NCBI GenBank assembly: GCA_041182245.1 | Contig: JBEGNZ010000010.1 | Coordinates: 3,252 to 67,251, forward strand | DNA: 64,000 bases | DNA from: Pseudomonadota bacterium | Lineage (GTDB): Bacteria > Pseudomonadota > Alphaproteobacteria > Caulobacterales > Caulobacteraceae | Direction: 5' to 3' | Notes under the pieces: model-generated | What the model was told of the DNA's origin: nothing | Seen by the model: the letters and a program-made list of their open reading frames with translations, nothing else | Database searches by the model: none | Translations under genes and position numbers: made by a program | In this document: positions 1-64,000 of the stretch, piece after piece | Position numbering within the stretch: position 1 is the stretch's first letter | Layout of the letters: each line of letters opens with the position of its first letter

Positions 1-1772
1 GGTCAACCCGTGAAGCGACCAACCAAAACTCCTTGCAGGCTGACCTTTCCGCGCTGAACTCTGATTTTACGCGCGTGACCTCTGACAACCGAATCGTCCT
101 CAATGGCCTCGTCGGCCTGGGTCTAGAGTTCGGTGACAATAAGCTGCGTTGGACCAATCTTTATATTCGCGACACTCTGAAACATACACGCCTTGGGCTT
201 GGAAACCGGAACCAAACCACTGTCGATTTTATGCAGCAGGACACGTCCTGGTATGAGCGTGAATTGATCGATAGCCAAATCGTGGGCGAGTTCAATCTCA
301 ATGACAATCTGAGCGTTGATGTTCGTGTTGCCTACGCCAACTCAAAACGTAACTCTCCGTACGAACTGACCTTCGAATATGTCCGCACCAATGTGAAGGC
401 GGATCCTTACGGGGCCTATTTCGTCAACCGTTTGAACAATGGTAACGGCGGTGATGCTGTGATCAGCTTCTCCGAGCTGGATGAGAAGCTTTGGTCCGGC
501 GGGGCCGATGCCACCTACAGGCTGAGGGATGGGCTGAGCGGTACAGTCGGTTACGCCTTTGCTGACACTGAGCGCACAAGTTCACGCCGGGACTTCCAGT
601 TCCAAGCCCCCAGCAACTTCCCGCGCGGTGTCGATATGTTCCGCCCTGACCTGCTTCTGGCCCCCGCAGTGATTGAAGCTTTCGGCATAGCGTTGGTTGA
701 AACCAACGAAGGTAACCCAGCCTTCCTTGCGACCCTTCGGAATCAGGCGGGCTACGTCAAGTTTGACTATCAGATGACTGACTCGTTGCAGCTCAATGCC
801 GGCATTCGTTATGAAACCGCCGAGCTAGAAGTTTCACCGATCAAGATCTTCAACACCGCAGGCGCCTCTCTGGCGGGTACAGCGCTCGAAGAAAGCTATT
901 GGCTGCCAGCAGCCACATTGACCTGGCAATTGGCCTCGGACATGCAGCTTCGCGGCAACCTGTCTAAAACCATTGCCCGTCCGCAGTTTCGTGAATTGGT
1001 TTACCAGTTCTACTTCGACCCCGACAGCAACCGCATGTATCGCGGTAACCCGTACTTGGTCGATAGTGAGCTGACCAACGCCGAAGCCCGTTTTGAATGG
1101 TACTTTGACACCGATCAGCGTGTCACGGTCGCCGCTTTCTATAAGCAGATCACCAATCCGATTGAATCCTTCGTCGCCGGCGATGACTTCACGACCAGCT
1201 ACGCCAATGCGCCGCAGGCCAACCTCATTGGTGCCGAGTTTGACGCTCAGAAATATTTCGACCTCTCCGCCCTTGACGGTGATTTCTGGGCCTCACGCCG
1301 GATCGTAGTGAACGGTAACTACACCTACACAATGTCGGAATTGAAGGTCGATAAGAACGACTCCATTTCAGTCTTTGCCTCCTCATCGAAGAACGCCACT
1401 GACTTCTTTAAGGATGGTGCTCAGATGGCCGGCCAGTCGGATCACATTTTCAACGTCCAACTTGGACTTGAAGATCGTGATGCCCTTTCACAACAGACCT
1501 TGATGTTCAACTATGCCAGCAAGCGCGTTTCGAGCCGTGGTCTGGTCAATTCAGGGCAGCCTGACATCTACGCCTATCCCGGCTTCTCGCTGGACTTTGT
1601 CGCACGTCAAGGCGTGGCTGTTGCAGGCCGCGATGTTGAGCTAAAGTTCGAGGCGCGCAATCTGACAGGCCGTAATAACGAAGAATATCAGATTGTTGGT
1701 AGTAACCGCGTTGACATCAATACCTACAAGATGGGTAGCCTGATCTCAGTGTCGGCCCAGATGAAGTTCTAA
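1..1772 (+). CDS. TonB-dependent outer-membrane receptor, C-terminal ~580 aa (5' end lies upstream of the window)
   Basis: The frame is open from the window edge; the track ORF 33..1772 starts at an internal TTG. Long barrel-type sequence ending ...LISVSAQMKF, with the terminal aromatic residue typical of TonB-dependent receptors. Confidence 0.8.
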   Translation, partial: STREATNQNSLQADLSALNSDFTRVTSDNRIVLNGLVGLGLEFGDNKLRWTNLYIRDTLKHTRLGLGNRNQTTVDFMQQDTSWYERELIDSQIVGEFNLNDNLSVDVRVAYANSKRNSPYELTFEYVRTNVKADPYGAYFVNRLNNGNGGDAVISFSELDEKLWSGGADATYRLRDGLSGTVGYAFADTERTSSRRDFQFQAPSNFPRGVDMFRPDLLLAPAVIEAFGIALVETNEGNPAFLATLRNQAGYVKFDYQMTDSLQLNAGIRYETAELEVSPIKIFNTAGASLAGTALEESYWLPAATLTWQLASDMQLRGNLSKTIARPQFRELVYQFYFDPDSNRMYRGNPYLVDSELTNAEARFEWYFDTDQRVTVAAFYKQITNPIESFVAGDDFTTSYANAPQANLIGAEFDAQKYFDLSALDGDFWASRRIVVNGNYTYTMSELKVDKNDSISVFASSSKNATDFFKDGAQMAGQSDHIFNVQLGLEDRDALSQQTLMFNYASKRVSSRGLVNSGQPDIYAYPGFSLDFVARQGVAVAGRDVELKFEARNLTGRNNEEYQIVGSNRVDINTYKMGSLISVSAQMKF

Positions 1773-1859
1773 GCCCTAAAGGGTCACAGACCCTCGTTCG
1801 GCATCGACCGAGCGGGGGTGTTTGACCGGGGTGAAGGGCGGTATAGCGCCCGTTAAGGA

Positions 1860-1900
1860 CTATGACAGCGGCTTGGAATTTAATCCGCACACTGTCATAG
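1860..1900. promoter_or_regulatory. 9-bp perfect inverted repeat CTATGACAG-N23-CTGTCATAG upstream of virB1
   Basis: Read directly: 1860..1868 is the reverse complement of 1892..1900. Confidence 0.6.
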
Positions 1901-1925
1901 AACTGACGTGAAGCTGAGCTAATAG
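1892..1925 (+). promoter_or_regulatory. Candidate PhoB-dependent promoter (Pho-box-like direct repeat plus -10 hexamer)
   Basis: CTGTCATAGAACTGACGT (1892..1909) matches 15/18 positions of the consensus CTGTCATAWAWCTGTCAY. TAATAG at 1920..1925 follows after a 10-nt gap. The virB1 ATG is at 1968. Confidence 0.4.
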
Positions 1926-1967
1926 CGCCATGTCGGTGCTGCCAGCACCCCACCGAAAGCTGCAGTT

Positions 1968-2597
1968 ATGCGCAATCTTGAACCCAATTCTAAGAGCTGC
2001 GTGACAGTTTGCATACAGGGCGCTCTGGTTGGTGCCTTGGCGGGTCTTGCTCTGCTATCCTCTGCGGTCAGTGCTCAAGCGGATGTGATGGAACTGGTCA
2101 CCAATGGCTTTGTCTGGGTGGCGGGAGCCCCCAAGTCCGTCGCGCCAGACCTGGTAGAGGTCGGCCCGCGCGCCGAGCGCAGTTTCACCCATGTCTCAGA
2201 TACGGCGGGTCCCGCAGCCTGGCGCGCTCACATCGCGATGCTCGCGAGAAAATACGATATTAGCCCGGCGCTTTTAGAGGCGGTCGTTTGGCAAGAAAGC
2301 CGTTGGCAAACCAACGCTAGGTCCAGCGCGGGAGCCCATGGGCTGGCGCAGCTGATGCCTGGAACGGCGCGCGAGATGGGCGTAGATATTACCAACCCGC
2401 TGTCGAACCTCGAAGGGGGCGCGCGCTATTTAAAGATCCAGTTGGACCGGTTCGATGGCGACATCGAAAAGGCCTTGGCCGCCTATAATTCGGGGCCGAG
2501 CCGTGTGCTCAGCGCGGGGGGCATTCCTCAAATCCCAGAGACGAAAGCTTATGTTTCTGCGATAATGTCTAGGCTTGCTGAATCTGTGCGGAGGTAG
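1968..2597 (+). CDS. virB1: VirB1-like lytic transglycosylase (SLT domain) with signal peptide
   Basis: N-terminal hydrophobic signal ending SAQA. SLT motifs LLEAVVWQESRW and AHGLAQLMPGTAREMG...AYNSG. First gene of the virB-ordered operon. Confidence 0.85.
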   Translation: MRNLEPNSKSCVTVCIQGALVGALAGLALLSSAVSAQADVMELVTNGFVWVAGAPKSVAPDLVEVGPRAERSFTHVSDTAGPAAWRAHIAMLARKYDISPALLEAVVWQESRWQTNARSSAGAHGLAQLMPGTAREMGVDITNPLSNLEGGARYLKIQLDRFDGDIEKALAAYNSGPSRVLSAGGIPQIPETKAYVSAIMSRLAESVRR

Positions 2598-2602
2598 TCA
2601 AA

Positions 2603-2911
2603 ATGAAAAAATCTCAGCTTTTAGGGCTTGTTGCGTCCATCGCTTCCTTTCCCCTTTCGGCCTATGCACAGGTCACCACCAACCCTCAGGGGTCTGGTCC
2701 GATCGTTGCCGCCCTCAATTGGATTCAAGGCACCCTGTTGGGCAGTGTCGCTACCGCAATCGCCGTCATGGCTGTGGCGACGGTCGGCTTGATGATGCTG
2801 ACGGGTCGGATGAACTGGCGATTTGGCGCGACCGTCATATTGGGCTGCTTCATCCTGTTCGGCGCGGGGGCCATCGTGTCCGGGATCAGATCCGCCGCGG
2901 CCCTCGGTTAA
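2603..2911 (+). CDS. virB2: VirB2/TrbC-type T4SS pilin
   Basis: 102 aa with a signal peptide ending AYAQ, followed by two hydrophobic helices. Position between virB1 and virB3. Confidence 0.8.
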   Translation: MKKSQLLGLVASIASFPLSAYAQVTTNPQGSGPIVAALNWIQGTLLGSVATAIAVMAVATVGLMMLTGRMNWRFGATVILGCFILFGAGAIVSGIRSAAALG

Positions 2912-2917
2912 GCGACG

Positions 2918-3199
2918 ATGGACCTCATCCGTTTTCCAGTACACCGCGCCCTTGCCCGTCCGCAGATGTTTGCGGGCGTGACCTATAGCTATTTCATTAT
3001 CAATGCGGCGGTGACGACCGAGGTCTTTCTCATCACAAAAAGCTTCCTAGCCCTCCCGGTCGCGGTGTTGCTGCATGTTATTGGTTATCTTGCCTGCCTG
3101 CGGGAACCTCGAATTTTCGACCTTTGGTTGACCAAGGTGAGCCGTTGCCCACGGATTTCAAACTGGCGGCGCTGGCGCTGCAACAGCTACGGAACTTGA
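2918..3199 (+). CDS. virB3: VirB3-like T4SS inner-membrane protein
   Basis: 93 aa with the motif ...RPQMFAGV... and one hydrophobic hairpin. Sits immediately before virB4. Confidence 0.75.
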   Translation: MDLIRFPVHRALARPQMFAGVTYSYFIINAAVTTEVFLITKSFLALPVAVLLHVIGYLACLREPRIFDLWLTKVSRCPRISNWRRWRCNSYGT

Positions 3200-3208
3200 G
3201 GAGCGACC

Positions 3209-5626
3209 TTGGTGGGCATGTTTGGCACTATGGGGCGTAGGAGCCGTGAGGCTCTAGCCGGGGACCGCTTGCCCTATGCGAAGCTGCTCGATGACCATGT
3301 CGTCCTGTTGCGCGATGGCTCGGTCATGATGAGCCTCTTGGTGCCCGGCATCAGCTTTGAGACGGCCGATAGTGCCGAGTTAAACGCCTTGGCCGCAACG
3401 CGTGAGCTCATGCTCCGCAGCACTCTGGACGCCCGCTTCGTTCTATATCACCACGTCATCCGCCGCCGCGTTCAGACCGACTTGCGGGGGACATTTGCTG
3501 ATCCCCTGACAGCCCATATTGATCAGTGCTGGGATAACAAACTTTCCAGCGGTGCCCTGTTTGTCAATGATCAGTTCGTAACCCTGCTGCGGCGCCCGGC
3601 TCGCGGGAAGACCGGTTGGGTGGAACGTGTTGCCCGTCAATTGACGCGGTCTCAAGATCGCTCTGAAGGCATCCAAGCCAAACCGCAAGATGTTCGTGAC
3701 CTGCGGGCCGCGGCCAATGCCATGGTGACAACCCTGGGGACCTATGGGGCGCGGCCCTTAAGCAACTATCAGGGCAAGTCCGGGGCCTGTTCGGAAATAT
3801 TGGAGTTTCTCTCCGCCCTCTATAATGGGGAAATGAAACCGGTTCGGCGGCCGTTCGAAGGCACCATGATTGCCAATATGCTGCCCTATAAACGCATCAG
3901 TTTTGGCGCGGACGCCCTTGAACTGAAGGGCGCGGGCAGCAGCAGTTTTGCGGCCTTGGTGTCTCTAAAGGACTATCCCGACACGACCTCGCCGGGCCTG
4001 ACCGACTCCTTGCTCCGAATTCCCTGTGAGATGGTGCTCACAGAAAGCTACGCGCCATCAGATCGCCAAGTGTCTCGTGAACGGATTGACTTGGCCGTGC
4101 GCCGTCTAAGGTCAGCCGATGAAGAGGCCATGGCTGAGCGGGCAGAGCTTCATGCGGCCCGTGATGCCCTGGGATTGGGCGCGGTTGGATTTGGCGACCA
4201 CCATCTGTCCGTCCTCGTGCGCTCTGACTCCCTTGAGACCTTAGATGCGCTGACGGCAGCCTGCGCGGCGGCGCTCGGTGATGCCGGCGCTGTTGCGGTC
4301 CGCGAAGATATGAACCTCGAGCCCGGCTTTTGGGGGCAGATGCCGGGCAATGAATCGCTGATCGTGCGGCGATCCTTGATCTCATCGGGCAATATGGCCT
4401 GCTTTGGCTCGCTTCACGGCTTTGCCTTGGGCCAGGCCGAGGGGAACCATTGGGGTGATCCTGTGGCAGTCCTTGAGACCACCAGCGCAACGCCCTTTTT
4501 CTTCAATTTCCACAATGGCGATCTGGGTAACTTCACGGTCATTGGCCCGTCGGGTTCCGGCAAGACCGTCGTCATGAATTTTCTAGCAGCTCAGGCCCAG
4601 CGGTTTGAGCCACGCACCGTCCTGTTCGACAAGGACCGGGGCGCAGAAGTCTTTATTCGTGGCATTGGCGGTCGCTATAGCCGGATCTCTGCGGGCGAGC
4701 CGACGGGGTTTAATCCACTGGCCCTTCCAGACAGCCCGACCAATCGCGCCTTTCAACGCGACTGGCTCGCTGTTCTGCTCGATGCCAAGGGGTCAGAAGA
4801 GTTGGCCACCATCGCGGCGGCGGTTGATGCGGCCTATGCCAATGATCCCAAACTGCGCCGCCTGTCCCATTTTCAAGAATTGCTGGCCGGTTCGCGCAGG
4901 CCGCAACCGGGCGATCTCGCCTCTCGACTCGCCGCTTGGGTCGGCGAGGGAGAGTTTGGCTGGCTATTTGATCATGCCGAAGACCTTCTAGACCTGTCTG
5001 CCAAGACCCTTGGCTTTGATATGACGAGCCTTCTGGAGACGCCGCGTCTGCGCACGCCGGTGATGATGTACCTGTTCCATCGGATCGAGGAGCGGTTGGA
5101 TGGTCACCCGACCCTGATCCTGATTGATGAGGGCTGGAAGGCCTTGGACGATGAGGTCTTTGCCGCCCGCATTCGCGATTGGCTCAAGACCCTTCGTAAG
5201 CGCAATGGCCTTGTGGGTTTCGCGACCCAATCGGCCCGTGACGCGCTCGATAGCCGCATATCCACGGCGTTGGTTGAGCAGACGGCGACCATGATCTTCA
5301 TGCCCAATGCCAGAGCGCGTGAAGAGGACTATTGTGAGGGATTTGGTCTCACGCTGCATGAACTCGACATCATCCGCAATCTGCCCGCCCACAGCCGCTG
5401 CTTCTTGGTGCGCCAGCCCGATGCCTCGGTTGTGGTTCGGCTGGATCTGTCCTCAATGCCCGAACTGCTCACGGTCCTTTCCGGTCGGGAAACAACCGTC
5501 AGGCAATTGGATCAGCTTCGAAAGCAGGTCGGCGACGCGCCAGAGGCTTGGTATGAGGCCCTCACCGGACATCCGTGGCCCGGCGACGCTTCCCATTGCG
5601 CCGTCCGACCGGAGGCGCGTCAATGA
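3209..5626 (+). CDS. virB4: VirB4 T4SS ATPase
   Basis: 805 aa. Walker A GPSGSGKT and Walker B-like TLILIDEGW. GAGGAG Shine-Dalgarno 6 nt before the TTG at 3209 (GTG 3212 and ATG 3218 are alternatives). Confidence 0.9.
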   Translation: MVGMFGTMGRRSREALAGDRLPYAKLLDDHVVLLRDGSVMMSLLVPGISFETADSAELNALAATRELMLRSTLDARFVLYHHVIRRRVQTDLRGTFADPLTAHIDQCWDNKLSSGALFVNDQFVTLLRRPARGKTGWVERVARQLTRSQDRSEGIQAKPQDVRDLRAAANAMVTTLGTYGARPLSNYQGKSGACSEILEFLSALYNGEMKPVRRPFEGTMIANMLPYKRISFGADALELKGAGSSSFAALVSLKDYPDTTSPGLTDSLLRIPCEMVLTESYAPSDRQVSRERIDLAVRRLRSADEEAMAERAELHAARDALGLGAVGFGDHHLSVLVRSDSLETLDALTAACAAALGDAGAVAVREDMNLEPGFWGQMPGNESLIVRRSLISSGNMACFGSLHGFALGQAEGNHWGDPVAVLETTSATPFFFNFHNGDLGNFTVIGPSGSGKTVVMNFLAAQAQRFEPRTVLFDKDRGAEVFIRGIGGRYSRISAGEPTGFNPLALPDSPTNRAFQRDWLAVLLDAKGSEELATIAAAVDAAYANDPKLRRLSHFQELLAGSRRPQPGDLASRLAAWVGEGEFGWLFDHAEDLLDLSAKTLGFDMTSLLETPRLRTPVMMYLFHRIEERLDGHPTLILIDEGWKALDDEVFAARIRDWLKTLRKRNGLVGFATQSARDALDSRISTALVEQTATMIFMPNARAREEDYCEGFGLTLHELDIIRNLPAHSRCFLVRQPDASVVVRLDLSSMPELLTVLSGRETTVRQLDQLRKQVGDAPEAWYEALTGHPWPGDASHCAVRPEARQ

Positions 5627-6795
5627 GCCAGTGTACCGCCGTTCTGGACGCTGCATCGACGGGGGTCGCACCGGCTCTACGGGCTGTAGACTGTATGAGC
5701 GCGGAGGTGACTTCGGCGGCCTTCACCAATCTATTCGGCTCTAATGGTGCTCTGGTTCCCGCGCTGACCCTAGTCCTCACCCTCTATATCGCGCTCTTTG
5801 CTATTGCCCTGCTCACCGGTCGTTCGAAGATCGGGATCAGCACCCTTACCCCTCGCATGATCACCTTGGGCGTCGTCTTGACCTTTGCGACCAGTTGGGC
5901 GGCCTATCAAAGCGTGGTCTGGAATCTCGCTGTTGGCGCGCCGGACCAGATTGCCAGTGCTCTATTGGGGGTTCGCGGATCGGCGACTCAGCTCTTTGCT
6001 GACAAGATTGATATACTTTTCAACGTCATTACCGAGACGGCCCAAACGGTTGGTGGTCCTGGCGCGCGGCCCACGCTGCAGGGGGCCTTCACGCCGGTCA
6101 ATCTGATGTGGCTGGCGGGCATGTTCTTGATGCTGGGCACGGTCGGTATATTGGTGACAGCGCGGATTGCCTTGGCGGTGTTGTTGGCCGTGGGGCCTGT
6201 CTTTGTGACCTTCATTCTGTTTAACGGAACACGGGGCCTATTTGCCGGATGGCTGAGGGGCGTGATCCTGACCGCCATCACCCCGCTGTTTGCGGTGCTC
6301 GGTGGCGGATTGATGATCGAGTTGGCGACCCCGATCGTGGTTGCCCTTCGCGCAAGTGAGGTTCTTGATCCGAGGGCGGCCATGGCCCTGTTTATTTTCT
6401 CCATCGTCCATTGTGCGCTCATGGCCCTCGGCATCAGCGTAGCGTCAGCGATGGTTTCCGGATGGCAGGTCTTTGGAACGGCCAACGCGTCCAACGGCGA
6501 ACAGGCGAGCGGTCTAAGGACCGACCAATCTGTCGGTGGCGCCAATAACGCCTATGGGGCTTCGACGGCGGCGGCACTGTCTCGCAGTCAGAGTTTGACG
6601 GCCAGTGTGATTGCCGCCAATGCCGTTGGCGGATCGAGTGCGGCGGCGAGTGCAACCACAGCAACGAACCGAACTATCGTCAATACGATCACAGGGACAG
6701 GTTCCGCGATCGGCTCGGGAGCACCAGCCAGATCGCGTGGAATCGGTAGCCGGTTTGCCAGCCGCCCCCCTGTCTCTCGGGAGTTCATAAGATGA
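5623..6795 (+). CDS. virB6: VirB6/TrbL-family polytopic T4SS membrane protein with an Ala/Ser/Gly-rich C-terminal tail
   Basis: Multiple hydrophobic segments. The ATG at 5623 overlaps the virB4 stop (ATGA), so I prefer it to the track start at 5575. The tail from about 6480 is low complexity. Confidence 0.8.
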   Translation: MSQCTAVLDAASTGVAPALRAVDCMSAEVTSAAFTNLFGSNGALVPALTLVLTLYIALFAIALLTGRSKIGISTLTPRMITLGVVLTFATSWAAYQSVVWNLAVGAPDQIASALLGVRGSATQLFADKIDILFNVITETAQTVGGPGARPTLQGAFTPVNLMWLAGMFLMLGTVGILVTARIALAVLLAVGPVFVTFILFNGTRGLFAGWLRGVILTAITPLFAVLGGGLMIELATPIVVALRASEVLDPRAAMALFIFSIVHCALMALGISVASAMVSGWQVFGTANASNGEQASGLRTDQSVGGANNAYGASTAAALSRSQSLTASVIAANAVGGSSAAASATTATNRTIVNTITGTGSAIGSGAPARSRGIGSRFASRPPVSREFIR

Positions 6796-7610
6796 AAATC
6801 TATCTCGCGCTGCTGGCCGCAACCCTGTCCCTGACCCTTGGCACCCCAGCCATGGCGAAGGATGCTCGGCTGGCAACCCGCCCCTATAATGCCGATGAGA
6901 TTGTGGTCTTGCCGGGACGTGTCGGTGTGCAAGCGACCATTATATTTGGCGATGACGAGCATATTGAAAATGTGGCCATCGGCGACTCAAACAGCTGGCA
7001 GGTGACGCCGAACAAGCGCGCGAATCTGCTGTTCGTAAAACCCTTGGCCGCCCAAGCCCAGACCAACCTAACGGTTGTGACCGATCGCCATACCTATCTC
7101 TTTGACCTGGTTGCCGGTTCAGGTGTGCCCCATTACGTCTTGCGCTTCACCTACCCAGATGCCGTCAAGGCCAAGGCTCTCGCCGTCGGGGCCATGAGCG
7201 CAGAAGAGGCCGAGGCCGCGAAAAATCCGAACGCCGTCAAGGGCGGACAGCCGCCCTCTGCCCTAAACTTTGCCTGGACCAGTAAGGGGAGCGCAAGAAT
7301 CTTGCCGACCCGTATCTATGACGACGGGGTCTCAACCTATCTCAGCTGGGCTAAGGGTCGTCCTGTTCCGGCCATCTTGCTTCGGGATGACAAGGGCGCA
7401 GAGGGCGCAACCAACTATGCGGTGCGTGGGGACCTGATCGTACTGGATAATGTACCCAAGGTGATTGTCTTGCGGGCGGGCATTGATGTGGCAACCTTGA
7501 AAAATCAAGGCCCCGTCCCGTCTGAAACGGCGTCGGCTGATCCAAATCCGCAATCGGCGACCGCGTCGGACGTCAAGCCGCCGCTACCGGCGGCTGATCG
7601 GGGGCAATGA
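6792..7610 (+). CDS. virB9: VirB9/TrbG-family T4SS outer-membrane core protein
   Basis: Signal peptide ending PAMA. Characteristic VirB9 N-domain pattern ...EIVVLPGRVGVQATIIFGDDEHIENVAIGDSNSWQVTP...LLFVKP...TNLTVVTDRHTYLFDL. ATGA overlap with virB6. Confidence 0.85.
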   Translation: MKIYLALLAATLSLTLGTPAMAKDARLATRPYNADEIVVLPGRVGVQATIIFGDDEHIENVAIGDSNSWQVTPNKRANLLFVKPLAAQAQTNLTVVTDRHTYLFDLVAGSGVPHYVLRFTYPDAVKAKALAVGAMSAEEAEAAKNPNAVKGGQPPSALNFAWTSKGSARILPTRIYDDGVSTYLSWAKGRPVPAILLRDDKGAEGATNYAVRGDLIVLDNVPKVIVLRAGIDVATLKNQGPVPSETASADPNPQSATASDVKPPLPAADRGQ

Positions 7611-8704
7611 CCATGTCTGGACCCTCTTCCCCGAACCCTCGCTTGACCTCTTCAGAGGATACAGATCCGCGCTCGGCCATGGGATCGAATGCGGCCGATC
7701 TGGCCACCCGATCTGTCCTGCCCCTTGTTGCCCATAAGGCGTCGGCTTCAGACGGACTTGGGTTGATATTGGGTATAGCCGTGATTGGGATCCTCGGGGT
7801 TGTGACCTTCTTGGGGGTCAATGGTGGCCGTCAAAAGCCAGCGCCCGAGCAGCCCGCGCCCGCGCAAGCCGTTGTTCCGGCACCCGTCGTGCAACCGGTA
7901 GAGCAGGCCCCGCCGGTCCCGGTTGAGGCCATCACCCCGCCGCCCGCGCCATTGCCGGTTCCTGCGCCAGCGCCGATTGGTATTGCCGGGCCTGCGGCAA
8001 ACCCCTTTTCGACGCCAACGGTTCTGTTCGATGCCAGCGCCCTGCCGCCGTCTATTGTACCGGGCGCTGGTCCAGCCGCAGCCTCCCCTGGCGGGCCAAA
8101 TGATGAGTTCGCCGCGCGGGTTGGCGGTGTTGGCGGCGGCAGCGCCATTGCTGCTGCAGGTATAAATCCCAAGGCCACCGTGACCCAGGGCACCTTGATC
8201 CCCGCGGTTCTCGAGACGGCGATCGATACGGATGTGCCCGGCTATCTTCGCGCCATCGTCTCCAGCGATGTGCGTAGTTTCGATGGAACAGTCGTCCTCA
8301 TTCCCCATTCTTCGCGCCTGATCGGCCAGTATAAGAGTGGCATGCAGGCGGGCCAAAAGCGCGCCTATGTCATTTGGACTCGGCTGATCCGCCCCGATGG
8401 CGTCTCGGTCAATATTGCTTCGCCTGCCGTTGGATTTGGCGGGGAGACCGGGCTTCCGGGTAAGGTCAATAACCATTTCTTCGAACGGTTCGGCTCGGCG
8501 ATGCTCCTATCGGTCATCGGCGGCATCTCCAGTTCGGGCAGCAACAATGCCACCGTGCTCATCGGCAGCCAGGCCCAATCGGCCGCCGCCGCCGCCGTTG
8601 GTCAGTCCGGTCAGATTGGTCCGACCATTCGCGTGCGCCAAGGCGAGCCCATTCGCGTCTTTACCGCCCGCGACCTCGATTTTTCGAAGGTCACAACCGA
8701 ATGA
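7607..8704 (+). CDS. virB10: VirB10/TrbI-family T4SS protein
   Basis: Cytoplasmic N-terminus, one TM segment (LGLILGIAVIGILGVVTFLGV), a Pro-rich linker, and a C-terminal TrbI-type domain (GTLIPAVLETAIDTDVPG...). ATGA overlap with virB9. Confidence 0.85.
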   Translation: MTMSGPSSPNPRLTSSEDTDPRSAMGSNAADLATRSVLPLVAHKASASDGLGLILGIAVIGILGVVTFLGVNGGRQKPAPEQPAPAQAVVPAPVVQPVEQAPPVPVEAITPPPAPLPVPAPAPIGIAGPAANPFSTPTVLFDASALPPSIVPGAGPAAASPGGPNDEFAARVGGVGGGSAIAAAGINPKATVTQGTLIPAVLETAIDTDVPGYLRAIVSSDVRSFDGTVVLIPHSSRLIGQYKSGMQAGQKRAYVIWTRLIRPDGVSVNIASPAVGFGGETGLPGKVNNHFFERFGSAMLLSVIGGISSSGSNNATVLIGSQAQSAAAAAVGQSGQIGPTIRVRQGEPIRVFTARDLDFSKVTTE

Positions 8705-9681
8705 GGGACGCCGTTCCGTTGATCCCGCGAAGCCCCTATCTGGATGCCTATCTGGCGCCTTTTCAGCCGTGGTTGGAAAAGCAAACTGTGACGGAAATTC
8801 TCGTCAACCGTCCAGGAGAGCTCTGGATCGAGGACGCAACATGCAAGGGCATGCAGCGTATCGAGGCGCCCAAGGTCGACGATATCTTGTTACAGCGGTT
8901 GTCTGAACAGGTCGCCCGCATCAGCCATCAGGGGATCAACCGCGAAAACCCCCTCCTGTCGGCCACCCTGCCCACCGGTGAACGGATCCAGCTTTGCGGT
9001 CCGCCCGCCACCCGCAGCCATTGGGCCTTGGCCATTCGGCGCCATCGGCTCTTGGATATTTCACTGGAATCCTATGATCCAGGTCCCCTTCAGCCGGTCG
9101 TGGACCATCCGCCAATCGATCCGTCCCTTGAGCCTATTCTGTTCTTGAGAGACGCCATTCTTCGGCGGCAAACCATTTTGATCTCGGGCGGGACATCCAC
9201 CGGTAAGACGACTTTTCTCAATTCAATGTTGCGCGAAATTCCGAGTGAAGAACGCGTGGTCCTTGTCGAAGATACGGCTGAGCTAAAGTTAGCGGGAGCC
9301 AACGGCGTTGGCCTGATCGCGGTCAAGGGCGAGACGGGCGAGGCGCGGATATCCACGGACGACCTGTTGCAAGCGGCCTTGCGCCTGCGACCTGACCGGA
9401 TTGTCTTGGGTGAGTTGCGCGGTCGCGAGACGGTGAGTTTCTTGCGCGCGATCAATACGGGCCATCCGGGCTCCTTTTCGACGATCCATGCCAATTCGCC
9501 GCGCGGAGCCTTAGAGCAGATCGCGCTTATGGCCATGCAGACCGGCATCGGCCTGACCCGGCGCGAGACCATTGAATATGCCGCCTCTGTCATTGATGTG
9601 GTTGTGCAGCTTGAGCGGCGCGACGGTCGACGCCAGATCTCGGCGCTAGCCTCTGCTCGAGATCTTGTTTCGCCGTCATAG
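8701..9681 (+). CDS. virB11: VirB11 T4SS traffic ATPase
   Basis: 326 aa. Walker A GGTSTGKTT, then ...VLVEDTAEL and GHPGSFSTIHA motifs. ATGA overlap with virB10. Confidence 0.9.
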   Translation: MRDAVPLIPRSPYLDAYLAPFQPWLEKQTVTEILVNRPGELWIEDATCKGMQRIEAPKVDDILLQRLSEQVARISHQGINRENPLLSATLPTGERIQLCGPPATRSHWALAIRRHRLLDISLESYDPGPLQPVVDHPPIDPSLEPILFLRDAILRRQTILISGGTSTGKTTFLNSMLREIPSEERVVLVEDTAELKLAGANGVGLIAVKGETGEARISTDDLLQAALRLRPDRIVLGELRGRETVSFLRAINTGHPGSFSTIHANSPRGALEQIALMAMQTGIGLTRRETIEYAASVIDVVVQLERRDGRRQISALASARDLVSPS

Positions 9682-9764
9682 CGACCACCGCGACTGCCCC
9701 TGCCTCATGGGGGCCGAACTTGAACTGTCTATCGGTTATTTCACGCCTCAAGAGGGAAGACTAA

Positions 9765-10808
9765 GTGATGAAAAACTATCTTGCCATGGCCGCGGCCGTC
9801 GCCCTGTTGCCCTCTGCCAGCAGTGCCCAGGCTGCACGGGATTATGTGTGGGCCGCGGGTTCCTCAACCCTTTTCCCCTTCTCCACGCGGGTTGCGGAAA
9901 ACTTTGCCAAAAAGACGGGCCGCAAGGCGCCGAAGGTCGAATCGCTGGGCACTGGCGGCGGCATCAAGCTGTTTTGCTCGGGTTCGGGTGAAGGCTTCCC
10001 AGACATTGCCAATGCCTCACGTCCGATGAAGCGCTCGGAATTTGACCAGTGCCAGAAGAAGGGCGTGAAGGATATCATCCAGCTTAAGATCGGCTTTGAC
10101 GGCATTGCTGTCGCCGTCGACAAGGATGGCAGCAACTATAATCTGACGACCCAAAATCTTTATCAGGGCCTTGCTGCCAATGTTGTGCGCAATGGCCAGT
10201 TCGTTAAAAACCCCCACAAAAAGTGGAGCGATGTTGCTGCTGGGCTGCCGACCAATCGTATCTTGGTCTATGGGCCGCCGCCCACCTCTGGCACCCGCGA
10301 TGCCTTTATCGAGCTAGGGATCGAAGCCGGAGCGCTGAAGTTCCCCGTTGCTGCGGCGCTGAAGGCTTCGAGCGAGCCTCAGTTTAAGGCCAAGGTTGAT
10401 CCCTTGCGTGAAGATGGTGGCTGGATCGATTCTGGCGAGAACGACAATGCCATCATCGGGACCCTGACCAAGACACCGGGGGCTATGGGCGTGTTCGGCT
10501 ATTCGTTCCTCGAAGAGAATGTCGACAAGGTCAAGGGTGCCTCGGTTAACGGTGTTCGTCCGACCGCCAAGAGCATCACGGATGGCACCTATCCCCTGTC
10601 TCGCTCGCTCTATATCTACGTCAAGAAGTCGATGATTGGTGTCACACCGGGCCTGAAGGAATTTGTCAGCGAATATGTGTCTGACGCAGCCACGGGTCGC
10701 GGCGGCTATCTGCAGGGTCGGGGCCTAATCATTCTGCCGCCCGCCCAGCACGAAGCCAATAAGGCCGCCGTGAAGACTCTCATGCCCATGAAGCGCCCTG
10801 CGGGCTAG
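9765..10808 (+). CDS. PstS-family periplasmic phosphate-binding protein (PBP type 2), orphan
   Basis: Sec signal peptide ending SSAQA. N-terminal motif WAAGSSTLFPFSTRVAENF, like phosphate-binding proteins. An ATG at 9768 is an alternative start. No pstCAB genes adjacent. Confidence 0.75.
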   Translation: MMKNYLAMAAAVALLPSASSAQAARDYVWAAGSSTLFPFSTRVAENFAKKTGRKAPKVESLGTGGGIKLFCSGSGEGFPDIANASRPMKRSEFDQCQKKGVKDIIQLKIGFDGIAVAVDKDGSNYNLTTQNLYQGLAANVVRNGQFVKNPHKKWSDVAAGLPTNRILVYGPPPTSGTRDAFIELGIEAGALKFPVAAALKASSEPQFKAKVDPLREDGGWIDSGENDNAIIGTLTKTPGAMGVFGYSFLEENVDKVKGASVNGVRPTAKSITDGTYPLSRSLYIYVKKSMIGVTPGLKEFVSEYVSDAATGRGGYLQGRGLIILPPAQHEANKAAVKTLMPMKRPAG

Positions 10809-10831
10809 GGTCAAGTTTGATTGAGACAAAC

Positions 10832-10863
10832 AGAAGCCCGGTTGCAAGAACAGCCGGGCTTCT
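10832..10863. terminator. Hairpin between convergent genes (possible bidirectional terminator)
   Basis: AGAAGCCCGG (10832..10841) pairs with CCGGGCTTCT (10854..10863) across a 12-nt loop. T-rich tract follows. Confidence 0.5.
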
Positions 10864-10897
10864 TGCTTCTATCGGTGGAGGGGCCGTGCGGGCTGGC

Positions 10898-12001
10898 CTA
10901 TTGCGGCGGCTGAGCCTTGCGCCTCAGGCGGGCCAGACGGCGAAGGCGGCGCCAGAAGCGGGCCTTTTCGGGCTCTGGATAGGGTTCCAGATTGCGGATG
11001 AATTCTTCGGTCGAGGCGCGCCAGCTATAGGTCAGGGCAAAGGCGCGAACATCCTTGCGGTCGAGCTTGAGGCAGTCAAGACAGGCCTGCTGCATGGCTT
11101 CAAGGCTTTCATCGGCCGCCAAGACCCCCGCGCCGGAGCCGGGAATGATGTCGATCGGACCGGGGGCTGGAAAGCCCGCGACAGGCGTTCCGCAGCCCAT
11201 GGCCTCAAGGATCACCAGGCCGAAAGTGTCGGTCAGGGACGGGAAGACAAAACAGTCTGCATCAGCAAAATGGGCGGCAAGCTCATCACCAAACTTAGCG
11301 CCGAGAAAGACTGCGCCGGGATATTTGGCCTCGAGCTCTTCGCGCTGAGGCCCGTCGCCGACAATGACCTTGGTGCCGGGAAGGTCCAGTTCCAAGAAGG
11401 TCTCGATGTTCTTTTCCACGGCAATTCGACCGACATTGAGCCAGATCGGACGGGGCAGGTCGCCATAAACCCCCTCGCGGCCATCCATGCCGATGGGACG
11501 GAAGAGGTCGGTGTCTACGCCTCGTGTCCAGGGCGAAATATTGTGAAAGCCCCGCGCCAGCAACTCGTCGCGAAAGGTCGGTGTGGCCACCATCAGGCGT
11601 CCTGACGGCTCGTGGAACCAGCGCATATAGGCATAGCCTGCGGCCAGCGGCAGGGGTACGCGGGCGGAGACATATTCAGGGAATTTCGTATGGTAGCTGG
11701 TGGTGAATGGCAGCTTCCATTCTAGGCAGATCCGACGCGCCGCCAGGCCGATCGGGCCTTCGGTGGCGATGTGGATCGCTTCGGGCTCAAAGGACTTGAA
11801 CCGGTCTTGAATGGGCTCATAGGTCCCGATGGCCAGCTTGATTTCCGGATAGGTCGGCAAGGGGAAGGTCTTGAACTGGTCCGGCGAGATCACATCGACC
11901 TGATGGCCCATGGCGCGGCACTCGGCGATGGTACGGCTGAGCGTCCGCACGACCCCATTGACCTGAGGCTCCCAAGCATCGGTGGCCAGCAAGATCCGCA
12001 T
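10898..12001 (-). CDS. Family 4 (group 1) glycosyltransferase, candidate Agt-type glycolipid synthase
   Basis: 367 aa. N-terminus MRILLATDAWEPQVNGVV and the ...FVFPSLTDTFGLVILEAMGCGTPV motif are typical of GT4. Start codon overlaps the stop of the upstream metallophosphoesterase (ATGA at 11999..12003). Confidence 0.8.
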   Translation of the reverse strand: MRILLATDAWEPQVNGVVRTLSRTIAECRAMGHQVDVISPDQFKTFPLPTYPEIKLAIGTYEPIQDRFKSFEPEAIHIATEGPIGLAARRICLEWKLPFTTSYHTKFPEYVSARVPLPLAAGYAYMRWFHEPSGRLMVATPTFRDELLARGFHNISPWTRGVDTDLFRPIGMDGREGVYGDLPRPIWLNVGRIAVEKNIETFLELDLPGTKVIVGDGPQREELEAKYPGAVFLGAKFGDELAAHFADADCFVFPSLTDTFGLVILEAMGCGTPVAGFPAPGPIDIIPGSGAGVLAADESLEAMQQACLDCLKLDRKDVRAFALTYSWRASTEEFIRNLEPYPEPEKARFWRRLRRLARLRRKAQPPQ

Positions 12002-12825
12002 CAGGCTATGGCTCGCCCGTTAAGGGCCGGACGCTCGGTTCGATCCGACCGGCGCTCTATCATCGACCACGACCGCATCTTGGCCCACTCCAACAGTTCT
12101 AGCCGTCCGTCCATATGTTCGACGAGGGCGGTACAGCTCTCCACCCAATCGCCGTCATTTATATAGGTGATGCCGTCAATATCACGCATCTCGGCCTTGT
12201 GAATATGGCCGCAGATCACCCCGTCAACACCGCGACGTCGAGCCTCATCAGCGACCGCACCTTCGAAGTTCTCGATGAATTGTAAGGCGTTCTTCACTTT
12301 GCCCTTCAGGAATGCCGACAGGCTCCAATAGCCAAAACCCATCTTTCGTCGCGCATGGTTGAACAGGGTGTTCAGCATAAGGATCGTTCTATAGGACCAA
12401 TCACCGAGGAAGGCGAGCCACTTGGCATGTTGGACGACGCCGTCGAACTCATCACCGTGGGTGACCAAGAAGGTACGCCCATCAACCGTCGTGTGGATGG
12501 CGTCGCGGGCGATCACCACCCCGCCAAAATGGACGCCGCAATAGTCTCGTGCGACCTCATCATGGTTGCCGGGCACATAGATCACCGCCGTACCCTTGCG
12601 GGCCATCCGAAGAACCTTTTGAACCACATCATTATGGGCCTGAGGCCAGTGCCAGCCGCCCTTGAGCTTCCAGCCGTCAATGATGTCGCCGATCAGATAA
12701 AGCCGTTCGCATTCCATACTGCGAATGAAGTCGAGCAGCAGTTCGGCCTGACATCCGCGCGTGCCCAAATGAACATCTGAAATGAAGACCGATTTAAAGC
12801 CAAGGATGGGGACGTCTGACGTCAT
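12001..12825 (-). CDS. LpxH/PlcP-family metallophosphoesterase (usually annotated UDP-2,3-diacylglucosamine diphosphatase; context suggests PlcP-type phospholipase C)
   Basis: Metallophosphoesterase motifs ISDVHLG, GDIIDGW, GNHDE, HGDEFD and GHIH. Translationally coupled to the GT4 gene. Confidence 0.8.
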   Translation of the reverse strand: MTSDVPILGFKSVFISDVHLGTRGCQAELLLDFIRSMECERLYLIGDIIDGWKLKGGWHWPQAHNDVVQKVLRMARKGTAVIYVPGNHDEVARDYCGVHFGGVVIARDAIHTTVDGRTFLVTHGDEFDGVVQHAKWLAFLGDWSYRTILMLNTLFNHARRKMGFGYWSLSAFLKGKVKNALQFIENFEGAVADEARRRGVDGVICGHIHKAEMRDIDGITYINDGDWVESCTALVEHMDGRLELLEWAKMRSWSMIERRSDRTERPALNGRAIA

Positions 12826-12850
12826 GAGGCGGTCCGTTGTGCAGGTCTGC

Positions 12851-12866
12851 TCAGCCCATGGGCAGA
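12851..12866. promoter_or_regulatory. Imperfect palindrome TCAGCCCATGGGCAGA (core GCCCATGGGC perfect), nested in a longer GGTCTGC...GCAGACC inverted repeat (12844..12868)
   Basis: Read directly. Lies in the divergent region between the metallophosphoesterase gene and the TetR gene. Confidence 0.4.
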
Positions 12867-13020
12867 CCCGTTCGACCTAAGCTGATTGCGTGTCTCTTTT
12901 GTGAAATTGCAGCCTTGGCCCCTTGCCGATTATGGCGGGGTTGGATCCGGCGTGTATGAACACTATCTAGCGCGGGGGCCTGCTTCGCGACGGTTGGTAG
13001 ATAGGCTATTGAAACGGCAG

Positions 13021-13662
13021 ATGAGCGACAGTGCAGAGATGAGCCGTTCAGCAAAGGACACCCCCAAGTCTGTTCGGACTCGGGTGCGCATACTCGACGC
13101 CGCCATGACCCTGTTCGCGGAAATCGGCTATCATGCCGCCAACAATGCTCGGATCGCTGAGGCGGCGGACCTGACGCGCGGGGCTATGCTCTATCATTTT
13201 GTCTCGCGCGAAGACCTGGTCGACGCCGCCATCGGTCACATCCAGACTCAGCGTAATGCCCTGTTTGAGGCAGCAGCAAAGGACATTGGTCCGGGCGAAG
13301 ATGTCAGCGAGCACGCCATCGAGTCCTACTGGCAACTGCTCCACACGGTGCCCTATATCGCCTTTGCGGAGTTGGAGGCTGTGGCCCGCACGGACGCAAC
13401 GGTTCGTGCCTGTCTGGCGACCGCGCAGGAGGCCTTTGATCGCGCGCAGATTGGCGGTCAGTCGACGGCGATGGTCAGTGCTGGAGCAGGTCCGAGGTTC
13501 CAAACAACCCGAGATTTGGCCCGTTTCATGCTGGAGGGTCTGGCACGCGGTGGCGTGACCTATGATCAGGAGGCGCGGACCGAACGGTTGCTGACCGTCA
13601 TTAAACGCGCCACCCACATGCTGAACCGTAAGGGGTCGGTGCAGGATCTTTGGCCAGACTAG
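13021..13662 (+). CDS. TetR-family transcriptional regulator
   Basis: HTH region RILDAAMTLFAEIGYHAANNARIAEAADLTRGAMLYHF. I prefer the ATG at 13021 to the track start at 12886. Confidence 0.8.
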   Translation: MSDSAEMSRSAKDTPKSVRTRVRILDAAMTLFAEIGYHAANNARIAEAADLTRGAMLYHFVSREDLVDAAIGHIQTQRNALFEAAAKDIGPGEDVSEHAIESYWQLLHTVPYIAFAELEAVARTDATVRACLATAQEAFDRAQIGGQSTAMVSAGAGPRFQTTRDLARFMLEGLARGGVTYDQEARTERLLTVIKRATHMLNRKGSVQDLWPD

Positions 13663-13740
13663 CGCTTAAGCACGAACAGGGCTCGAAAGCTGCGGCCTGA
13701 TCTCGTAACCTCTGGAAAATCATCCAAGGAGGTTCTTGCC

Positions 13741-14187
13741 ATGTCTGTTGATCCATCCGGTGCCATCGACCCGACCCGAGAGCAGTTCAACCAGTTCAAG
13801 GCCCTGCCAAGGGACCAGCCGGTTCACATGCTCAATCTGGTTCGCCTGCGTGATGTGGCCAACTATCCAGAAGGCCATCCGAGCCATGGTAAAGGCTTGT
13901 CAGGGCTCGAGGCCTACCGCGCCTATGGCCGCGAAAGTGCCGAGATCTTCAAGCGCGTGGGTGGCAAGCAGATCTGGGCCGGTAAGCCGCAGGGGGTGGT
14001 GACAGGTCCCTTGGACGAGCACTGGGACCTGGCTTTCATCGCCTACTATCCGACGGCGGGAGCCTTCCTCGAGATGGTCACCGACGCCCACTACCGCGTC
14101 GTTGTCGCCCATCGGACCGCTGGGGTGCTCGATTCGCGGCTGATCCGCATGGAGCCCCTCGAGCCGGGCGAGGGCTTCGGGGAATAG
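13741..14187 (+). CDS. DUF1330-like small protein
   Basis: 148 aa with an AAGGAGG Shine-Dalgarno upstream. Sequence resembles DUF1330 family members; family recalled by eye. Confidence 0.55.
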   Translation: MSVDPSGAIDPTREQFNQFKALPRDQPVHMLNLVRLRDVANYPEGHPSHGKGLSGLEAYRAYGRESAEIFKRVGGKQIWAGKPQGVVTGPLDEHWDLAFIAYYPTAGAFLEMVTDAHYRVVVAHRTAGVLDSRLIRMEPLEPGEGFGE

Positions 14188-14194
14188 ATAATCA

Positions 14195-14208
14195 TTACGT
14201 TTACGTAA
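14195..14208. promoter_or_regulatory. Dyad TTACGT-TT-ACGTAA, candidate MerR(LiuR-like) operator upstream of the thiolase
   Basis: Perfect 6+6 inverted repeat. Near-identical dyad at 23694..23707 in front of the MerR gene. Confidence 0.45.
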
Positions 14209-14300
14209 GCGGCATCTAGTGATCGCCAGGTCCATCCCCTAGGGTGCGCACCGCTGTCCATTCAAGCGTTTGCTCAACTTGACCTTTAAAGGAATTTCCC

Positions 14301-15488
14301 ATGGGTGATGTCGTCGTCGTTTCCTATGCTCGCACAGGCTTGGCCAAGGCCGGTCGCGGCGGGTTTAACAATACTCACGGAGCGGCGATGGCTGGTCATG
14401 TGATCCAGCATGCTGTGGCTCGGGCCAAGATTGATCCGGCTGAAGTGGAGGACGTGATCCTAGGCTGCGGCGGTCCTGAAGGCGCGACCGGCAGCAATGT
14501 GGCCCGCAACGCCGCCCTATGGGCAGGCCTGCCCGTGACCACGTCGGGCACGACCATTAACCGCTTCTGTTCGTCAGGCCTACAGGCCATCGCCTCTGCG
14601 GCTCATTATATCAAGAACGAGGGCGCGACGGTGGCCATCGGCGGCGGCGTGGAATCGATCTCGCTGGTCCAGATGAGCGGCGCGATGAACACCCATCGCT
14701 ATACTGAAGAAAAGCTGATGCAGGAACATCCTGCCCTGTGGATGGCCATGATCGACACCGCCGACATCGTGGCCAAGCGCTACAATGTCAGCAGAGACTA
14801 TCAGGACGAATATTCCTTGCGTTCGCAGCAGCGCATTGCGGCGGCTCAGGCCTCCGGTCTGTTCAAGGACGAGATCGTTCCGATGGCCACCAAGATGAAG
14901 AGCTTCAATAAGGCGACCGGAGAAGAATCCATCGTCGACTATGTCGTCGACAAGGACGAGTGTAACCGGGCCGACACGACCCTCGAGGGCCTGTCCTCCT
15001 TGAAGCCGGTCAAGGGCGAAGGCAATTTCGTCACCGCTGGTAACGCTTCGCAACTGTCCGACGGCGCTGCGGCGGTGGTGCTGATGGATGCCAAGGAAGC
15101 CGAAAAGCGCGGCCTTGAGCCCATGGGCCTTTTCCGTGGCTTTGCTGTCGCGGGCTGTGAGCCGGACGAGATGGGCATTGGTCCGGTCTTTGCCGTGCCA
15201 AAGCTGCTGTCGCGCCACGGCTTGAGCGTGCAGGACATCGACCTTTGGGAACTGAACGAAGCCTTCGCGTCGCAGTGCCTCTATAGCCGCGACAAGCTCG
15301 GCATTGATCCAGAGAAGTACAATGTCAATGGCGGCTCCATCGCCATCGGCCACCCCTTCGGTATGACCGGCACACGCTGCACCGGCCACGTGCTGATGGA
15401 AGGCAAGCGTCGCGGGGCCAAGCTGGCCGTTGTGACCATGTGCATTGGCGGCGGCATGGGCGCAGCAGGCCTGTTCGAGGTTCTGTAG
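14301..15488 (+). CDS. Acetyl-CoA C-acyltransferase (thiolase)
   Basis: Active-site Cys context [11 protein letters not shown], plus GHPFGMTG and CIGGGMG near the C-terminus. Confidence 0.9.
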
Positions 15489-15507
15489 TCTAGGATCGGT
15501 CTCATTA

Positions 15508-15587
15508 CCCCCTTCCCAAGCTTCGCGAGGAAGGGGGCTTCATCTGCTCTCTGTCCACCCTGTTCCCCGCCTTCGCAGGGAACAGGG
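15508..15587. repeat. Two tandem GC-rich hairpins (REP-like or terminator)
   Basis: CCCCCTTCC (15508..15516) pairs with GGAAGGGGG (15529..15537). CCCTGTTCCC (15558..15567) pairs with GGGAACAGGG (15578..15587). Both loops contain CTTCGC. Confidence 0.6.
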
Positions 15588-15641
15588 ATGTGTAGGGGCG
15601 TGCGACTTCCTCGTGCGCAGGCAAGGCCCTAGACTGGCCCC

Positions 15642-16805
15642 ATGAGTCGCGCCTCGCTCTTCAGCTTCTATGAGTTCTTTGCCGGGGGCGGGATGGCGCG
15701 TGCGGGGCTCGGTGCGGACTGGACCTGTCGCCTTGCCAATGACCTCGACCCAGCCAAAGCAGCCGCCTATCGCACCAACTGGGGTGAGGGGGACCTGATT
15801 GAGGCCAATGTCTGGGATCTTACCCCCGAGGACTTGCCCGGCACCGCCGATCTGGTCTGGGCCTCCTCTCCCTGTCAGGACCTCAGCCTTGCTGGCCCTC
15901 GCGCGGGCCTTTCGGGGCAAAGGTCTTCAGCCTTTTGGGGTTTTTGGCGGCTCATTGAGGCCCTAGATGAACAGGGCCGAGCGCCCGGCGTCATCGTTAT
16001 CGAAAATGTCGTCGGCCTTTTGACCTCGCGCGGTGGGCATGACTTTACCGCGATCTGTGAGGCCTTGGCGGCGCACAACTATCGGTTCGGGGCGCTCGAG
16101 ATCAATGCCGCCCATTTTGTACCCCAGTCTCGGCCCCGCCTGTTTCTCATCGCGACACGGTCTGAGGCGTTGGCCTGTGCAGAGCCCGGACCTTGGCATG
16201 GGACCAGCGCGCGCTTGGCCGCAGCACGATTGCCAGACGCCCTCAAACCCTTTTGGCGGTGGTGGCGTCTGCCTCAGCCTGACGCCCGAAATGCAGCCTT
16301 GGGCGACCTGCTCGAGCCTGATGATCAGGTGATTTGGCATTTGCCGGAACAGACCCAAGCCATACTCGCCCTCATGGCCCCGCTCCATCGCCACCGTCTG
16401 GAACAGGCTGCGGCGCAGGCGAGGCTTGATGGGCAGCGGCAGGTGGGGGCGCTCTTTCGCCGGACGCGGCAAGAGCAGGGCCGCACGCAGCAACGCGCCG
16501 AGGTGCGGTTTGACGGGCTAGCGGGCTGCCTTCGCACCGCGCGCGGCGGCTCCTCGCGTCAGACCGTGGTCGTGATTGATCCGACCTTCGAAGATGCTGC
16601 CGTGCGCACAAGGCTGATGTCGCCGCGCGAAGGGGCAAGGCTGATGGGACTGGGTGATGACTATATCCTGCCCAAAGGGGCGGCGGCGGCCTTAACCCTT
16701 GTCGGAGACGGGGTGGTGGTTCCGGTCGTGGCCTTTCTCGAACGACACCTGCTGCGTCAGATGGTGAAAGCCTGCCAATCTACAAGACAAGCGGCGCAAG
16801 ACTGA
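15642..16805 (+). CDS. dcm: DNA (cytosine-5) methyltransferase, apparently orphan
   Basis: Motif I FFAGGGM, motif IV SPCQDLS, motif VI ENV, motif VIII QSRPRLF, and C-terminal GDGVVVPV. Confidence 0.85.
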   Translation: MSRASLFSFYEFFAGGGMARAGLGADWTCRLANDLDPAKAAAYRTNWGEGDLIEANVWDLTPEDLPGTADLVWASSPCQDLSLAGPRAGLSGQRSSAFWGFWRLIEALDEQGRAPGVIVIENVVGLLTSRGGHDFTAICEALAAHNYRFGALEINAAHFVPQSRPRLFLIATRSEALACAEPGPWHGTSARLAAARLPDALKPFWRWWRLPQPDARNAALGDLLEPDDQVIWHLPEQTQAILALMAPLHRHRLEQAAAQARLDGQRQVGALFRRTRQEQGRTQQRAEVRFDGLAGCLRTARGGSSRQTVVVIDPTFEDAAVRTRLMSPREGARLMGLGDDYILPKGAAAALTLVGDGVVVPVVAFLERHLLRQMVKACQSTRQAAQD

Positions 16806-16850
16806 TAAAGTAGCGTCATTGGGCCCCGATCCTTTTGCGAGATCACCATC

Positions 16851-17843
16851 ATGTCTTCGTCTGCCAATGACAACGCTTTCGACGCCGCACAGTACCGCCG
16901 AGCCGGTCGCGGGCGCGTCTATGACTCCATCATCGATACCATCGGCGACACCCCCTTGGTGCGCCTGCCGCGCCTGACGGCTGAGCTGAAGCCCAAGGGT
17001 GAGGTGCTGGCCAAGCTGGAATTCTTCAACCCGATCGCCAGCGTCAAGGACCGTCTTGGCGCCTCGATGATCGCGTCGCTGGAACATCAGGGGCTGATCA
17101 AGCCGGGCACGACCATTGTTGAGCCGACGTCGGGCAATACCGGCATTGCGCTGGCCTTTGTCTGCGCCGCCAAGGGATATCCGCTGATCTTGGTCATGCC
17201 CGAAAGCATGTCCATCGAGCGACGCAAGATGCTGGCCCTTTTGGGCGCCAAGCTCGAGCTGACCCCGGCGGAAAAGGGCATGCGCGGCGCGGTCAATCGG
17301 GCGCAAGAGCTGCTCAGCGAAATTCCCGGCTCGGTGATGCCGCAGCAGTTCGAAAATTCCGCTAATCCCTTGATCCACCGGGTCTCGACGGCCGAGGAAA
17401 TCTGGAACGATACGGCAGGGTCCGTCGATGCAGTGGTCTCTGGCGTCGGCACTGGCGGCACCATCAGCGGTATCGGCCAAGTGCTTCGTGCCCGCAAGCC
17501 GGGCCTGAAGATGATCGCCGTTGAGCCCGAAGCCTCTCCGATCCTGTCGGGTGGCCAACCGGGGCCTCACAAGATTCAAGGTATTGGGGCAGGTTTCGTG
17601 CCCGGCATTCTCGATCGCGGCGTCATTGACGAGGTGATCCAGGTCTCGAACGACGACGCCTTTGACATGGCTCGCAAGGTTGCGCGTGTCGAAGGTATTC
17701 CCGTGGGTATTTCGTCAGGGGCGGCTCTGGCAGCCGCCTTCCGCGCCGCAAGCCGCGACGACTATGCCGGTAAGGTGATCGTTGCGATCATCCCAAGCTT
17801 TGCAGAGCGCTATCTGTCGACGGCGCTGTTCGACGGCCTATAG
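16851..17843 (+). CDS. cysK: Cysteine synthase A (O-acetylserine sulfhydrylase)
   Basis: PLP-enzyme motifs ...KLEFFNPIASVKDR... and EPTSGNTGIALA. Confidence 0.9.
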   Translation: MSSSANDNAFDAAQYRRAGRGRVYDSIIDTIGDTPLVRLPRLTAELKPKGEVLAKLEFFNPIASVKDRLGASMIASLEHQGLIKPGTTIVEPTSGNTGIALAFVCAAKGYPLILVMPESMSIERRKMLALLGAKLELTPAEKGMRGAVNRAQELLSEIPGSVMPQQFENSANPLIHRVSTAEEIWNDTAGSVDAVVSGVGTGGTISGIGQVLRARKPGLKMIAVEPEASPILSGGQPGPHKIQGIGAGFVPGILDRGVIDEVIQVSNDDAFDMARKVARVEGIPVGISSGAALAAAFRAASRDDYAGKVIVAIIPSFAERYLSTALFDGL

Positions 17844-17879
17844 GGTTCAAGCGGGCCTGATATCGGCTTCTGGTCGGTA

Positions 17880-19877
17880 TCAGGCTCGGCTATGGCGTCC
17901 GATGGCGGCATAGAGCGCTGAGGGCAAGATGGGTTTGGCGACGTGGTCGTTCATTCCTGCGGCCAAGCAATCATCAATATCTTGCGGCTCTTCTGCGGCG
18001 GACAGGGCAATGATCGGCACGGTCGCATGGGTGCCGCCCATGGCGCGGATGGCGCGGGTCGAGGCGTGGCCATCCATTCCCGGCATGCGAATATCCATTA
18101 GGATCAGGTCAAAATTCTTGCGCTGTGCGGCATAGATCGCGCTCTGGCCATTTTCGACCGCCTCGATCTCACAGTCCAAGGGCTTAAGGATGGTCTTGAT
18201 CAGCTCTTGGCTAAAGGCATTGTCTTCGGCCAACAGGATGCTCATCCGCCGCGTGGGAACCGCTTCTGGTAGGGTGGGGGTGAGCGGCTCGGCGGCATCA
18301 AGCGGAAGGTCCAGTTCGAACCAGAACTGAGCGCCGCCACCCGCGATATTTTCCGCCCCAATGGTACCGCCCATCAGCTCAACCAACTGACGGCTGATCG
18401 ATAGGCCAAGGCCCGCACCGCCGGTCTTGGCCTGGATTGGCGCATCTGCGACCGTGACCCGATCAAACAGGCGCGGCAAGAGGACGGGGTCGAGGCCCGT
18501 GCCCGTATCGGTGACACTGATCCGAATTTTCGCCCGGTACTGCTGGGTTTTCAGCAGCAGCTTCAGGCCGATTTCGCCGCCAGATGAGTGTTTGGTGGCA
18601 TTGCTGACCAGATTGAACAGGATCTGACTGATCCGGCCTGGATCGCCAACGGTCAGGGGGATGGTCTCAGGAAGATCCACCGACAGGGACAGTCCCTTGG
18701 CACGCGCCTCGGGCGTCATCACGTCAATGACATTGGCCAAGGTGTCCGATAGGCGGAAGCTTTCCTCGACCAGACGCACCGTGCCAAATTCGAGGCGGCT
18801 AATGTCCAGCACATTATTGACGATGGCCATCAACTGACGGCTGGCGTCCTGAACCAGGTCTAAATAGTGCCGGTCGCGGTCATTGAGTCCGCCATCGGTG
18901 CCAATCATTTCGCTCAGGCCGATAATGCCGGTTAGCGGCGTGCGCAGTTCGTGGCTCAGGGTCGACAGGAATTCAGACTTTGACCGCGCCGCCGCCTCCG
19001 CAATCGCTTTTGCGGCCTCTGCCTCCTGCTCAGCGATCTTGCGGTCATGAATGTCGCGAACAATGTCGATCCATTCGAGGACCTCGCGATTGGGGCCGAG
19101 TAGAAACCGGATATTGCTCTGCAGCCAGATCCATCCCCGGGTCTTGTGCAGATAGCGATATTCGACGGGGATGCGATTGCTATTTTCACCCTTGGCGATC
19201 ATCGAGCGGACAGCCGCGAGGGCCAGCTTCCAATCTTCTGGATGAACGCGCCGGGTTGGACGGTGGCCGACCATATCCTTGGCGTCATAACCAGTGACCG
19301 TGACCACAGCGGGCGAGATGTAGGTGCAGGTTCCATCGCCGCGAACCCGCATGATCATGTCGCGGCTATAGGTAGTCAGAAACCGTAGGTGCCGCTCGCT
19401 CTCGACCAGATCCTGATCCTTCTGGCGCAGTTCGGTAATATCGATTGTGATACCAAACAGGGCCGGATGGGCGGTTTTCGAGCTGGGCTCACGCTCCACG
19501 CGGGACCAAAGATGACGCACGCCAAGGGTCGGGTGATTGAGCCGGAACTCCGCGAAGGCAGGGCCCGGCTGGTTGAGACCGGCTATCACCATCTGACCCA
19601 TCAGGTGGCGGTCTTCGGGAACGAACCGTTCGAGCATCGACGCGGCCGTCACCGGCTGATCCGATGACAGGCCGTGGATCTCGTACATGGTCTCAGAAAA
19701 GATGATGTTGTTGCTGGGCGTCAGCAGCCGCCAATAGCCCACCCGCGCCACCGTCGTAGCCATGATCGCCGCGGTGAGATCATCAAAGCTGCCCGCCTCA
19801 TCGGCGTCCAAGCTCTGGCCATAGACTATGTCGCCAGTCGCCTTTGGACTTTGGTTCAAGGGCTTGTCATCAGTCAT
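17880..19877 (-). CDS. Hybrid sensor histidine kinase/response regulator with PAS domains
   Basis: HisKA FLSTLSHELRTPL, HATPase GGAGLGLSISRQLVELMGG, and a receiver domain ILLAEDN...LILMDIRMPGMDG. Confidence 0.9.
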   Translation of the reverse strand: MTDDKPLNQSPKATGDIVYGQSLDADEAGSFDDLTAAIMATTVARVGYWRLLTPSNNIIFSETMYEIHGLSSDQPVTAASMLERFVPEDRHLMGQMVIAGLNQPGPAFAEFRLNHPTLGVRHLWSRVEREPSSKTAHPALFGITIDITELRQKDQDLVESERHLRFLTTYSRDMIMRVRGDGTCTYISPAVVTVTGYDAKDMVGHRPTRRVHPEDWKLALAAVRSMIAKGENSNRIPVEYRYLHKTRGWIWLQSNIRFLLGPNREVLEWIDIVRDIHDRKIAEQEAEAAKAIAEAAARSKSEFLSTLSHELRTPLTGIIGLSEMIGTDGGLNDRDRHYLDLVQDASRQLMAIVNNVLDISRLEFGTVRLVEESFRLSDTLANVIDVMTPEARAKGLSLSVDLPETIPLTVGDPGRISQILFNLVSNATKHSSGGEIGLKLLLKTQQYRAKIRISVTDTGTGLDPVLLPRLFDRVTVADAPIQAKTGGAGLGLSISRQLVELMGGTIGAENIAGGGAQFWFELDLPLDAAEPLTPTLPEAVPTRRMSILLAEDNAFSQELIKTILKPLDCEIEAVENGQSAIYAAQRKNFDLILMDIRMPGMDGHASTRAIRAMGGTHATVPIIALSAAEEPQDIDDCLAAGMNDHVAKPILPSALYAAIGRHSRA

Positions 19878-20074
19878 TAGGGCTAAGCTATGCTCGGGGG
19901 ACCTCGAAACTCCCCATCAATCTAGCACTATCAATATATCTTAGTAGATAAAATTATATGCTCTATCGCAGATTATGAATGAGGATTTTCACCTCTACAC
20001 CGCTAAAAAATATCTGAAATTACCGATGTTAGAGCGGAAGTGAGCCAAATAATGCCCAGTTGTACTAAAGCGTA

Positions 20075-20101
20075 CCGGGCGAGGATCTCGTCCTCACCCG
20101 G
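20075..20101 (-). terminator. Possible terminator hairpin after the acyl-CoA dehydrogenase operon
   Basis: CCGGGCGAGGA pairs with TCCTCACCCGG (10 bp with one mismatch, 5-nt loop). Weak U-tract. Confidence 0.35.
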
Positions 20102-20133
20102 GTCGCCATGTCAGTGAATATCGATATTAAGGC

Positions 20134-21297
20134 CTAAAGGGTGCGGGCGATGAGCACCTTCATGATCTCATTGGCCCCGCCATAGATACGCTGGATGCGA
20201 GCATCCTTGTACATTTGGCCGATGGGATATTCGGTCATGTAGCCATAGCCGCCGAACAGTTGCAGGCACTCATCGACGATCTTGCACTGTAGGTCGCTGA
20301 CCCAATATTTGGCCATTGAGGCCGTTGCTGCGTCGAGCTTTCCGGCCATCAAGAGGTCGGTACAGTGGTTGACGAAGACCTTGGCGACCGTGGCTTCGGT
20401 TTTGGCTTCGGCCAGCTTGAACTGGGTATTTTGGAAGTCGATGATGCGTTGACCAAAGGCCTTACGGTCCTTGACATAGTCGATGGTCACCTGCAGCGCC
20501 CGCTCGATCATGGCGAGGCCTTGGATGGCGATGATCAGGCGTTCCTGCGGCAATTGCTGCATCAGTTGGACAAAGCCCTTGCCCTCTTCGGCACCGAGCA
20601 GGTTCGAGGTGGGGACCCGAACATCATTGAAGAACAGTTCCGAGGTGTCTTGGCTCTCCTGACCGACCTTGTGCAGGTTGCGCCCGCGTTCAAAGCCCTC
20701 GACCTCATCGGTCTCGACCATGATCAGCGACGTGCCCTTGGAGCCAAGGGTTGGATCGGTCTTGCAGACGACGCAGATCAGGTTGGCGGTTTGGCCATTG
20801 GTGATGAAGGTCTTTTGACCGCTGATCACATAGTGGTTGCCATCCTTCTTGGCGGTGGTCCTGACCCCTTGCAGGTCGGACCCGGCGCCGGGCTCGGTCA
20901 TGGCGATGGCCGTGACCAGCTCGCCGGAAATGATCCGGGGCAGCCAGCGCTGCTTTTGCTCTTCGGAGCCATAGTGGTTGATATAGGGGGCGACGATGGC
21001 GTTGTGCAGGGTGATGCCGAAGCCCTCGACCCCCTTCAGGCCCATCTGCTCCATGATCACGACCTCATGGCGGAAGTCACCGCCCGCGCCGCCATATTCC
21101 TCGGGCAGGGACACGCCCAGAAGCCCCGCCTCGCCCGCTGTGGTCCACATCTTGCGGTCCACGACGCCATTGTCACGCCAGCGCTGCACCTCGGAAGGCC
21201 CCGCATGATCGTCAAAGAAGCGGCCGACGGCGGCTTCAAAGATGTTGAGCTCTTCAATGTCCATGAAGGCTGGCTTTTCAACGTTCAGAACGCCCAT
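20134..21297 (-). CDS. Acyl-CoA dehydrogenase (~387 aa)
   Basis: Typical ACAD sequence (...AMTEPGAGSD..., ...YGGANEI...). The ATG at 21297 (MGVLNVEKP) avoids overlap with the upstream gene. Confidence 0.9.
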   Translation of the reverse strand: MGVLNVEKPAFMDIEELNIFEAAVGRFFDDHAGPSEVQRWRDNGVVDRKMWTTAGEAGLLGVSLPEEYGGAGGDFRHEVVIMEQMGLKGVEGFGITLHNAIVAPYINHYGSEEQKQRWLPRIISGELVTAIAMTEPGAGSDLQGVRTTAKKDGNHYVISGQKTFITNGQTANLICVVCKTDPTLGSKGTSLIMVETDEVEGFERGRNLHKVGQESQDTSELFFNDVRVPTSNLLGAEEGKGFVQLMQQLPQERLIIAIQGLAMIERALQVTIDYVKDRKAFGQRIIDFQNTQFKLAEAKTEATVAKVFVNHCTDLLMAGKLDAATASMAKYWVSDLQCKIVDECLQLFGGYGYMTEYPIGQMYKDARIQRIYGGANEIMKVLIARTL

Positions 21298-21337
21298 GAT
21301 TTTTCCCTGTCTTTTATATCGTTGATCGTGATGTGGT

Positions 21338-23125
21338 TCAGAAGCGGTCAGCGGCAAGCGCCATCATGGTCGCTGAGCCGGTCTTGAGTTTTACAAGGTG
21401 CGATGCCGCATCGGGCAGGACGCGCTCGACGAAGAACCGGCCTGTGACCAGCTTGTCGGCGTAGAAGGGATCGCTCGATCCCTCCGCGATCTTTGCCGCC
21501 GCCGCCTTCGCGATCAGGGCCCACATATAGGCGGTTCCGGTAAGGCCAAATAGGTGCAGATAATCACTGGACGCGGCCCCAGCATTGTCAGGGTTTTGCA
21601 GACCGTTGGACATGAGCCATAGGGTGGCTTCTTGCAACTGAGCCTTGGCGGTCTGGAGGCCCTCGACAAAGACCTTGAGCGTCTCGTCGTCGTCATGATC
21701 GGCGATAAAGGCGTCAATTTCGGCAAAGAAGCTCATCACCGCCCGGCCACCACTGGCTGCCAGCTTGCGACCGACCAGATCCAGCGCCTGAACGCCGTTG
21801 GTGCCCTCATAGATCAGGGTGATGCGCACATCGCGCATATATTGCGAGGCCGCATAGCTTTCGGTGAAGCCTGATCCGCCATGAACCTGCAGCGCGTCTG
21901 AGGCGATCTTGAAGCCCTTGTCGGTGAAGAAGCCCTTCAGGACCGGGGTCATTAGGCCCATATAGTCATGAGACTTTTGGCGCACATCGGCGTCGGGGCT
22001 CTTGGTGGCCAAGTCACCGTGCATACCAGTCCAGAGCAGGAATGCGCGGCCGCCTTCGAGAATGCACTTGGACTCCATCAACATCCGCCGCACATCAGGG
22101 TGGACAATGATCGGATCGGCCGGGCCCTCAGCATTCTTGGGGCCGGTTAGGCTGCGGCCCTGCAGGCGGTCCTTGGCGAAGGCCACGGCACCCTGATAGG
22201 CGGCTTCGCCTTGGGCTAGGCCTTGCAGGCCGACCCCGAGGCGGGCCTCGTTCATCATCACGAACATGATCTTGAGGCCGTTATTTTCCTCGCCGATCAG
22301 CCAGCCGGTCGCGTCCTCATAGGACATGACGCAGGTGGCGCTGCCGTGGATGCCCATCTTCTCTTCTAGGCCAACACAGTTGGCGCTGTTGCGGGCACCG
22401 GGATTGCCTTGAGCGTCGGGAATATGCTTGGGCACGATGAACAGGGAGATGCCCTTCACGCCCGCCGGAGCCCCTTCGATGCGGGCCAGCACCAGATGGA
22501 CGATATTCTCGGCCATGTCGTGTTCGCCGCCGGAGATCCAGATCTTCTGGCCTGTGATGCGATAGGACCCATCGGCCTGAGGCACGGCCTTGGTGCGCAA
22601 GAGCCCCAGATCGGTGCCGCAGTGCGGCTCGGTCAGGTTCATGGTCCCGCCCCACTGACCGGTGGCCAGTTTGGGAAGGTAGAGCGCCTTTTGCTCGTCC
22701 GATCCTCCGGCAAGGATAGCCGAATAGCAGCCATGGGTCAGGCCCGGATACATGGCAAAGGCCATATTGGCGGCCGATGACATCTCGCTATAGGCAAGGG
22801 TGACCACTGCCGGTAGGCCCTGACCGCCGAACTCGGGTTCCGCGCCGATGGCAGGCCAGCCCCCATCGACCATGGCCCTATAGGCGGCCTTGAACCCGTC
22901 AGGGGTCTTGACCGTGTGATCGGGTGACCAGACGCAGCCCTGCTTGTCGCCTATGCCGTTGAGGGGCGCGAGGACCTCTTCACAGAACTTCGCACCTTCG
23001 GTGAGGACCTGTTCGACCAACTCTACCGAGGCATCAGCAAAGCCGGGCAGGTCGGCATATTGCGCAATGTTCAACACGTCCCGCAGAACGAACATTTGAT
23101 CACGGACAGGAGCACGATAGGTCAT
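21338..23125 (-). CDS. Large acyl-CoA dehydrogenase (595 aa) with extra C-terminal domain
   Basis: ACAD core (...LTEPHCGTDL..., ...IYEGTNGVQ...) plus a ~150-aa C-terminal extension. Confidence 0.85.
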   Translation of the reverse strand: MTYRAPVRDQMFVLRDVLNIAQYADLPGFADASVELVEQVLTEGAKFCEEVLAPLNGIGDKQGCVWSPDHTVKTPDGFKAAYRAMVDGGWPAIGAEPEFGGQGLPAVVTLAYSEMSSAANMAFAMYPGLTHGCYSAILAGGSDEQKALYLPKLATGQWGGTMNLTEPHCGTDLGLLRTKAVPQADGSYRITGQKIWISGGEHDMAENIVHLVLARIEGAPAGVKGISLFIVPKHIPDAQGNPGARNSANCVGLEEKMGIHGSATCVMSYEDATGWLIGEENNGLKIMFVMMNEARLGVGLQGLAQGEAAYQGAVAFAKDRLQGRSLTGPKNAEGPADPIIVHPDVRRMLMESKCILEGGRAFLLWTGMHGDLATKSPDADVRQKSHDYMGLMTPVLKGFFTDKGFKIASDALQVHGGSGFTESYAASQYMRDVRITLIYEGTNGVQALDLVGRKLAASGGRAVMSFFAEIDAFIADHDDDETLKVFVEGLQTAKAQLQEATLWLMSNGLQNPDNAGAASSDYLHLFGLTGTAYMWALIAKAAAAKIAEGSSDPFYADKLVTGRFFVERVLPDAASHLVKLKTGSATMMALAADRF

Positions 23126-23167
23126 GAAGGTTCCGATAATCTGGAGTTAAGCGCTCAGCGAGACAGT

Positions 23168-23650
23168 CTATTCGGCATGGGCATTGTCGGCTACACCATC
23201 TAAACGAGCGCGCAGGACCTGATCATAGTCTGCGGCGCGAGGCAAAAGATCTGGGCGCAATTGGGTCAATTGCCGTTCCATGCGATCGCAACCGCCGCGC
23301 AGTTGCTCAATGGCACCGTCAATATCGTCACGTTGGGCTTCGAGGGCCAAGATCCGCTCGCGAAACTTCTTGAGCGATTTCGCCATCTGGGCGGCCCCGC
23401 CGTCATTTTCATCATAGAGGTCAAGAATTTCGCGGATCTCAGCAAGGCTGAGCCCCACCCTTTTGCCGCGCAAGATCAGCTGAAGGCGGGCCCGGTCGCG
23501 ATGATTATAGACCCGGTTGAGGCCCTCGCGTGCCGGATAGAGCAGGCCCTTATCTTCGTAGAACCGAAGGGCGCGCGGGGTGACGCGAAACTCGACGCAC
23601 AGATTGCGAATGGTGAAGGTGCGCTCTGGACGCCTCAAGTCAGAGGTCAT
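23168..23650 (-). CDS. MerR-family transcriptional regulator (LiuR-like context)
   Basis: N-terminal HTH TIRNLCVEFRVTPRALRFYEDKGLL. First gene of the operon with the two ACAD genes. Confidence 0.8.
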   Translation of the reverse strand: MTSDLRRPERTFTIRNLCVEFRVTPRALRFYEDKGLLYPAREGLNRVYNHRDRARLQLILRGKRVGLSLAEIREILDLYDENDGGAAQMAKSLKKFRERILALEAQRDDIDGAIEQLRGGCDRMERQLTQLRPDLLPRAADYDQVLRARLDGVADNAHAE

Positions 23651-23693
23651 GTCATGTCTCCCATCAGCTTGTTTTTCGAACGCTAGATGCCCC

Positions 23694-23707
23694 TTACGTT
23701 AACGTCA
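23694..23707. promoter_or_regulatory. Dyad TTACGT-TA-ACGTCA, candidate autoregulatory MerR operator
   Basis: Lies 44 to 57 nt upstream of the MerR start codon. Core ACGTTAACGT is a perfect palindrome. Matches the dyad at 14195..14208. Confidence 0.45.
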
Positions 23708-23859
23708 AGTGGTCCGATTTACCCATAGCCAATATTCTCTGATCAGGGGTCTGTTGCTCGCCAATTGCGCGTGCTACGTGTTTTCGGGCACTTTAGCCCG
23801 GTTAAGCTGTTTGGGTCTGAAGTGATCCAAACTTGGCCCCAACTGCGCCGGAGCCGGTC

Positions 23860-24501
23860 ATGAGTGCCCTGTCACATGCCCAGATCTGGGGGGCGATTGA
23901 CGCCTTGGCTGCGCGCCTGTCCCTGTCCCCATCGTCCTTGGCCAAAATGGCAGGTCTTGATGCAACCAGCTTCAATCGGTCCAAGCGCCTGTCTAAAGAG
24001 CGGCCGCCCCGCCCACGCTGGCCTTCAACAGAGAGCTTGGCCAAGGTCATTGCGGCAGCAGGGATCAGTTTTGCCGACTTTGCGGCCTTGGCCGATGATA
24101 CGCCCGGGAGCCCGACCGTCTATGCCCCCTTGATGGGTTTCAATGAGGCCGCGCAAACGGGTCATTTCGATCCCTCTGGATACCCAATCGGTACGGGCTG
24201 GGATGTCGCTTTGGTCCCAGGTGTGTCCGAAGAGGGGGCCTTTGTCTTGGAGATTAACGGCCATCAGTGGGCCCCGATCTATCGCGATGGCGATCGCCTC
24301 GTGGTCAGCCCCGGCCTTGAAGCGCGGAGAGGGGACCGTGTGGTTCTTAAACTCCACTCTGGTCAGATGGTCATAATGCAGTTGGCGCGAAGGTCCGCTC
24401 AAAAGCTTGTCCTTGAGGCTCTCGATCCCGGCCAGCACGGCCTGACGGTTGAGCTGTCCGAAATGGCCTGGATGTCTCGGATTGTCTGGGCCAGCCAGTA
24501 G
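23860..24501 (+). CDS. HTH (Cro/CI-type) protein with a C-terminal LexA/S24-like domain
   Basis: N-terminus SHAQIWGAIDALAARLSLSPSSLAKMAGLDATSFNRSKR. C-terminal beta-rich region with GDRLVVSP and RRGDRVVLKL. ATG at 23860 preferred. Confidence 0.65.
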   Translation: MSALSHAQIWGAIDALAARLSLSPSSLAKMAGLDATSFNRSKRLSKERPPRPRWPSTESLAKVIAAAGISFADFAALADDTPGSPTVYAPLMGFNEAAQTGHFDPSGYPIGTGWDVALVPGVSEEGAFVLEINGHQWAPIYRDGDRLVVSPGLEARRGDRVVLKLHSGQMVIMQLARRSAQKLVLEALDPGQHGLTVELSEMAWMSRIVWASQ

Positions 24502-24706
24502 CTTTTGAGACGAAAACTCTGTCAGCCTGTGGCCCATAGGGCGCTATGGCCTGCAAGAATTGCGGTTTGACGCCCTATCTCCAAGGAGAATCAATGCTTT
24601 GGTTGAGAAAATAGCCCTATTGCCCTAAAGGAGCGCCAGCGCGCCTCCCCGCGCGCTGTTCCCGGGCGATCATTTGTGTGCGCCCGGCACATCAGTCAGG
24701 ACCTTT

Positions 24707-26851
24707 ATGCCCTTTTCCACCACCCATCCCGCGCTGCAAAGCGCACTCGTTGAGCAGGGTTACAAGGACCCCACTCCGGTGCAGGCAGCTGTCCTTGAAG
24801 CGCGGGCCATCGATCAAGACCTCCTCGTTTCGGCTCAAACCGGTTCGGGTAAGACCGTTGCTTTCGGCCTCGCCGCCGCCTCGACCCTGCTGGGTGACGC
24901 TGACCGGATGGGCCAGTCTGGCGCGCCGCTTTGCCTGGCCATTGCTCCGACCCGTGAACTGGCCATTCAGGTCAGCCGCGAACTGACCTGGCTCTATGGC
25001 AAGGCCGGTGCCGTAGTCGTGTCCTGCGTCGGCGGTATGGATGCGCGGCGCGAGCAGCGTTTGCTCAGCTACGGGGCCCACATTGTTGTCGGCACCCCCG
25101 GTCGTCTGCGCGACCATATTGAGCGCGGCCATCTGGACCTGTCGGCCTTGAAGGTCGCCGTGCTGGACGAGGCCGACGAGATGCTCGATCTCGGCTTTCG
25201 CGATGATCTGGAATTCATTTTGGATGCCGCGCCGGTCGAGCGCCGGACCCTGCTGTTCTCGGCCACCATTGCAAAAGATATCGCCACCCTCGCGCGCCGC
25301 TATCAGCGCGATGCGGTGCGGATCGACACGACCAGCCTGAACGAACCCCATGGCGACATCGAATATCGCGTCATCAGTTGCGCCCCCAACGAGATCGAAC
25401 GGGCGGTGGTCAATGTGCTGCGTCACGTCGATGCGCCGGGGGCTCTGGTCTTCTGTTCGACCCGCGAAAATGTCCGTCGGCTCTATTCCAGCCTGCGTGA
25501 GCGCGGCTTTGAGGTCGTGACCCTGTCGGGCGAACTGTCCCAGCGCGAGCGGGCCGATGCCCTACAAGCCTTGCGTGATGGCCGCGCGCGGGTCTGTGTC
25601 GCCACCGACGTTGCCGCGCGCGGTCTGGACCTGCCTGATCTGGGCCTCGTGATCCATGCCGACCTTCCCGTAAACCGCGCCGGCCTTCTGCACCGCAGTG
25701 GCCGGACGGGCCGTGCGGGCCGCAAGGGCGTGTCGGTCCTGATGGCACCCTATAGCCGCCGTCGCCGGGTCGAGCAGATTCTGTCGTCGGCCAATATCGA
25801 AGCGACCTGGAGCGGGCCGCCCAGCGCCGAAGAGATTCGCGCCGGGGACCTGCAACGCATGTTGCAAGATCCGCTTCTGACTGAGGCCCCGAGCGAGGAA
25901 GAACTGACCCTCGCCAATGCCATCATGGAAACCCGCACGCCGATGGAGATCGCGACCGCGCTGATCCGTCTGCGCCAATCGGCCTTGCCTGCGCCAGAAG
26001 ACCTGTTCGACGACCCCCGCGCCAGCATGGCCCCGCCCTCGCGCTCGCCGCAGGACAAGGACCGCGACCGGGCCTTTGATCGTGACCGCGATGGTGGCCG
26101 TCCTGAACGTATGGCCGCTGAAGATGTGGTCTGGTTCCGCCTATCGACGGGCCGCAACAATAATGCCGACCCCAAATGGCTGATCCCCCTGATCTGCCGC
26201 GCGGGTCACATCACCAAGAAGGACATTGGCGCGATCAAGATCTTTGATCGGGAAACCAAGTTCGAGATCACCAAAGAAGCCGAAGCCCGCTTCACGGCCG
26301 CCATCAAGGCAGCGGCAGAAAGTGCGCCCGACAATGATCTGCGCATCGAACCGGCTGTGGCCCCTTCGGCCAACCGCGACGGTCCGCGTGAGCAGCGGCC
26401 TCGTCCGCCCCGCGATCAGCGCGGTCCAGCCCCTCAGGCTCGTGAAAAACGTGCCTATGAGCCACGCTCTCAGGATCGTCCGTTTGAGCCTCGTCCACAG
26501 GGCGCCAAACCCTATACGCCGCGCCCGCAAGAGCCTCGGTCACAAGAGCCGCGCGCCTATGAGCCCCGCCCACAGGCCGCCCGTTCAGAGGAAGGCGGCC
26601 CCCGCGAGCGGGCACCGCGCAAGTTCACCCCGCGCGAACAGGCTCCTGCCGCTAAGCCCTTTGCGCCGCGTCCACCTAAGGATGCTGCGGCCAAGCCTTG
26701 GTCACCGGTCGATCGTCCGGGCGAAGCCGAAGCGCCCCGCGCACCTAAGCCTTACAAGAAGCCCTATTTTGATAAGAAGGCAGCTTTCGAGGGTAAGGCC
26801 CCCTTCACCAAAAAGCCTAAACCTTCCAAAAAGGGCAAGCCGAACGGCTAG
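24707..26851 (+). CDS. DEAD-box ATP-dependent RNA helicase with DbpA-type RNA-binding domain and basic repetitive tail
   Basis: Q motif/Walker A AQTGSGKT, then DEAD, SAT and HRSGRTGRAG. DbpA-like segment VWFRLSTGRNNNADPKWLIPLICRAG. Tail carries repeated (A/S)YEPR(P/S)Q units. Confidence 0.9.
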   Translation: MPFSTTHPALQSALVEQGYKDPTPVQAAVLEARAIDQDLLVSAQTGSGKTVAFGLAAASTLLGDADRMGQSGAPLCLAIAPTRELAIQVSRELTWLYGKAGAVVVSCVGGMDARREQRLLSYGAHIVVGTPGRLRDHIERGHLDLSALKVAVLDEADEMLDLGFRDDLEFILDAAPVERRTLLFSATIAKDIATLARRYQRDAVRIDTTSLNEPHGDIEYRVISCAPNEIERAVVNVLRHVDAPGALVFCSTRENVRRLYSSLRERGFEVVTLSGELSQRERADALQALRDGRARVCVATDVAARGLDLPDLGLVIHADLPVNRAGLLHRSGRTGRAGRKGVSVLMAPYSRRRRVEQILSSANIEATWSGPPSAEEIRAGDLQRMLQDPLLTEAPSEEELTLANAIMETRTPMEIATALIRLRQSALPAPEDLFDDPRASMAPPSRSPQDKDRDRAFDRDRDGGRPERMAAEDVVWFRLSTGRNNNADPKWLIPLICRAGHITKKDIGAIKIFDRETKFEITKEAEARFTAAIKAAAESAPDNDLRIEPAVAPSANRDGPREQRPRPPRDQRGPAPQAREKRAYEPRSQDRPFEPRPQGAKPYTPRPQEPRSQEPRAYEPRPQAARSEEGGPRERAPRKFTPREQAPAAKPFAPRPPKDAAAKPWSPVDRPGEAEAPRAPKPYKKPYFDKKAAFEGKAPFTKKPKPSKKGKPNG

Positions 26852-26866
26852 TTAAGACGGATCAAG

Positions 26867-26899
26867 GGGGCGTGCTGCGAACGGCAGCGCGCCCCTTTT
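26867..26899. terminator. Strong rho-independent terminator
   Basis: GGGGCGTGCTGC pairs with GCAGCGCGCCCC (12 bp with one G-U, 5-nt loop), followed by TTTT. Confidence 0.75.
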
Positions 26900-26902
26900 C
26901 CT

Positions 26903-27694
26903 TTAGAGGCCCTGAACGGCCGGACCGTGGACCACCAGCGCCGAGCCATCCGCATCGCAGGTCCAGCGCGCATCAATACCATAGGCCTTTGCCAGCAACT
27001 CCGGCGTCAAGACCTCGGCGGGTGGGCCAGAGGCCAGGCACTCGCCATCCTTGATCACCACCACGCGGGTGCAGAACTGAACCGCTAAGGTCACATCGTG
27101 AACCACGGTCAAGATACCGCTACCTTGCGCTGCTTGCTGGGCCAGAACCTGCATGATCGTCCATTGGTGCAGCGGGTCGAGCGCAGCGGTCGGCTCATCG
27201 GCAATCAGGGCCGGGGCCTTGGCGGCCAAGGCTCTGGCGACATGGACCCGCGCCGCCTCTCCGCCCGACAGGGTGGTAATGTCACGATTGAGCAACCCTT
27301 TCAGATCGCAGGCCTCAACCGCCTCATCGACGGCGGTCTGATCGAGGGCGCTGAGCCGTCCGGTCTGACCCCCATAGGCGAACCGGCCAAGGGCGATGGC
27401 CTCATGGACCGCGATGGGCCAAGCGACGGGGCGGCTTTGCGGCAGATAGGCCACGCGCCGCGCCCGGGCGGTGGCGCTCAAACTCGCCACAGGATCGCCG
27501 CCGATCAGGGCGCTGCCACTCGATAGAGGCACGAGACCCAACAGGCTCCGCGCCGCCGTGGTCTTGCCCGAGCCATTGGGCCCCAACAGCCCGACCAATT
27601 CACCTGAATAGAGATCGAGGCTCAGACCCTTGAGGATCTCCTTTTGGCCTCGCCGAATTACGGCCTTCTGCAGCGAAAGGAGCGGTGCGGTCAT
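26903..27694 (-). CDS. ABC transporter ATP-binding protein (FecE/BtuD type)
   Basis: Walker A GPNGSGKTT, signature LSGGE, Walker B LIADEPT. The ATG at 27694 overlaps the permease stop (ATGA). Confidence 0.85.
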   Translation of the reverse strand: MTAPLLSLQKAVIRRGQKEILKGLSLDLYSGELVGLLGPNGSGKTTAARSLLGLVPLSSGSALIGGDPVASLSATARARRVAYLPQSRPVAWPIAVHEAIALGRFAYGGQTGRLSALDQTAVDEAVEACDLKGLLNRDITTLSGGEAARVHVARALAAKAPALIADEPTAALDPLHQWTIMQVLAQQAAQGSGILTVVHDVTLAVQFCTRVVVIKDGECLASGPPAEVLTPELLAKAYGIDARWTCDADGSALVVHGPAVQGL

Positions 27695-28704
27695 TGGGCC
27701 TTGCCCTGCGCACTGCGCCGCGCTGCAATCCATAGGAAGATGGGCGCGCCAACCAAGGCGGCGACGACGCCGAGCTTAAGTTCATTATCGCTGGGCACCA
27801 ATCGCGCGCCCACATCAGCGAGCACCAGCAGGACCCCGCCTGCGAGCACCGAGGGAACCAGAGCTCGGCCCGGATCCGATCCGACCAGCGGCCTCACCAG
27901 ATGGGGTGTGACAATGCCGACAAAGCCGATGGCTCCAGCCAGTGCCACAGACCCTCCCGTCGCCAGACCACAGCCCACCGCCACCAAAACCCTTGTGCGG
28001 GTCAGATCAAGCCCAAGTCCGTGCGCCGCCTCTTCGCCCAAGGTCAGGGCTGAAAGACCGCGCCGGGTCATCAGCAGAATGAGGGCTCCAAGCCCGATGA
28101 TCGGGCCGGAGAGGGCAATGTCGGACAGGCTGCGATTGGCCACCGACCCCATCAGCCAACTGACCATATCGTTCAGCGTAAAGGGGTTTGGCGCGAGGTT
28201 CATCAACAGCGATAGGAGCGCGCCAGCCAGACTGGATAGGCCGACACCGATCAGGATCAGGCCGACCATGTCGCGCACCCTTTGGGCCGCAAAGGCGATC
28301 AGGGCTGTGGCCGACAGGGCCCCAACCACAGCGCCGATCTGCAAGGCCGGGGCAAAGCTTGCGCTGAAGCCATAATAGATGGCGATGACCGCACCCAATG
28401 AGGCCGTCACCGACACACCCAGAACGCCCGGCTCGGCCAAGGGATTGCGCAGCAACCCCTGCATCGCCGCCCCTGATAGGCCAAGACTGGCCCCGACGAT
28501 CCAGGCCGCCAGCGCGCGGGGCAGGCGAATGGACCAGACGATCGTCTGGCTGGTGGCATCCCCGCCGCCGAACAGGCTGGCGAGGACCTTAGACAAGGCC
28601 ATGGGGGTCTCGCCCAAGCTACAGGCCAAGAGCACAGCCAGAAGGCTGGCGATGGCGAGGGCTGGGATCAGACTGCGGCTATGATCGGTCGGTCCAGCGC
28701 TCAT
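27691..28704 (-). CDS. FecCD-family iron-chelate/cobalamin ABC permease
   Basis: 337 aa, polytopic, Gly/Ala/Leu-rich, typical FecCD organisation. Confidence 0.85.
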   Translation of the reverse strand: MSAGPTDHSRSLIPALAIASLLAVLLACSLGETPMALSKVLASLFGGGDATSQTIVWSIRLPRALAAWIVGASLGLSGAAMQGLLRNPLAEPGVLGVSVTASLGAVIAIYYGFSASFAPALQIGAVVGALSATALIAFAAQRVRDMVGLILIGVGLSSLAGALLSLLMNLAPNPFTLNDMVSWLMGSVANRSLSDIALSGPIIGLGALILLMTRRGLSALTLGEEAAHGLGLDLTRTRVLVAVGCGLATGGSVALAGAIGFVGIVTPHLVRPLVGSDPGRALVPSVLAGGVLLVLADVGARLVPSDNELKLGVVAALVGAPIFLWIAARRSAQGKAQ

Positions 28705-29594
28705 GGCCGCTTACCGCGCAAAACATCCCCACCCTTGGCCATATCCAAGGTGGCATCGGCGAGGAACCAGCCCGAACAGGCCGTCACCGCGCCGGGCAGG
28801 GCGACTGTGGGGCGTGATTGCAGGCTCTGGCGCACGAGGGGATGACGGGCCGAGGACCAAGGAAAGAGGTCCACCTCGCCTAGGCTCATAAATCCAGTCA
28901 CCACCATGCTCGGGGCTTTGGCGGCCAGCCTTTCCAGCGGCAGTTCGCTCCAGCCGCGATGGCGACCATCATAGGGGACAAGGCCCGCCGTCGCCATCAT
29001 CTGGCCAAGGCTGGTATCGGCCCCCGCCTGAACGCCGCCCGAAGTCACATAGAGCGCCTCGACGGGCGGTCCTTTGCGCTTGGCCTTGGCAAGGGTGGCA
29101 TCAAACTGGCGCACGGCGGCCTCGCCGCGCTCCGGATGGCCGAGGCCCTTGGCTGCCAGCCGAAGATTGCCCCGGATGCCCTCATATTGATCGGCCTCGC
29201 CCAGCTGTAGGACCGGCGTACCGGAGGCTTCGAAAAACCGCACGGCGTCCGGTCCGCCGCCATAGGTCCGCACCACCAGATCAGGCTCTAGGGCCAGAAC
29301 CGACTCGGCGCGGGAGCGCACCTGCGGCAGGCCCCTGGCGGCTTCGCGCAGATAGGAATGACTGGCCTGTGACTGGCTCGATAGGGCGAGGATTTGGCTT
29401 CGGTCTGCGAATTTCAGGACGAACTGGTCGGCGCAATAGTCGAGCGACACGACCCGTTTGGGCGCGGATGAGGTCACTGAGCGCGGTGCCTCCGACATCG
29501 CGAAGGCGGCGATAGCGGACAGGCTGACCACGACCGCTGAAGCGGCCCATAGGTGACGACCCTTCGCCAATCTGCGCAGCGGCCAATCGGCCAT
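28701..29594 (-). CDS. Periplasmic substrate-binding protein of the FecB/BtuF class
   Basis: Signal-anchor AASAVVVSLSAIAAFA. Operon position; ATGA overlap with the permease. The ATG at 29594 is preferred to the track start at 29690. Confidence 0.7.
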   Translation of the reverse strand: MADWPLRRLAKGRHLWAASAVVVSLSAIAAFAMSEAPRSVTSSAPKRVVSLDYCADQFVLKFADRSQILALSSQSQASHSYLREAARGLPQVRSRAESVLALEPDLVVRTYGGGPDAVRFFEASGTPVLQLGEADQYEGIRGNLRLAAKGLGHPERGEAAVRQFDATLAKAKRKGPPVEALYVTSGGVQAGADTSLGQMMATAGLVPYDGRHRGWSELPLERLAAKAPSMVVTGFMSLGEVDLFPWSSARHPLVRQSLQSRPTVALPGAVTACSGWFLADATLDMAKGGDVLRGKRP

Positions 29595-29744
29595 GCACCC
29601 CGTCTCCTGTTCGCCCAAATTGCGGTCTGCTCTTGGGTCCTGTGCTATAGAAGGGCGCGAGCACGGGGTAAAGTGCGGGCTCAGATCCATCAGTTCTTGG
29701 CGGGTAAGGTTTATTTCCTAACCGCTGTGCATTAGGATTGCCCT

Positions 29745-30827
29745 GTGCCGACCGGTCATCGTCCGTCGGTTCCAACCGTTCGAAGGGTTAAGGCCACGTC
29801 CGTCGCTGCCATCACCATTAATGACGTCGCCGATCGCGCCGGTGTTTCGATCAAGACCGTGTCGCGCGTCCTGAACAACGAGGCCAATGTCCGGCCTGAG
29901 ACCCGTGAGCGGGTGCAGGAGGCGGTGACGGCCCTTGGCTATCGTCCGAACCTGTCGGCGCGCAGCCTTGCCGGCTCGCGCTCGTTCCTGATTGGCCTCT
30001 GTTTCGACAATCCTAACCCCGCCTATGTCAGCGAGGCCCAGATCGGGGCCATTACCCGCTGCCGGGTGTCTGGCTATCATCTCGTCGTCGAGCCCGTCGA
30101 CAATCGCTCAGAAACCGCCGATTCTCAGCTCGAAGCCATGGTGTTCAATGTGCGGGTTGATGGGGTGATCATAACGCCGCCAGTCTCTGATCACCCGGCC
30201 ATCTTGGCCATGCTTGAGGCCAGCCGCACGCCCTATGTCCGCATCTCGCCTGAGCGCGACCGTGACCGGGGGCCGAGCGTCTATATGGACGACTATAAGG
30301 CCGCCTATGACATGACCAACTATCTGCTGGGTCTGGGTCATCGGCGGATCGGCTTTGTGCGCGGTCACCCCGACCATGGGTCCTCCTATCGCCGGTTTGA
30401 TGGGTTTCAGGCGGCGATGGCCGATCACGGCTTGCCGCTGCAGCCGGACCTGCTGGCGCAAGGCTATTTCACCTTTCAGTCCGGGGTACAGGCGGGTGAG
30501 CAACTGCTGCGTCACCCCCATCGTCCGAGCGCGATCTTTGCGGCCAGTGATGGCATGGCCTTGGGTGTAATGTCGGCGGCAGCGCGGATGGGCCTGTCCA
30601 TTCCCACCGACCTGTCCGTGGCAGGCTTTGATGATACGCCGACGGCCCGGGTCGTTTGGCCCCCTCTGACGACTGTGCGTCAGCCGATCAACGAGATGGC
30701 CGCCGCCGCCGCCGACATCCTGATCAGCGGTGAGGCCAGACGGGCGATGGATGATAAGCTGCCGATAAGGCGCATGCTGGATTTTGAGCTGATCGTGCGT
30801 CAATCCTGCGCCCCGCCTAAGGCTTAG
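29745..30827 (+). CDS. LacI-family transcriptional regulator
   Basis: HTH ITINDVADRAGVSIKTVSRVLNN, followed by a periplasmic-binding-protein-like effector domain. The GTG start is uncertain. Confidence 0.85.
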   Translation: MPTGHRPSVPTVRRVKATSVAAITINDVADRAGVSIKTVSRVLNNEANVRPETRERVQEAVTALGYRPNLSARSLAGSRSFLIGLCFDNPNPAYVSEAQIGAITRCRVSGYHLVVEPVDNRSETADSQLEAMVFNVRVDGVIITPPVSDHPAILAMLEASRTPYVRISPERDRDRGPSVYMDDYKAAYDMTNYLLGLGHRRIGFVRGHPDHGSSYRRFDGFQAAMADHGLPLQPDLLAQGYFTFQSGVQAGEQLLRHPHRPSAIFAASDGMALGVMSAAARMGLSIPTDLSVAGFDDTPTARVVWPPLTTVRQPINEMAAAAADILISGEARRAMDDKLPIRRMLDFELIVRQSCAPPKA

Positions 30828-31119
30828 GTTCTTTTTTACTCAGAGAGGCCCGTTGGGTCCTGAGTCCTGAAAAATGCAGTTTTGTTCCAATCATCGCTGA
30901 CTCTTTGATAATTCGTGCCGCCTTCTTCCGGTTTTGAGGCAGTGGGCCCGCGATTGCCCTTGGGTCTGTCGCCCATTCATGCCTCCCCACACCATCAGGT
31001 TACCTAGGGGCAGACGCGCGATCGTGACTTTACAGACCAATTATAAAACGCGCATTTTGAGGCTTCGAAAAGGGCGAGGCGGCAAATGAGCGGTCTGGTC
31101 TGTTCACTGACATGAGGAA

Positions 31120-32298
31120 ATGACCATGGCGCAAGCCTATATCGTAGCGGCCGCGCGGACGGCCGGGGGCCGCAAGGGCGGACGTCTGTCGGGCTGGCAT
31201 CCAGCCGATCTGGCCGGAAGTGTTCTGGATGCGTTGATCGCGCGCACGGGTGCTGATCCGGCACTGGTCGAGGATGTGATCATGGGCTGCGTCGGTCAGG
31301 CCGGTGAACAGGCCACCAACATCGCGCGCAACGCCGTGCTGGCCTCGAGCCTTCCCGAGAGCGTTCCGGCCACCTCGGTCGACCGTCAGTGCGGTTCGTC
31401 TCAGCAGGCCCTGCACTTCGCCGCTCAGGCCGTGATGTCCGGCTCGATGGACATTGTCATCGCCGCTGGCGTCGAAAGCATGAGCCGCGTGCCCATGGGC
31501 ATGCCCACCATCCTGCCCTTCAAGAACGGCCTTGGCATCTATAAGAGCCCGCGCATGGAAGAGCGCTATCCGGGCATCCAGTTCAGCCAGTTTGTCGGCG
31601 CGGAAATGGTCGCGGCTAAGTATGGTCTCGACAAGGACCAGATGGACAGCTTCGGCTATACCAGCCACCAGAAGGCCATTGCCGCGACCAAGAGCGGGGC
31701 TTTCAATGACGAGATCGTGCCGATCCAGATCACCATGCCCGATGGTTCGACCGAGATGCACACGGTCGATGAAGGGATCCGCTTCGAGGCCAGCCTCGAA
31801 GGCATGCGCGGCGTGAAGCTATTGCAAGAGGGCGGCACCTTGACGGCGGCGACCTCCAGCCAGATCTGCGACGGCGCTTCGGGCGTCATGGTCGTCAATG
31901 AGGCCGGTCTGAAGGCTCTGGGCGTTGAGCCTCTGGCCCGCATCCATCACATGACCGTCATTGGCGGTGATCCGGTGATCATGCTGGAAGCCCCGATCCC
32001 CGCCACCCACCGCGCCCTGAAAAAGGCCGGCATGAAGATCGACGACATCGACCTGTACGAAGTCAATGAAGCCTTTGCCTCGGTGCCAACCGCTTGGCTT
32101 AAGGATGTTGGCGCTGATCCAGACCGTCTGAACGTCAATGGCGGCGCGATTGCTCTGGGTCACCCCCTCGGCGGCTCGGGCACCAAGCTGATGACCACCC
32201 TGGTCCATGCTTTGGGCGCTCAGAAGAAGCGCTATGGTTTGCAGACCATGTGTGAAGGTGGCGGCCTCGCCAATGTGACGATCATCGAGCGCCTCTAA
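31120..32298 (+). CDS. Thiolase (acetyl-CoA acetyltransferase family)
   Basis: Active-site VDRQCGSSQQAL, GHPLGGSG, and CEGGGLANV. Confidence 0.9.
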   Translation: MTMAQAYIVAAARTAGGRKGGRLSGWHPADLAGSVLDALIARTGADPALVEDVIMGCVGQAGEQATNIARNAVLASSLPESVPATSVDRQCGSSQQALHFAAQAVMSGSMDIVIAAGVESMSRVPMGMPTILPFKNGLGIYKSPRMEERYPGIQFSQFVGAEMVAAKYGLDKDQMDSFGYTSHQKAIAATKSGAFNDEIVPIQITMPDGSTEMHTVDEGIRFEASLEGMRGVKLLQEGGTLTAATSSQICDGASGVMVVNEAGLKALGVEPLARIHHMTVIGGDPVIMLEAPIPATHRALKKAGMKIDDIDLYEVNEAFASVPTAWLKDVGADPDRLNVNGGAIALGHPLGGSGTKLMTTLVHALGAQKKRYGLQTMCEGGGLANVTIIERL

Positions 32299-32320
32299 GG
32301 GGTTCGATCATTTTAGGAAG

Positions 32321-32348
32321 GGGCCGGTCGGCAACGGCCGGCCCTTTT
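32321..32348 (+). terminator. Rho-independent terminator after the thiolase gene
   Basis: GGGCCGGTCG pairs with CGGCCGGCCC (10 bp with one G-U), GCAA tetraloop, followed by TTTT. Confidence 0.75.
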
Positions 32349-32387
32349 CAGTTCAACATCCAAGACTCAAAAAACCGGGAGGACGCC

Positions 32388-34196
32388 ATGTCAGACAAGA
32401 TCGTGCGGATCGGAGGCGCGGGCGGCTTTCTCGGTGACAGTTCGGTGGCGGCACCGCAGCTCATCCAAGGCGGACGGCTCGACTATCTGATCCTCGACTA
32501 TCTGGCCGAGGCGACCATGCCGATGCTGGCCATGATGCAGAAGGGACGCCCCGAAGGCGGCTATGCCCGCGACTTCACCGAATGGGTCTGGAAAGACAAT
32601 ATTCGCGAGCTGAAGCGCCAAGGCATTAAGGTCGTGACCAATGCAGGGGGCTTGAACCCCAGGGCCTGCCGCGCGCGCATGGAGGCCTTGGCCGCTGAGG
32701 CGGGCCTCTCCTTCAACATCGCCATTGTCGAGGGTGATGATCTGCGCGGCGATCTGGGCCGTCTGGCCGATGTCCGCGAGATGGTGTCCGGTGATGGCTT
32801 TCCCGCCCCCGACGCAGTGCTCAATGCCAGCGTCTATTTCGGGGCTGACCCCATCGTCGCGGCCCTGAGGGCCGGTGCCGATGTGGTGATCACGGGCCGG
32901 GTGGTCGATTCCGCCCTCGTTCTGGGGCCCCTGATGTACGAATTTGGCTGGAAGGCCAGCGACTATGATCAGCTAGCGGGCGGGTCGCTGGCCGGTCACG
33001 TCATCGAGTGCGGGGCCCAGGCGACGGGCGGGCTGTTCACCGATTGGGAGAGCGTGCCGGACTGGGCCCATATCGGCTATCCGATCGTCGAATGTGCCGC
33101 CGATGGCTCCTTCATCGTCACCAAGCCGGAGGGCACCGGCGGTCTGGTTACCTGCGCTACGGTTGGCGAGCAGATCCTCTATGAGGTCGGTGATCCTCAA
33201 GCCTATATGCTGCCCGATGTGGTCTGCGACTTTGCCGGTCTCAAGATCGAACAGGTCGGCGAACAGAGGGTGCGGGTCAGTCAGACCAAGGGCCGCGCGC
33301 CGAGCGGCTTTTACAAGGTCTCGGTCACCCATGCCGATGGTTGGCGCTGTCTGGCGGCCATGCCGGTTGTAGGGCGTGATGCTGCGCGCAAGGCGGAGCG
33401 TCAGGCCGAAGCGGTGATTGAGCGGGTCGAGGAGATGTTACGCAATCGCAACCTGCCGCCCTTCCGCGCCAAGCGGATCGAGGCGCTGGGGGCCGAAGCG
33501 ACCTATGGGGCCAACAGCCGGGCGCGGGATGTGCGCGAGGTGGTCTGCAAGATCGGGGTCGAGCATGACGATCCCGCAGCGATGGAGGTCTTTATGCGCG
33601 AGATCGACTCGCCCACCACCTCCATGTCCCCCGGCTCAACCGGCTGGTTCGCGGGCCGTCCGACCGTCTCGCCCGTGATCCGGGTCTATAGCTGCCTCAT
33701 CGACCGCACCACCCTGTCGCCCAAGGTCGATCTGGCCGGTCAGACCTTTGAGGTCGCGGTCATAGAACCCCCGCGCCGCTTTACCCCCGATCAGATCGAC
33801 CGTCCCGATGTCTCCGGCCTCGAGATGGGCCCGTCAGCGGCCAATGATGAAGAGATGGTCGAGGTCGACCTGATCGACATTGCCTGGGCCCGGTCCGGCG
33901 ATAAGGGCGACTCGTTCAATGTCGGCGTCATTGCCCGCAAGCCAGAGCTCTTGCCCTATATCCGCGCGGCCCTCAGCGAAGAGGCGGTCCTCGATTTTCT
34001 GGCTCACGAGTTCGAGGGCGGGCGTAGACCCAGCGTCGCGCGCTTTGACCTGCCCGGCATGACGGCGATCAACCTGCTTTGCCAGAACGCCCTCGGCGGC
34101 GGACAGTTGGCGACGCTTCGACTCGATGCCCTGGCCAAGGGCAAGGCTCAGCAATTGCTGGAGTTCCCGGTGAAGGTGCCGGCGAGGTTGGTTTAA
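32388..34196 (+). CDS. AtuA-like (DUF1446) acyclic terpene utilisation family protein
   Basis: N-terminus VRIGGAGGFLGDSSVAAPQLIQGGRLDYLILDYLAE is typical of the family. Confidence 0.7.
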   Translation: MSDKIVRIGGAGGFLGDSSVAAPQLIQGGRLDYLILDYLAEATMPMLAMMQKGRPEGGYARDFTEWVWKDNIRELKRQGIKVVTNAGGLNPRACRARMEALAAEAGLSFNIAIVEGDDLRGDLGRLADVREMVSGDGFPAPDAVLNASVYFGADPIVAALRAGADVVITGRVVDSALVLGPLMYEFGWKASDYDQLAGGSLAGHVIECGAQATGGLFTDWESVPDWAHIGYPIVECAADGSFIVTKPEGTGGLVTCATVGEQILYEVGDPQAYMLPDVVCDFAGLKIEQVGEQRVRVSQTKGRAPSGFYKVSVTHADGWRCLAAMPVVGRDAARKAERQAEAVIERVEEMLRNRNLPPFRAKRIEALGAEATYGANSRARDVREVVCKIGVEHDDPAAMEVFMREIDSPTTSMSPGSTGWFAGRPTVSPVIRVYSCLIDRTTLSPKVDLAGQTFEVAVIEPPRRFTPDQIDRPDVSGLEMGPSAANDEEMVEVDLIDIAWARSGDKGDSFNVGVIARKPELLPYIRAALSEEAVLDFLAHEFEGGRRPSVARFDLPGMTAINLLCQNALGGGQLATLRLDALAKGKAQQLLEFPVKVPARLV

Positions 34197-34292
34197 GACT
34201 TAAACAAGGCCCCCTTCGGCGCTGCGCGCCACTTCCCCCTCTGGGGGAAGTACCCGCGAAGCGGGGGTAGGGGGTTCTTTCTTTAAAGTAAC

Positions 34293-34383
34293 AAGGCCCT
34301 CACCTAACCCCTCTCCCACAGGGAGAGGGCTAAGCTATGAAAAGCCCTCGCCCCCTTTAGGGGGAGAGGGTTGGGTGAGGGGG
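34293..34383. repeat. REP/MITE-like palindromic element, copy A
   Basis: 91 bp, by-eye about 95% identical to 40851..40938. Arms CCCTCACCTAACCCCTCTCCC and GGGAGAGGGTTGGGTGAGGG. Nested in further inverted repeats (GGGGGTAGGGG at 34264..34274 against CCCCTACCCCC at 34394..34404). Confidence 0.85.
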
Positions 34384-34433
34384 TCATCCACTCCCCTACC
34401 CCCTCTCCGTCACGTTCCCTAAGAAGGGGGGGC

Positions 34434-35405
34434 TTAAGCTGGCAACCCCGCCAACCATTCCAAAATCAAGCCATTGACCGCCTCTGGCGCCTCTTGCTGG
34501 GTCCAATGGCCGCAGCCGGGCAGGAGTTCCGCGCGGCTGAGATTGGGGATCTGGCTGCGCATGGCGGCGAGAAGGTCGATGTCGCCGAGCATGCTTAGTA
34601 CCAGATCGCGCTGGCCGCCGATGAACAGGGCCGGTTGCTCGATCACGCGGCCTTGAAACTGTTGCAGATAGGCAAAGTCGCGGTCGTGATTGCGATAGCG
34701 GTTCAGGGGGCCGCGCAGGCCGGAGACCTCAAACTCGTTGACATAATAGTCTAGATCTTCAGCCGTCAGCCAAGCCGGGAAGGGCTGGGGATCAACCAGA
34801 CCCTCGAGCAGGGTCGCGTCGACCGTCTTATCATTGGGCCATGTCCCGTCTGGCGCGTCACCGCTGATCGCATAGTAGAACTTGCGCAGAAAATCGCGGA
34901 TATCGGCTTCGAGATCGTCCTCGGCCTGCGGCGATTTTTGGAAATAGTGCTGGTAGAAGAACTTGCCGCGTGAGGTAAAGACCTGATCGATCATGACGCT
35001 GAACGAGGCTTGCGGCACGCCCAGATAGGGCACGGACAGGCCGCAAACGGCGCGCACCCGGTCAGGCCGGATCAAGGCGCTGTTCCAGACCTGCGGTGCG
35101 CCCCAATCATGGCCGATCAGCACGGCCTTTTCGCCGGGGCTGAGCACCTCGATCAGGCCAGCAATGTCGCCCACCAGCGATTCCATATCATAGGCGGCGA
35201 TGGCGTGGGGCTTGGACGAGCCGCCATAGCCGCGCACATCCATGGCCACGGCGCGGAACCCTGCCTTGGCGATCGGCTCCATCTGATGGCGCCAAGAATA
35301 CCAGCTTTCGGGAAAGCCGTGGACCATCAGGACCAGTGGGCCCTCGCCCTCGGTGGCGATACGGATACGGCGGGTGCCGACGGAGTGTGTTTCAAAGGTA
35401 GGCAT
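34434..35405 (-). CDS. Alpha/beta hydrolase, epoxide hydrolase/haloalkane dehalogenase-like
   Basis: HGFPESWYSWRHQ and the nucleophile elbow GHDWGA. Confidence 0.85.
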   Translation of the reverse strand: MPTFETHSVGTRRIRIATEGEGPLVLMVHGFPESWYSWRHQMEPIAKAGFRAVAMDVRGYGGSSKPHAIAAYDMESLVGDIAGLIEVLSPGEKAVLIGHDWGAPQVWNSALIRPDRVRAVCGLSVPYLGVPQASFSVMIDQVFTSRGKFFYQHYFQKSPQAEDDLEADIRDFLRKFYYAISGDAPDGTWPNDKTVDATLLEGLVDPQPFPAWLTAEDLDYYVNEFEVSGLRGPLNRYRNHDRDFAYLQQFQGRVIEQPALFIGGQRDLVLSMLGDIDLLAAMRSQIPNLSRAELLPGCGHWTQQEAPEAVNGLILEWLAGLPA

Positions 35406-35410
35406 GGGTC

Positions 35411-36064
35411 TTAGCTCCAGGACGGGTTGACCTGTTGGTCTTTGGCAGCGGTGGATTGGGCGAGCTTGGCGCGTTTAAAGCCGTCACGTTCCTGCATCCG
35501 GGCCCAATAGGCGGCCACGGCAGGCGGGAACTGCTCGTCAAGCTTGAGCGTTCCAGCCAGAAGCAGGGCATAGGATACGGAAATATCAGCAGCCGTGAAC
35601 CGTCCTGCCGCAACGAACTCTTGCGTCGAGACGATGGCGTCTAGGCCGCGCAATCTGGCCAGAAACCATTTGCCATAGTCGTCCGCCACCTGCGGACTGC
35701 GCCGCTCCTTGGGCTCTAGGCGCGTGTAGCGCAGCACCAGGGTCTGGGGGAAGGTCAAGGTCGCTTCGCCATAGTGTAGGGCGTTGAGATAGGCACCGTA
35801 GCCGGGCTCACCCACGCTCACGCCGAGCGTCCCCGCACCAAACTTGGCAGCCAGATATTCGCAAATGGCCGCAGACTCCGTCATGCGCATCTCACCATCG
35901 AAAAAGGCCGGGATGGTGCCCAGTGGGTTGATCTGCAAATAGCCGCGATCATGCATGCGCGGCGGGAAGGGCAGCATCTTCAGCTCATAGTCCAACCCCA
36001 GCTCCTCCAACGCCCAAAGGGGGCGGAACGAGCGGGCGTCGGCGCAGTGATAGAGGGTGATCAT
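35411..36064 (-). CDS. Glutathione S-transferase
   Basis: 217 aa. N-terminal thioredoxin-like region MITLYHCADARSFRPLWALEELG...GTIPAF. Confidence 0.8.
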   Translation of the reverse strand: MITLYHCADARSFRPLWALEELGLDYELKMLPFPPRMHDRGYLQINPLGTIPAFFDGEMRMTESAAICEYLAAKFGAGTLGVSVGEPGYGAYLNALHYGEATLTFPQTLVLRYTRLEPKERRSPQVADDYGKWFLARLRGLDAIVSTQEFVAAGRFTAADISVSYALLLAGTLKLDEQFPPAVAAYWARMQERDGFKRAKLAQSTAAKDQQVNPSWS

Positions 36065-36246
36065 CCAGCGTTTCCCCAGTCCAATCTAGGCCTGTTTATC
36101 AGGCCTTTGGTGCGGTTATGGCCGCCCGATTACCCAAACCATACTGCTTTTCTCACAAAGACCAGACTCAAATGGCATGGCGCACCGATCAGATCGTGAC
36201 CTTGAGGGGGCTTGCAGGCTAGGGTCGCGCAATTGGTCACCCTTGG

Positions 36247-37974
36247 ATGTTGATGATGCGTGTCTTTACCCCCTTGAAACAGCTTTCAGCCCTCCTCCTG
36301 AGCGTCTCACTCGCCTTTGCGCCCTTGCCGGTTCTGGCGCGGGAGACCCCCAAGGCGCCTCCGGTTGCGCAGGCGCAGTTCAAGGCAGGAGCGGTCGCGA
36401 CTTCGGACGCCTATAGTGCGGCGGTGGCCAAGGCCATCTTGCAAAGGGGCGGCAATGCCGTGGATGCCGCGGTCGCGATAGCCTTTGCGCTGGCTGTGAC
36501 CTTGCCCGAGGCCGGCAATCTTGGCGGCGGCGGCTTCATGACCGTCTGGATGGACGGCAAGCCCTACTTCCTCGACTATCGCGAACGCGCCCCGGCCAAG
36601 GCCTCTGCGGACATGTATCTGGATGCCAAGGGCAATGTGGTTCCTGACCTTAGCCTGATCGGCAATCTGTCGGCTGGTATTCCGGGCACGGTGCGGGGCA
36701 TGGCGGCGGTCCATAGCCGCTTTGGCCACCTGCCTTGGAAGGATGTGGTCGCACCCGCCATCGCGCTGGCCCGTGATGGATTTGTGGTGCCAGAGCGCCT
36801 GCAACAGAACCGCGATGCCGAAATGGAAAACTATGCCGGAAAGACCAATTTCGCCGCCTATTATGCGGGTATGAATGCGGGGGCCACTTTCAAGCAGCCG
36901 CAGCTAGCCGCCACGCTGCAACGCATCGCCGCCCAAGGTGACAAGGGCTTCTACGAGGGCCGCACCGCCGATCTGATCGTCGCCCAGATGGGGCGCGGAC
37001 CGGTCAAGGGGATTATCACCAAGGCCGATCTGGCAGGCTACAAGGCCGTCTGGCGCGAGCCGGTGCGGGCCTCTTGGAATGGCTTTGACGTGATCACCGC
37101 ACCGCCACCCAGCTCTGGCGGCATTGCCCTGATCCAGCTTTTGAAGATGAAGTCTATTTTGGCCCCAGCCTTTGAGAGCGTCGCCCACAATAGCCCGCAA
37201 TATATCCATCTGCTGGCTGAGATCGAAAAGCGGGTCTATGCCGACCGGGCGGAATATCTCGGCGATCCTGACTTCGTGAAGGTCCCGGTTCAGGCCCTGA
37301 TTGATCCGGCCTACCTTGCGGCCCGCGCAGGCGAGGTCAAGGCCCTGACCCCCTCGGAGACGCGCAAGATCAATCCGGGTCTGGAAAAGCTGGAAACCAC
37401 CCACTTCTCGGTGGTCGACCGTTGGGGCAATGCGGTGTCCAACACCTACACACTCAATGGCAGCTTCGGGTCCGGTGTGGTCGTCGAGGGCGCGGGCTTC
37501 CTGATGAATGACGAGATGGACGATTTCTCGGTTAAGGCTGGAGTGCCGAACCTCTATGGCGTTGTCGGCGGTACAGCCAATGCGATAGCTCCGCGCAAGA
37601 CCCCACTCTCCTCCATGACCCCGACCATCCTGCTCAAGGACGGCAAGGTAGCCATGGTCATCGGCACGCCCGGCGGCTCGCGAATCTTTACTTGGGTGTT
37701 TCAGGTCATGACCAATGTCTATGACTTCAAGATGCCGCTTCAGGCTGCAGTTGATGCCCAGCGCGTTCACCACCAGCTACTGCCGGAGAACCTCATCATT
37801 GCCGAGCGATTCTATCCTATTGCCGCGCCCGTGGTGAAGGCCTTGGAGGCGCGGGGCTACCATGTCGACAATACTGGATGGGGCGGAGATATTGAGGCGA
37901 TCCAGATCACCGATGGCCAGCCTGTGGCCGCCTCAGACCCTCGCGGTCGCGGCCTGTCGGTGGTTGTTCCCTAA
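36247..37974 (+). CDS. ggt: Gamma-glutamyltransferase
   Basis: Signal peptide. Autoprocessing site ...ETTHFSVVD, then GGSRI and SSGG motifs. Confidence 0.9.
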   Translation: MLMMRVFTPLKQLSALLLSVSLAFAPLPVLARETPKAPPVAQAQFKAGAVATSDAYSAAVAKAILQRGGNAVDAAVAIAFALAVTLPEAGNLGGGGFMTVWMDGKPYFLDYRERAPAKASADMYLDAKGNVVPDLSLIGNLSAGIPGTVRGMAAVHSRFGHLPWKDVVAPAIALARDGFVVPERLQQNRDAEMENYAGKTNFAAYYAGMNAGATFKQPQLAATLQRIAAQGDKGFYEGRTADLIVAQMGRGPVKGIITKADLAGYKAVWREPVRASWNGFDVITAPPPSSGGIALIQLLKMKSILAPAFESVAHNSPQYIHLLAEIEKRVYADRAEYLGDPDFVKVPVQALIDPAYLAARAGEVKALTPSETRKINPGLEKLETTHFSVVDRWGNAVSNTYTLNGSFGSGVVVEGAGFLMNDEMDDFSVKAGVPNLYGVVGGTANAIAPRKTPLSSMTPTILLKDGKVAMVIGTPGGSRIFTWVFQVMTNVYDFKMPLQAAVDAQRVHHQLLPENLIIAERFYPIAAPVVKALEARGYHVDNTGWGGDIEAIQITDGQPVAASDPRGRGLSVVVP

Positions 37975-38025
37975 AGGGCGCAGGTTCCTGTTCCGTTTCG
38001 GTCGCGACGTCGTTAAGCAAGGCGG

Positions 38026-40848
38026 GTGACCGAAGCCCTGCCCGTTCCGACCTTGCCCCCCGCCCTCGTCGTCCATCCCGGACGGCGCGCGGCCCTGTGT
38101 GAGGGGGATCAGGTCAAGCGGCTGGGTCCGGCCCCGGCCAAGACCCTGTTCGAGCGCGGCCCGGTTCTGATCGCGCACGCCACCCTGACCGCGAGGCGGC
38201 TGGGTCTCAATCCACCCCAGCGCAGCCGGGACCATTTCGATGTGCTCGAACTCTATGCCTTTGTGCGCCCCGCGCGATTCTGTGCACCGTCGGCAGCGGG
38301 TCTGGCCCTAGCCCTTGGGCGCAGCGAGCCACGGACCTTGGAGGCGCAGGCTCTGGCCCTGCATCAAGGCGCGATGGACCTGCTGGCCGAACTGGCGGGC
38401 GGGCCTTGGCCAACCCGTGAGGATGCCTTGGCTCTGGCCGAGACCTTGGGCCGGGCCGGATGGGCCTGGGCGGCGCTGGTCATTGGTGCCCTGCGTTCTG
38501 GACCGGTGCGGGAGGGCTCGCGATCTGCGGGGCTGGATGTCTGGTCGCGGATTCCGGAATGGGAAGATCAGGCCCCGCCGGGAGAATCGGGCACCCGTCC
38601 GATCTCGCCCGATGAGGCCCGTGTGCGCTTGGCCGAGCTTCTGGCCCGCTCGGGTCTGGACGAGGCGCGTCCGGCTCAGGCGGAGTTCGCCGCCGAAACC
38701 GCCTTTGCCTTTCAGCCGCGTGAGCGCGAGGGCGAGCCGCGCATGATACTGGCCGAGGCGGGCACGGGCGTTGGCAAGACCCTCGGCTATCTGGCCCCCG
38801 CGTCCCTTTGGGCGGAGGCCAATGGCCCCGCGGTCTGGATCTCGACCTATACCCGCGCCCTTCAGCGCCAGATCGCCCGCGAAAGCGCCGCCATCTTTCC
38901 CGATCCGGCTGTGCGGGCCCGTAAGGCGGTGGTGCGCAAGGGACGCGAGAACTATCTGTGCCTTTTGAATTACCAAGATGCAGTACAGGCCGCGCAGCTT
39001 GGCAATGGCGACCTGATCGGTCTGGCCCTAACCTCGCGCTGGATCAGAGCGACGCGTGATGGCGACATGACCGGCGGAGATTTCCCCGCCTGGTTGCCAG
39101 GGCTCTTTGCCGTTGCGCCCGTGCAGCAGGCCAGCGCGGCCAATCTGGTCGACCGGCGCGGCGAGTGCGTCCATGCGGGCTGCTCGCACTATCGGGCCTG
39201 TTTCATCGAAAAGGCGGTGCGGGCCTCCAAGCGCGCCGACCTCGTCATCGCCAACCATGCGCTGGTCCTGACCCAAGCGGCCTTTGACGGGGTCCGCGCC
39301 GCGCGGGGTCAGAAGGCCGACAACGAATCGACCTCGCTCAAACGCATTGTCTTTGACGAGGGCCACCATCTGTTTGACGCCGCCGACAGCGCCTTTGCGG
39401 CGGCCATTTCCGGGGCTGAAGCTGCCGAGATGCGCCGCTGGATCCGGGGGCCAGAGGGACGCGGTCGGCGCGGGCGCGGGCTGGAACAGCGGCTGGGCGA
39501 TCTGGTCGGCGAGCGCGAAGGTCCCGCCAAGGCTCTGGCTGACGCGGTGCAGGCGGCAACGGCCCTGCCCAGCGAAGGCTGGTCTGGACGGGTGGCTCCC
39601 GCGCCTGACTATGATGGCCGCGATCAGCCGGCCCAGCCCAACGGCCCCATCGAGACCTTTATTGCCCGGGTGTTAGAACAGCTTCGCGCCAGAGCGACCC
39701 CGTCAGAAGTCGGGCAGGAATGTGCCGCCCGGCCCACGGTCGAGCCGGTGCGGATCGCCGCCCGTGACGCCGCCCGCGCGCTGGCCGCCATCGAGGCCCC
39801 GCTGGTGGCCTTTGCCCGGCACTTGGAGGACCTGCTGGATTCCGAGGCGGATGAGTTGCCCACAGGCGACCGGGCCCGCATCGAGGGGGCCTTGCGCGGC
39901 ATTGACCGGCGCGCGCGCATGGCCCTTCCGGCTTGGAGGACCATGCTCAAGGCGCTGGAAGAACAGGCCGAGGATGATCCTGATTTCGTCGACTGGTTCG
40001 AAGCGACCTATCTCTATGGCCGGGTGGTCGATGGGGCCTATCGCCGTCATTGGGTCGACCCGACCGAGCCTCTGCGCGCGGCGGTTCTTGCTCCGGCCCA
40101 TGGGGTCTTGGTCACCAGCGCGACCTTGGCTGATCCGGCCCTGAGCGATCCCTTTGCGCTGGCGGAGATGCGCACCGGCGCGGCCCGCCTGCCCGAGCGG
40201 CCCAAGACCCTGAAGCTGGCCTCGCCCTTCGACTATGAAAATAATGCCCGCATCTTTGTGATCACCGATGTGGCGCGCGACGATCCGCGCCAGATCTCAG
40301 CGGCCATGCGCGAACTGTTCTTGGCGGCTGGCGGCGGCGGGGTGGGTCTGTTCACCGCTATCCGGCGTTTGCGCACGGTGCATGACCAGATCGCCGCCCC
40401 CTTGGCCGATAAGGGTCTGGCCCTCTATGCCCAGCATGTGGACGGGCTGGAGGTTGGGGCCTTGGTGGATATTTTCCGAGCCGAGGAAAATTCGTGTCTG
40501 CTGGGCACTGACGCTGTGCGCGATGGCATGGATGTGCCGGGCCGGTCCTTGCGGCTTCTGGCATTTGACCGTGTGCCTTGGCCGCGTCCGGACATGCTGC
40601 ATAAGGCGCGGCGCGAACGGTTTGGGGGGCGAGGCTATGATGACAGCGTCGCTCGCGCCCGCATCGCCCAGGCCTTTGGCCGCCTGATCCGGCGAGCCGA
40701 TGATAAGGGTGTCTTTGTCATGCTCGACCCCGCCGCCCCGACGAGGCTCTTTTCCAGCCTGCCAGAAGGGGTGACCATCCAGCGGGTGGGTCTGGTCGAG
40801 GCCTTGGAGGCGATAACGGCGTTTTTGGGTGACGTGAAAACAAACTAA
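38026..40848 (+). CDS. DinG/XPD-like superfamily 2 DNA helicase with Fe-S cluster cysteines and a ~230-aa N-terminal extension
   Basis: Walker A AEAGTGVGKT and box II DEGHHL. Four Cys in NYLCLLN ... GECVHAGCSHYRAC. GTG start with AAGGCGG upstream. Confidence 0.8.
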   Translation: MTEALPVPTLPPALVVHPGRRAALCEGDQVKRLGPAPAKTLFERGPVLIAHATLTARRLGLNPPQRSRDHFDVLELYAFVRPARFCAPSAAGLALALGRSEPRTLEAQALALHQGAMDLLAELAGGPWPTREDALALAETLGRAGWAWAALVIGALRSGPVREGSRSAGLDVWSRIPEWEDQAPPGESGTRPISPDEARVRLAELLARSGLDEARPAQAEFAAETAFAFQPREREGEPRMILAEAGTGVGKTLGYLAPASLWAEANGPAVWISTYTRALQRQIARESAAIFPDPAVRARKAVVRKGRENYLCLLNYQDAVQAAQLGNGDLIGLALTSRWIRATRDGDMTGGDFPAWLPGLFAVAPVQQASAANLVDRRGECVHAGCSHYRACFIEKAVRASKRADLVIANHALVLTQAAFDGVRAARGQKADNESTSLKRIVFDEGHHLFDAADSAFAAAISGAEAAEMRRWIRGPEGRGRRGRGLEQRLGDLVGEREGPAKALADAVQAATALPSEGWSGRVAPAPDYDGRDQPAQPNGPIETFIARVLEQLRARATPSEVGQECAARPTVEPVRIAARDAARALAAIEAPLVAFARHLEDLLDSEADELPTGDRARIEGALRGIDRRARMALPAWRTMLKALEEQAEDDPDFVDWFEATYLYGRVVDGAYRRHWVDPTEPLRAAVLAPAHGVLVTSATLADPALSDPFALAEMRTGAARLPERPKTLKLASPFDYENNARIFVITDVARDDPRQISAAMRELFLAAGGGGVGLFTAIRRLRTVHDQIAAPLADKGLALYAQHVDGLEVGALVDIFRAEENSCLLGTDAVRDGMDVPGRSLRLLAFDRVPWPRPDMLHKARRERFGGRGYDDSVARARIAQAFGRLIRRADDKGVFVMLDPAAPTRLFSSLPEGVTIQRVGLVEALEAITAFLGDVKTN

Positions 40849-40850
40849 GT

Positions 40851-40938
40851 AAGGCCCTCACCCAACCCTCTCCCACAGGGAGAGGGCTAAGCGATGAAAA
40901 GCCCTCGCCCCCTTGGGGGAGAGGGTTGGGTGAGGGGG
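40851..40938. repeat. REP/MITE-like palindromic element, copy B
   Basis: Perfect 20-bp inverted repeat CCCTCACCCAACCCTCTCCC / GGGAGAGGGTTGGGTGAGGG. Same internal sequence as copy A. Confidence 0.85.
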
Positions 40939-40956
40939 ACAACGGACCGAGGATTT

Positions 40957-42429
40957 ATGGCCCACCTGATCGACGACCCCATCTGTGCTGAAGTCTGCGC
41001 TTGGCTGGCGGCGGATGCTGATCGGCTGATCGAGACCCACTGCGCGTGGGTGGTGCTCAAGGGCGATCTCGCCTGGAAGCTCAAGCGGCCCGTCGATCTG
41101 GGCTATCTGGATTTCTCGAGCCGAGACAAGCGCCGATGGGCCTTGGAGCGCGAACTGGCCTTCAACCGCGCCACCGCCCCGACCATCTACTTGGCCCTTC
41201 GCACCATCACCCGAAAGGCTGACGGTGGGCTAGAGATGGATGGGCCGGGCGAGGTGCTGGAATGGGCGCTGGAGATGCGCCGCTTTGACGACGGGTCGGT
41301 CCTGTCCCTAAAGCCGGATCAGGTACAGGGCGATCTGGCCGAGCGGCTTGGCCGGGTCGTGGCGGGGCTGCACAAGGCCGCAGAGGTCAAACCGCAGGGC
41401 GGCGGGACGACAGCACTGGGCTACACCATCACCTCCAATGCCGAGCATCTGCGTGATCTAGCCCCGATCTTGGGCGCGGAGGCGGTGGAGGTTCTGGTGG
41501 CGGCCACGGACCGGGCCTTTGCCGAGCAGTCGCCTCTCCTGAATGCCCGCCAAGCGCTGGGGCTGGGGCGACGCTGCCACGGCGATCTGCATCTGGGCAA
41601 TATCTTCATCGAGAACGACGAGCCGGTGGCCTTTGACTGTATCGAGTTCAATGATCAGCTCAGCGATATCGACATCCAATATGACATCGCCTTCCTGCTG
41701 ATGGATCTGATGTTCAGAGGCAATCAGGCCGGGGCCGTGCGGGTGCTGAGCGGCTATCTGGACGAGGCGACCCGTACCTTTGGCCCAGCCGTGTTCGAGG
41801 GGCTGGCGGCCATGCCGCTGATGCTGTCCGTGCGGGCGGCCGTGCGGGCCCATGTCAGCGCCCAGATGGGTCAGGCCGATCTGGCGCGGGCCTATGTTCA
41901 GGCCGGGATCGAGCATCTTGCGCCCAGGGCCGCCAAGCTGGTCGCGGTCGGCGGCCTGTCGGGATCGGGTAAGTCCTATGCCTCACGGCGTATAGCACCG
42001 GATCTGCAGGCCGTGATCTTGCGCTCCGACGAGGTGCGAAAGCGTCTGTGGGGGATTGGACCGCTGCAAACCTTGCCCAAGGAGGCCTATGGCCCCGGTC
42101 AGAGCGAACGGGTCTATGGCACCATGTTGGCCGAAGCCTCGCTAATCCTGCGGGCGGGTCAGTCGGTGGTCCTCGATGCCGTGTTCCTGCGTCTCGAAGA
42201 GCGGCAGGCGGCCGAGGCCCTCGCGGCCGAGTTGGGAATTGGCTTTCAGGGCTATTGGATGGAGGCACCTGAGGCGGAACTGCGCGGGCGGATCCAAGCG
42301 CGCGTTGGCGATGCCTCCGATGCCGATGAGGCAGTTTTGACCAGCCAACTCAGCCGCGATCCGGGACCACTGTCTTGGACCCGCGCGCGGTCTGACCAGA
42401 CTTTTATGCCGACTGTGTCCGGCGGGTGA
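40957..42429 (+). CDS. Bifunctional aminoglycoside-phosphotransferase-like kinase / P-loop ATP-binding protein
   Basis: APH-type catalytic loop HGDLHLGNIF and C-terminal Walker A GGLSGSGKS. The ATG at 40957 is preferred because the track start at 40894 lies inside the repeat element. Confidence 0.75.
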   Translation: MAHLIDDPICAEVCAWLAADADRLIETHCAWVVLKGDLAWKLKRPVDLGYLDFSSRDKRRWALERELAFNRATAPTIYLALRTITRKADGGLEMDGPGEVLEWALEMRRFDDGSVLSLKPDQVQGDLAERLGRVVAGLHKAAEVKPQGGGTTALGYTITSNAEHLRDLAPILGAEAVEVLVAATDRAFAEQSPLLNARQALGLGRRCHGDLHLGNIFIENDEPVAFDCIEFNDQLSDIDIQYDIAFLLMDLMFRGNQAGAVRVLSGYLDEATRTFGPAVFEGLAAMPLMLSVRAAVRAHVSAQMGQADLARAYVQAGIEHLAPRAAKLVAVGGLSGSGKSYASRRIAPDLQAVILRSDEVRKRLWGIGPLQTLPKEAYGPGQSERVYGTMLAEASLILRAGQSVVLDAVFLRLEERQAAEALAAELGIGFQGYWMEAPEAELRGRIQARVGDASDADEAVLTSQLSRDPGPLSWTRARSDQTFMPTVSGG

Positions 42430-42488
42430 TTGCAACCTTTTTGCCCTCGCCATAGGGTGCGGCCAAAGATGTTTAAGGGAAATGCGCC

Positions 42489-44129
42489 ATGCTTGGATTG
42501 ATGCAGAACTGGCCTTTGACGGTCGATAAGATTCTGGACCATGCGAACCGTTGGTATTCTGGCCGCGAAGTGGTCAGCCGCTCGGTTGAGGGCCCCATTG
42601 TTCGCACCAACTATGCCGATATCCACAACCGCGCCAAGCGCCTGTCTAATGCCCTCTTGGGCATGGGGATCAAGACTGGTGATCGGGTCGCGACCTTGGC
42701 TTGGAATACCGGCCGTCACATTGAGGCCTGGTACGGCATTATGGGCATCGGGGCTGTGTGCCACACGCTCAATCCGCGTCTGTTCCCCGAGCAATTGGTC
42801 TATATTATCAACCATGCCGAAGACCGGATCATCTTCACCGACCTGACCTTTCTGCCGATCCTACAGGGCATTATCGATCAGTGCCCGACCGTCGAGCATA
42901 TTGTCGTCCTGACCGATGATAGCGAGCTGAAAAACGTCACGCTGCGTTGCAAGGGCAAGCCCTGCCTAGCCATGGAAAGCCTGATTGATCAGCACCATGC
43001 CGAGGTTGTCTGGGGCGGCTTTGATGAGAATACGGCCGCAGGCCTTTGCTATACGTCGGGCACGACTGGCAATCCGAAGGGCGTGCTCTATTCGCACCGG
43101 TCCAACTATCTGCACACCTTGATTGGCCTTCAGACCGATGTGCTGGGCCTTTCGGCGAAAGACGTGATCTTGCCGGTGGTGCCCATGTTCCATGCCAATG
43201 CTTGGGGCATCGCCTTTGCCGCCCCGGCGGTCGGGTCAAAGCTGGTAATGCCTGGCGCGAAGATGGATGGTCAGTCGATCTTTGAGCTGTTGGAGACCGA
43301 AGGCGTGACCTTCTCGGCAGCCGTGCCAACGGTCTGGCAGATGCTGCTGCAGCACCTGCAGTCGACCAACAGCAAGCTGACCACGCTCAAGCGTGTGGTC
43401 ATTGGCGGTTCGGCCTGTCCTGAGGCCATCATCCGCGCCTTTGGCGACGATTATGGGGTGGATGTGACCCATGCTTGGGGCATGACCGAGACCTCGCCGC
43501 TGGGCACGATCTCGCGGCCGACCGCCGAGGTTGACGCCTTGGGTCCCGATGAGGTTATCCCCTTCAAGCTCAAGCAGGGCCGCGCACCTGTCGGGATCGA
43601 GCTGAAGCTGACCAATGATGAGGGCCGCGAACTGCCCCACGATGGCACGACCTTTGGCCGTCTCAAGATCCGCGGCGCGACCATCTCTTCGGCCTATTTC
43701 AAGCAGGAAGGCGGCAATATCCTCGATGAGGACGGCTTCTTTGACACGGGCGACGTCTCGACCATCGACCAGTATGGCTTCATGCAGATCACCGATCGGG
43801 CCAAGGATGTGATCAAGTCCGGCGGCGAATGGATCTCGTCTATTGAGATCGAAAATATCGCTGCGGGCCATCCCAAGTCGGCTCTGGCCGCCGTCATTGG
43901 CATTGCCCATCCCAAGTGGGACGAGCGGCCCCTGCTGTTGGTTAAGCTGCGCGAGGGCCAGACCAGCACCAAGGAAGAATATCTGGCTTTCCTCGAGGGC
44001 AAGATCGCCAAGTGGTGGACGCCTGACGATGTGGTCTTTGTCGACGACATTCCGCTGGGCGCGACCGGCAAGATCGACAAGAAGATCCTGCGTCAGCAGT
44101 TCGAAACCTACAAACTGCCGACAGCTTAG
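42489..44129 (+). CDS. Long-chain fatty-acid--CoA ligase (AMP-dependent synthetase)
   Basis: AMP-binding motif YTSGTTGNPKGV, plus ...GWMTETSP-like and GEWISS motifs. Confidence 0.9.
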   Translation: MLGLMQNWPLTVDKILDHANRWYSGREVVSRSVEGPIVRTNYADIHNRAKRLSNALLGMGIKTGDRVATLAWNTGRHIEAWYGIMGIGAVCHTLNPRLFPEQLVYIINHAEDRIIFTDLTFLPILQGIIDQCPTVEHIVVLTDDSELKNVTLRCKGKPCLAMESLIDQHHAEVVWGGFDENTAAGLCYTSGTTGNPKGVLYSHRSNYLHTLIGLQTDVLGLSAKDVILPVVPMFHANAWGIAFAAPAVGSKLVMPGAKMDGQSIFELLETEGVTFSAAVPTVWQMLLQHLQSTNSKLTTLKRVVIGGSACPEAIIRAFGDDYGVDVTHAWGMTETSPLGTISRPTAEVDALGPDEVIPFKLKQGRAPVGIELKLTNDEGRELPHDGTTFGRLKIRGATISSAYFKQEGGNILDEDGFFDTGDVSTIDQYGFMQITDRAKDVIKSGGEWISSIEIENIAAGHPKSALAAVIGIAHPKWDERPLLLVKLREGQTSTKEEYLAFLEGKIAKWWTPDDVVFVDDIPLGATGKIDKKILRQQFETYKLPTA

Positions 44130-44223
44130 GCCGAAGGTTCGGGGTATAGGGGCAGGGTCTTAGACCCTTGCCGATCCCGCCAGACGGTTTAGGGTCGGTC
44201 CAAACAACCCACGGGGCACTTCG

Positions 44224-44991
44224 ATGAAACTCAGCATTACGGCGGCCAAGACCTATTTGCGGATCGCACTCCTGATCGCGGTGCTTCCGATCATCTCGAT
44301 TGTCGTGGGGGCGGTGGCCACCAAGACCGGTCTGTTGGACTGGAAGCTCGGCTTTGGGCTTCTGACCTTTCGGGGTCCGCCAATGATCGCTATGCTCAGC
44401 GTGGCGACCGGCGTTATTGGTCTGGTCGTGGCCCTGTTGGCCGGGATCAAGGAACTTTGGCTGCGTGCAGCGGCCCCCTTGGTTGTAACCCTCGTGGTTA
44501 TGGGCGGATTTATGGGGCTAAGGTCGGTCGCAACCTCGGTTCCGCCGATCCATGATGTGGCCACCGACTGGTCCGAACCCCTGACCTTCTCTGAAGCGGT
44601 CATGGCCTCGCGCGGGGCGGGGACCAATCCCGTCCTTCCCGACCCTCTGGCTCCCGACCGTAAGAGCCGGGTTGCGGATCTAAATGCCAAGGCCTGCCCT
44701 GAAGCCAAGCCTGCCGTGCTGGCAGAAGCCCCGGCGGCAGCCCATGACAAGGTCAAGGCGGCTCTTGTGGCGGTGGGTCTAACCATCGTGACCGACGATG
44801 CGGCGACCGGTCGGATCGAGGCCGTGGCCACCAGCCGTCTCTATGGCTTTAAGGACGATGTGGTGGCACGGGTTCGGGCCAAGGATGCCGGCACACAGGT
44901 CGATTTCCGCTCGGTCAGCCGCGTGGGCATGTCCGACCTCGGCGCCAACTGCAAGCGCATCACCGCCATTCGCGCGGCTCTGCTGAAATAG
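44224..44991 (+). CDS. Membrane protein with DUF1499-like C-terminal domain
   Basis: Three to four N-terminal hydrophobic segments. The C-terminus ...FKDDVVARV...DFRSVSRVGMSDLGANCKRI resembles DUF1499. Confidence 0.5.
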   Translation: MKLSITAAKTYLRIALLIAVLPIISIVVGAVATKTGLLDWKLGFGLLTFRGPPMIAMLSVATGVIGLVVALLAGIKELWLRAAAPLVVTLVVMGGFMGLRSVATSVPPIHDVATDWSEPLTFSEAVMASRGAGTNPVLPDPLAPDRKSRVADLNAKACPEAKPAVLAEAPAAAHDKVKAALVAVGLTIVTDDAATGRIEAVATSRLYGFKDDVVARVRAKDAGTQVDFRSVSRVGMSDLGANCKRITAIRAALLK

Positions 44992-44996
44992 ACGCT

Positions 44997-45890
44997 CTAA
45001 TCTGGCAGGCGCAGCAGGGTATCTAACCCGGGTGCTGCGTCGGCCAGCAGGCGGCCATCCTTGACCATCTGAATGACGTGGGCCTGGATGGAGCGCGCGG
45101 CGGCGGGGTGTAGCCTTGAATCGACCGCCGCATAGATCACCGGCACGATGGTCAGGATCGAGGCCGGACCCTTGGCCAACTGTTCGATGATCTGGGCCTC
45201 GCGGGCGCGGCGATGGTCGGCATAGGCTTGGATAAAGGGCGCAGGCTCGGTGATCGGCGGGCCATGGGTCGGCCAGAGTGTGGCAAAGCCCTTGGCTTGG
45301 ATTCGGTCCAGACTGGCAAAATAGGCCCCCATATCGCCGTCGGGCGGAGTGATGACGGTGGTCGACCAGCCCATAATGTGGTCGCCAGAAAACAGGGCAT
45401 TTTCCTCTACCAAGCCATAACAGACATGGTTCGAGGTATGGCCGGGTGTGGGGATGGCCTCAAAGGTCCAGCCGGGACCAGATATGATCTCTCCGCCCGA
45501 CAGGATCACATCGGCCTTGAAGGCCAGATCGTCCCCGGCCTCCATCGTCACCTCACCATCGCTGGTCGCCGCCCCAATGGGCATGGCGTAGATCTTGGCC
45601 CCTGTCCGCGCCGCGAGGGGATGAGCGAGGGGCGAATGATCCAGATGGTTGTGGGTGATCAGGATGTGGGTCACGGTCTCGCCCGCCACCCCCGCCAAGA
45701 TCGCCTCCAGATGGTCGGCCATGTCCGGGCCCGGATCAATCACCGCAACCTCGCCCTTGCCGATGATATAGGTGCCTGTCCCGGTAAAGGTGAAGGGGCC
45801 CGGATTGTTGGCAATGACACGCCGGATCAGGGGCGAGACCTGATCGCATTGGCCATAGTCAAACTTGATCTCGCGGACAAAGGGGATCAT
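44997..45890 (-). CDS. MBL-fold metallo-hydrolase
   Basis: HxHxDH motif ITHNHLDH. Confidence 0.85.
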   Translation of the reverse strand: MIPFVREIKFDYGQCDQVSPLIRRVIANNPGPFTFTGTGTYIIGKGEVAVIDPGPDMADHLEAILAGVAGETVTHILITHNHLDHSPLAHPLAARTGAKIYAMPIGAATSDGEVTMEAGDDLAFKADVILSGGEIISGPGWTFEAIPTPGHTSNHVCYGLVEENALFSGDHIMGWSTTVITPPDGDMGAYFASLDRIQAKGFATLWPTHGPPITEPAPFIQAYADHRRAREAQIIEQLAKGPASILTIVPVIYAAVDSRLHPAAARSIQAHVIQMVKDGRLLADAAPGLDTLLRLPD

Positions 45891-45914
45891 TGGCTGGGCT
45901 CCTTAGGGGCGGGT

Positions 45915-46325
45915 TTAGCGGCGAAGGACGCTGGACAGATCATAACCGGCGGCGGTGCCGAGCGCGATCAGTTCTGGGACCTCACGCTCGCCGCTGACCA
46001 TCTGACCGATAGCCCAGGTGACAATCGAGCGGGTGCCAGAGCGGCAATAGGCCAAAACCGAGCCGCCAGCGTCAGAAATGGCGGTGCGCATCTCCTCGAC
46101 CTGATCGGGGGTGGGTCCGCCACGCACGGGGATATGGACATAGCTCATGCCTAAGGCTTCGGTCGCTGCCCGCGCTTCGGTGCTGTTGATCTGGCCTGCA
46201 TCTTCGTCGTCCGGACGGTTGCAGATGACGCGCTTGACGCCTTGGCTGGCGGCGACCTTCAGATCGGACAGGGCAATTTGCGGTGAAACGGAAAAGTCTT
46301 CTGTGACGAGGCGGATGGACGACAT
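45915..46325 (-). CDS. DUF442/TIGR01244-like phosphatase-fold (sulfur-transferase-like) protein, 136 aa
   Basis: Sequence MSSIRLVTEDFSVSPQI...VICNRPD...AYCRSGTRS with a CX5R-type loop. Only the 3' third of the 394-aa track ORF is credible. Confidence 0.7.
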   Translation of the reverse strand: MSSIRLVTEDFSVSPQIALSDLKVAASQGVKRVICNRPDDEDAGQINSTEARAATEALGMSYVHIPVRGGPTPDQVEEMRTAISDAGGSVLAYCRSGTRSIVTWAIGQMVSGEREVPELIALGTAAGYDLSSVLRR

Positions 46326-46436
46326 TTTCTTTTCTCTCCGGTGCGTTTCGGCGGGCAGCTTCGTTGACATTCTAGGGTGCGGATGAAACCTTCGCCGCAG
46401 GTTTCCGGTCACTATACCGGTAAAATGGATTGTTGA

Positions 46437-47354
46437 ATGTTCCGCTTTTTGCTTCGTCGTCTGATGGTGGCTGTTCCGACCCTTTTTCTCGTGGTCACGG
46501 CGGCCTTTTTCATGATGCGCGCTGCGCCCGGCAATCCGTTTGACTCCGATCGCAAGCTGCCGCCCGAGGTCGAGCGCAGCATCATGGCCAAGTACGGCAT
46601 GGACCGGCCCTTGGGCGAGCAATATGTCGCCTATGTTGGCAATGTCCTGCAGGGCGATCTGGGGCCATCTTTGAAATATAAGGACAAGTCGGTCGCTGAA
46701 CTGATCAGCGAGGGCTTGCCCACCAGCGCCGTCATCGGTCTGTCGGCCCTGACCTTGGCCTGTCTGGTGGGGATTGGTCTGGGGATCATTGCAGCCTTGC
46801 GGCAAAATCAGATGATCGACAATGTGACCATGGCTATCGCGGTCTTGGGGGTCTGTATCCCGACCTTTGTTACCGCGCCGCTCTTGGTGCTCGTCTTTGC
46901 GGCCAAGCTGGGCTGGCTGCCGACGGCGGGCTTGAACGGTATTCGGAGTCTGATCTTGCCGGTCGCGGTGCTGGCCCTGCCGCAGATCGCCATCATCTCG
47001 CGCTTGACCCGCGCCGGGATGATCGAGGTCTTGCGTTCCAACTATATCCGCACCGCTCGCGCTAAGGGCCTGTCGGAGGTTCGTATCGTCCTTCGCCATG
47101 GGCTGAGGGCCGCGATCTTGCCGCTGGTCAGCTATCTGGGCCCGGCCTGCGCCGGTCTGCTGACCGGATCGCTCGTGATCGAAAAGATTTTCAGCCTGCC
47201 GGGTCTGGGCAAGAGCTTCGTCATCGGGGCGCTGCAGCGGGACTATACGGTGGTGATGGGGGTGGTGATTGTCTATGCCGGACTGATCCTGCTGCTCAAC
47301 CTTTTGGCCGATATTGCCTATGCCATGCTTGATCCGCGCGTGAGGTTGTCATGA
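46437..47354 (+). CDS. Peptide/nickel ABC transporter permease (OppB/DppB-like)
   Basis: N-terminus MFRFLLRRLMVAVPTLFLVVTAAFFMMRAAPGNPF and EAA-loop region ...YIRTARAKGLSE. Confidence 0.9.
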   Translation: MFRFLLRRLMVAVPTLFLVVTAAFFMMRAAPGNPFDSDRKLPPEVERSIMAKYGMDRPLGEQYVAYVGNVLQGDLGPSLKYKDKSVAELISEGLPTSAVIGLSALTLACLVGIGLGIIAALRQNQMIDNVTMAIAVLGVCIPTFVTAPLLVLVFAAKLGWLPTAGLNGIRSLILPVAVLALPQIAIISRLTRAGMIEVLRSNYIRTARAKGLSEVRIVLRHGLRAAILPLVSYLGPACAGLLTGSLVIEKIFSLPGLGKSFVIGALQRDYTVVMGVVIVYAGLILLLNLLADIAYAMLDPRVRLS

Positions 47355-48265
47355 GCAAGGGCTTCAGCTTGACCCCCGGTGCCCACCAAGGCCCCCAGAC
47401 CATGGAGCGCGCCGCCGTCAAGGGCCGTAGCCTCTGGGACGATGCGCGCCGCCGCCTTCTGGCCAATCGGGCCGCGACGGTCAGTATGGGCCTGTTGCTG
47501 GCTCTGGTCCTGTTGGCCATTCTCGGACCGTTCCTGACCCCCTTTACCTATGACCAGATCAATAAGAACGATGTCTGGGCTCCGCCCCTGACCGCTGGCC
47601 ATCTGATGGGCGCTGACTCTCTGGGCCGAGACCTTCTGGCGCGGTTGTTGGTGGGCCTTCGGGTATCCTTGGCCATCGGTGTCGTGGCCACAGCGGTCTC
47701 GCTGGTGATCGGCGTCATCTGGGGCGCGACGGCGGGCTATCTGGGCGGGCGGATTGACGAGCTGATGATGCGCTTTGTCGATATTCTCTACAGCCTACCC
47801 TTTATCTTTTTCGTCATCCTTTTGATGGTCACCTTTGGCCGCAACATCATCCTGATCTTCCTCGCCATCGGCGCGGTCGAGTGGTTGACCATGTCGCGGA
47901 TCGTGCGGGGCCAGACCCTGTCGCTCAAGCAAAAGGAATTTGTCGAGGCTGCGAGGGCAGCGGGCCTATCCGATCAGGCTATCATCACCCGCCATATTGT
48001 GCCCAACCTTCTAGGACCCGTGGTGGTCTATGTGACCTTGACCATCCCCGCCGTGATCCTTGCCGAAAGTTTCTTGAGCTTCCTCGGCATGGGGGTTCAA
48101 GAGCCCCTGACCTCGCTGGGCACCCTGATCTCGCAAGGGGCGCAGGACATGGAGGCGGCGCCGTGGCTCTTGATCTTCCCGTCCGTGACCATGGTCGTGA
48201 CCTTGATGTGCTTCAACTTTATCGGCGACGGGCTGCGTGATGCTATTGACCCAAAGGACCGCTGA
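47351..48265 (+). CDS. Peptide/nickel ABC transporter permease (OppC/DppC-like)
   Basis: ATGA overlap with the previous permease. Motif ...HLMGADSLGRDLLARLL... and EAA region EFVEAARAAGLS. Confidence 0.9.
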   Translation: MSKGFSLTPGAHQGPQTMERAAVKGRSLWDDARRRLLANRAATVSMGLLLALVLLAILGPFLTPFTYDQINKNDVWAPPLTAGHLMGADSLGRDLLARLLVGLRVSLAIGVVATAVSLVIGVIWGATAGYLGGRIDELMMRFVDILYSLPFIFFVILLMVTFGRNIILIFLAIGAVEWLTMSRIVRGQTLSLKQKEFVEAARAAGLSDQAIITRHIVPNLLGPVVVYVTLTIPAVILAESFLSFLGMGVQEPLTSLGTLISQGAQDMEAAPWLLIFPSVTMVVTLMCFNFIGDGLRDAIDPKDR

Positions 48266-48281
48266 GCCTGCGCCCTTGGCC

Positions 48282-48848
48282 CTAGCGGCTGCGTTGGGCG
48301 CGAATGGCGGTCTGGCCGTCTATATTGAGGAAGAAGCTGCCCAAGGCGGCGCGGCGGATCTTGACGGTCGATCCCGCACGGGGGGCGTTGAAGGGGTTCT
48401 CAGAATCGATCTGACGCCAGACCGCACCGTCTTCGAGGACCATCACCCACTTGCCATCCTTGCCCCTATAGGCGTCTTTCAGGGTCACGGTGACCTTGTC
48501 CAGATCTTCCTTGGGCATGACCTTGTCGAAAATGTCCAAGGACGGCAGTTCAAAGCCGAAGGCCTGCTTGCGGGCCGTGGTCGCCTGCTCGCGATCGATG
48601 ACCACAATGTCACCCTTGGTTTCGGCCTGATCCAGGCTGGAGGCCGCCGCATCAAAGCAGGCCAGCCGGGCCGCCGCATCCGTTGTCGCACGGCAATCCA
48701 GCACCGCTTGGAACGCCGCCGCCCGCTTGGCCTTCACATCGGCCGCCAAGGTCGGCGAGGCCAGGGCCAGAGCCATGGTCAAACTGCCAACGCCCAGAGC
48801 CAAGACGCGAAGGGACGCTGTGTTTGTGCTGCTGTGATAGAATGTCAT
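48282..48848 (-). CDS. Secreted hypothetical protein (~188 aa)
   Basis: Signal peptide LRVLALGVGSLTMALALASPTLAA and a Cys pair in LDCRATTDAAARLACFD. The ATG at 48848 is preferred to the track start at 49079. Confidence 0.55.
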   Translation of the reverse strand: MTFYHSSTNTASLRVLALGVGSLTMALALASPTLAADVKAKRAAAFQAVLDCRATTDAAARLACFDAAASSLDQAETKGDIVVIDREQATTARKQAFGFELPSLDIFDKVMPKEDLDKVTVTLKDAYRGKDGKWVMVLEDGAVWRQIDSENPFNAPRAGSTVKIRRAALGSFFLNIDGQTAIRAQRSR

Positions 48849-48900
48849 TTGTTTACCCCTGTCCGAGACTCGGTCCGGCACCATTGAAGAGGCCTTAAGC

Positions 48901-50526
48901 GTGTTGCGCAATCTGTTCCTTGTCTTTGTGGCGGCTTTAATGCTGAGCGGCTGTGGTGAGCCTGAAGCCGTGCGCGCGCCATGTCCGGCAGGCAAGCTGT
49001 GCCTCGAGGCGGGTAACACCAACGATCCGGTGTCTCTCGATCCGCATAAGACCCAAGGTACCTGGGAAAACCGCATCATTGGCGACCTGATCGTTGGTCT
49101 GACCCAAGAGGATCAGGCCGGCAATGCCATTCCCGGCATGGCCACCCATTGGGAGACCTCGGCCGACGGCAAGGTCTGGACCTTCCATCTGCGCCGCGCC
49201 CTGTGGTCCGATGGGGTGCCGGTGACGGCCGATGATTTCGTCTATGCCCTGCGCCGGATTATGGATCCCAAGACCGGCTCGTCCTATTCGTCGCTCCTCT
49301 ACATCATCCAGAACGGCCAAGCGGTGAATGAAAACAAGATGCCGCTGAGCGCCTTGGGCGTGAGGGCCATCGACCCCTTGACCATCGAAATTCGCCTGAA
49401 CCATGCCGCCCCTTTCCTGCCTGAAATAGCCAAGCACAATTCGATGTATCCGGTGCCCAAACATGTGGTCGAAAAGTGGGGCGATGATTGGAGCCGCCCG
49501 GAGCATTTTGTCGGCAATGGGCCGTTCAATCTGGTCTCTTGGAAGCTCGGCGACCGGGTGACGGTGGTCAAGAACCCCAAGTTCTATGAGGTCGATAAGG
49601 TCTGTCTGGACCAGATTAATTACTATCCCACCACCGATGCCAGCTCTGCGCAGAAGCGGGTCAAGAGCGGTGAGTTGGACGTCAATACCGATATCCAGTC
49701 CAACAAGATCGCCTTGCTGCGCCAGCCGGACCAGATGCCAGACTATGTGCGGGTCAATACCTATCTGGGCACCACCTACCTGGCCTTCAATGGCTCGGTT
49801 CCCGCCCTCAAGGACCGTCGCGTGCGTCAGGCCCTGTCGATGGCCATAGACCGTGAGTTCATCACCCAAAAGCTGCTGCGCGGGGGCCAGAGCCCGGCCA
49901 ATAGCTTTGTGCCGCCGGGCGTTGCCAACTATCCCAATCCGGCCAAGGCCTTTTGGGCAGACTGGCCGCTGGCCAAGCGTCAGGCTGAGGCGCGTAAGCT
50001 GCTGGCGGCGGCGGGTTTCGGGCCCAAGACCCCCCTGACCATCACCATCAAGCACCGCAATTCCCCCGACCCGATGCTGTTCATGCCCGCCATTCAGGCC
50101 GACTGGAAAGAGATCGGGGTCAATGCCAAGCTCGAACAGAATGAGGGTCAGATCGCCTATCAGTCCTATCGTCTGCGCGATTTCGAGGTCGCCGACGCGG
50201 CATGGATCGCCGACTATAACGACCCCATGACCTTCCTCTATCTGCAGCAATCTGCCACCGGCACGCAGAACTATAGCGACTATGCCAACCCCGCCTATGA
50301 CGGTCTGTTGGCTAAGGCGGACAATGAGCCCGACGCGGTCAAGCGCTCAGCCTATCTCAGCGCCGCCGAACAGATCATGCTCGACGACGCGCCGATCGTG
50401 CCTATCTATTTCTATGTCAATAAGAACCTGGTCAGCCCTCGCGTCACCGGCTGGACCGATAACATCACCGATTGGCACCGGTCTCGATATCTTTGCTTTA
50501 AGGATGCGCCAGCCAAGGGAAAATAA
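48901..50526 (+). CDS. Family 5 peptide ABC substrate-binding lipoprotein
   Basis: Lipobox LMLSGC and typical SBP5 length and sequence. GTG start. Confidence 0.85.
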   Translation: MLRNLFLVFVAALMLSGCGEPEAVRAPCPAGKLCLEAGNTNDPVSLDPHKTQGTWENRIIGDLIVGLTQEDQAGNAIPGMATHWETSADGKVWTFHLRRALWSDGVPVTADDFVYALRRIMDPKTGSSYSSLLYIIQNGQAVNENKMPLSALGVRAIDPLTIEIRLNHAAPFLPEIAKHNSMYPVPKHVVEKWGDDWSRPEHFVGNGPFNLVSWKLGDRVTVVKNPKFYEVDKVCLDQINYYPTTDASSAQKRVKSGELDVNTDIQSNKIALLRQPDQMPDYVRVNTYLGTTYLAFNGSVPALKDRRVRQALSMAIDREFITQKLLRGGQSPANSFVPPGVANYPNPAKAFWADWPLAKRQAEARKLLAAAGFGPKTPLTITIKHRNSPDPMLFMPAIQADWKEIGVNAKLEQNEGQIAYQSYRLRDFEVADAAWIADYNDPMTFLYLQQSATGTQNYSDYANPAYDGLLAKADNEPDAVKRSAYLSAAEQIMLDDAPIVPIYFYVNKNLVSPRVTGWTDNITDWHRSRYLCFKDAPAKGK

Positions 50527-50690
50527 CCCCTGATTGAGCGCCGAGCTGCGCCTCAGGTCTGAGCGCGAATTCGCTAATAAACACTACCTATAAGTGTGTT
50601 AAATTTGTAACGTTGAACGGTGAACCGTCGGCTTCGGAGGTCTCGGACATTGACCTCTGCCTACCCGCCTTTGCATGGTTAAACGATCTA

Positions 50691-50714
50691 GGGGTGGTTT
50701 TCTAAAATCACCCC
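50691..50714. promoter_or_regulatory. 24-bp near-palindrome GGGGTGGTTTTCTAAAATCACCCC in the leader of the receptor gene
   Basis: Read directly. 6-bp GC clamp plus A/T inner pairs. 46 nt upstream of the ATG at 50760. Confidence 0.4.
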
Positions 50715-50759
50715 TTCAAATCGTATTCGATTTCCCAATCGAACCTGAGGGGCTCATTC

Positions 50760-53687
50760 ATGACCAATAGATTCCGCCGCCAATCTCTTTTGGCGACCAC
50801 AATGATATGTGGTGTCGTCGCATCCTTGACTGCCATGCCCAGTCACGCGCTCGCTGCCGACACCAAGGCCGGCGAGGTTGAAGAGGTCGTGGTTACCGGG
50901 TCGCGCATTCCACAGCCCAATCTGATCACGACGAGCCCCGTCACTCAGGTCACGGCGCAGGACATTACCAGCGCTGGGGTGACCCGCGTTGAGGATATGG
51001 TCAATCAGCTGCCTCAGGCCTTTGCAGCGCAAAACTCAAACATTTCGAATGGCGCGTCAGGCACCGCAACGGTGAACCTTCGGGGCCTTGGCTCGGTTCG
51101 GACGCTGGTTCTGATCGATGGCCGCAGGATGCCCTACGGTTCGCCCAGCGAAACGGCTGCTGATATCAACCAGATCCCCGGGGGTCTGGTGGACCGGGTT
51201 GAGGTCCTGACCGGCGGTGCATCGGCTATCTATGGTTCTGACGCCTTGGCGGGCGTCGTCAACTTCATCATGAAGAAGGACTTCGAAGGTATTCGAGTCG
51301 ATGCCCAGTACGGCATGTTCCAGCATAACAATGATTATGATGGGCCCGGCGATCTGCGCAATGTGATTAAGGGGCGGGCAGCGACCAATCCGGCCCAATT
51401 TAAGTTGCCGGACGACAATGTCACAGACGGTATCAGCAAGGAAGTGACCCTGATGATGGGTGTTTCCTCGCCTGACAAGAAGGGCAATCTAACCGCCTAT
51501 GTGACCTATCGGAACAATGACAAGGTGCTTCAGGCGGATCGAGACTATTCTGCCTGCACCATCGGCAGCGCGACCGCAACGGTCTTTACTTGCGGCGGGT
51601 CGAGCACCTCGTTCCCGGGTCGATTCACCAATTTCTCCACCTTTAACTACACGCTCGATACAGCGACAAATAACTTCGTTCCCTTCGTCTCAGCGCGCGA
51701 TCAGTATAACTATGGCCCATTGAACTATTATCAGCGCCCGGACGAGCGCTACACGCTCGGTGCCTTCGGTCATTATGAGCTGAACGAGCATGCCGACATC
51801 TATACCCAGCTGATGTTTGCCGACTATTCGACTGTCGCTCAAATCGCGCCATCGGGTGATTTTGGGAACACCACGACGATCAACTGCGACAACCCGCTGT
51901 TGTCCGCCGGTCAAAAGACCGCAATCGGTTGCACCAGTGCCTTAATCACGTCTGGCGGTAAGGTCGACCTGACGATCCTTCGCCGCAATGTCGAGGGCGG
52001 TGGTCGCCAAGATGATCTGCGCTTCCAAAGTTATCGTCAGGTGATTGGTGCGCGCGGTGACATCGGTCAGGGTTGGAGTTACGACGTCTACGGTCAGTTT
52101 TCGCGCGTTCAACAGTCGCGAACCTATAATAATGATTTCTCTGTCTCGCGTCTGACCAAGGCGTTGGATGTGGTCAATGTTAATGGCGTGGCGACCTGCC
52201 GCTCGGTCGTCGATGGCAGCGATTCAGCCTGCGTTCCTTACAATATCTTCAAGGCGGGCGGTGTCACGCAAGCCGCGCTTGACTATGTTCAGATCCCGCT
52301 CGTTCAGACCGGCTTCACCACCCAGCAGGTGGTCAGTGGTACAGTCACAGGCGATCTGGGTGAATATGGTGTGAAGAGCCCCTATGCCGATAGCGGGGTT
52401 GCCGTGGTGCTCGGCCTTGAAATGCGCCGCGACGTCTTGAGCAAGACCGTCGATTCCGCCTTTGCGACTGGCGATGGTGCGGGTCAAGGTGGCCCCACCA
52501 AGGGTCTGAAGGGGACGACCCAAGTGCGTGAGTTCTTCACTGAAATCAGTGCGCCACTGGTCAGTGACAAACCCTTCGCTAAGCTGATTTCGCTCGATGC
52601 GGCCTACCGTAAATCAAGCTATTCGCGCGACATCGATACCGACACCTACAAGATCGGCGGTGACTGGGCCCCCGTGGAGGATATCCGCTTCCGGGCCAGC
52701 TATCAGCAGGCGGTTCGCGCGGCCAACGTGGTTGAACTGTTCTCTGCCCAAGCCGAAGGCCTGTTTGATCTGGCCGCTGACCCTTGCGGCGCGTCCAAGA
52801 CCGCAACCTTGGCCCAATGTACTGCGACCGGCGTTCCGGCGTCGTTCTATGGCAATGGCGCGGCCCTAGATAGCCCAGCCAACCAGTACAATCTGCTGAG
52901 TGGCGGCAACCCGAATCTCAAGCCTGAAGAATCGAAGACTAAGACCTTTGGTGTCGTGCTTGCGCCTCAATTCCTGCCGTCTTTCAACATGTCGATCGAC
53001 TATTTTGATATCGAGATTGAAAAGACCATTGCGAGCTTTGGCGCGGAAAACATTATTCTTGCCTGCTACAAGCTCAATCTGCCCTTTGCCTGTAACAGCA
53101 TCCATAGAAACGCCCTTGGACAACTCTGGACCAATCGCGGTTATGTTGATGACCTTACAACCAATATTGGTGCCTTGCAGACCACTGGTTATGATATCAA
53201 TGCTAACTACAAGCTGGACCTCGATCAGGTCGGCTTGAAGGGTATGGGTAATGTCGCCTTTAATCTGGTTGGGACCTATCTCGATAAGCTCGAGGTCACG
53301 CCCAACGCCGTCACACCCAAATATGATTGCGTTGGCTACTTTGGCAGCGTTTGCGGCACACCAAATCCGAAATGGCGTCACCGCGTCCGGGCCTCTTGGC
53401 AGAGCCCTTGGAATGCGGACCTGTCCCTGACCTGGCGTTATTACGATGAGGTTAAGCTTTACAACAATACGGCCCAGCGCGTGGATTCCAAGTTTGAGGC
53501 CCAGAACTATCTGGATATCTCAGGCGATGTGCGAGTCGGTGACACCACCAAGGTTCGCTTTGGTGTCAACAATGTCCTCGATCGGGATCCGCCCCTGTCG
53601 GCCAATGCGGGTAACGGCAACACCTATCCGCAGGTCTATGACGCCTTGGGTCGCTATCTCTTCATCGGCGTCACCAAGGATTTCTAA
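50760..53687 (+). CDS. TonB-dependent receptor (975 aa)
   Basis: Signal peptide ending HALAAD. Plug motifs VVVTGSRI, NLRGLG, IDGRR and VEVLTGGASAIYGSDALAGVVNFI. C-terminal ...GVTKDF. Confidence 0.9.
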   Translation: MTNRFRRQSLLATTMICGVVASLTAMPSHALAADTKAGEVEEVVVTGSRIPQPNLITTSPVTQVTAQDITSAGVTRVEDMVNQLPQAFAAQNSNISNGASGTATVNLRGLGSVRTLVLIDGRRMPYGSPSETAADINQIPGGLVDRVEVLTGGASAIYGSDALAGVVNFIMKKDFEGIRVDAQYGMFQHNNDYDGPGDLRNVIKGRAATNPAQFKLPDDNVTDGISKEVTLMMGVSSPDKKGNLTAYVTYRNNDKVLQADRDYSACTIGSATATVFTCGGSSTSFPGRFTNFSTFNYTLDTATNNFVPFVSARDQYNYGPLNYYQRPDERYTLGAFGHYELNEHADIYTQLMFADYSTVAQIAPSGDFGNTTTINCDNPLLSAGQKTAIGCTSALITSGGKVDLTILRRNVEGGGRQDDLRFQSYRQVIGARGDIGQGWSYDVYGQFSRVQQSRTYNNDFSVSRLTKALDVVNVNGVATCRSVVDGSDSACVPYNIFKAGGVTQAALDYVQIPLVQTGFTTQQVVSGTVTGDLGEYGVKSPYADSGVAVVLGLEMRRDVLSKTVDSAFATGDGAGQGGPTKGLKGTTQVREFFTEISAPLVSDKPFAKLISLDAAYRKSSYSRDIDTDTYKIGGDWAPVEDIRFRASYQQAVRAANVVELFSAQAEGLFDLAADPCGASKTATLAQCTATGVPASFYGNGAALDSPANQYNLLSGGNPNLKPEESKTKTFGVVLAPQFLPSFNMSIDYFDIEIEKTIASFGAENIILACYKLNLPFACNSIHRNALGQLWTNRGYVDDLTTNIGALQTTGYDINANYKLDLDQVGLKGMGNVAFNLVGTYLDKLEVTPNAVTPKYDCVGYFGSVCGTPNPKWRHRVRASWQSPWNADLSLTWRYYDEVKLYNNTAQRVDSKFEAQNYLDISGDVRVGDTTKVRFGVNNVLDRDPPLSANAGNGNTYPQVYDALGRYLFIGVTKDF

Positions 53688-53710
53688 GGCCTAAGCTATA
53701 GTTACCTCTG

Positions 53711-53745
53711 GGGGCGGCGAGTCACATCGGCTCGCCGCCCCTTTT
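53711..53745 (+). terminator. Rho-independent terminator after receptor 1
   Basis: GGGGCGGCGAG pairs with CTCGCCGCCCC (11 bp perfect, 9-nt loop), followed by TTTT. Confidence 0.8.
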
Positions 53746-53771
53746 GCTTCTCATCACATCGCCTTAACCAC

Positions 53772-54938
53772 ATGATCCAAAGTCCTAGCCACTCCGATAT
53801 CATGGCGAACGCCATGATGGCGCTTCAACAGGGAGACCCTGCAAAGGCCCTGAGGCTCTTGCAGGTTCTGCAGGACGTAGAGCCGAACAATCTCGACCTG
53901 ATGCTCAATGTGGCTTTGGCGCACCGGGTTGCTGGCAATCTGTCTACAGCGGTCGAGGTCCTGGACGCGGTGCTGGCCATCGACCCCTACCAATTTATGG
54001 CCCTTCTATCGAAGGCGGCAATCCTAGAGCGGTTGGGTCAGATGGCTCTGAGTGCCAAGACCTATGAGGCGGCCCTTGCCCTTGCACCGCCTGACGACCT
54101 GACGCCGCCAGCCTTGCAGGCCCCCATTGCCCATGGGCGACAGGTGTTGGCCCGTCGCGCAAAAGAGTTTTCTGACCATCTCGAAACACGATTAGCCAAG
54201 GCGCGAGCCGATCTGTGTGCGGCTCAAACTGCGCGGTTTGATCATTGTCTCGACATCTTTGTCGGTCGCAAGAAGGTCTATGTGCCTCAGCCGCTTCTGA
54301 TGCATTTTCCCGGCCTTCCGGTGATCCAGTTCTTTGACCGCCACCTGTTCCCTTGGTTGCCGCAGCTTGAAGCGGCGAGCGACATCATACGCGCAGAAAT
54401 GCTGGCCCTCCGTGCTGGGGAGTCTGACCCGTTTGCGCCCTATATTGCCTTTCCGCCCGGTGCGCCGGTAAACCAATGGGCGGACCTAAACCATTCGCGC
54501 GATTGGACCTCCTTTTGGCTGTGGAAGGACGGCGTGCGGCAAGAGGGGGCCTGCGCCCTCTGTCCTCAGACCGCGAAGATCCTTGAAGCCTTACCGCTGG
54601 CCCATCAGCCCGACTTTGCCCCCACGGTGGTGTTCTCGTCCCTGCAGGCCCATACCCACATTCCACCCCACACGGGATCGAGCAATGCGCGGCTCTTGGT
54701 TCATCTGCCCCTAGACCTGCCCGGGCCCGCTCGCTTTCGGGTCGGCAATGACGAGCGGTCTTGGCAGATGGGTCAGGCTTGGGTCTTTGATGATACGATT
54801 GAACATGAGGCATGGAATGATGCCGATGCGGTGCGCACCATCCTCATCTTTGACGTCTGGAACCCCTATCTGACCGTTGAGGAGCGTGAGCTTGTTTCAA
54901 TCATGATGGCCGCAAAGAATGAATTTATGGCCCGCTAG
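53772..54938 (+). CDS. TPR-repeat protein fused to an aspartyl/asparaginyl beta-hydroxylase-like (AspH/LpxO family) domain
   Basis: N-terminal TPR-like helices. C-terminal HIPPHTGSSNARLLVHLPL...RVGNDERSWQMGQAWVFDDTIEHEAWN...FDVWNP. No signal peptide. Confidence 0.8.
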   Translation: MIQSPSHSDIMANAMMALQQGDPAKALRLLQVLQDVEPNNLDLMLNVALAHRVAGNLSTAVEVLDAVLAIDPYQFMALLSKAAILERLGQMALSAKTYEAALALAPPDDLTPPALQAPIAHGRQVLARRAKEFSDHLETRLAKARADLCAAQTARFDHCLDIFVGRKKVYVPQPLLMHFPGLPVIQFFDRHLFPWLPQLEAASDIIRAEMLALRAGESDPFAPYIAFPPGAPVNQWADLNHSRDWTSFWLWKDGVRQEGACALCPQTAKILEALPLAHQPDFAPTVVFSSLQAHTHIPPHTGSSNARLLVHLPLDLPGPARFRVGNDERSWQMGQAWVFDDTIEHEAWNDADAVRTILIFDVWNPYLTVEERELVSIMMAAKNEFMAR

Positions 54939-54948
54939 TCGAATGGCC

Positions 54949-56586
54949 CTACCAGATCGCCTCACCCTCATGGTCGACAAAGCCGTCGGCTTCGAGGGCG
55001 GCGCGGAGGGGTTCTAGCTGTTGGCGATAGCGCTTCCATGCGCCCATGCCTTGGCGGTTGATTGGACTGCGGACCTGGGCCGAGCTGGCGGTGGAGACAC
55101 CTCGGTCAGACCGTTCCGGGCTTAGGCAGGCCGCCTCGAAGGTCAGGCGACAGCCGGTCAGCAGGACGCGAATCTGTGCTTCGGGATCATTGATCAAGGC
55201 CTCGAGCGTGATCTCAATAAGATTTGCGCCCACGATTTGGCGCCAATGGTCGGTCAGTTGGCGATAGAGCCGATAGTTGTCGGCCAGATCCTTCAGGCTA
55301 TAGGACCAAGGATAGGCTCCCCCGCCAAACAGCAGCCGGTAGGTGCCAAACAGGCTGTCCATCGGTGATCGGCGGACATGGACCATGGGCGCGGAGGGGA
55401 AGGCGTAGTTGAAATGGCCAACATAGAGATAGTTGTGCGGCAGTTTCTCGGTAAAGACCGGCGATCCATCCCTTAGATAGGCGGTAAAGTGCAGATAGGC
55501 CTGCGCCATCGCCTCGGGATCAGCCTTGGCGGCCGCTGCCATGACGGTGGGCGATAGGGGATCTGCGCGGGGGGTCTGTGAGGCTACGGCCACGGCCCTT
55601 TGCAGGCCGGTGGTTTCGCCGAGGGCTTGAACCTGACTGTGCGAGGATAGGATGGTCTCGACCAAGGTTGTGCCGGATCGCGGCAGGCCAAAGATCAAGA
55701 TCGGTTGCGCCGGGGTCTGGTTCGGCGTTGGGCGCGGTGCGGCAGCCTGAGGAAAGGCGGTGATCAGGGTTTGGGTAACGATTTGGCGCTCAGTAAGCGA
55801 AAAGGGCGATAGGGTTCCTGCTGTCTTTGACGCCTGTTCGAGCAGGGGCCAAGCCCGTTCTGGTTCGCCAAGGTCATCGTGAACCTTGAACAGGGCATAG
55901 CCCATCCGGGCCGCCGCTTCGCTGGTCGCGGATACCGCACCAAGCTGCCTTTCCAGCGCCATGGCCGGGTGATCGTGCTTGGTCCAGCGACGCAGGGATG
56001 CGAGGGCGGCGAAGAGATGGTCCTCTAGACCATCGCAGCGTCCGGCTAAGGCCGCCTCATAGCGCTGTCTGGCAAGGTCCAATCGGCCCATGAACCGATC
56101 AATATTGCCCAAAAGCAGAAGGGACTGGGCATCATCGGGCAGGGCGCTGACCGCCTCGTGGGCCAGACCCTCTGCCTCGCTAAACAGCCCTGCAATGGTC
56201 AAGGCGGTGGCGACCACGCGCTTGGCCTGGGGCGACAACAGATCGAGCGCGGCGGCCTGCCGGGCCTGAGCTACGGCCTCATCCATCTTGCCGAGATTGG
56301 CCAGGGCCAGCGCCCGATCCGCAGCCAGATCGGCGTGAAAGGGATCGGAGACGGGGAACTGTCTCATGGCCATGGCCATAGCCTTTTCCGCATCGCCGCT
56401 ACCAATGCCGGTTAGGGCTGAGCAGAGCAGAGACCAGGCCTCTTTGGACTTCGGGGCCTGCCGGGTGACCGCCTCGGCCGCGCGACCCGCCGCTTCCCAG
56501 TCCTTGCGCAGCAGGGCTTGGCCGCCCCTGTCGAGCAGGGCCGCAAGGTCTGGCCTGATCTGGCCTCGAACATCGGTCACGGTCAT
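54949..56586 (-). CDS. TPR-repeat protein fused to a sulfotransferase domain
   Basis: PAPS 5'-phosphosulfate-binding-type loop IFGLPRSGTTLVETILSSH. N-terminal TPR helices. The ATG at 56586 has AAGGA 8 nt upstream; the track start at 56640 abuts the terminator U-tract. Confidence 0.8.
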   Translation of the reverse strand: MTVTDVRGQIRPDLAALLDRGGQALLRKDWEAAGRAAEAVTRQAPKSKEAWSLLCSALTGIGSGDAEKAMAMAMRQFPVSDPFHADLAADRALALANLGKMDEAVAQARQAAALDLLSPQAKRVVATALTIAGLFSEAEGLAHEAVSALPDDAQSLLLLGNIDRFMGRLDLARQRYEAALAGRCDGLEDHLFAALASLRRWTKHDHPAMALERQLGAVSATSEAAARMGYALFKVHDDLGEPERAWPLLEQASKTAGTLSPFSLTERQIVTQTLITAFPQAAAPRPTPNQTPAQPILIFGLPRSGTTLVETILSSHSQVQALGETTGLQRAVAVASQTPRADPLSPTVMAAAAKADPEAMAQAYLHFTAYLRDGSPVFTEKLPHNYLYVGHFNYAFPSAPMVHVRRSPMDSLFGTYRLLFGGGAYPWSYSLKDLADNYRLYRQLTDHWRQIVGANLIEITLEALINDPEAQIRVLLTGCRLTFEAACLSPERSDRGVSTASSAQVRSPINRQGMGAWKRYRQQLEPLRAALEADGFVDHEGEAIW

Positions 56587-56640
56587 TTGTCGTCCTTGAT
56601 TGACCAGACTATGGCCCGACGGACCCTCTTCGTCGCCCAT

Positions 56641-56675
56641 AAAAAAGGGGCGGCAGAGGATGTCTCTGCCGCCCC
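56641..56675 (-). terminator. Rho-independent terminator after receptor 2
   Basis: On the minus strand, GGGGCGGCAGAG pairs with CTCTGCCGCCCC (12 bp perfect, 5-nt loop), followed by TTTTTT. Stem and loop resemble the terminator at 53711. Confidence 0.8.
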
Positions 56676-56700
56676 AATTCTTTAGTCGACTGGCTTCAGA

Positions 56701-59700
56701 TTAGAAGCGCAGACGTGCCGCGACGTTGAACGTACGGCCAAGGACGCGATAGACCTGTGGGTCCGTGTTGCCCTGGCTGAACACGCCAGCGATGAACTGC
56801 GGGGGATCCTTGTCCAACAGGTTACCGATGTTGGCGTTCAGTTGCAGGTTGTCATTGACGTTCCAACGACCGGAAAGATCGATGTAGCTGGCGGCTTCGG
56901 TCTTTGGCAGAACCAGACCATAGTCGGCATTTTCATCGGTCATTTCAGGTGTGTAGGTCCAGCGAGCCTGCACCATCCAGTCACCCAACTGATACGAACC
57001 GGTCATGACCGACTTGTACTCAGGTGTGGAACCGCTGATGCCTGCGTCGGTGTAACCCTTACGCTCAACGCCGTTGGTGGCGTAGCTGTCAAGGATCGAG
57101 ATCAGGGCGTTGAACGAGATACGTCCAGGGGCACCCTTGATTGCTTCACCGAGGTCAAAGCGATAGTCGCCTTGAATATCGAAACCCTTGGTGACGATTT
57201 CCGACAGGTTGGCGATCGAGGTGTTGATGCTGTCGATTTGACCGGTAACGGCATTACGCGTGATCTTGGCGCATTCGTTAGCCTGCAGGCTGACATAGCA
57301 ACGGCTGAGAACAGTACTGGCACCGATGGAGCCCACTGCGTCCTCAATCTTGATGTCAAAATAGTCTACGGACATCTTCAGATCGCCAACAGGCAGGAAG
57401 GTCGGTTGGAACACAACACCAGCGGTGAAGGTCTTGCCCGTTTCCGGCTTCAAGTTCGGGTTACCGAACGAAAGGGCCTGAACCTGGCTGTTGTTGGCCG
57501 CAAAGCCGGTAAAGCTGACACCTGGCGCTTGCGCGTTACAGATGGCCAGAATAGCGGCCGTACGGTTAGCCGAGTCGCGGCAAGGGTCCGTGTAGGACGG
57601 GAAGCCCTGGTCACCGTTCTGGAACAGTTCGAACACGCTTGGGGCGCGAACGGCCTTGTTGTAGACGGAACGGAACTTCAGCCAATCAACCACGGCCCAC
57701 TCGCCACCGACCTTGTAGGTTTCGGTCGAGCCAATGGTGTCATAGTCCGAATAGCGATAGCCGCCTTCGAGGCCGACATATTTGGCGAAGGGAAGGTCCT
57801 TCACCAAGGGAACGCCGACTTCGCCGTACAGTTCCTGTACAACCACCGAACCGCGCTGGTTTTGGATGGCGTTGAAGCCATAGATGTTGGCAGACGCTTG
57901 GGCAGCGTCCACATCCAAGGCCGCGCGGGATTCGCGATATTCATAACCGAGCACGGTCGAGACCGGGCCAGCAGGCAGTTGGAAGGCATCGCCACGCACG
58001 AAGGCCGCCAAACGACGCTCTTCATAGGTGTTGAGCTGATGCGTATCGGTGCGCAGGAACTTCACCGCTTCGGCAGACAGCTTGTTCTGGCCAAAGATGT
58101 CGGTGATCACGCAGCCAGGAAGGGCTGCAGCCGTATTTGCAGGTCCAGGAACGCCGAGCGACGTCGTGGAGCCGGAAACGGGCGCCTGACAGCCGGAAAG
58201 GCCTTGACCAATCGCAGTCTTGTTCAGGTTGTTGCGCAGCGTCTGAGCGAAGTGGGTGCGTCCATAGGTGCTGGTCGCGCTCCAGTTCCAGTTGTCGTTG
58301 ATCTCGCCGTCCAAGGTGGCCAGCAGGGTCAAGGATTGGTTCTCATATTCACCAACCCGCGGGCCGAGCTGCAAGGAGCGCCAGTCCATCGTGAAGTTCG
58401 CCGTTGGGTTCGGACGCGAAGCCAGAGCAGCGGCCAAATCGGGGTGAGCCGAATTGATGTAGGACTGCATGGCCGAGGTCAGAACAACGGTCAGGCCCGT
58501 CGCTGGCGTTGCGGCCAGCTGAACGCCTGAACGGCTGTCGATGTAAGAAATTTGCGTCTTCAGCTTCAGCTTTGGATTGATCTGATAGGAACCAAAGCTG
58601 CTGATCGCATAACGTTCGGCAGGGATAATGATGTTGTTGGTGGGCGCATAGTTATAACGCGACGAACCGGCAGCGCGGTCAGGAACCGAACAGGCTTTTG
58701 ATATGAAGCGTGGGGTCAGCTTGCCCGCATCGTTGAACGACAGGCTACCTGTGTTGACGGCAACGCCTGGCGTGGCGGCATTACAGTCGGTGTCCGCTGC
58801 TGCGAACTGAGCCGAAGTGGCTGGGTTGCTGGCCAGCAAACGGAAGGGGTTTGCGGCGTTGTTCGCGATCCAGCCCCAAGGTGGGGTGCCCGAACCGCCC
58901 GAAGCGAAGGTATAGAGGGGGGTCTTGGCGTTCTGAGCATTCCACTCTGCAGCGCTGTCGATGACATAGCCATTGTAGCTGGAGTCATAATAGGCCCCGG
59001 CCGAAACCCGCGACCAATCGAACTCGCTCTGCAGGACCGGGTCGCGCTTATAGTAAGACGCGTACATGGTCATGTTACCCTTGCCATTGGCAAAGTTACC
59101 GCCAAGCAGGCCTTCGAGGTTGAAGTCCTTGGCCAGTCGGCCATCCATGCTGCCGCCGGTTTGAGCGGAGATTTCAGCGCCTTCGTAATTGTCCTTCAGC
59201 ACGAAGTTGACAACGCCGGCCATAGCGTCCGAGCCGTAAACGGCCGAGGCACCACCAGTGAGGACTTCGATACGGTCGATCAGACCGGCTGGGATGGTGT
59301 TCAGGTCAACCACGCCGGTGGTCGAAGAACCGGGGACGCGTTCGCCATTGACCACGACGAGCGTACGGTTTGCACCGAGGCCGCGAAGGTCGATCGTCGC
59401 AAAGTCTTCGCCGCCCGAATTGTTGGAGGTGACGGTGTTACCCGGAACGATCTGTGGCAGTTCGTTCAGCAGCTGCTCAACCGCGATGGTACCGGTCAGC
59501 TTCAGTTGCTCGCTGCCGACGGTGGCAACGGGGCTGGTGGCCACGAAGTCTTTGCGCTGCAAGCGCGAACCGGTGACGACGATTTCGGTAACTTCGGTAT
59601 CAGAATTTGCAGCGTCTTGAGCGTAGGCAGGCGCAGCGAAGATCGCTAGCGCACCGCACAACATCGTTGACGCCATAACGCGTCCGCGGGTTGAGCCAAT

Positions 59701-59706
59701 TTTCAT
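56701..59706 (-). CDS. TonB-dependent receptor (1001 aa), paralogue of 50760..53687
   Basis: Signal peptide ending PAYAQD. Plug motifs IVVTGSRL, DLRGLG, VNGERV and IEVLTGGASAVYGSDAMAGVVNFV. C-terminal ...AARLRF. Confidence 0.9.
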   Translation of the reverse strand: MKIGSTRGRVMASTMLCGALAIFAAPAYAQDAANSDTEVTEIVVTGSRLQRKDFVATSPVATVGSEQLKLTGTIAVEQLLNELPQIVPGNTVTSNNSGGEDFATIDLRGLGANRTLVVVNGERVPGSSTTGVVDLNTIPAGLIDRIEVLTGGASAVYGSDAMAGVVNFVLKDNYEGAEISAQTGGSMDGRLAKDFNLEGLLGGNFANGKGNMTMYASYYKRDPVLQSEFDWSRVSAGAYYDSSYNGYVIDSAAEWNAQNAKTPLYTFASGGSGTPPWGWIANNAANPFRLLASNPATSAQFAAADTDCNAATPGVAVNTGSLSFNDAGKLTPRFISKACSVPDRAAGSSRYNYAPTNNIIIPAERYAISSFGSYQINPKLKLKTQISYIDSRSGVQLAATPATGLTVVLTSAMQSYINSAHPDLAAALASRPNPTANFTMDWRSLQLGPRVGEYENQSLTLLATLDGEINDNWNWSATSTYGRTHFAQTLRNNLNKTAIGQGLSGCQAPVSGSTTSLGVPGPANTAAALPGCVITDIFGQNKLSAEAVKFLRTDTHQLNTYEERRLAAFVRGDAFQLPAGPVSTVLGYEYRESRAALDVDAAQASANIYGFNAIQNQRGSVVVQELYGEVGVPLVKDLPFAKYVGLEGGYRYSDYDTIGSTETYKVGGEWAVVDWLKFRSVYNKAVRAPSVFELFQNGDQGFPSYTDPCRDSANRTAAILAICNAQAPGVSFTGFAANNSQVQALSFGNPNLKPETGKTFTAGVVFQPTFLPVGDLKMSVDYFDIKIEDAVGSIGASTVLSRCYVSLQANECAKITRNAVTGQIDSINTSIANLSEIVTKGFDIQGDYRFDLGEAIKGAPGRISFNALISILDSYATNGVERKGYTDAGISGSTPEYKSVMTGSYQLGDWMVQARWTYTPEMTDENADYGLVLPKTEAASYIDLSGRWNVNDNLQLNANIGNLLDKDPPQFIAGVFSQGNTDPQVYRVLGRTFNVAARLRF

Positions 59707-59793
59707 TATCTAAATCCCCCTCCAAGGTGATTGATACGGTCTTGAGACGGCGTCACCCAAAGGGTATGCGCCACCATGACGAAGGGCCTTCGC

Positions 59794-59807
59794 CTATCGT
59801 ACGATAG
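59794..59807. promoter_or_regulatory. Perfect 14-bp palindrome CTATCGTACGATAG upstream of receptor 2
   Basis: Read directly. 88 to 101 nt upstream of the start codon at 59706. Confidence 0.45.
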
Positions 59808-59979
59808 TTTCCACTATTGATACCTGAGGTGCGGGGTCAACCGTAAGGTCACAAAATGGTCACTGTTACGTCATGCCTGTCGCATAATCGCAACGGTTCC
59901 GGGCGTACATTCCAGGCTAAGGGGCATGTCTCACCTTGAGCCTGCCCTTTTGAGGATATTTCGTCTGACTGTGCGGGAT

Positions 59980-61638
59980 CTATGCCCGACGCTGCGGTTT
60001 CGTCTCGTCCTGTTGGGGCTCAGTTTCGGGTAGGACATCAAAGGCGAGGCTCATTCGGCCAGCCTCTCCGCCAAAGGGGACGGTTCCGTGCCACATATAG
60101 GATGGAAAGAGGGCCAGAAGCCCAGATTTGGGTTGAATGAAATGGCCCGCCTCTAGGGTCGGGGCGGTCGGCGTTGGCGGGGCACCAAGCCGAAGCCAGC
60201 CTTCCTGCCGGTCGGTCGCCTGCACCTGCGGCGGTACCTCGGCATAGAAGGCCGACGAGATCCAACCGTTGGGATGGATATGATCCACGTGAAAACCTTG
60301 TGGTCTCAGCCGGACGGACCAAGCCTCGTCGATCCGATGCTCCCCAACATTGCGACGCCTTAGCAGGTCTGGGCCTTGGCCAAGGTGATTGCGATAGGTC
60401 AGGATCGGGCCCTTGATGGCTTGGAAGAAGGCGGCAATCACAGGGTCGTCGCTGGTGACCAGATTATGCGAGGTTTGCGAACCGCCCCGGATTGACTGTT
60501 CAATCGGGTGAGCCTTGAGCAGATGGACGCTGTTGAGGGATGAGCGCAAGTCATCCAGAAAATCAGTGAGGTGCGTCCAGCCCGCCGGGCAGTCGATCAT
60601 CAGGGCCTGAACCACTGCGGGATAGTTATAGAGATCGCCCAATCGGGGATCGCCGCTCAGCCGCCAGGCGCTGGTCAGGTCGGCAATAGCTTGCTGGTCG
60701 CACGGTTGCTCTGCGACCAGTTCCGCAGCGAGGTCTGCGGCCGCCTTAGCTTCGCCCAGCGCCAATAGGGCTTGAATGACGGCCTTTTTGGGCAGTCGCT
60801 CGCCTGGAAAGCGGGCCACCAACTGCTGGGCTATGGCCAGAGCGTCCGCGGGATTGTCCTTTAAGAGAAGCCAGCTCATTTCAAGAGCTAAGCGCGGGTC
60901 CTGCCCGATGGCAGCAATCTCGGTTCTGGCCAAGGCCAGCGCAGCGGCCTCACCATGGATGTGGCTGAGTAAGCGCAGCTTGACCAACAATAGATCGCTC
61001 TGTCCCTTTGACCGTGTGAGGGCCTGATCGACGGGGGCGAGGGCAGCAGCGGCATCACCGGTCGACATCCAGATCAGGTGACTAAGGTCACGCAGTGCCT
61101 CGGCATAGTTCGGGCGAAGCGAAAGAGCCGCTTCAAAGGCCTGTTTGGCACGATCAAATTGCCGAAGGCCTTGCAGGCCCCGGCCAAGGATGAGGAGCGT
61201 TTCCGGGGCCCGGCCGCCAAGCCGCAAGGCCCGCTCGGCTTCGGCGACGGCATCCTGATCTCGGCCAAGATCAGCAAAGCCTGCGGCAACATTGTGGGCG
61301 GCAATCGGATCATGGGCGGCGAGCTTGGCAGCGGCTTGGTACTGGACCAGAGACCCTCTCTTATTGCCTAGGGCCTTTAGTGCAGCCGCCCGCAGAGATT
61401 GGAGTTCAAAGCTTGCCCCCTCCTTGCGACAAAAGGGCCGCAGAAGGGTTTCGGCCTCGTCGGCCGCGCCCTTCGCCAAGAGTATCTCGGCGAGAAATTC
61501 GGCGGCGGGAGCACAGCCCCGTTCACGCTTGAGCAATTGGCGGCAAGCCTGCTCCGCCTGGCCCAGATGACCGGCTTGAATAAGGGCTTGGATCGCATTC
61601 AGATTTTGCGCGGTGGCCGCTGACAAAGGCCGGGTCAT
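59980..61638 (-). CDS. TPR-repeat protein fused to a putative 2OG-Fe(II) oxygenase domain (TIGR02466-like)
   Basis: C-terminal HVDHIHPNGWISSAFYAEVP ... LFPSYMWHGTVPF. Long N-terminal TPR region. No signal peptide. Confidence 0.75.
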   Translation of the reverse strand: MTRPLSAATAQNLNAIQALIQAGHLGQAEQACRQLLKRERGCAPAAEFLAEILLAKGAADEAETLLRPFCRKEGASFELQSLRAAALKALGNKRGSLVQYQAAAKLAAHDPIAAHNVAAGFADLGRDQDAVAEAERALRLGGRAPETLLILGRGLQGLRQFDRAKQAFEAALSLRPNYAEALRDLSHLIWMSTGDAAAALAPVDQALTRSKGQSDLLLVKLRLLSHIHGEAAALALARTEIAAIGQDPRLALEMSWLLLKDNPADALAIAQQLVARFPGERLPKKAVIQALLALGEAKAAADLAAELVAEQPCDQQAIADLTSAWRLSGDPRLGDLYNYPAVVQALMIDCPAGWTHLTDFLDDLRSSLNSVHLLKAHPIEQSIRGGSQTSHNLVTSDDPVIAAFFQAIKGPILTYRNHLGQGPDLLRRRNVGEHRIDEAWSVRLRPQGFHVDHIHPNGWISSAFYAEVPPQVQATDRQEGWLRLGAPPTPTAPTLEAGHFIQPKSGLLALFPSYMWHGTVPFGGEAGRMSLAFDVLPETEPQQDETKPQRRA

Positions 61639-61841
61639 TGGCGTGGATGTTCGCTAATCATCTCGTGATCATCCGCGAATGGTTTCAAACAAGTCAATAT
61701 GTTGAGCCGAAAATTCAGTCCGAAATTTATATTAGGATCAGCTAAACTATAATCGGTTTGGTTGTTAAACTAATTTAACTGGAGAACGTCCCCGCAATAG
61801 TTCATTTTAAATAGGAACCCGAAATACAACCTAGGTGAGCC

Positions 61842-63923
61842 ATGATGAACCGGTTAAATGCCCCTTCTTTCCGACTTGCGCACTGGTTCGTCGCCCTGAC
61901 CCTAGCTTGGGTGCCCACCATCGCCTCTGCTCGGGTGCCAATTGATGAGTTGGTGGGCTATGGCGAAGTCCGCAGTCCCGTGATCTCAAAGGACGGGGTT
62001 CACCTCGCAGCCATTCGGCGTGAGGCCGTGGGCGATGTCCTGATCCTTGCCGACCTAAAGACCGGCGACATCAAGCCTGTTCATGTCGCGCGTGCCGATC
62101 AGAACATGCAGCTGGGCTTTGTCCGTTTTAAGGGCAATGGCCGTCTGGTCTTTAGCTTTAGCCAGCGGATTCACGTCGTGCCGGGCTCTGGCGGTGTGAA
62201 AAAGACGGAAATTGTCGAAGACGGCTTCATCAATGTTGGGCGGGTCTATTCGAGTAATCTCGACGGATCGGACCTGATCTCACTCTACGATCCCTCATCG
62301 CAGCAGGGTTATCCGCGTACGGTGAGCACGCGGGTGGTCAGCCTGCTTGAACAGTCTGAAACCGACGTTCTGATCGTCGCCCCGAAGGCGGGAGGCTCAG
62401 AGCTTTGGAAGGTCAATGTTCGCGACGGCAAGCGCGAGATTGTTGATCGCGGTCAGGACAATACCTTCAACTGGGTGGTCGACAGCGACGGTGTGCCCGT
62501 CCTGCGTCAGGACGTCATTGCTGGCGGTAAGGGCTTTATGTGGTCGCGGCGCGCGCGCGGTGAGCAGGACTGGAAGGAAGTGGTTCGCTTCCGGGGTGCA
62601 GAGGGGGCCAATTCAGGTCCAACCTTTGTGGGTGAGGGGCCGACCGACAAGCCCGGTCAGGCCTTTGTTCTGGCCCGCAAGGATGGCGACGACACCTCCG
62701 GTCTCTATCGCTATGACACCAATACCGGCACCTATCTCGAAACCCTACAGACAGTGGCCGGTCATGACGTGACCGACTCCCTGATCAATCCTTATAATAA
62801 TAAGCTTCTGGCCGCCTGCTGGCTGGCCTATCGGGTCGCGTGCGAGCCTAAGGACCCTGCCTTTGGCCGCCAATGGACCGCGCTCAATCGGGCCCTTGGT
62901 GACAAGGTCAATGTGCAACTGACCAGCATTGGCGGGGCGGATATGGACCAATGGATCGTCCAAACCAACGGTCCAAAGGATCTTGGCACCTACTATCTGT
63001 TTGACCTGAAGGCCAAGCGGTTAGAGGTCCTGTTCCAACAGCGTCCCAATGTGGCCGAGGCTGATCTGCCTGACGAACAGGTACTGGAATATACCACCAG
63101 CGATGGCCAGAAGCAGTGGGGCTATCTGTGGACCCCGCCCGGCATCACGGACATCAAGAACCTTCCGACCGTGATTGTGCCTCACGGGGGTCCTGAGGGC
63201 CGCGACATTTGGGGTTTTGACCCGATGGCCACGACCTTGGCCAGTCAGGGCTATGCGGTGTTCCAGCCCAACTTCCGAGGCGGCGGCGGCTTTGGTCGCA
63301 AGTTTGTAGAGGCAGGCCATGGTCAGTGGGGCGAGCGGATGCAGGAGGATGTGGCCGACGCCACGCGCAACCTGATCGCCCAAGGCATAACCGATCCCAA
63401 GCGGATCTGCGTCTTTGGCTGGTCCTATGGCGGCTATGTGGCCATGACCGCGAGCTACAAAAATAAGGACCTGTTCAAGTGCGCGGTGGCGGGCGCGGGT
63501 GTCTCTGACCTTGTCGAGATGCAGCGCTGGGTTCGAGACGGCACCACCAACAAGAAAGAGGTCATATCGGGCGGCGGCAGCGGCGCGCAGAGCATGACCT
63601 ACAAATATTGGCTGCAGGCCATCGGCGATCCGGAAAAGGTGCGGGATCGCTTGATCAGCAATTCGGCGGCCCGCAACGCTGCTTCTGTGGGCATGCCGCT
63701 ACTATTGATCCATGGCGACAAGGACCAGACCGTGCCGATTGAGCAGAGCCAACTGATGCAAAGGGCCATGGAAAAGGCTGGCAAGCCCGTCAGGCTGCTG
63801 GCCGTCAAGGATACGGATCATTATTTCACCCCTATGCAGGGTCCGGCTTGGAAGACGATCCTGACCGAGGCCACCGCCTTTATCGGTCAGAATATTGGCC
63901 CGGGGGTCGAGCCCGCGAAATAG
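61842..63923 (+). CDS. Secreted S9-family serine peptidase (prolyl oligopeptidase/dipeptidyl peptidase type)
   Basis: Signal peptide ending IASA, N-terminal beta-propeller-like region, nucleophile elbow GWSYGGY, and late D...H (VKDTDHYF). Confidence 0.85.
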   Translation: MMNRLNAPSFRLAHWFVALTLAWVPTIASARVPIDELVGYGEVRSPVISKDGVHLAAIRREAVGDVLILADLKTGDIKPVHVARADQNMQLGFVRFKGNGRLVFSFSQRIHVVPGSGGVKKTEIVEDGFINVGRVYSSNLDGSDLISLYDPSSQQGYPRTVSTRVVSLLEQSETDVLIVAPKAGGSELWKVNVRDGKREIVDRGQDNTFNWVVDSDGVPVLRQDVIAGGKGFMWSRRARGEQDWKEVVRFRGAEGANSGPTFVGEGPTDKPGQAFVLARKDGDDTSGLYRYDTNTGTYLETLQTVAGHDVTDSLINPYNNKLLAACWLAYRVACEPKDPAFGRQWTALNRALGDKVNVQLTSIGGADMDQWIVQTNGPKDLGTYYLFDLKAKRLEVLFQQRPNVAEADLPDEQVLEYTTSDGQKQWGYLWTPPGITDIKNLPTVIVPHGGPEGRDIWGFDPMATTLASQGYAVFQPNFRGGGGFGRKFVEAGHGQWGERMQEDVADATRNLIAQGITDPKRICVFGWSYGGYVAMTASYKNKDLFKCAVAGAGVSDLVEMQRWVRDGTTNKKEVISGGGSGAQSMTYKYWLQAIGDPEKVRDRLISNSAARNAASVGMPLLLIHGDKDQTVPIEQSQLMQRAMEKAGKPVRLLAVKDTDHYFTPMQGPAWKTILTEATAFIGQNIGPGVEPAK

Positions 63924-64000
63924 GAACGAGACTGCCTGGTCGGGCTCAGGCCCGGCCGGGATCGGTCTGTCCCTATCGAACCGGTGTGGGCGCCAAGACG

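What the first reader, a model, noticed from the sequence alone, without database searches (positions are those of the whole stretch)
50760..63923. Uncharacterised cluster: two paralogous TonB-dependent receptors interleaved with three cytoplasmic TPR-fused tailoring enzymes plus a secreted S9 peptidase
Seen: the gene order is TPR-2OG oxygenase (61638..59980, minus), receptor 2 (59706..56701, minus), TPR-sulfotransferase (56586..54949, minus). These converge on TPR-Asp/Asn beta-hydroxylase-like (53772..54938, plus) and receptor 1 (50760..53687, plus). An S9 peptidase (61842..63923) is divergent from the 2OG oxygenase. None of the three enzymes has a signal peptide, and each has a long N-terminal TPR region. 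Established: TPR modules usually bind peptide or protein ligands. AspH-family enzymes hydroxylate Asp/Asn in proteins (LpxO hydroxylates lipid A acyl chains). Bacterial sulfotransferases include RaxST, which sulfates a secreted peptide. Inference: the three enzymes may jointly modify an unidentified peptide, protein or small-molecule substrate whose uptake or recycling uses the two receptors. I know of no described function for this combination. I found no convincing small precursor ORF in the intergenic regions.
Basis: partly seen in the sequence, partly recalled or inferred. Interest (0 to 1): 0.7.

Follow-up and report, generated by a model that had tools for sequence, protein, structure and literature searches.

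The report
Outer-membrane receptors paired with cytoplasmic tailoring enzymes
Two large outer-membrane nutrient receptors are each genetically coupled to cytoplasmic enzymes resembling the human enzymes that sulfate tyrosine and hydroxylate aspartate in proteins; this pairing recurs in hundreds of proteobacterial genomes and its purpose is unknown.

Summary
That part holds two oligopeptide-type ABC permeases, a small secreted Cys-loop protein and a family-5 solute-binding protein.

The association is far above chance. In 75 genomes anchored on the TPR-sulfotransferase, 65% have a TonB-dependent receptor (TBDR) as direct neighbour, against about 5% expected. In the more divergent half of the AspH-anchored metagenome loci, TBDRs lie within three genes in 63%, TPR-sulfotransferases in 56% and TPR-2OG oxygenases in 19%, in many gene orders.

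The unit is a receptor-plus-enzyme cassette. In a near-identical relative (flanks 97-99% identical), receptor 1 and its AspH-like partner are replaced together. The breakpoints lie just after the TonB box and about 33 codons before the AspH stop.

The catalytic motifs are intact: TPST-like, human-AspH-like and cyanophage-type 2OG oxygenase.

The closest studied analogue is the Caulobacter CciT-CciO pair (PiuA-PiuC, Fiu-YbiX), whose mechanism is also unsolved.

My best guess (about 0.4) is that the enzymes process the peptide-like cargo of the coupled transporter. The main rival is modification of the receptor itself before export. A self-made secreted peptide is less likely, because I found no precursor, core-synthesis or exporter gene.

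The parts
46437..48265 (+). Two oligopeptide-type ABC permease genes (46437-47354, 47351-48265). They are a conserved upstream part of the locus and have no adjacent ATPase gene.
   Evidence: Pfam BPD_transp_1, BPD_transp_1_N and OppC_N. The same order is seen in L001, L003, L008 and L089.
48282..48848 (-). Small secreted protein (188 aa) with a signal peptide and the Cys-loop motif C-x11-C-[YF]-D (here CRATTDAAARLACFD). Function unknown; a recurrent member of these neighbourhoods.
   Evidence: Translation. tblastn to the unannotated genes of L001, L003 and L005. An in-session HMM finds it in 36 loci. Its only Pfam match is a sub-threshold hit to the VasI N-terminus.
48901..50526 (+). Periplasmic solute-binding protein, family 5 (oligopeptide, dipeptide or glutathione type).
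   Evidence: Pfam SBP_bac_5, 2.5e-90. It lies directly upstream of the receptor in L001, L003, L018 and L089.
50760..53687 (+). TonB-dependent receptor 1 (975 aa), partner of the AspH-like enzyme.
   Evidence: Pfam Plug + barrel. Orthologues in L089 (84%) and L020 (44%) are each followed by an AspH-like gene.
50910..54840 (.). Swappable cassette: receptor 1 from just after its TonB box to about 33 codons before the AspH stop. This segment is replaced in the close relative L008.
   Evidence: blastn shows 93% and 90% identity on either side and none inside. Boundaries come from sliding identity. Proteins inside are 34% and 44% identical, against 97-99% for flanking genes. In L089, receptor 1 has dS 1.26 against 0.41-0.51 in the flanks.
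53710..53742 (+). Terminator-like GC-rich hairpin with a T-rich tail, between receptor 1 and the AspH-like gene.
   Evidence: 14-bp stem with 11 GC pairs; sequence read.
53772..54938 (+). Cytoplasmic TPR-fused Asp/Asn beta-hydroxylase-like 2OG oxygenase (388 aa).
   Evidence: PF05118, 4.8e-41. Human AspH oxygenase domain at 1e-30. The invariant HxG...H and Arg are as in AspH.
54949..56586 (-). Cytoplasmic TPR-fused sulfotransferase (545 aa), similar to protein-tyrosine sulfotransferases; partner of receptor 2.
   Evidence: PF13469, 3.8e-35. Profile against PDB gives TPST1 at 8.5e-14 over the whole domain. The alignment keeps PRSGTT, the GE(T/E)T Glu, Lys and S-x-Q-V-x-x-P-I-N. AF2 pLDDT 88.5; the best sulfotransferase folds are the TPSTs.
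56647..56675 (-). Terminator-like hairpin (readable on both strands) followed by T6, between receptor 2 and the sulfotransferase gene.
56701..59706 (-). TonB-dependent receptor 2 (1001 aa), with its own Shine-Dalgarno sequence and promoter-like site upstream.
   Evidence: Pfam. Orthologues at 47-97% identity in L001, L003, L005, L008, L009 and L012 are all next to sulfotransferase orthologues. Upstream sequence.
59980..61638 (-). Cytoplasmic TPR-fused 2OG-Fe(II) oxygenase (552 aa) of the PF13759 / cyanophage type.
   Evidence: PF13759, 1.5e-23. Invariant H-x-D...H and R-x-x-x-A-F-D. AF2 pLDDT 91.4, with whole-chain matches to human AspH and P3H1. 25-30% identity to cyanophage and pelagiphage 2OG oxygenases.
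61842..63923 (+). Secreted S9 (prolyl-oligopeptidase family) serine peptidase, divergent from the 2OG oxygenase gene across a 203-bp region with promoter-like sites on both strands.
   Evidence: PF00326, 9.8e-43. Signal-like N-terminus. Recurs beside the sulfotransferase or 2OG oxygenase in L005, L009, L011, L012, L013, L087 and L123. Promoter-like sites.

Best explanation
The region is a set of receptor-plus-enzyme cassettes inserted in a peptide-uptake locus.

Shown:
- Each large TonB-dependent receptor is genetically coupled to its own cytoplasmic enzyme: receptor 1 to a TPR-AspH-like hydroxylase, receptor 2 to a TPR-TPST-like sulfotransferase.
- A TPR-fused cyanophage-type 2OG oxygenase, a secreted S9 peptidase, a secreted Cys-loop protein and an oligopeptide-type SBP/permease set are recurrent accessories.
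- The enzyme genes are intact, under purifying selection, lack signal-peptide-like N-termini and keep their catalytic residues.
- The receptor and its enzyme are inherited and exchanged together.

Inferred mechanism, to which I commit at about 0.4:
1. The receptors bring a peptide-like cargo across the outer membrane.
2. The periplasmic S9 peptidase and the SBP/permeases pass it inward.
3. The TPR arrays then hold the extended peptide for side-chain chemistry in the cytoplasm, where PAPS, 2-oxoglutarate and Fe(II) are available. That chemistry is beta-hydroxylation of Asp/Asn, a second 2OG-dependent oxidation, and transfer of sulfate to a hydroxyl group (or its removal).
4. This processing is what makes uptake through that particular receptor productive or safe, by activating, neutralising or trapping the cargo.

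This is the same logic the literature proposes for the 2OG dioxygenases PiuC, YbiX and CciO next to PiuA, Fiu and CciT. The chemical identity of the cargo and the benefit of the modification are not established.
For: Domain and catalytic evidence:
-.

Coupling to transport:
- A TBDR is the direct neighbour of the TPR-sulfotransferase in 49 of 75 genome loci. TBDRs make up 12 of 453 genes (2.6%) five or more genes away.
- About 28 of those pairs lie in one conserved operon: MocR, CN-hydrolase, TBDR, ST, beta-lactamase-like, MFS, aminotransferase, aldehyde dehydrogenase.
- About 20 further pairs lie in other contexts. One is a bare TBDR->ST pair in Asticcacaulis. A Pseudoalteromonas plasmid adds another bare pair.
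- Where no TBDR is adjacent, the sulfotransferase sits beside inner-membrane importers (NCS1 permease, MFS), their regulators, aminotransferases and hydrolases. It therefore tracks uptake and catabolic modules rather than the receptor protein as such.

Peptide theme among neighbours:
- SBP_bac_5/OppBC, S9, S49, M14, M20, S15 and retropepsin-like proteases.

Cassette behaviour:
-.

Evolutionary rates:
- TPR modules evolve faster than the catalytic domains.
- The enzymes have a higher dN/dS than their flanks: 0.12-0.16 against 0.03-0.075.

Link to the experimental precedent:
- YbiX/PiuC-type dioxygenases (NCBIfam 189 bits, above cut-off) recur in the same neighbourhoods.
- CciT strictly and specifically needs cytoplasmic CciO. 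CciT protein is still made without it (PMC12004947).
- PiuC and YbiX are proposed to metabolise the imported substrate (PMC12004943).
Against: - No biochemical reason is known for sulfating or hydroxylating an imported peptide, and PAPS-dependent sulfation is costly for catabolism.
- The cargo is inferred only from neighbouring genes.
- Enzymes with different chemistries occupy the same slot behind orthologous loci: AspH in the window and L089, sulfotransferases in L001 and L003. That is odd if the chemistry were dictated by one cargo.
- Strong terminator-like hairpins separate each receptor from its enzyme gene, so co-transcription is not assured.
- Each enzyme family has stand-alone members far from any transporter.
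- The loci sampled are the best 80 hits of each scan. Genes were called with a crude in-session method, and many metagenome contigs are short.
Confidence: 0.4

Rival explanations
1. Receptor-side modification. The TPR enzymes post-translationally modify the adjacent receptor itself, or the co-encoded secreted Cys-loop protein, on the unfolded precursor in the cytoplasm before Sec export. This would add sulfotyrosine or hydroxy-Asp/Asn to tune ligand binding or to evade phages and bacteriocins that use the receptor.
For: - The TBDR is the one gene that recurs next to the sulfotransferase across at least ten different contexts.
- All the enzyme families are homologues of protein side-chain modifiers, with a TPR + catalytic architecture like AspH, P3H1, OGT and SPY.
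- The receptor barrel and the enzyme's TPR part are swapped together, while the signal peptide and TonB box stay.
- The arrangement of an abundant receptor gene, a terminator, then the enzyme gene fits a catalyst acting on a structural protein.
- CciT is made but non-functional without CciO, and the phenotype is cell-autonomous in pooled Tn-seq (PMC12004947).
- From memory: dedicated bacterial modifying enzymes such as HMW1C, TibC and Aah act in the cytoplasm on exported adhesins encoded next to them.
Against: - To my knowledge, no sulfated or hydroxylated bacterial outer-membrane protein is known.
- No Asp/Asn or Tyr column distinguishes receptors next to AspH from those next to the sulfotransferase beyond two columns that could be phylogenetic noise.
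- The Tyr of the Cys-loop motif is Phe in the window and in Hyphomonas although a sulfotransferase is present.
- The TPR part diverges much faster than the receptor: 55% against 84% in L089.
- The sulfotransferase also sits next to inner-membrane permeases with no TBDR present.
Confidence: 0.2
2. Self-made product. The enzymes tailor an endogenous peptide or siderophore-like metabolite, which is released and then recaptured through the receptors, as in methanobactin-type systems.
For: - The three enzymes co-cluster with TBDRs in many gene orders.
- Iyer et al. predicted siderophore-like products for TonB-receptor, dioxygenase, halogenase and sulfotransferase neighbourhoods (PMC2938197).
- One of the models for CciO is that it synthesises CciT's ligand.
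- From memory: methanobactin operons combine a TBDR (MbnT), a family-5 binding protein (MbnE) and a sulfotransferase (MbnS).
Against: - No precursor ORF, NRPS or other core-synthesis enzyme, and no exporter, recurs in about 165 loci.
- Intergenic gaps are too small to hold one, for example TBDR-ST gaps of 5-130 bp.
- The only recurrent small protein is a roughly 150-residue Sec-exported protein.
- Many TBDR-ST pairs stand alone or lie inside a catabolic operon.
- No Fur box or riboswitch was found.
Confidence: 0.15
3. No specific coupling. The enzymes modify unrelated housekeeping proteins, and their proximity to receptors reflects TBDR-rich genomes and hitch-hiking in variable regions.
For: - The closest large group of AspH homologues (about 55% identity) sits next to gltBD and citrate synthase with no TBDR.
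- A Brevundimonas 2OG-oxygenase homologue sits between rluD-like and ATP12 genes.
- Hirschia plasmid pHbal01 carries a sulfotransferase with no TBDR nearby.
Against: - 65% observed adjacency against about 5% expected.
- Orthologous receptor-enzyme pairs are kept through rearrangements.
- The receptor and its enzyme are replaced together as one block.
- The quartet recurs in different gene orders.
Confidence: 0.1
4. Export rather than import. The large receptors move a modified secreted protein (the Cys-loop protein or the S9 peptidase) outward across the outer membrane, as the TBDR Oar does for the protease PopC in Myxococcus.
For: - Secreted proteins with Sec signals recur in the neighbourhood.
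- A TBDR-dependent protein secretion precedent is cited in PMC12004943 (its reference 26).
Against: - Pfam finds only Plug and barrel domains in both receptors.
- The Cys-loop protein is present in only part of the loci.
- The locus also carries inward transport components, SBP and permeases.
Confidence: 0.05

Closest known systems
CciT-CciO of Caulobacter crescentus, and PiuA-PiuC / Fiu-YbiX (TBDR + adjacent cytoplasmic 2OG/Fe(II) dioxygenase)
   Same: An outer-membrane TonB-dependent receptor gene lies directly beside a gene for a cytoplasmic 2OG oxygenase related to protein hydroxylases. The pair is co-conserved across Proteobacteria. The receptor's function strictly and specifically needs the enzyme, and the mechanism is unknown (PMC12004947, PMC12004943). 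YbiX/PiuC-type genes recur in the same neighbourhoods as the TPR enzymes.
   Different: The window's enzymes belong to other families (AspH-like PF05118, PF13759, TPST-like PF13469) and carry N-terminal TPR arrays. The receptors are about 1000 aa and match the NCBIfam Fiu model only weakly or not at all. No Fur box is present. The neighbours point to peptides, not iron.
TonB-receptor neighbourhoods with tryptophan halogenase, SapC, JmjC and Syn9-gp52-like 2OG oxygenases (Iyer, Abhiman, de Souza & Aravind 2010)
   Same: The same taxa (alpha- and gammaproteobacteria). A TonB-class receptor lies next to amino-acid side-chain-modifying enzymes, including the cyanophage gp52-type 2OG oxygenase. Sulfotransferases are mentioned in some versions (PMC2938197).
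   Different: No halogenase, SapC or JmjC gene is present here. The TPR-sulfotransferase/TBDR pair and the TPR-AspH/TBDR pair were not singled out or quantified in the passages retrieved, and cassette exchange does not appear in them. Their prediction was synthesis of a siderophore-like metabolite.
Human AspH, TPST1/TPST2, collagen P3H1 and OGT/SPY (eukaryotic protein-modifying enzymes)
   Same: The catalytic domains are homologous: AspH at 1e-30, and TPSTs are the best sulfotransferase match by sequence profile and by fold. The TPR-plus-catalytic-domain layout matches AspH, P3H1, OGT and SPY.
   Different: The bacterial proteins lack signal peptides and so are presumably cytoplasmic, not ER or Golgi luminal. 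No EGF-like substrate consensus was found nearby. The substrates are unknown.
Methanobactin operons (MbnT TBDR, MbnE family-5 binding protein, MbnS sulfotransferase) and RaxST-RaxX (recalled from memory, not tested here)
   Same: A sulfotransferase that acts on a ribosomal peptide, combined (for methanobactin) with a TBDR and a family-5 periplasmic binding protein for re-uptake.
   Different: No precursor gene, MbnB/C-type maturase or dedicated exporter is present in the window or the related loci.
Lasso-peptide clusters with an Atxe2-type S9 isopeptidase and a TBDR in Caulobacterales and Sphingomonadales
   Same: An S9 peptidase lies next to a TBDR in the same bacterial orders.
   Different: The S9 protein scores 54.6 bits against a cut-off of 400 for the lasso isopeptidase model. 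None of the recurrent neighbour families annotated here is a lasso-peptide maturation enzyme.

Membership tests
Protein-tyrosine sulfotransferase-like sulfotransferases (Pfam PF13469) | Score above the family threshold, and the 5'-PSB (PRSGTT) and 3'-PB PAPS-binding motifs | tested here: met
   122.6 bits against a cut-off of 27. GLPRSGTTL and R406 are invariant in 18 homologues. The alignment to TPST1 keeps both motifs.
Protein-tyrosine sulfotransferase-like sulfotransferases (Pfam PF13469) | TPST catalytic residues (Arg, Glu base, Lys, Ser) and the TPST fold | tested here: met
   R303, E324, K381 and S501 are conserved and align with TPST1. Foldseek's best sulfotransferase matches are TPST1, TPST2 and tick TPST, with TM 0.57-0.68 on the target.
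Protein-tyrosine sulfotransferase-like sulfotransferases (Pfam PF13469) | Sulfates tyrosine in a peptide or protein | not testable with these tools
   No substrate is identified. The Tyr of the Cys-loop protein is Phe in the window although the sulfotransferase is present.
Aspartyl/asparaginyl beta-hydroxylase family (PF05118; human AspH type) | Family score, the two-His iron site with Gly in place of the carboxylate (HxG...H), and the 2OG-binding Arg | tested here: met
   140.7 bits against a cut-off of 22.6. Human AspH at 1e-30. H300-T-G302, H345 and R355 are invariant in 11 homologues.
Aspartyl/asparaginyl beta-hydroxylase family (PF05118; human AspH type) | Substrate with the EGF-type consensus C-x-[DN]-x4-[FY]-x-C | tested here: not met
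   No such consensus was seen on visual reading of the receptor sequences or in the Cys-loop protein motif, C-x11-C-[YF]-D; no pattern scan was run. Lipid hydroxylases score far below cut-off: OlsC 82.9 against 450, LpxO 53.8 against 500.
PF13759 2OG-FeII_Oxy_5 / TIGR02466 (cyanophage-type 2OG oxygenases) | Family thresholds and the H-x-D...H triad | tested here: inconclusive
   PF13759 is met: 83.5 bits against 27. TIGR02466 is not met: 40.4 against 62.5. The HVD...H and Arg motifs are invariant. Identity to phage 2OG oxygenases is 25-30%.
TBDR + cytoplasmic dioxygenase partner pairs (CciT-CciO / PiuA-PiuC / Fiu-YbiX) | Receptor gene directly adjacent to, and co-conserved with, a cytoplasmic 2OG oxygenase gene | tested here: met
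   Receptor 1 -> AspH with an 84-bp gap. The pair is kept in L089, L020 and L049 and is swapped as one block in L008.
TBDR + cytoplasmic dioxygenase partner pairs (CciT-CciO / PiuA-PiuC / Fiu-YbiX) | Enzyme of the PRK05467 (YbiX/PiuC) family, receptor of the Fiu/PiuA clade, Fur control | tested here: not met
   The window's enzymes belong to other families. No Fur box within 3 mismatches. YbiX-type genes occur only in related loci.
TBDR + cytoplasmic dioxygenase partner pairs (CciT-CciO / PiuA-PiuC / Fiu-YbiX) | Receptor function depends on the enzyme | not testable with these tools
   Needs genetics.
RiPP / methanobactin-like or RaxX-RaxST-like peptide tailoring clusters | A precursor peptide gene plus core maturase and exporter | tested here: not met
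   There is no conserved small ORF in the intergenic regions. No recurrent precursor, maturase or exporter family appears among clustered neighbours of 160 loci.
Lasso-peptide isopeptidase clusters | S9 protein reaching the Atxe2 model cut-off | tested here: not met
   54.6 bits against 400.

The most novel reading that the evidence does not exclude
The TPR enzymes sulfate and hydroxylate the outer-membrane receptor itself, or its secreted Cys-loop partner, in the cytoplasm before Sec export. Receptor-enzyme cassettes would then be a way to diversify chemically a surface protein that is both a nutrient gate and a phage/bacteriocin receptor. The same logic would explain why CciT, PiuA and Fiu need their neighbouring dioxygenases.
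Probability: 0.2. Interest if true: 0.9.

Novelty: new variant of a known kind. Interest (0 to 1): 0.62.

Why it matters
TonB-dependent receptors are the main high-affinity nutrient gates of Gram-negative bacteria. They are also the entry route for siderophore-antibiotic conjugates, bacteriocins and phages.

It has only just been shown that one such receptor needs a neighbouring cytoplasmic dioxygenase, and nobody knows why.

This locus shows that the partnership is much broader:
- It includes a tyrosine-sulfotransferase-like and an AspH-like enzyme, each with a peptide-binding TPR arm.
- Receptor and enzyme are exchanged as one cassette between close relatives.
- The TBDR-sulfotransferase pair is found in at least hundreds of species.

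Because the homologous human enzymes leave defined mass signatures (+80 Da on Tyr, +16 Da on Asp/Asn), these variants make the open question directly testable by mass spectrometry on cargo, receptor or cell proteins.

Either outcome would be new: a cytoplasmic cargo-processing step required for uptake, or the first sulfated or hydroxylated bacterial outer-membrane protein.

Tried and rejected
- **Riboswitch or other RNA element** that would name the cargo: only one sub-threshold chance hit.
- **Fur box:** none.
- **Small precursor ORFs:** only short, unconserved ORFs in the 273-bp gap upstream of receptor 2. No recurrent small family was found apart from the secreted Cys-loop protein.
- **Cys-loop protein as sulfation substrate:** the motif Tyr tended to be present when a sulfotransferase was nearby. 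However, the window and Hyphomonas have Phe together with a sulfotransferase, so I dropped the idea.
- **Receptor as substrate:** comparing 9 AspH-adjacent with 16 ST-adjacent large receptors gave only two discriminating Asp/Asn columns and no Tyr column. That is not convincing, and the loops align poorly.
- **Shared TPR module:** the three TPR regions share only generic repeat similarity, so there is no sign of a common ligand.
- **Lasso isopeptidase, LpxO/OlsC lipid hydroxylase and TIGR02466 membership:** all below cut-off.
- **Literature:** searches combining sulfotransferase, TPR or halogenase with TonB-dependent receptors found only PMC2938197 as relevant. The PiuC/YbiX search found the 2025 Caulobacter papers.
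- **Failed look-ups:** the P0117 look-up returned nothing, and the Ralstonia megaplasmid record had no annotation.

Full report
**1. What is in the sequence**

Pfam assigns the following:

| Coordinates | Strand | Domains |
|---|---|---|
| 50760-53687 | + | Plug + TonB-dependent barrel |
| 53772-54938 | + | N-terminal TPR + Asp_Arg_Hydrox |
| 54949-56586 | - | TPR + Sulfotransfer_3 |
| 56701-59706 | - | Plug + TonB-dependent barrel |
| 59980-61638 | - | TPR + 2OG-FeII_Oxy_5 |
| 61842-63923 | + | Peptidase_S9 |

- The receptors are 31.5% identical over their whole length.
- The enzymes have no signal-peptide-like N-terminus and the S9 peptidase has one. This is by inspection, since no predictor was available.
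- The source is an uncultured alphaproteobacterium. The identical proteins are on record from a MAG labelled Pseudomonadota, and the nearest relatives are Caulobacteraceae and Hyphomonadaceae.
- The rest of the window is unrelated: a VirB-type secretion system and fatty-acid and other metabolic genes.

**2.

The locus continues upstream, and this part is conserved with the receptor in relatives. It holds:
- two OppBC-type permeases (46437-48265);
- a 188-aa secreted protein on the minus strand (48282-48848) with the Cys-loop motif C-x11-C-[YF]-D;
- a family-5 solute-binding protein (48901-50526).

Both receptor genes are followed within 25 bases by strong terminator-like hairpins with T-rich tails, at 53710-53742 and 56675-56647. 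These lie before the AspH-like and sulfotransferase genes. Receptor 2 has its own Shine-Dalgarno sequence and a promoter-like site. The 2OG oxygenase and the S9 peptidase diverge from a 203-bp region with promoter-like sites on both strands. I found no Rfam element and no Fur box.

**3. The enzymes look catalytically competent and polypeptide-directed**

*Sulfotransferase.* A profile of 18 homologues matches human TPST1 and TPST2 over the entire catalytic domain (8.5e-14 and 5e-12), ahead of every other sulfotransferase in the PDB. The pairwise alignment conserves the PRSGTT loop, the Glu of GE(T/E)T, the Lys, the 3'-phosphate Arg and the S-x-Q-V-x-x-P-I-N segment. The AlphaFold model is confident (pLDDT 88.5, pTM 0.88). 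Its best sulfotransferase neighbours by fold are again the TPSTs, and the TPR half resembles the OGT and SPINDLY TPR superhelix.

*AspH-like protein.* It matches the human AspH oxygenase domain at 1e-30. It keeps the unusual HxG...H iron site and the 2OG-binding Arg.

*Third enzyme.* It keeps H-x-D...H and Arg. It is 25-30% identical to cyanophage and pelagiphage 2OG oxygenases. Its confident model (pLDDT 91.4) aligns as a whole chain with human AspH and collagen P3H1, which are both TPR-plus-oxygenase protein hydroxylases.

*Selection and TPR divergence.* All three genes are under purifying selection: dN/dS is 0.12-0.16 for the ST and OG5 against L008 and 0.09 for AspH against L091. The rate for the ST and OG5 is two to four times that of the flanking genes, 0.03-0.075. 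In every comparison the TPR part diverges faster than the catalytic part. The three TPR modules share only generic repeat similarity.

**4. The association with receptors is real**

I analysed the best 80 loci. I used six-frame ORFs, an iterated in-session TBDR profile and a crude gene caller.
- 47 of 80 loci have a TBDR ORF within 400 bp. In 40 of them the receptor is directly upstream on the same strand, with gaps of about 5-130 bp.
- By gene adjacency the figure is 49 of 75 (65%). TBDRs make up 2.6% of genes five or more positions away, so about 5% adjacency is expected by chance.

The events are not all independent.
- About 28 pairs lie in one conserved operon: MocR-type regulator, CN-hydrolase, TBDR of about 800 aa, TPR-sulfotransferase, beta-lactamase-like hydrolase, MFS, class-III aminotransferase, aldehyde dehydrogenase.
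- About 20 pairs lie in other contexts. These include a bare TBDR->ST pair in Asticcacaulis, and a Pseudoalteromonas plasmid adds another bare pair.
- The roughly 800-aa receptors next to sulfotransferases form a subfamily marked by a P-[YF]-[NS]-[IL]-[ST] plug motif: 34 of 37, against 6 of 23 non-adjacent ones.

**5. The three enzymes do co-occur**

An AspH-anchored scan of metagenome contigs found at least 595 relatives, and I analysed the best 80. They fall into two populations.
- Homologues at 49-57% identity mostly stand alone. In isolates they sit after gltBD, next to citrate synthase.
- The more divergent half is clustered. Among the 27 loci of at least 6 kb, within three genes of AspH there is a TBDR in 63%, a TPR-sulfotransferase in 56%, the Cys-loop protein in 37%, a second AspH in 26% and the TPR-2OG oxygenase in 19%.

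The full quartet occurs, in different gene orders, in L008, L020, L091, L112, L122, L140, L147 and L157.

Other recurrent neighbours are a YbiX/PiuC-type dioxygenase (189 bits, above the NCBIfam cut-off), a retropepsin-like protease, SppA-type S49 peptidases and DUF192.

Of three 2OG-oxygenase homologues checked, two sit beside large TBDRs together with M14 and M20 peptidases. One sits in an unrelated context.

**6. The unit is a receptor-plus-enzyme cassette**

- Receptor 2 orthologues (47-97% identity) in six lineages are always next to sulfotransferase orthologues, whether co-directional or convergent.
- Receptor 1 orthologues are followed by AspH in L089 (84% and 69%) and L020 (44% and 43%).

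The MAG contig L008 gives the clearest evidence. Its flanking genes are 97-99% identical at the protein level and about 90-93% at the DNA level. Yet it has no DNA similarity to the window between about 50910 and 54840. That is from just after the TonB box of receptor 1 to about 33 codons before the AspH stop. The proteins encoded there are only 34% and 44% identical.

In L089 the receptor 1 gene has dS 1.26 against 0.41-0.51 for its flanks, and AspH is saturated.

In the orthologous slot behind the SBP gene, other lineages carry a receptor 2-type gene with one or two sulfotransferases instead. Receptor and enzyme are therefore inherited and replaced together.

**7. What it most likely does**

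The literature library holds no description of a TBDR/TPR-sulfotransferase or TBDR/TPR-AspH pair.

Two sources are close.
- Iyer et al. (PMC2938197) noted TonB-type receptors next to tryptophan halogenases, SapC, JmjC and Syn9-gp52-type oxygenases, sometimes with sulfotransferases. They predicted a siderophore-like product.
- Hernandez-Ortiz et al. (PMC12004947) showed that the Caulobacter receptor CciT strictly and specifically requires the adjacent cytoplasmic dioxygenase CciO, a PiuC/YbiX homologue. CciT is still made without CciO, the phenotype shows in a pooled screen, and the mechanism is unknown. The companion paper favours metabolism of the imported substrate.

I place the present locus in that class as a new variant.

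*Which polypeptide is modified?* I lean to the cargo (0.4) for three reasons.
- The neighbourhood is dominated by peptide-handling genes.
- When no TBDR is adjacent, the sulfotransferase sits beside inner-membrane importers, regulators, aminotransferases and hydrolases. This ties it to what is transported rather than to the receptor protein.
- I found no residue in the receptors that tracks the type of partner enzyme.

*The receptor-side reading* (0.2) remains attractive. The receptor is the single most frequent neighbour, enzymes of different chemistry can fill the same slot, and the swapped block pairs the barrel with the TPR arm.

*A self-made secreted product* (0.15) lacks any precursor, core enzyme or exporter.

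*Pure coincidence* (0.1) is contradicted by the statistics and the cassette exchange.

*Outward protein transport* (0.05) has little support.

**8. Limits**

- The loci analysed are the top 80 of each scan, so they are biased towards relatives of the query.
- Gene calling and the TBDR and Cys-loop profiles were built in-session.
- Many metagenome contigs are short.
- Signal peptides were judged by eye.
- No experiment bears directly on these enzyme types.
- The analogies to methanobactin, RaxST, HMW1C/TibC and SftP-AtsK are from memory and were not tested.

**9. Verdict**

This is a new variant of a recently recognised but mechanistically unexplained kind of system. It is of real interest because its enzyme chemistry makes the open question testable.

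Noticed in passing
window 48282-48848 (-); also L001 3684-4820, L003 18243-19422, L005 15171-15719 and 30 other loci: An unannotated family of secreted proteins of about 160-190 aa. It has a signal peptide, an N-terminal Cys loop C-x11-C-[YF]-D (usually with ...RLxC[YF]D) and a conserved C-terminal G-S-[FY]-x-[ML]...R-V-x-R. It recurs next to large TBDRs and AspH-like genes. Its only database match is a sub-threshold hit to the first 25 residues of the T6SS protein VasI.
   Followed up: partly
L078 4569-17403, and about 28 other genome loci (for example L021, L047, L071, L077): A conserved eight-gene operon in Alpha- and Gammaproteobacteria. Its order is: MocR-type regulator, CN-hydrolase, TBDR of about 800 aa, TPR-sulfotransferase, beta-lactamase-like hydrolase of about 700 aa, MFS transporter, class-III aminotransferase, aldehyde dehydrogenase. 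It looks like an uptake and catabolic pathway for an unknown amide or amine compound, with a sulfotransferase in the middle.
   Followed up: partly
TBDRs of about 800 aa next to sulfotransferases, for example L007 7479-9935 and L078 7480-9828: These receptors carry a P-[YF]-[NS]-[IL]-[ST] motif (typically D-V-P-Y-N-I-S) in the first plug strand just after the TonB box. It is present in 34 of 37 ST-adjacent receptors against 6 of 23 other small TBDRs in the same loci. It may be only a subfamily marker; the conserved Tyr is unexplained.
   Followed up: partly
window 46437-50526: The OppBC-type permeases and the family-5 binding protein have no ABC ATPase gene beside them. Directly upstream on the other strand are an MBL-fold protein (44997-45890) and a BLH_phosphatase/DUF442 protein (about 45915-46325). 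This arrangement is conserved in L001, L005 and L089.
   Followed up: no
window 33-9681: A 5'-truncated TBDR ORF at the window edge (33-1772) is followed by a VirB/Trb-type type IV secretion gene set: SLT transglycosylase, VirB4/TrbE, TrbL/VirB6, CagX/VirB9, TrbI/VirB10 and a VirB11-type ATPase.
   Followed up: no
window 54840-54938, compared with L008 11648-11750: The last roughly 33 codons of the AspH-like gene are nearly identical between the window and L008, although the rest of the protein is only 44% identical. One recombination breakpoint therefore lies inside the gene and produces a chimeric C-terminus.
   Followed up: yes
L088 8001-9170 and L090 8001-9161: The largest and best-conserved group of TPR-AspH homologues (about 55% identical to the window protein) sits immediately after the glutamate synthase genes gltD-gltB and next to two citrate synthase genes in Phenylobacterium and Caulobacter. 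No receptor is nearby. This suggests a separate, possibly housekeeping, substrate for that subgroup.
   Followed up: partly
window 15642-16805: A stand-alone C-5 cytosine DNA methyltransferase gene lies between a thiolase gene and a PLP-dependent enzyme gene.
   Followed up: no
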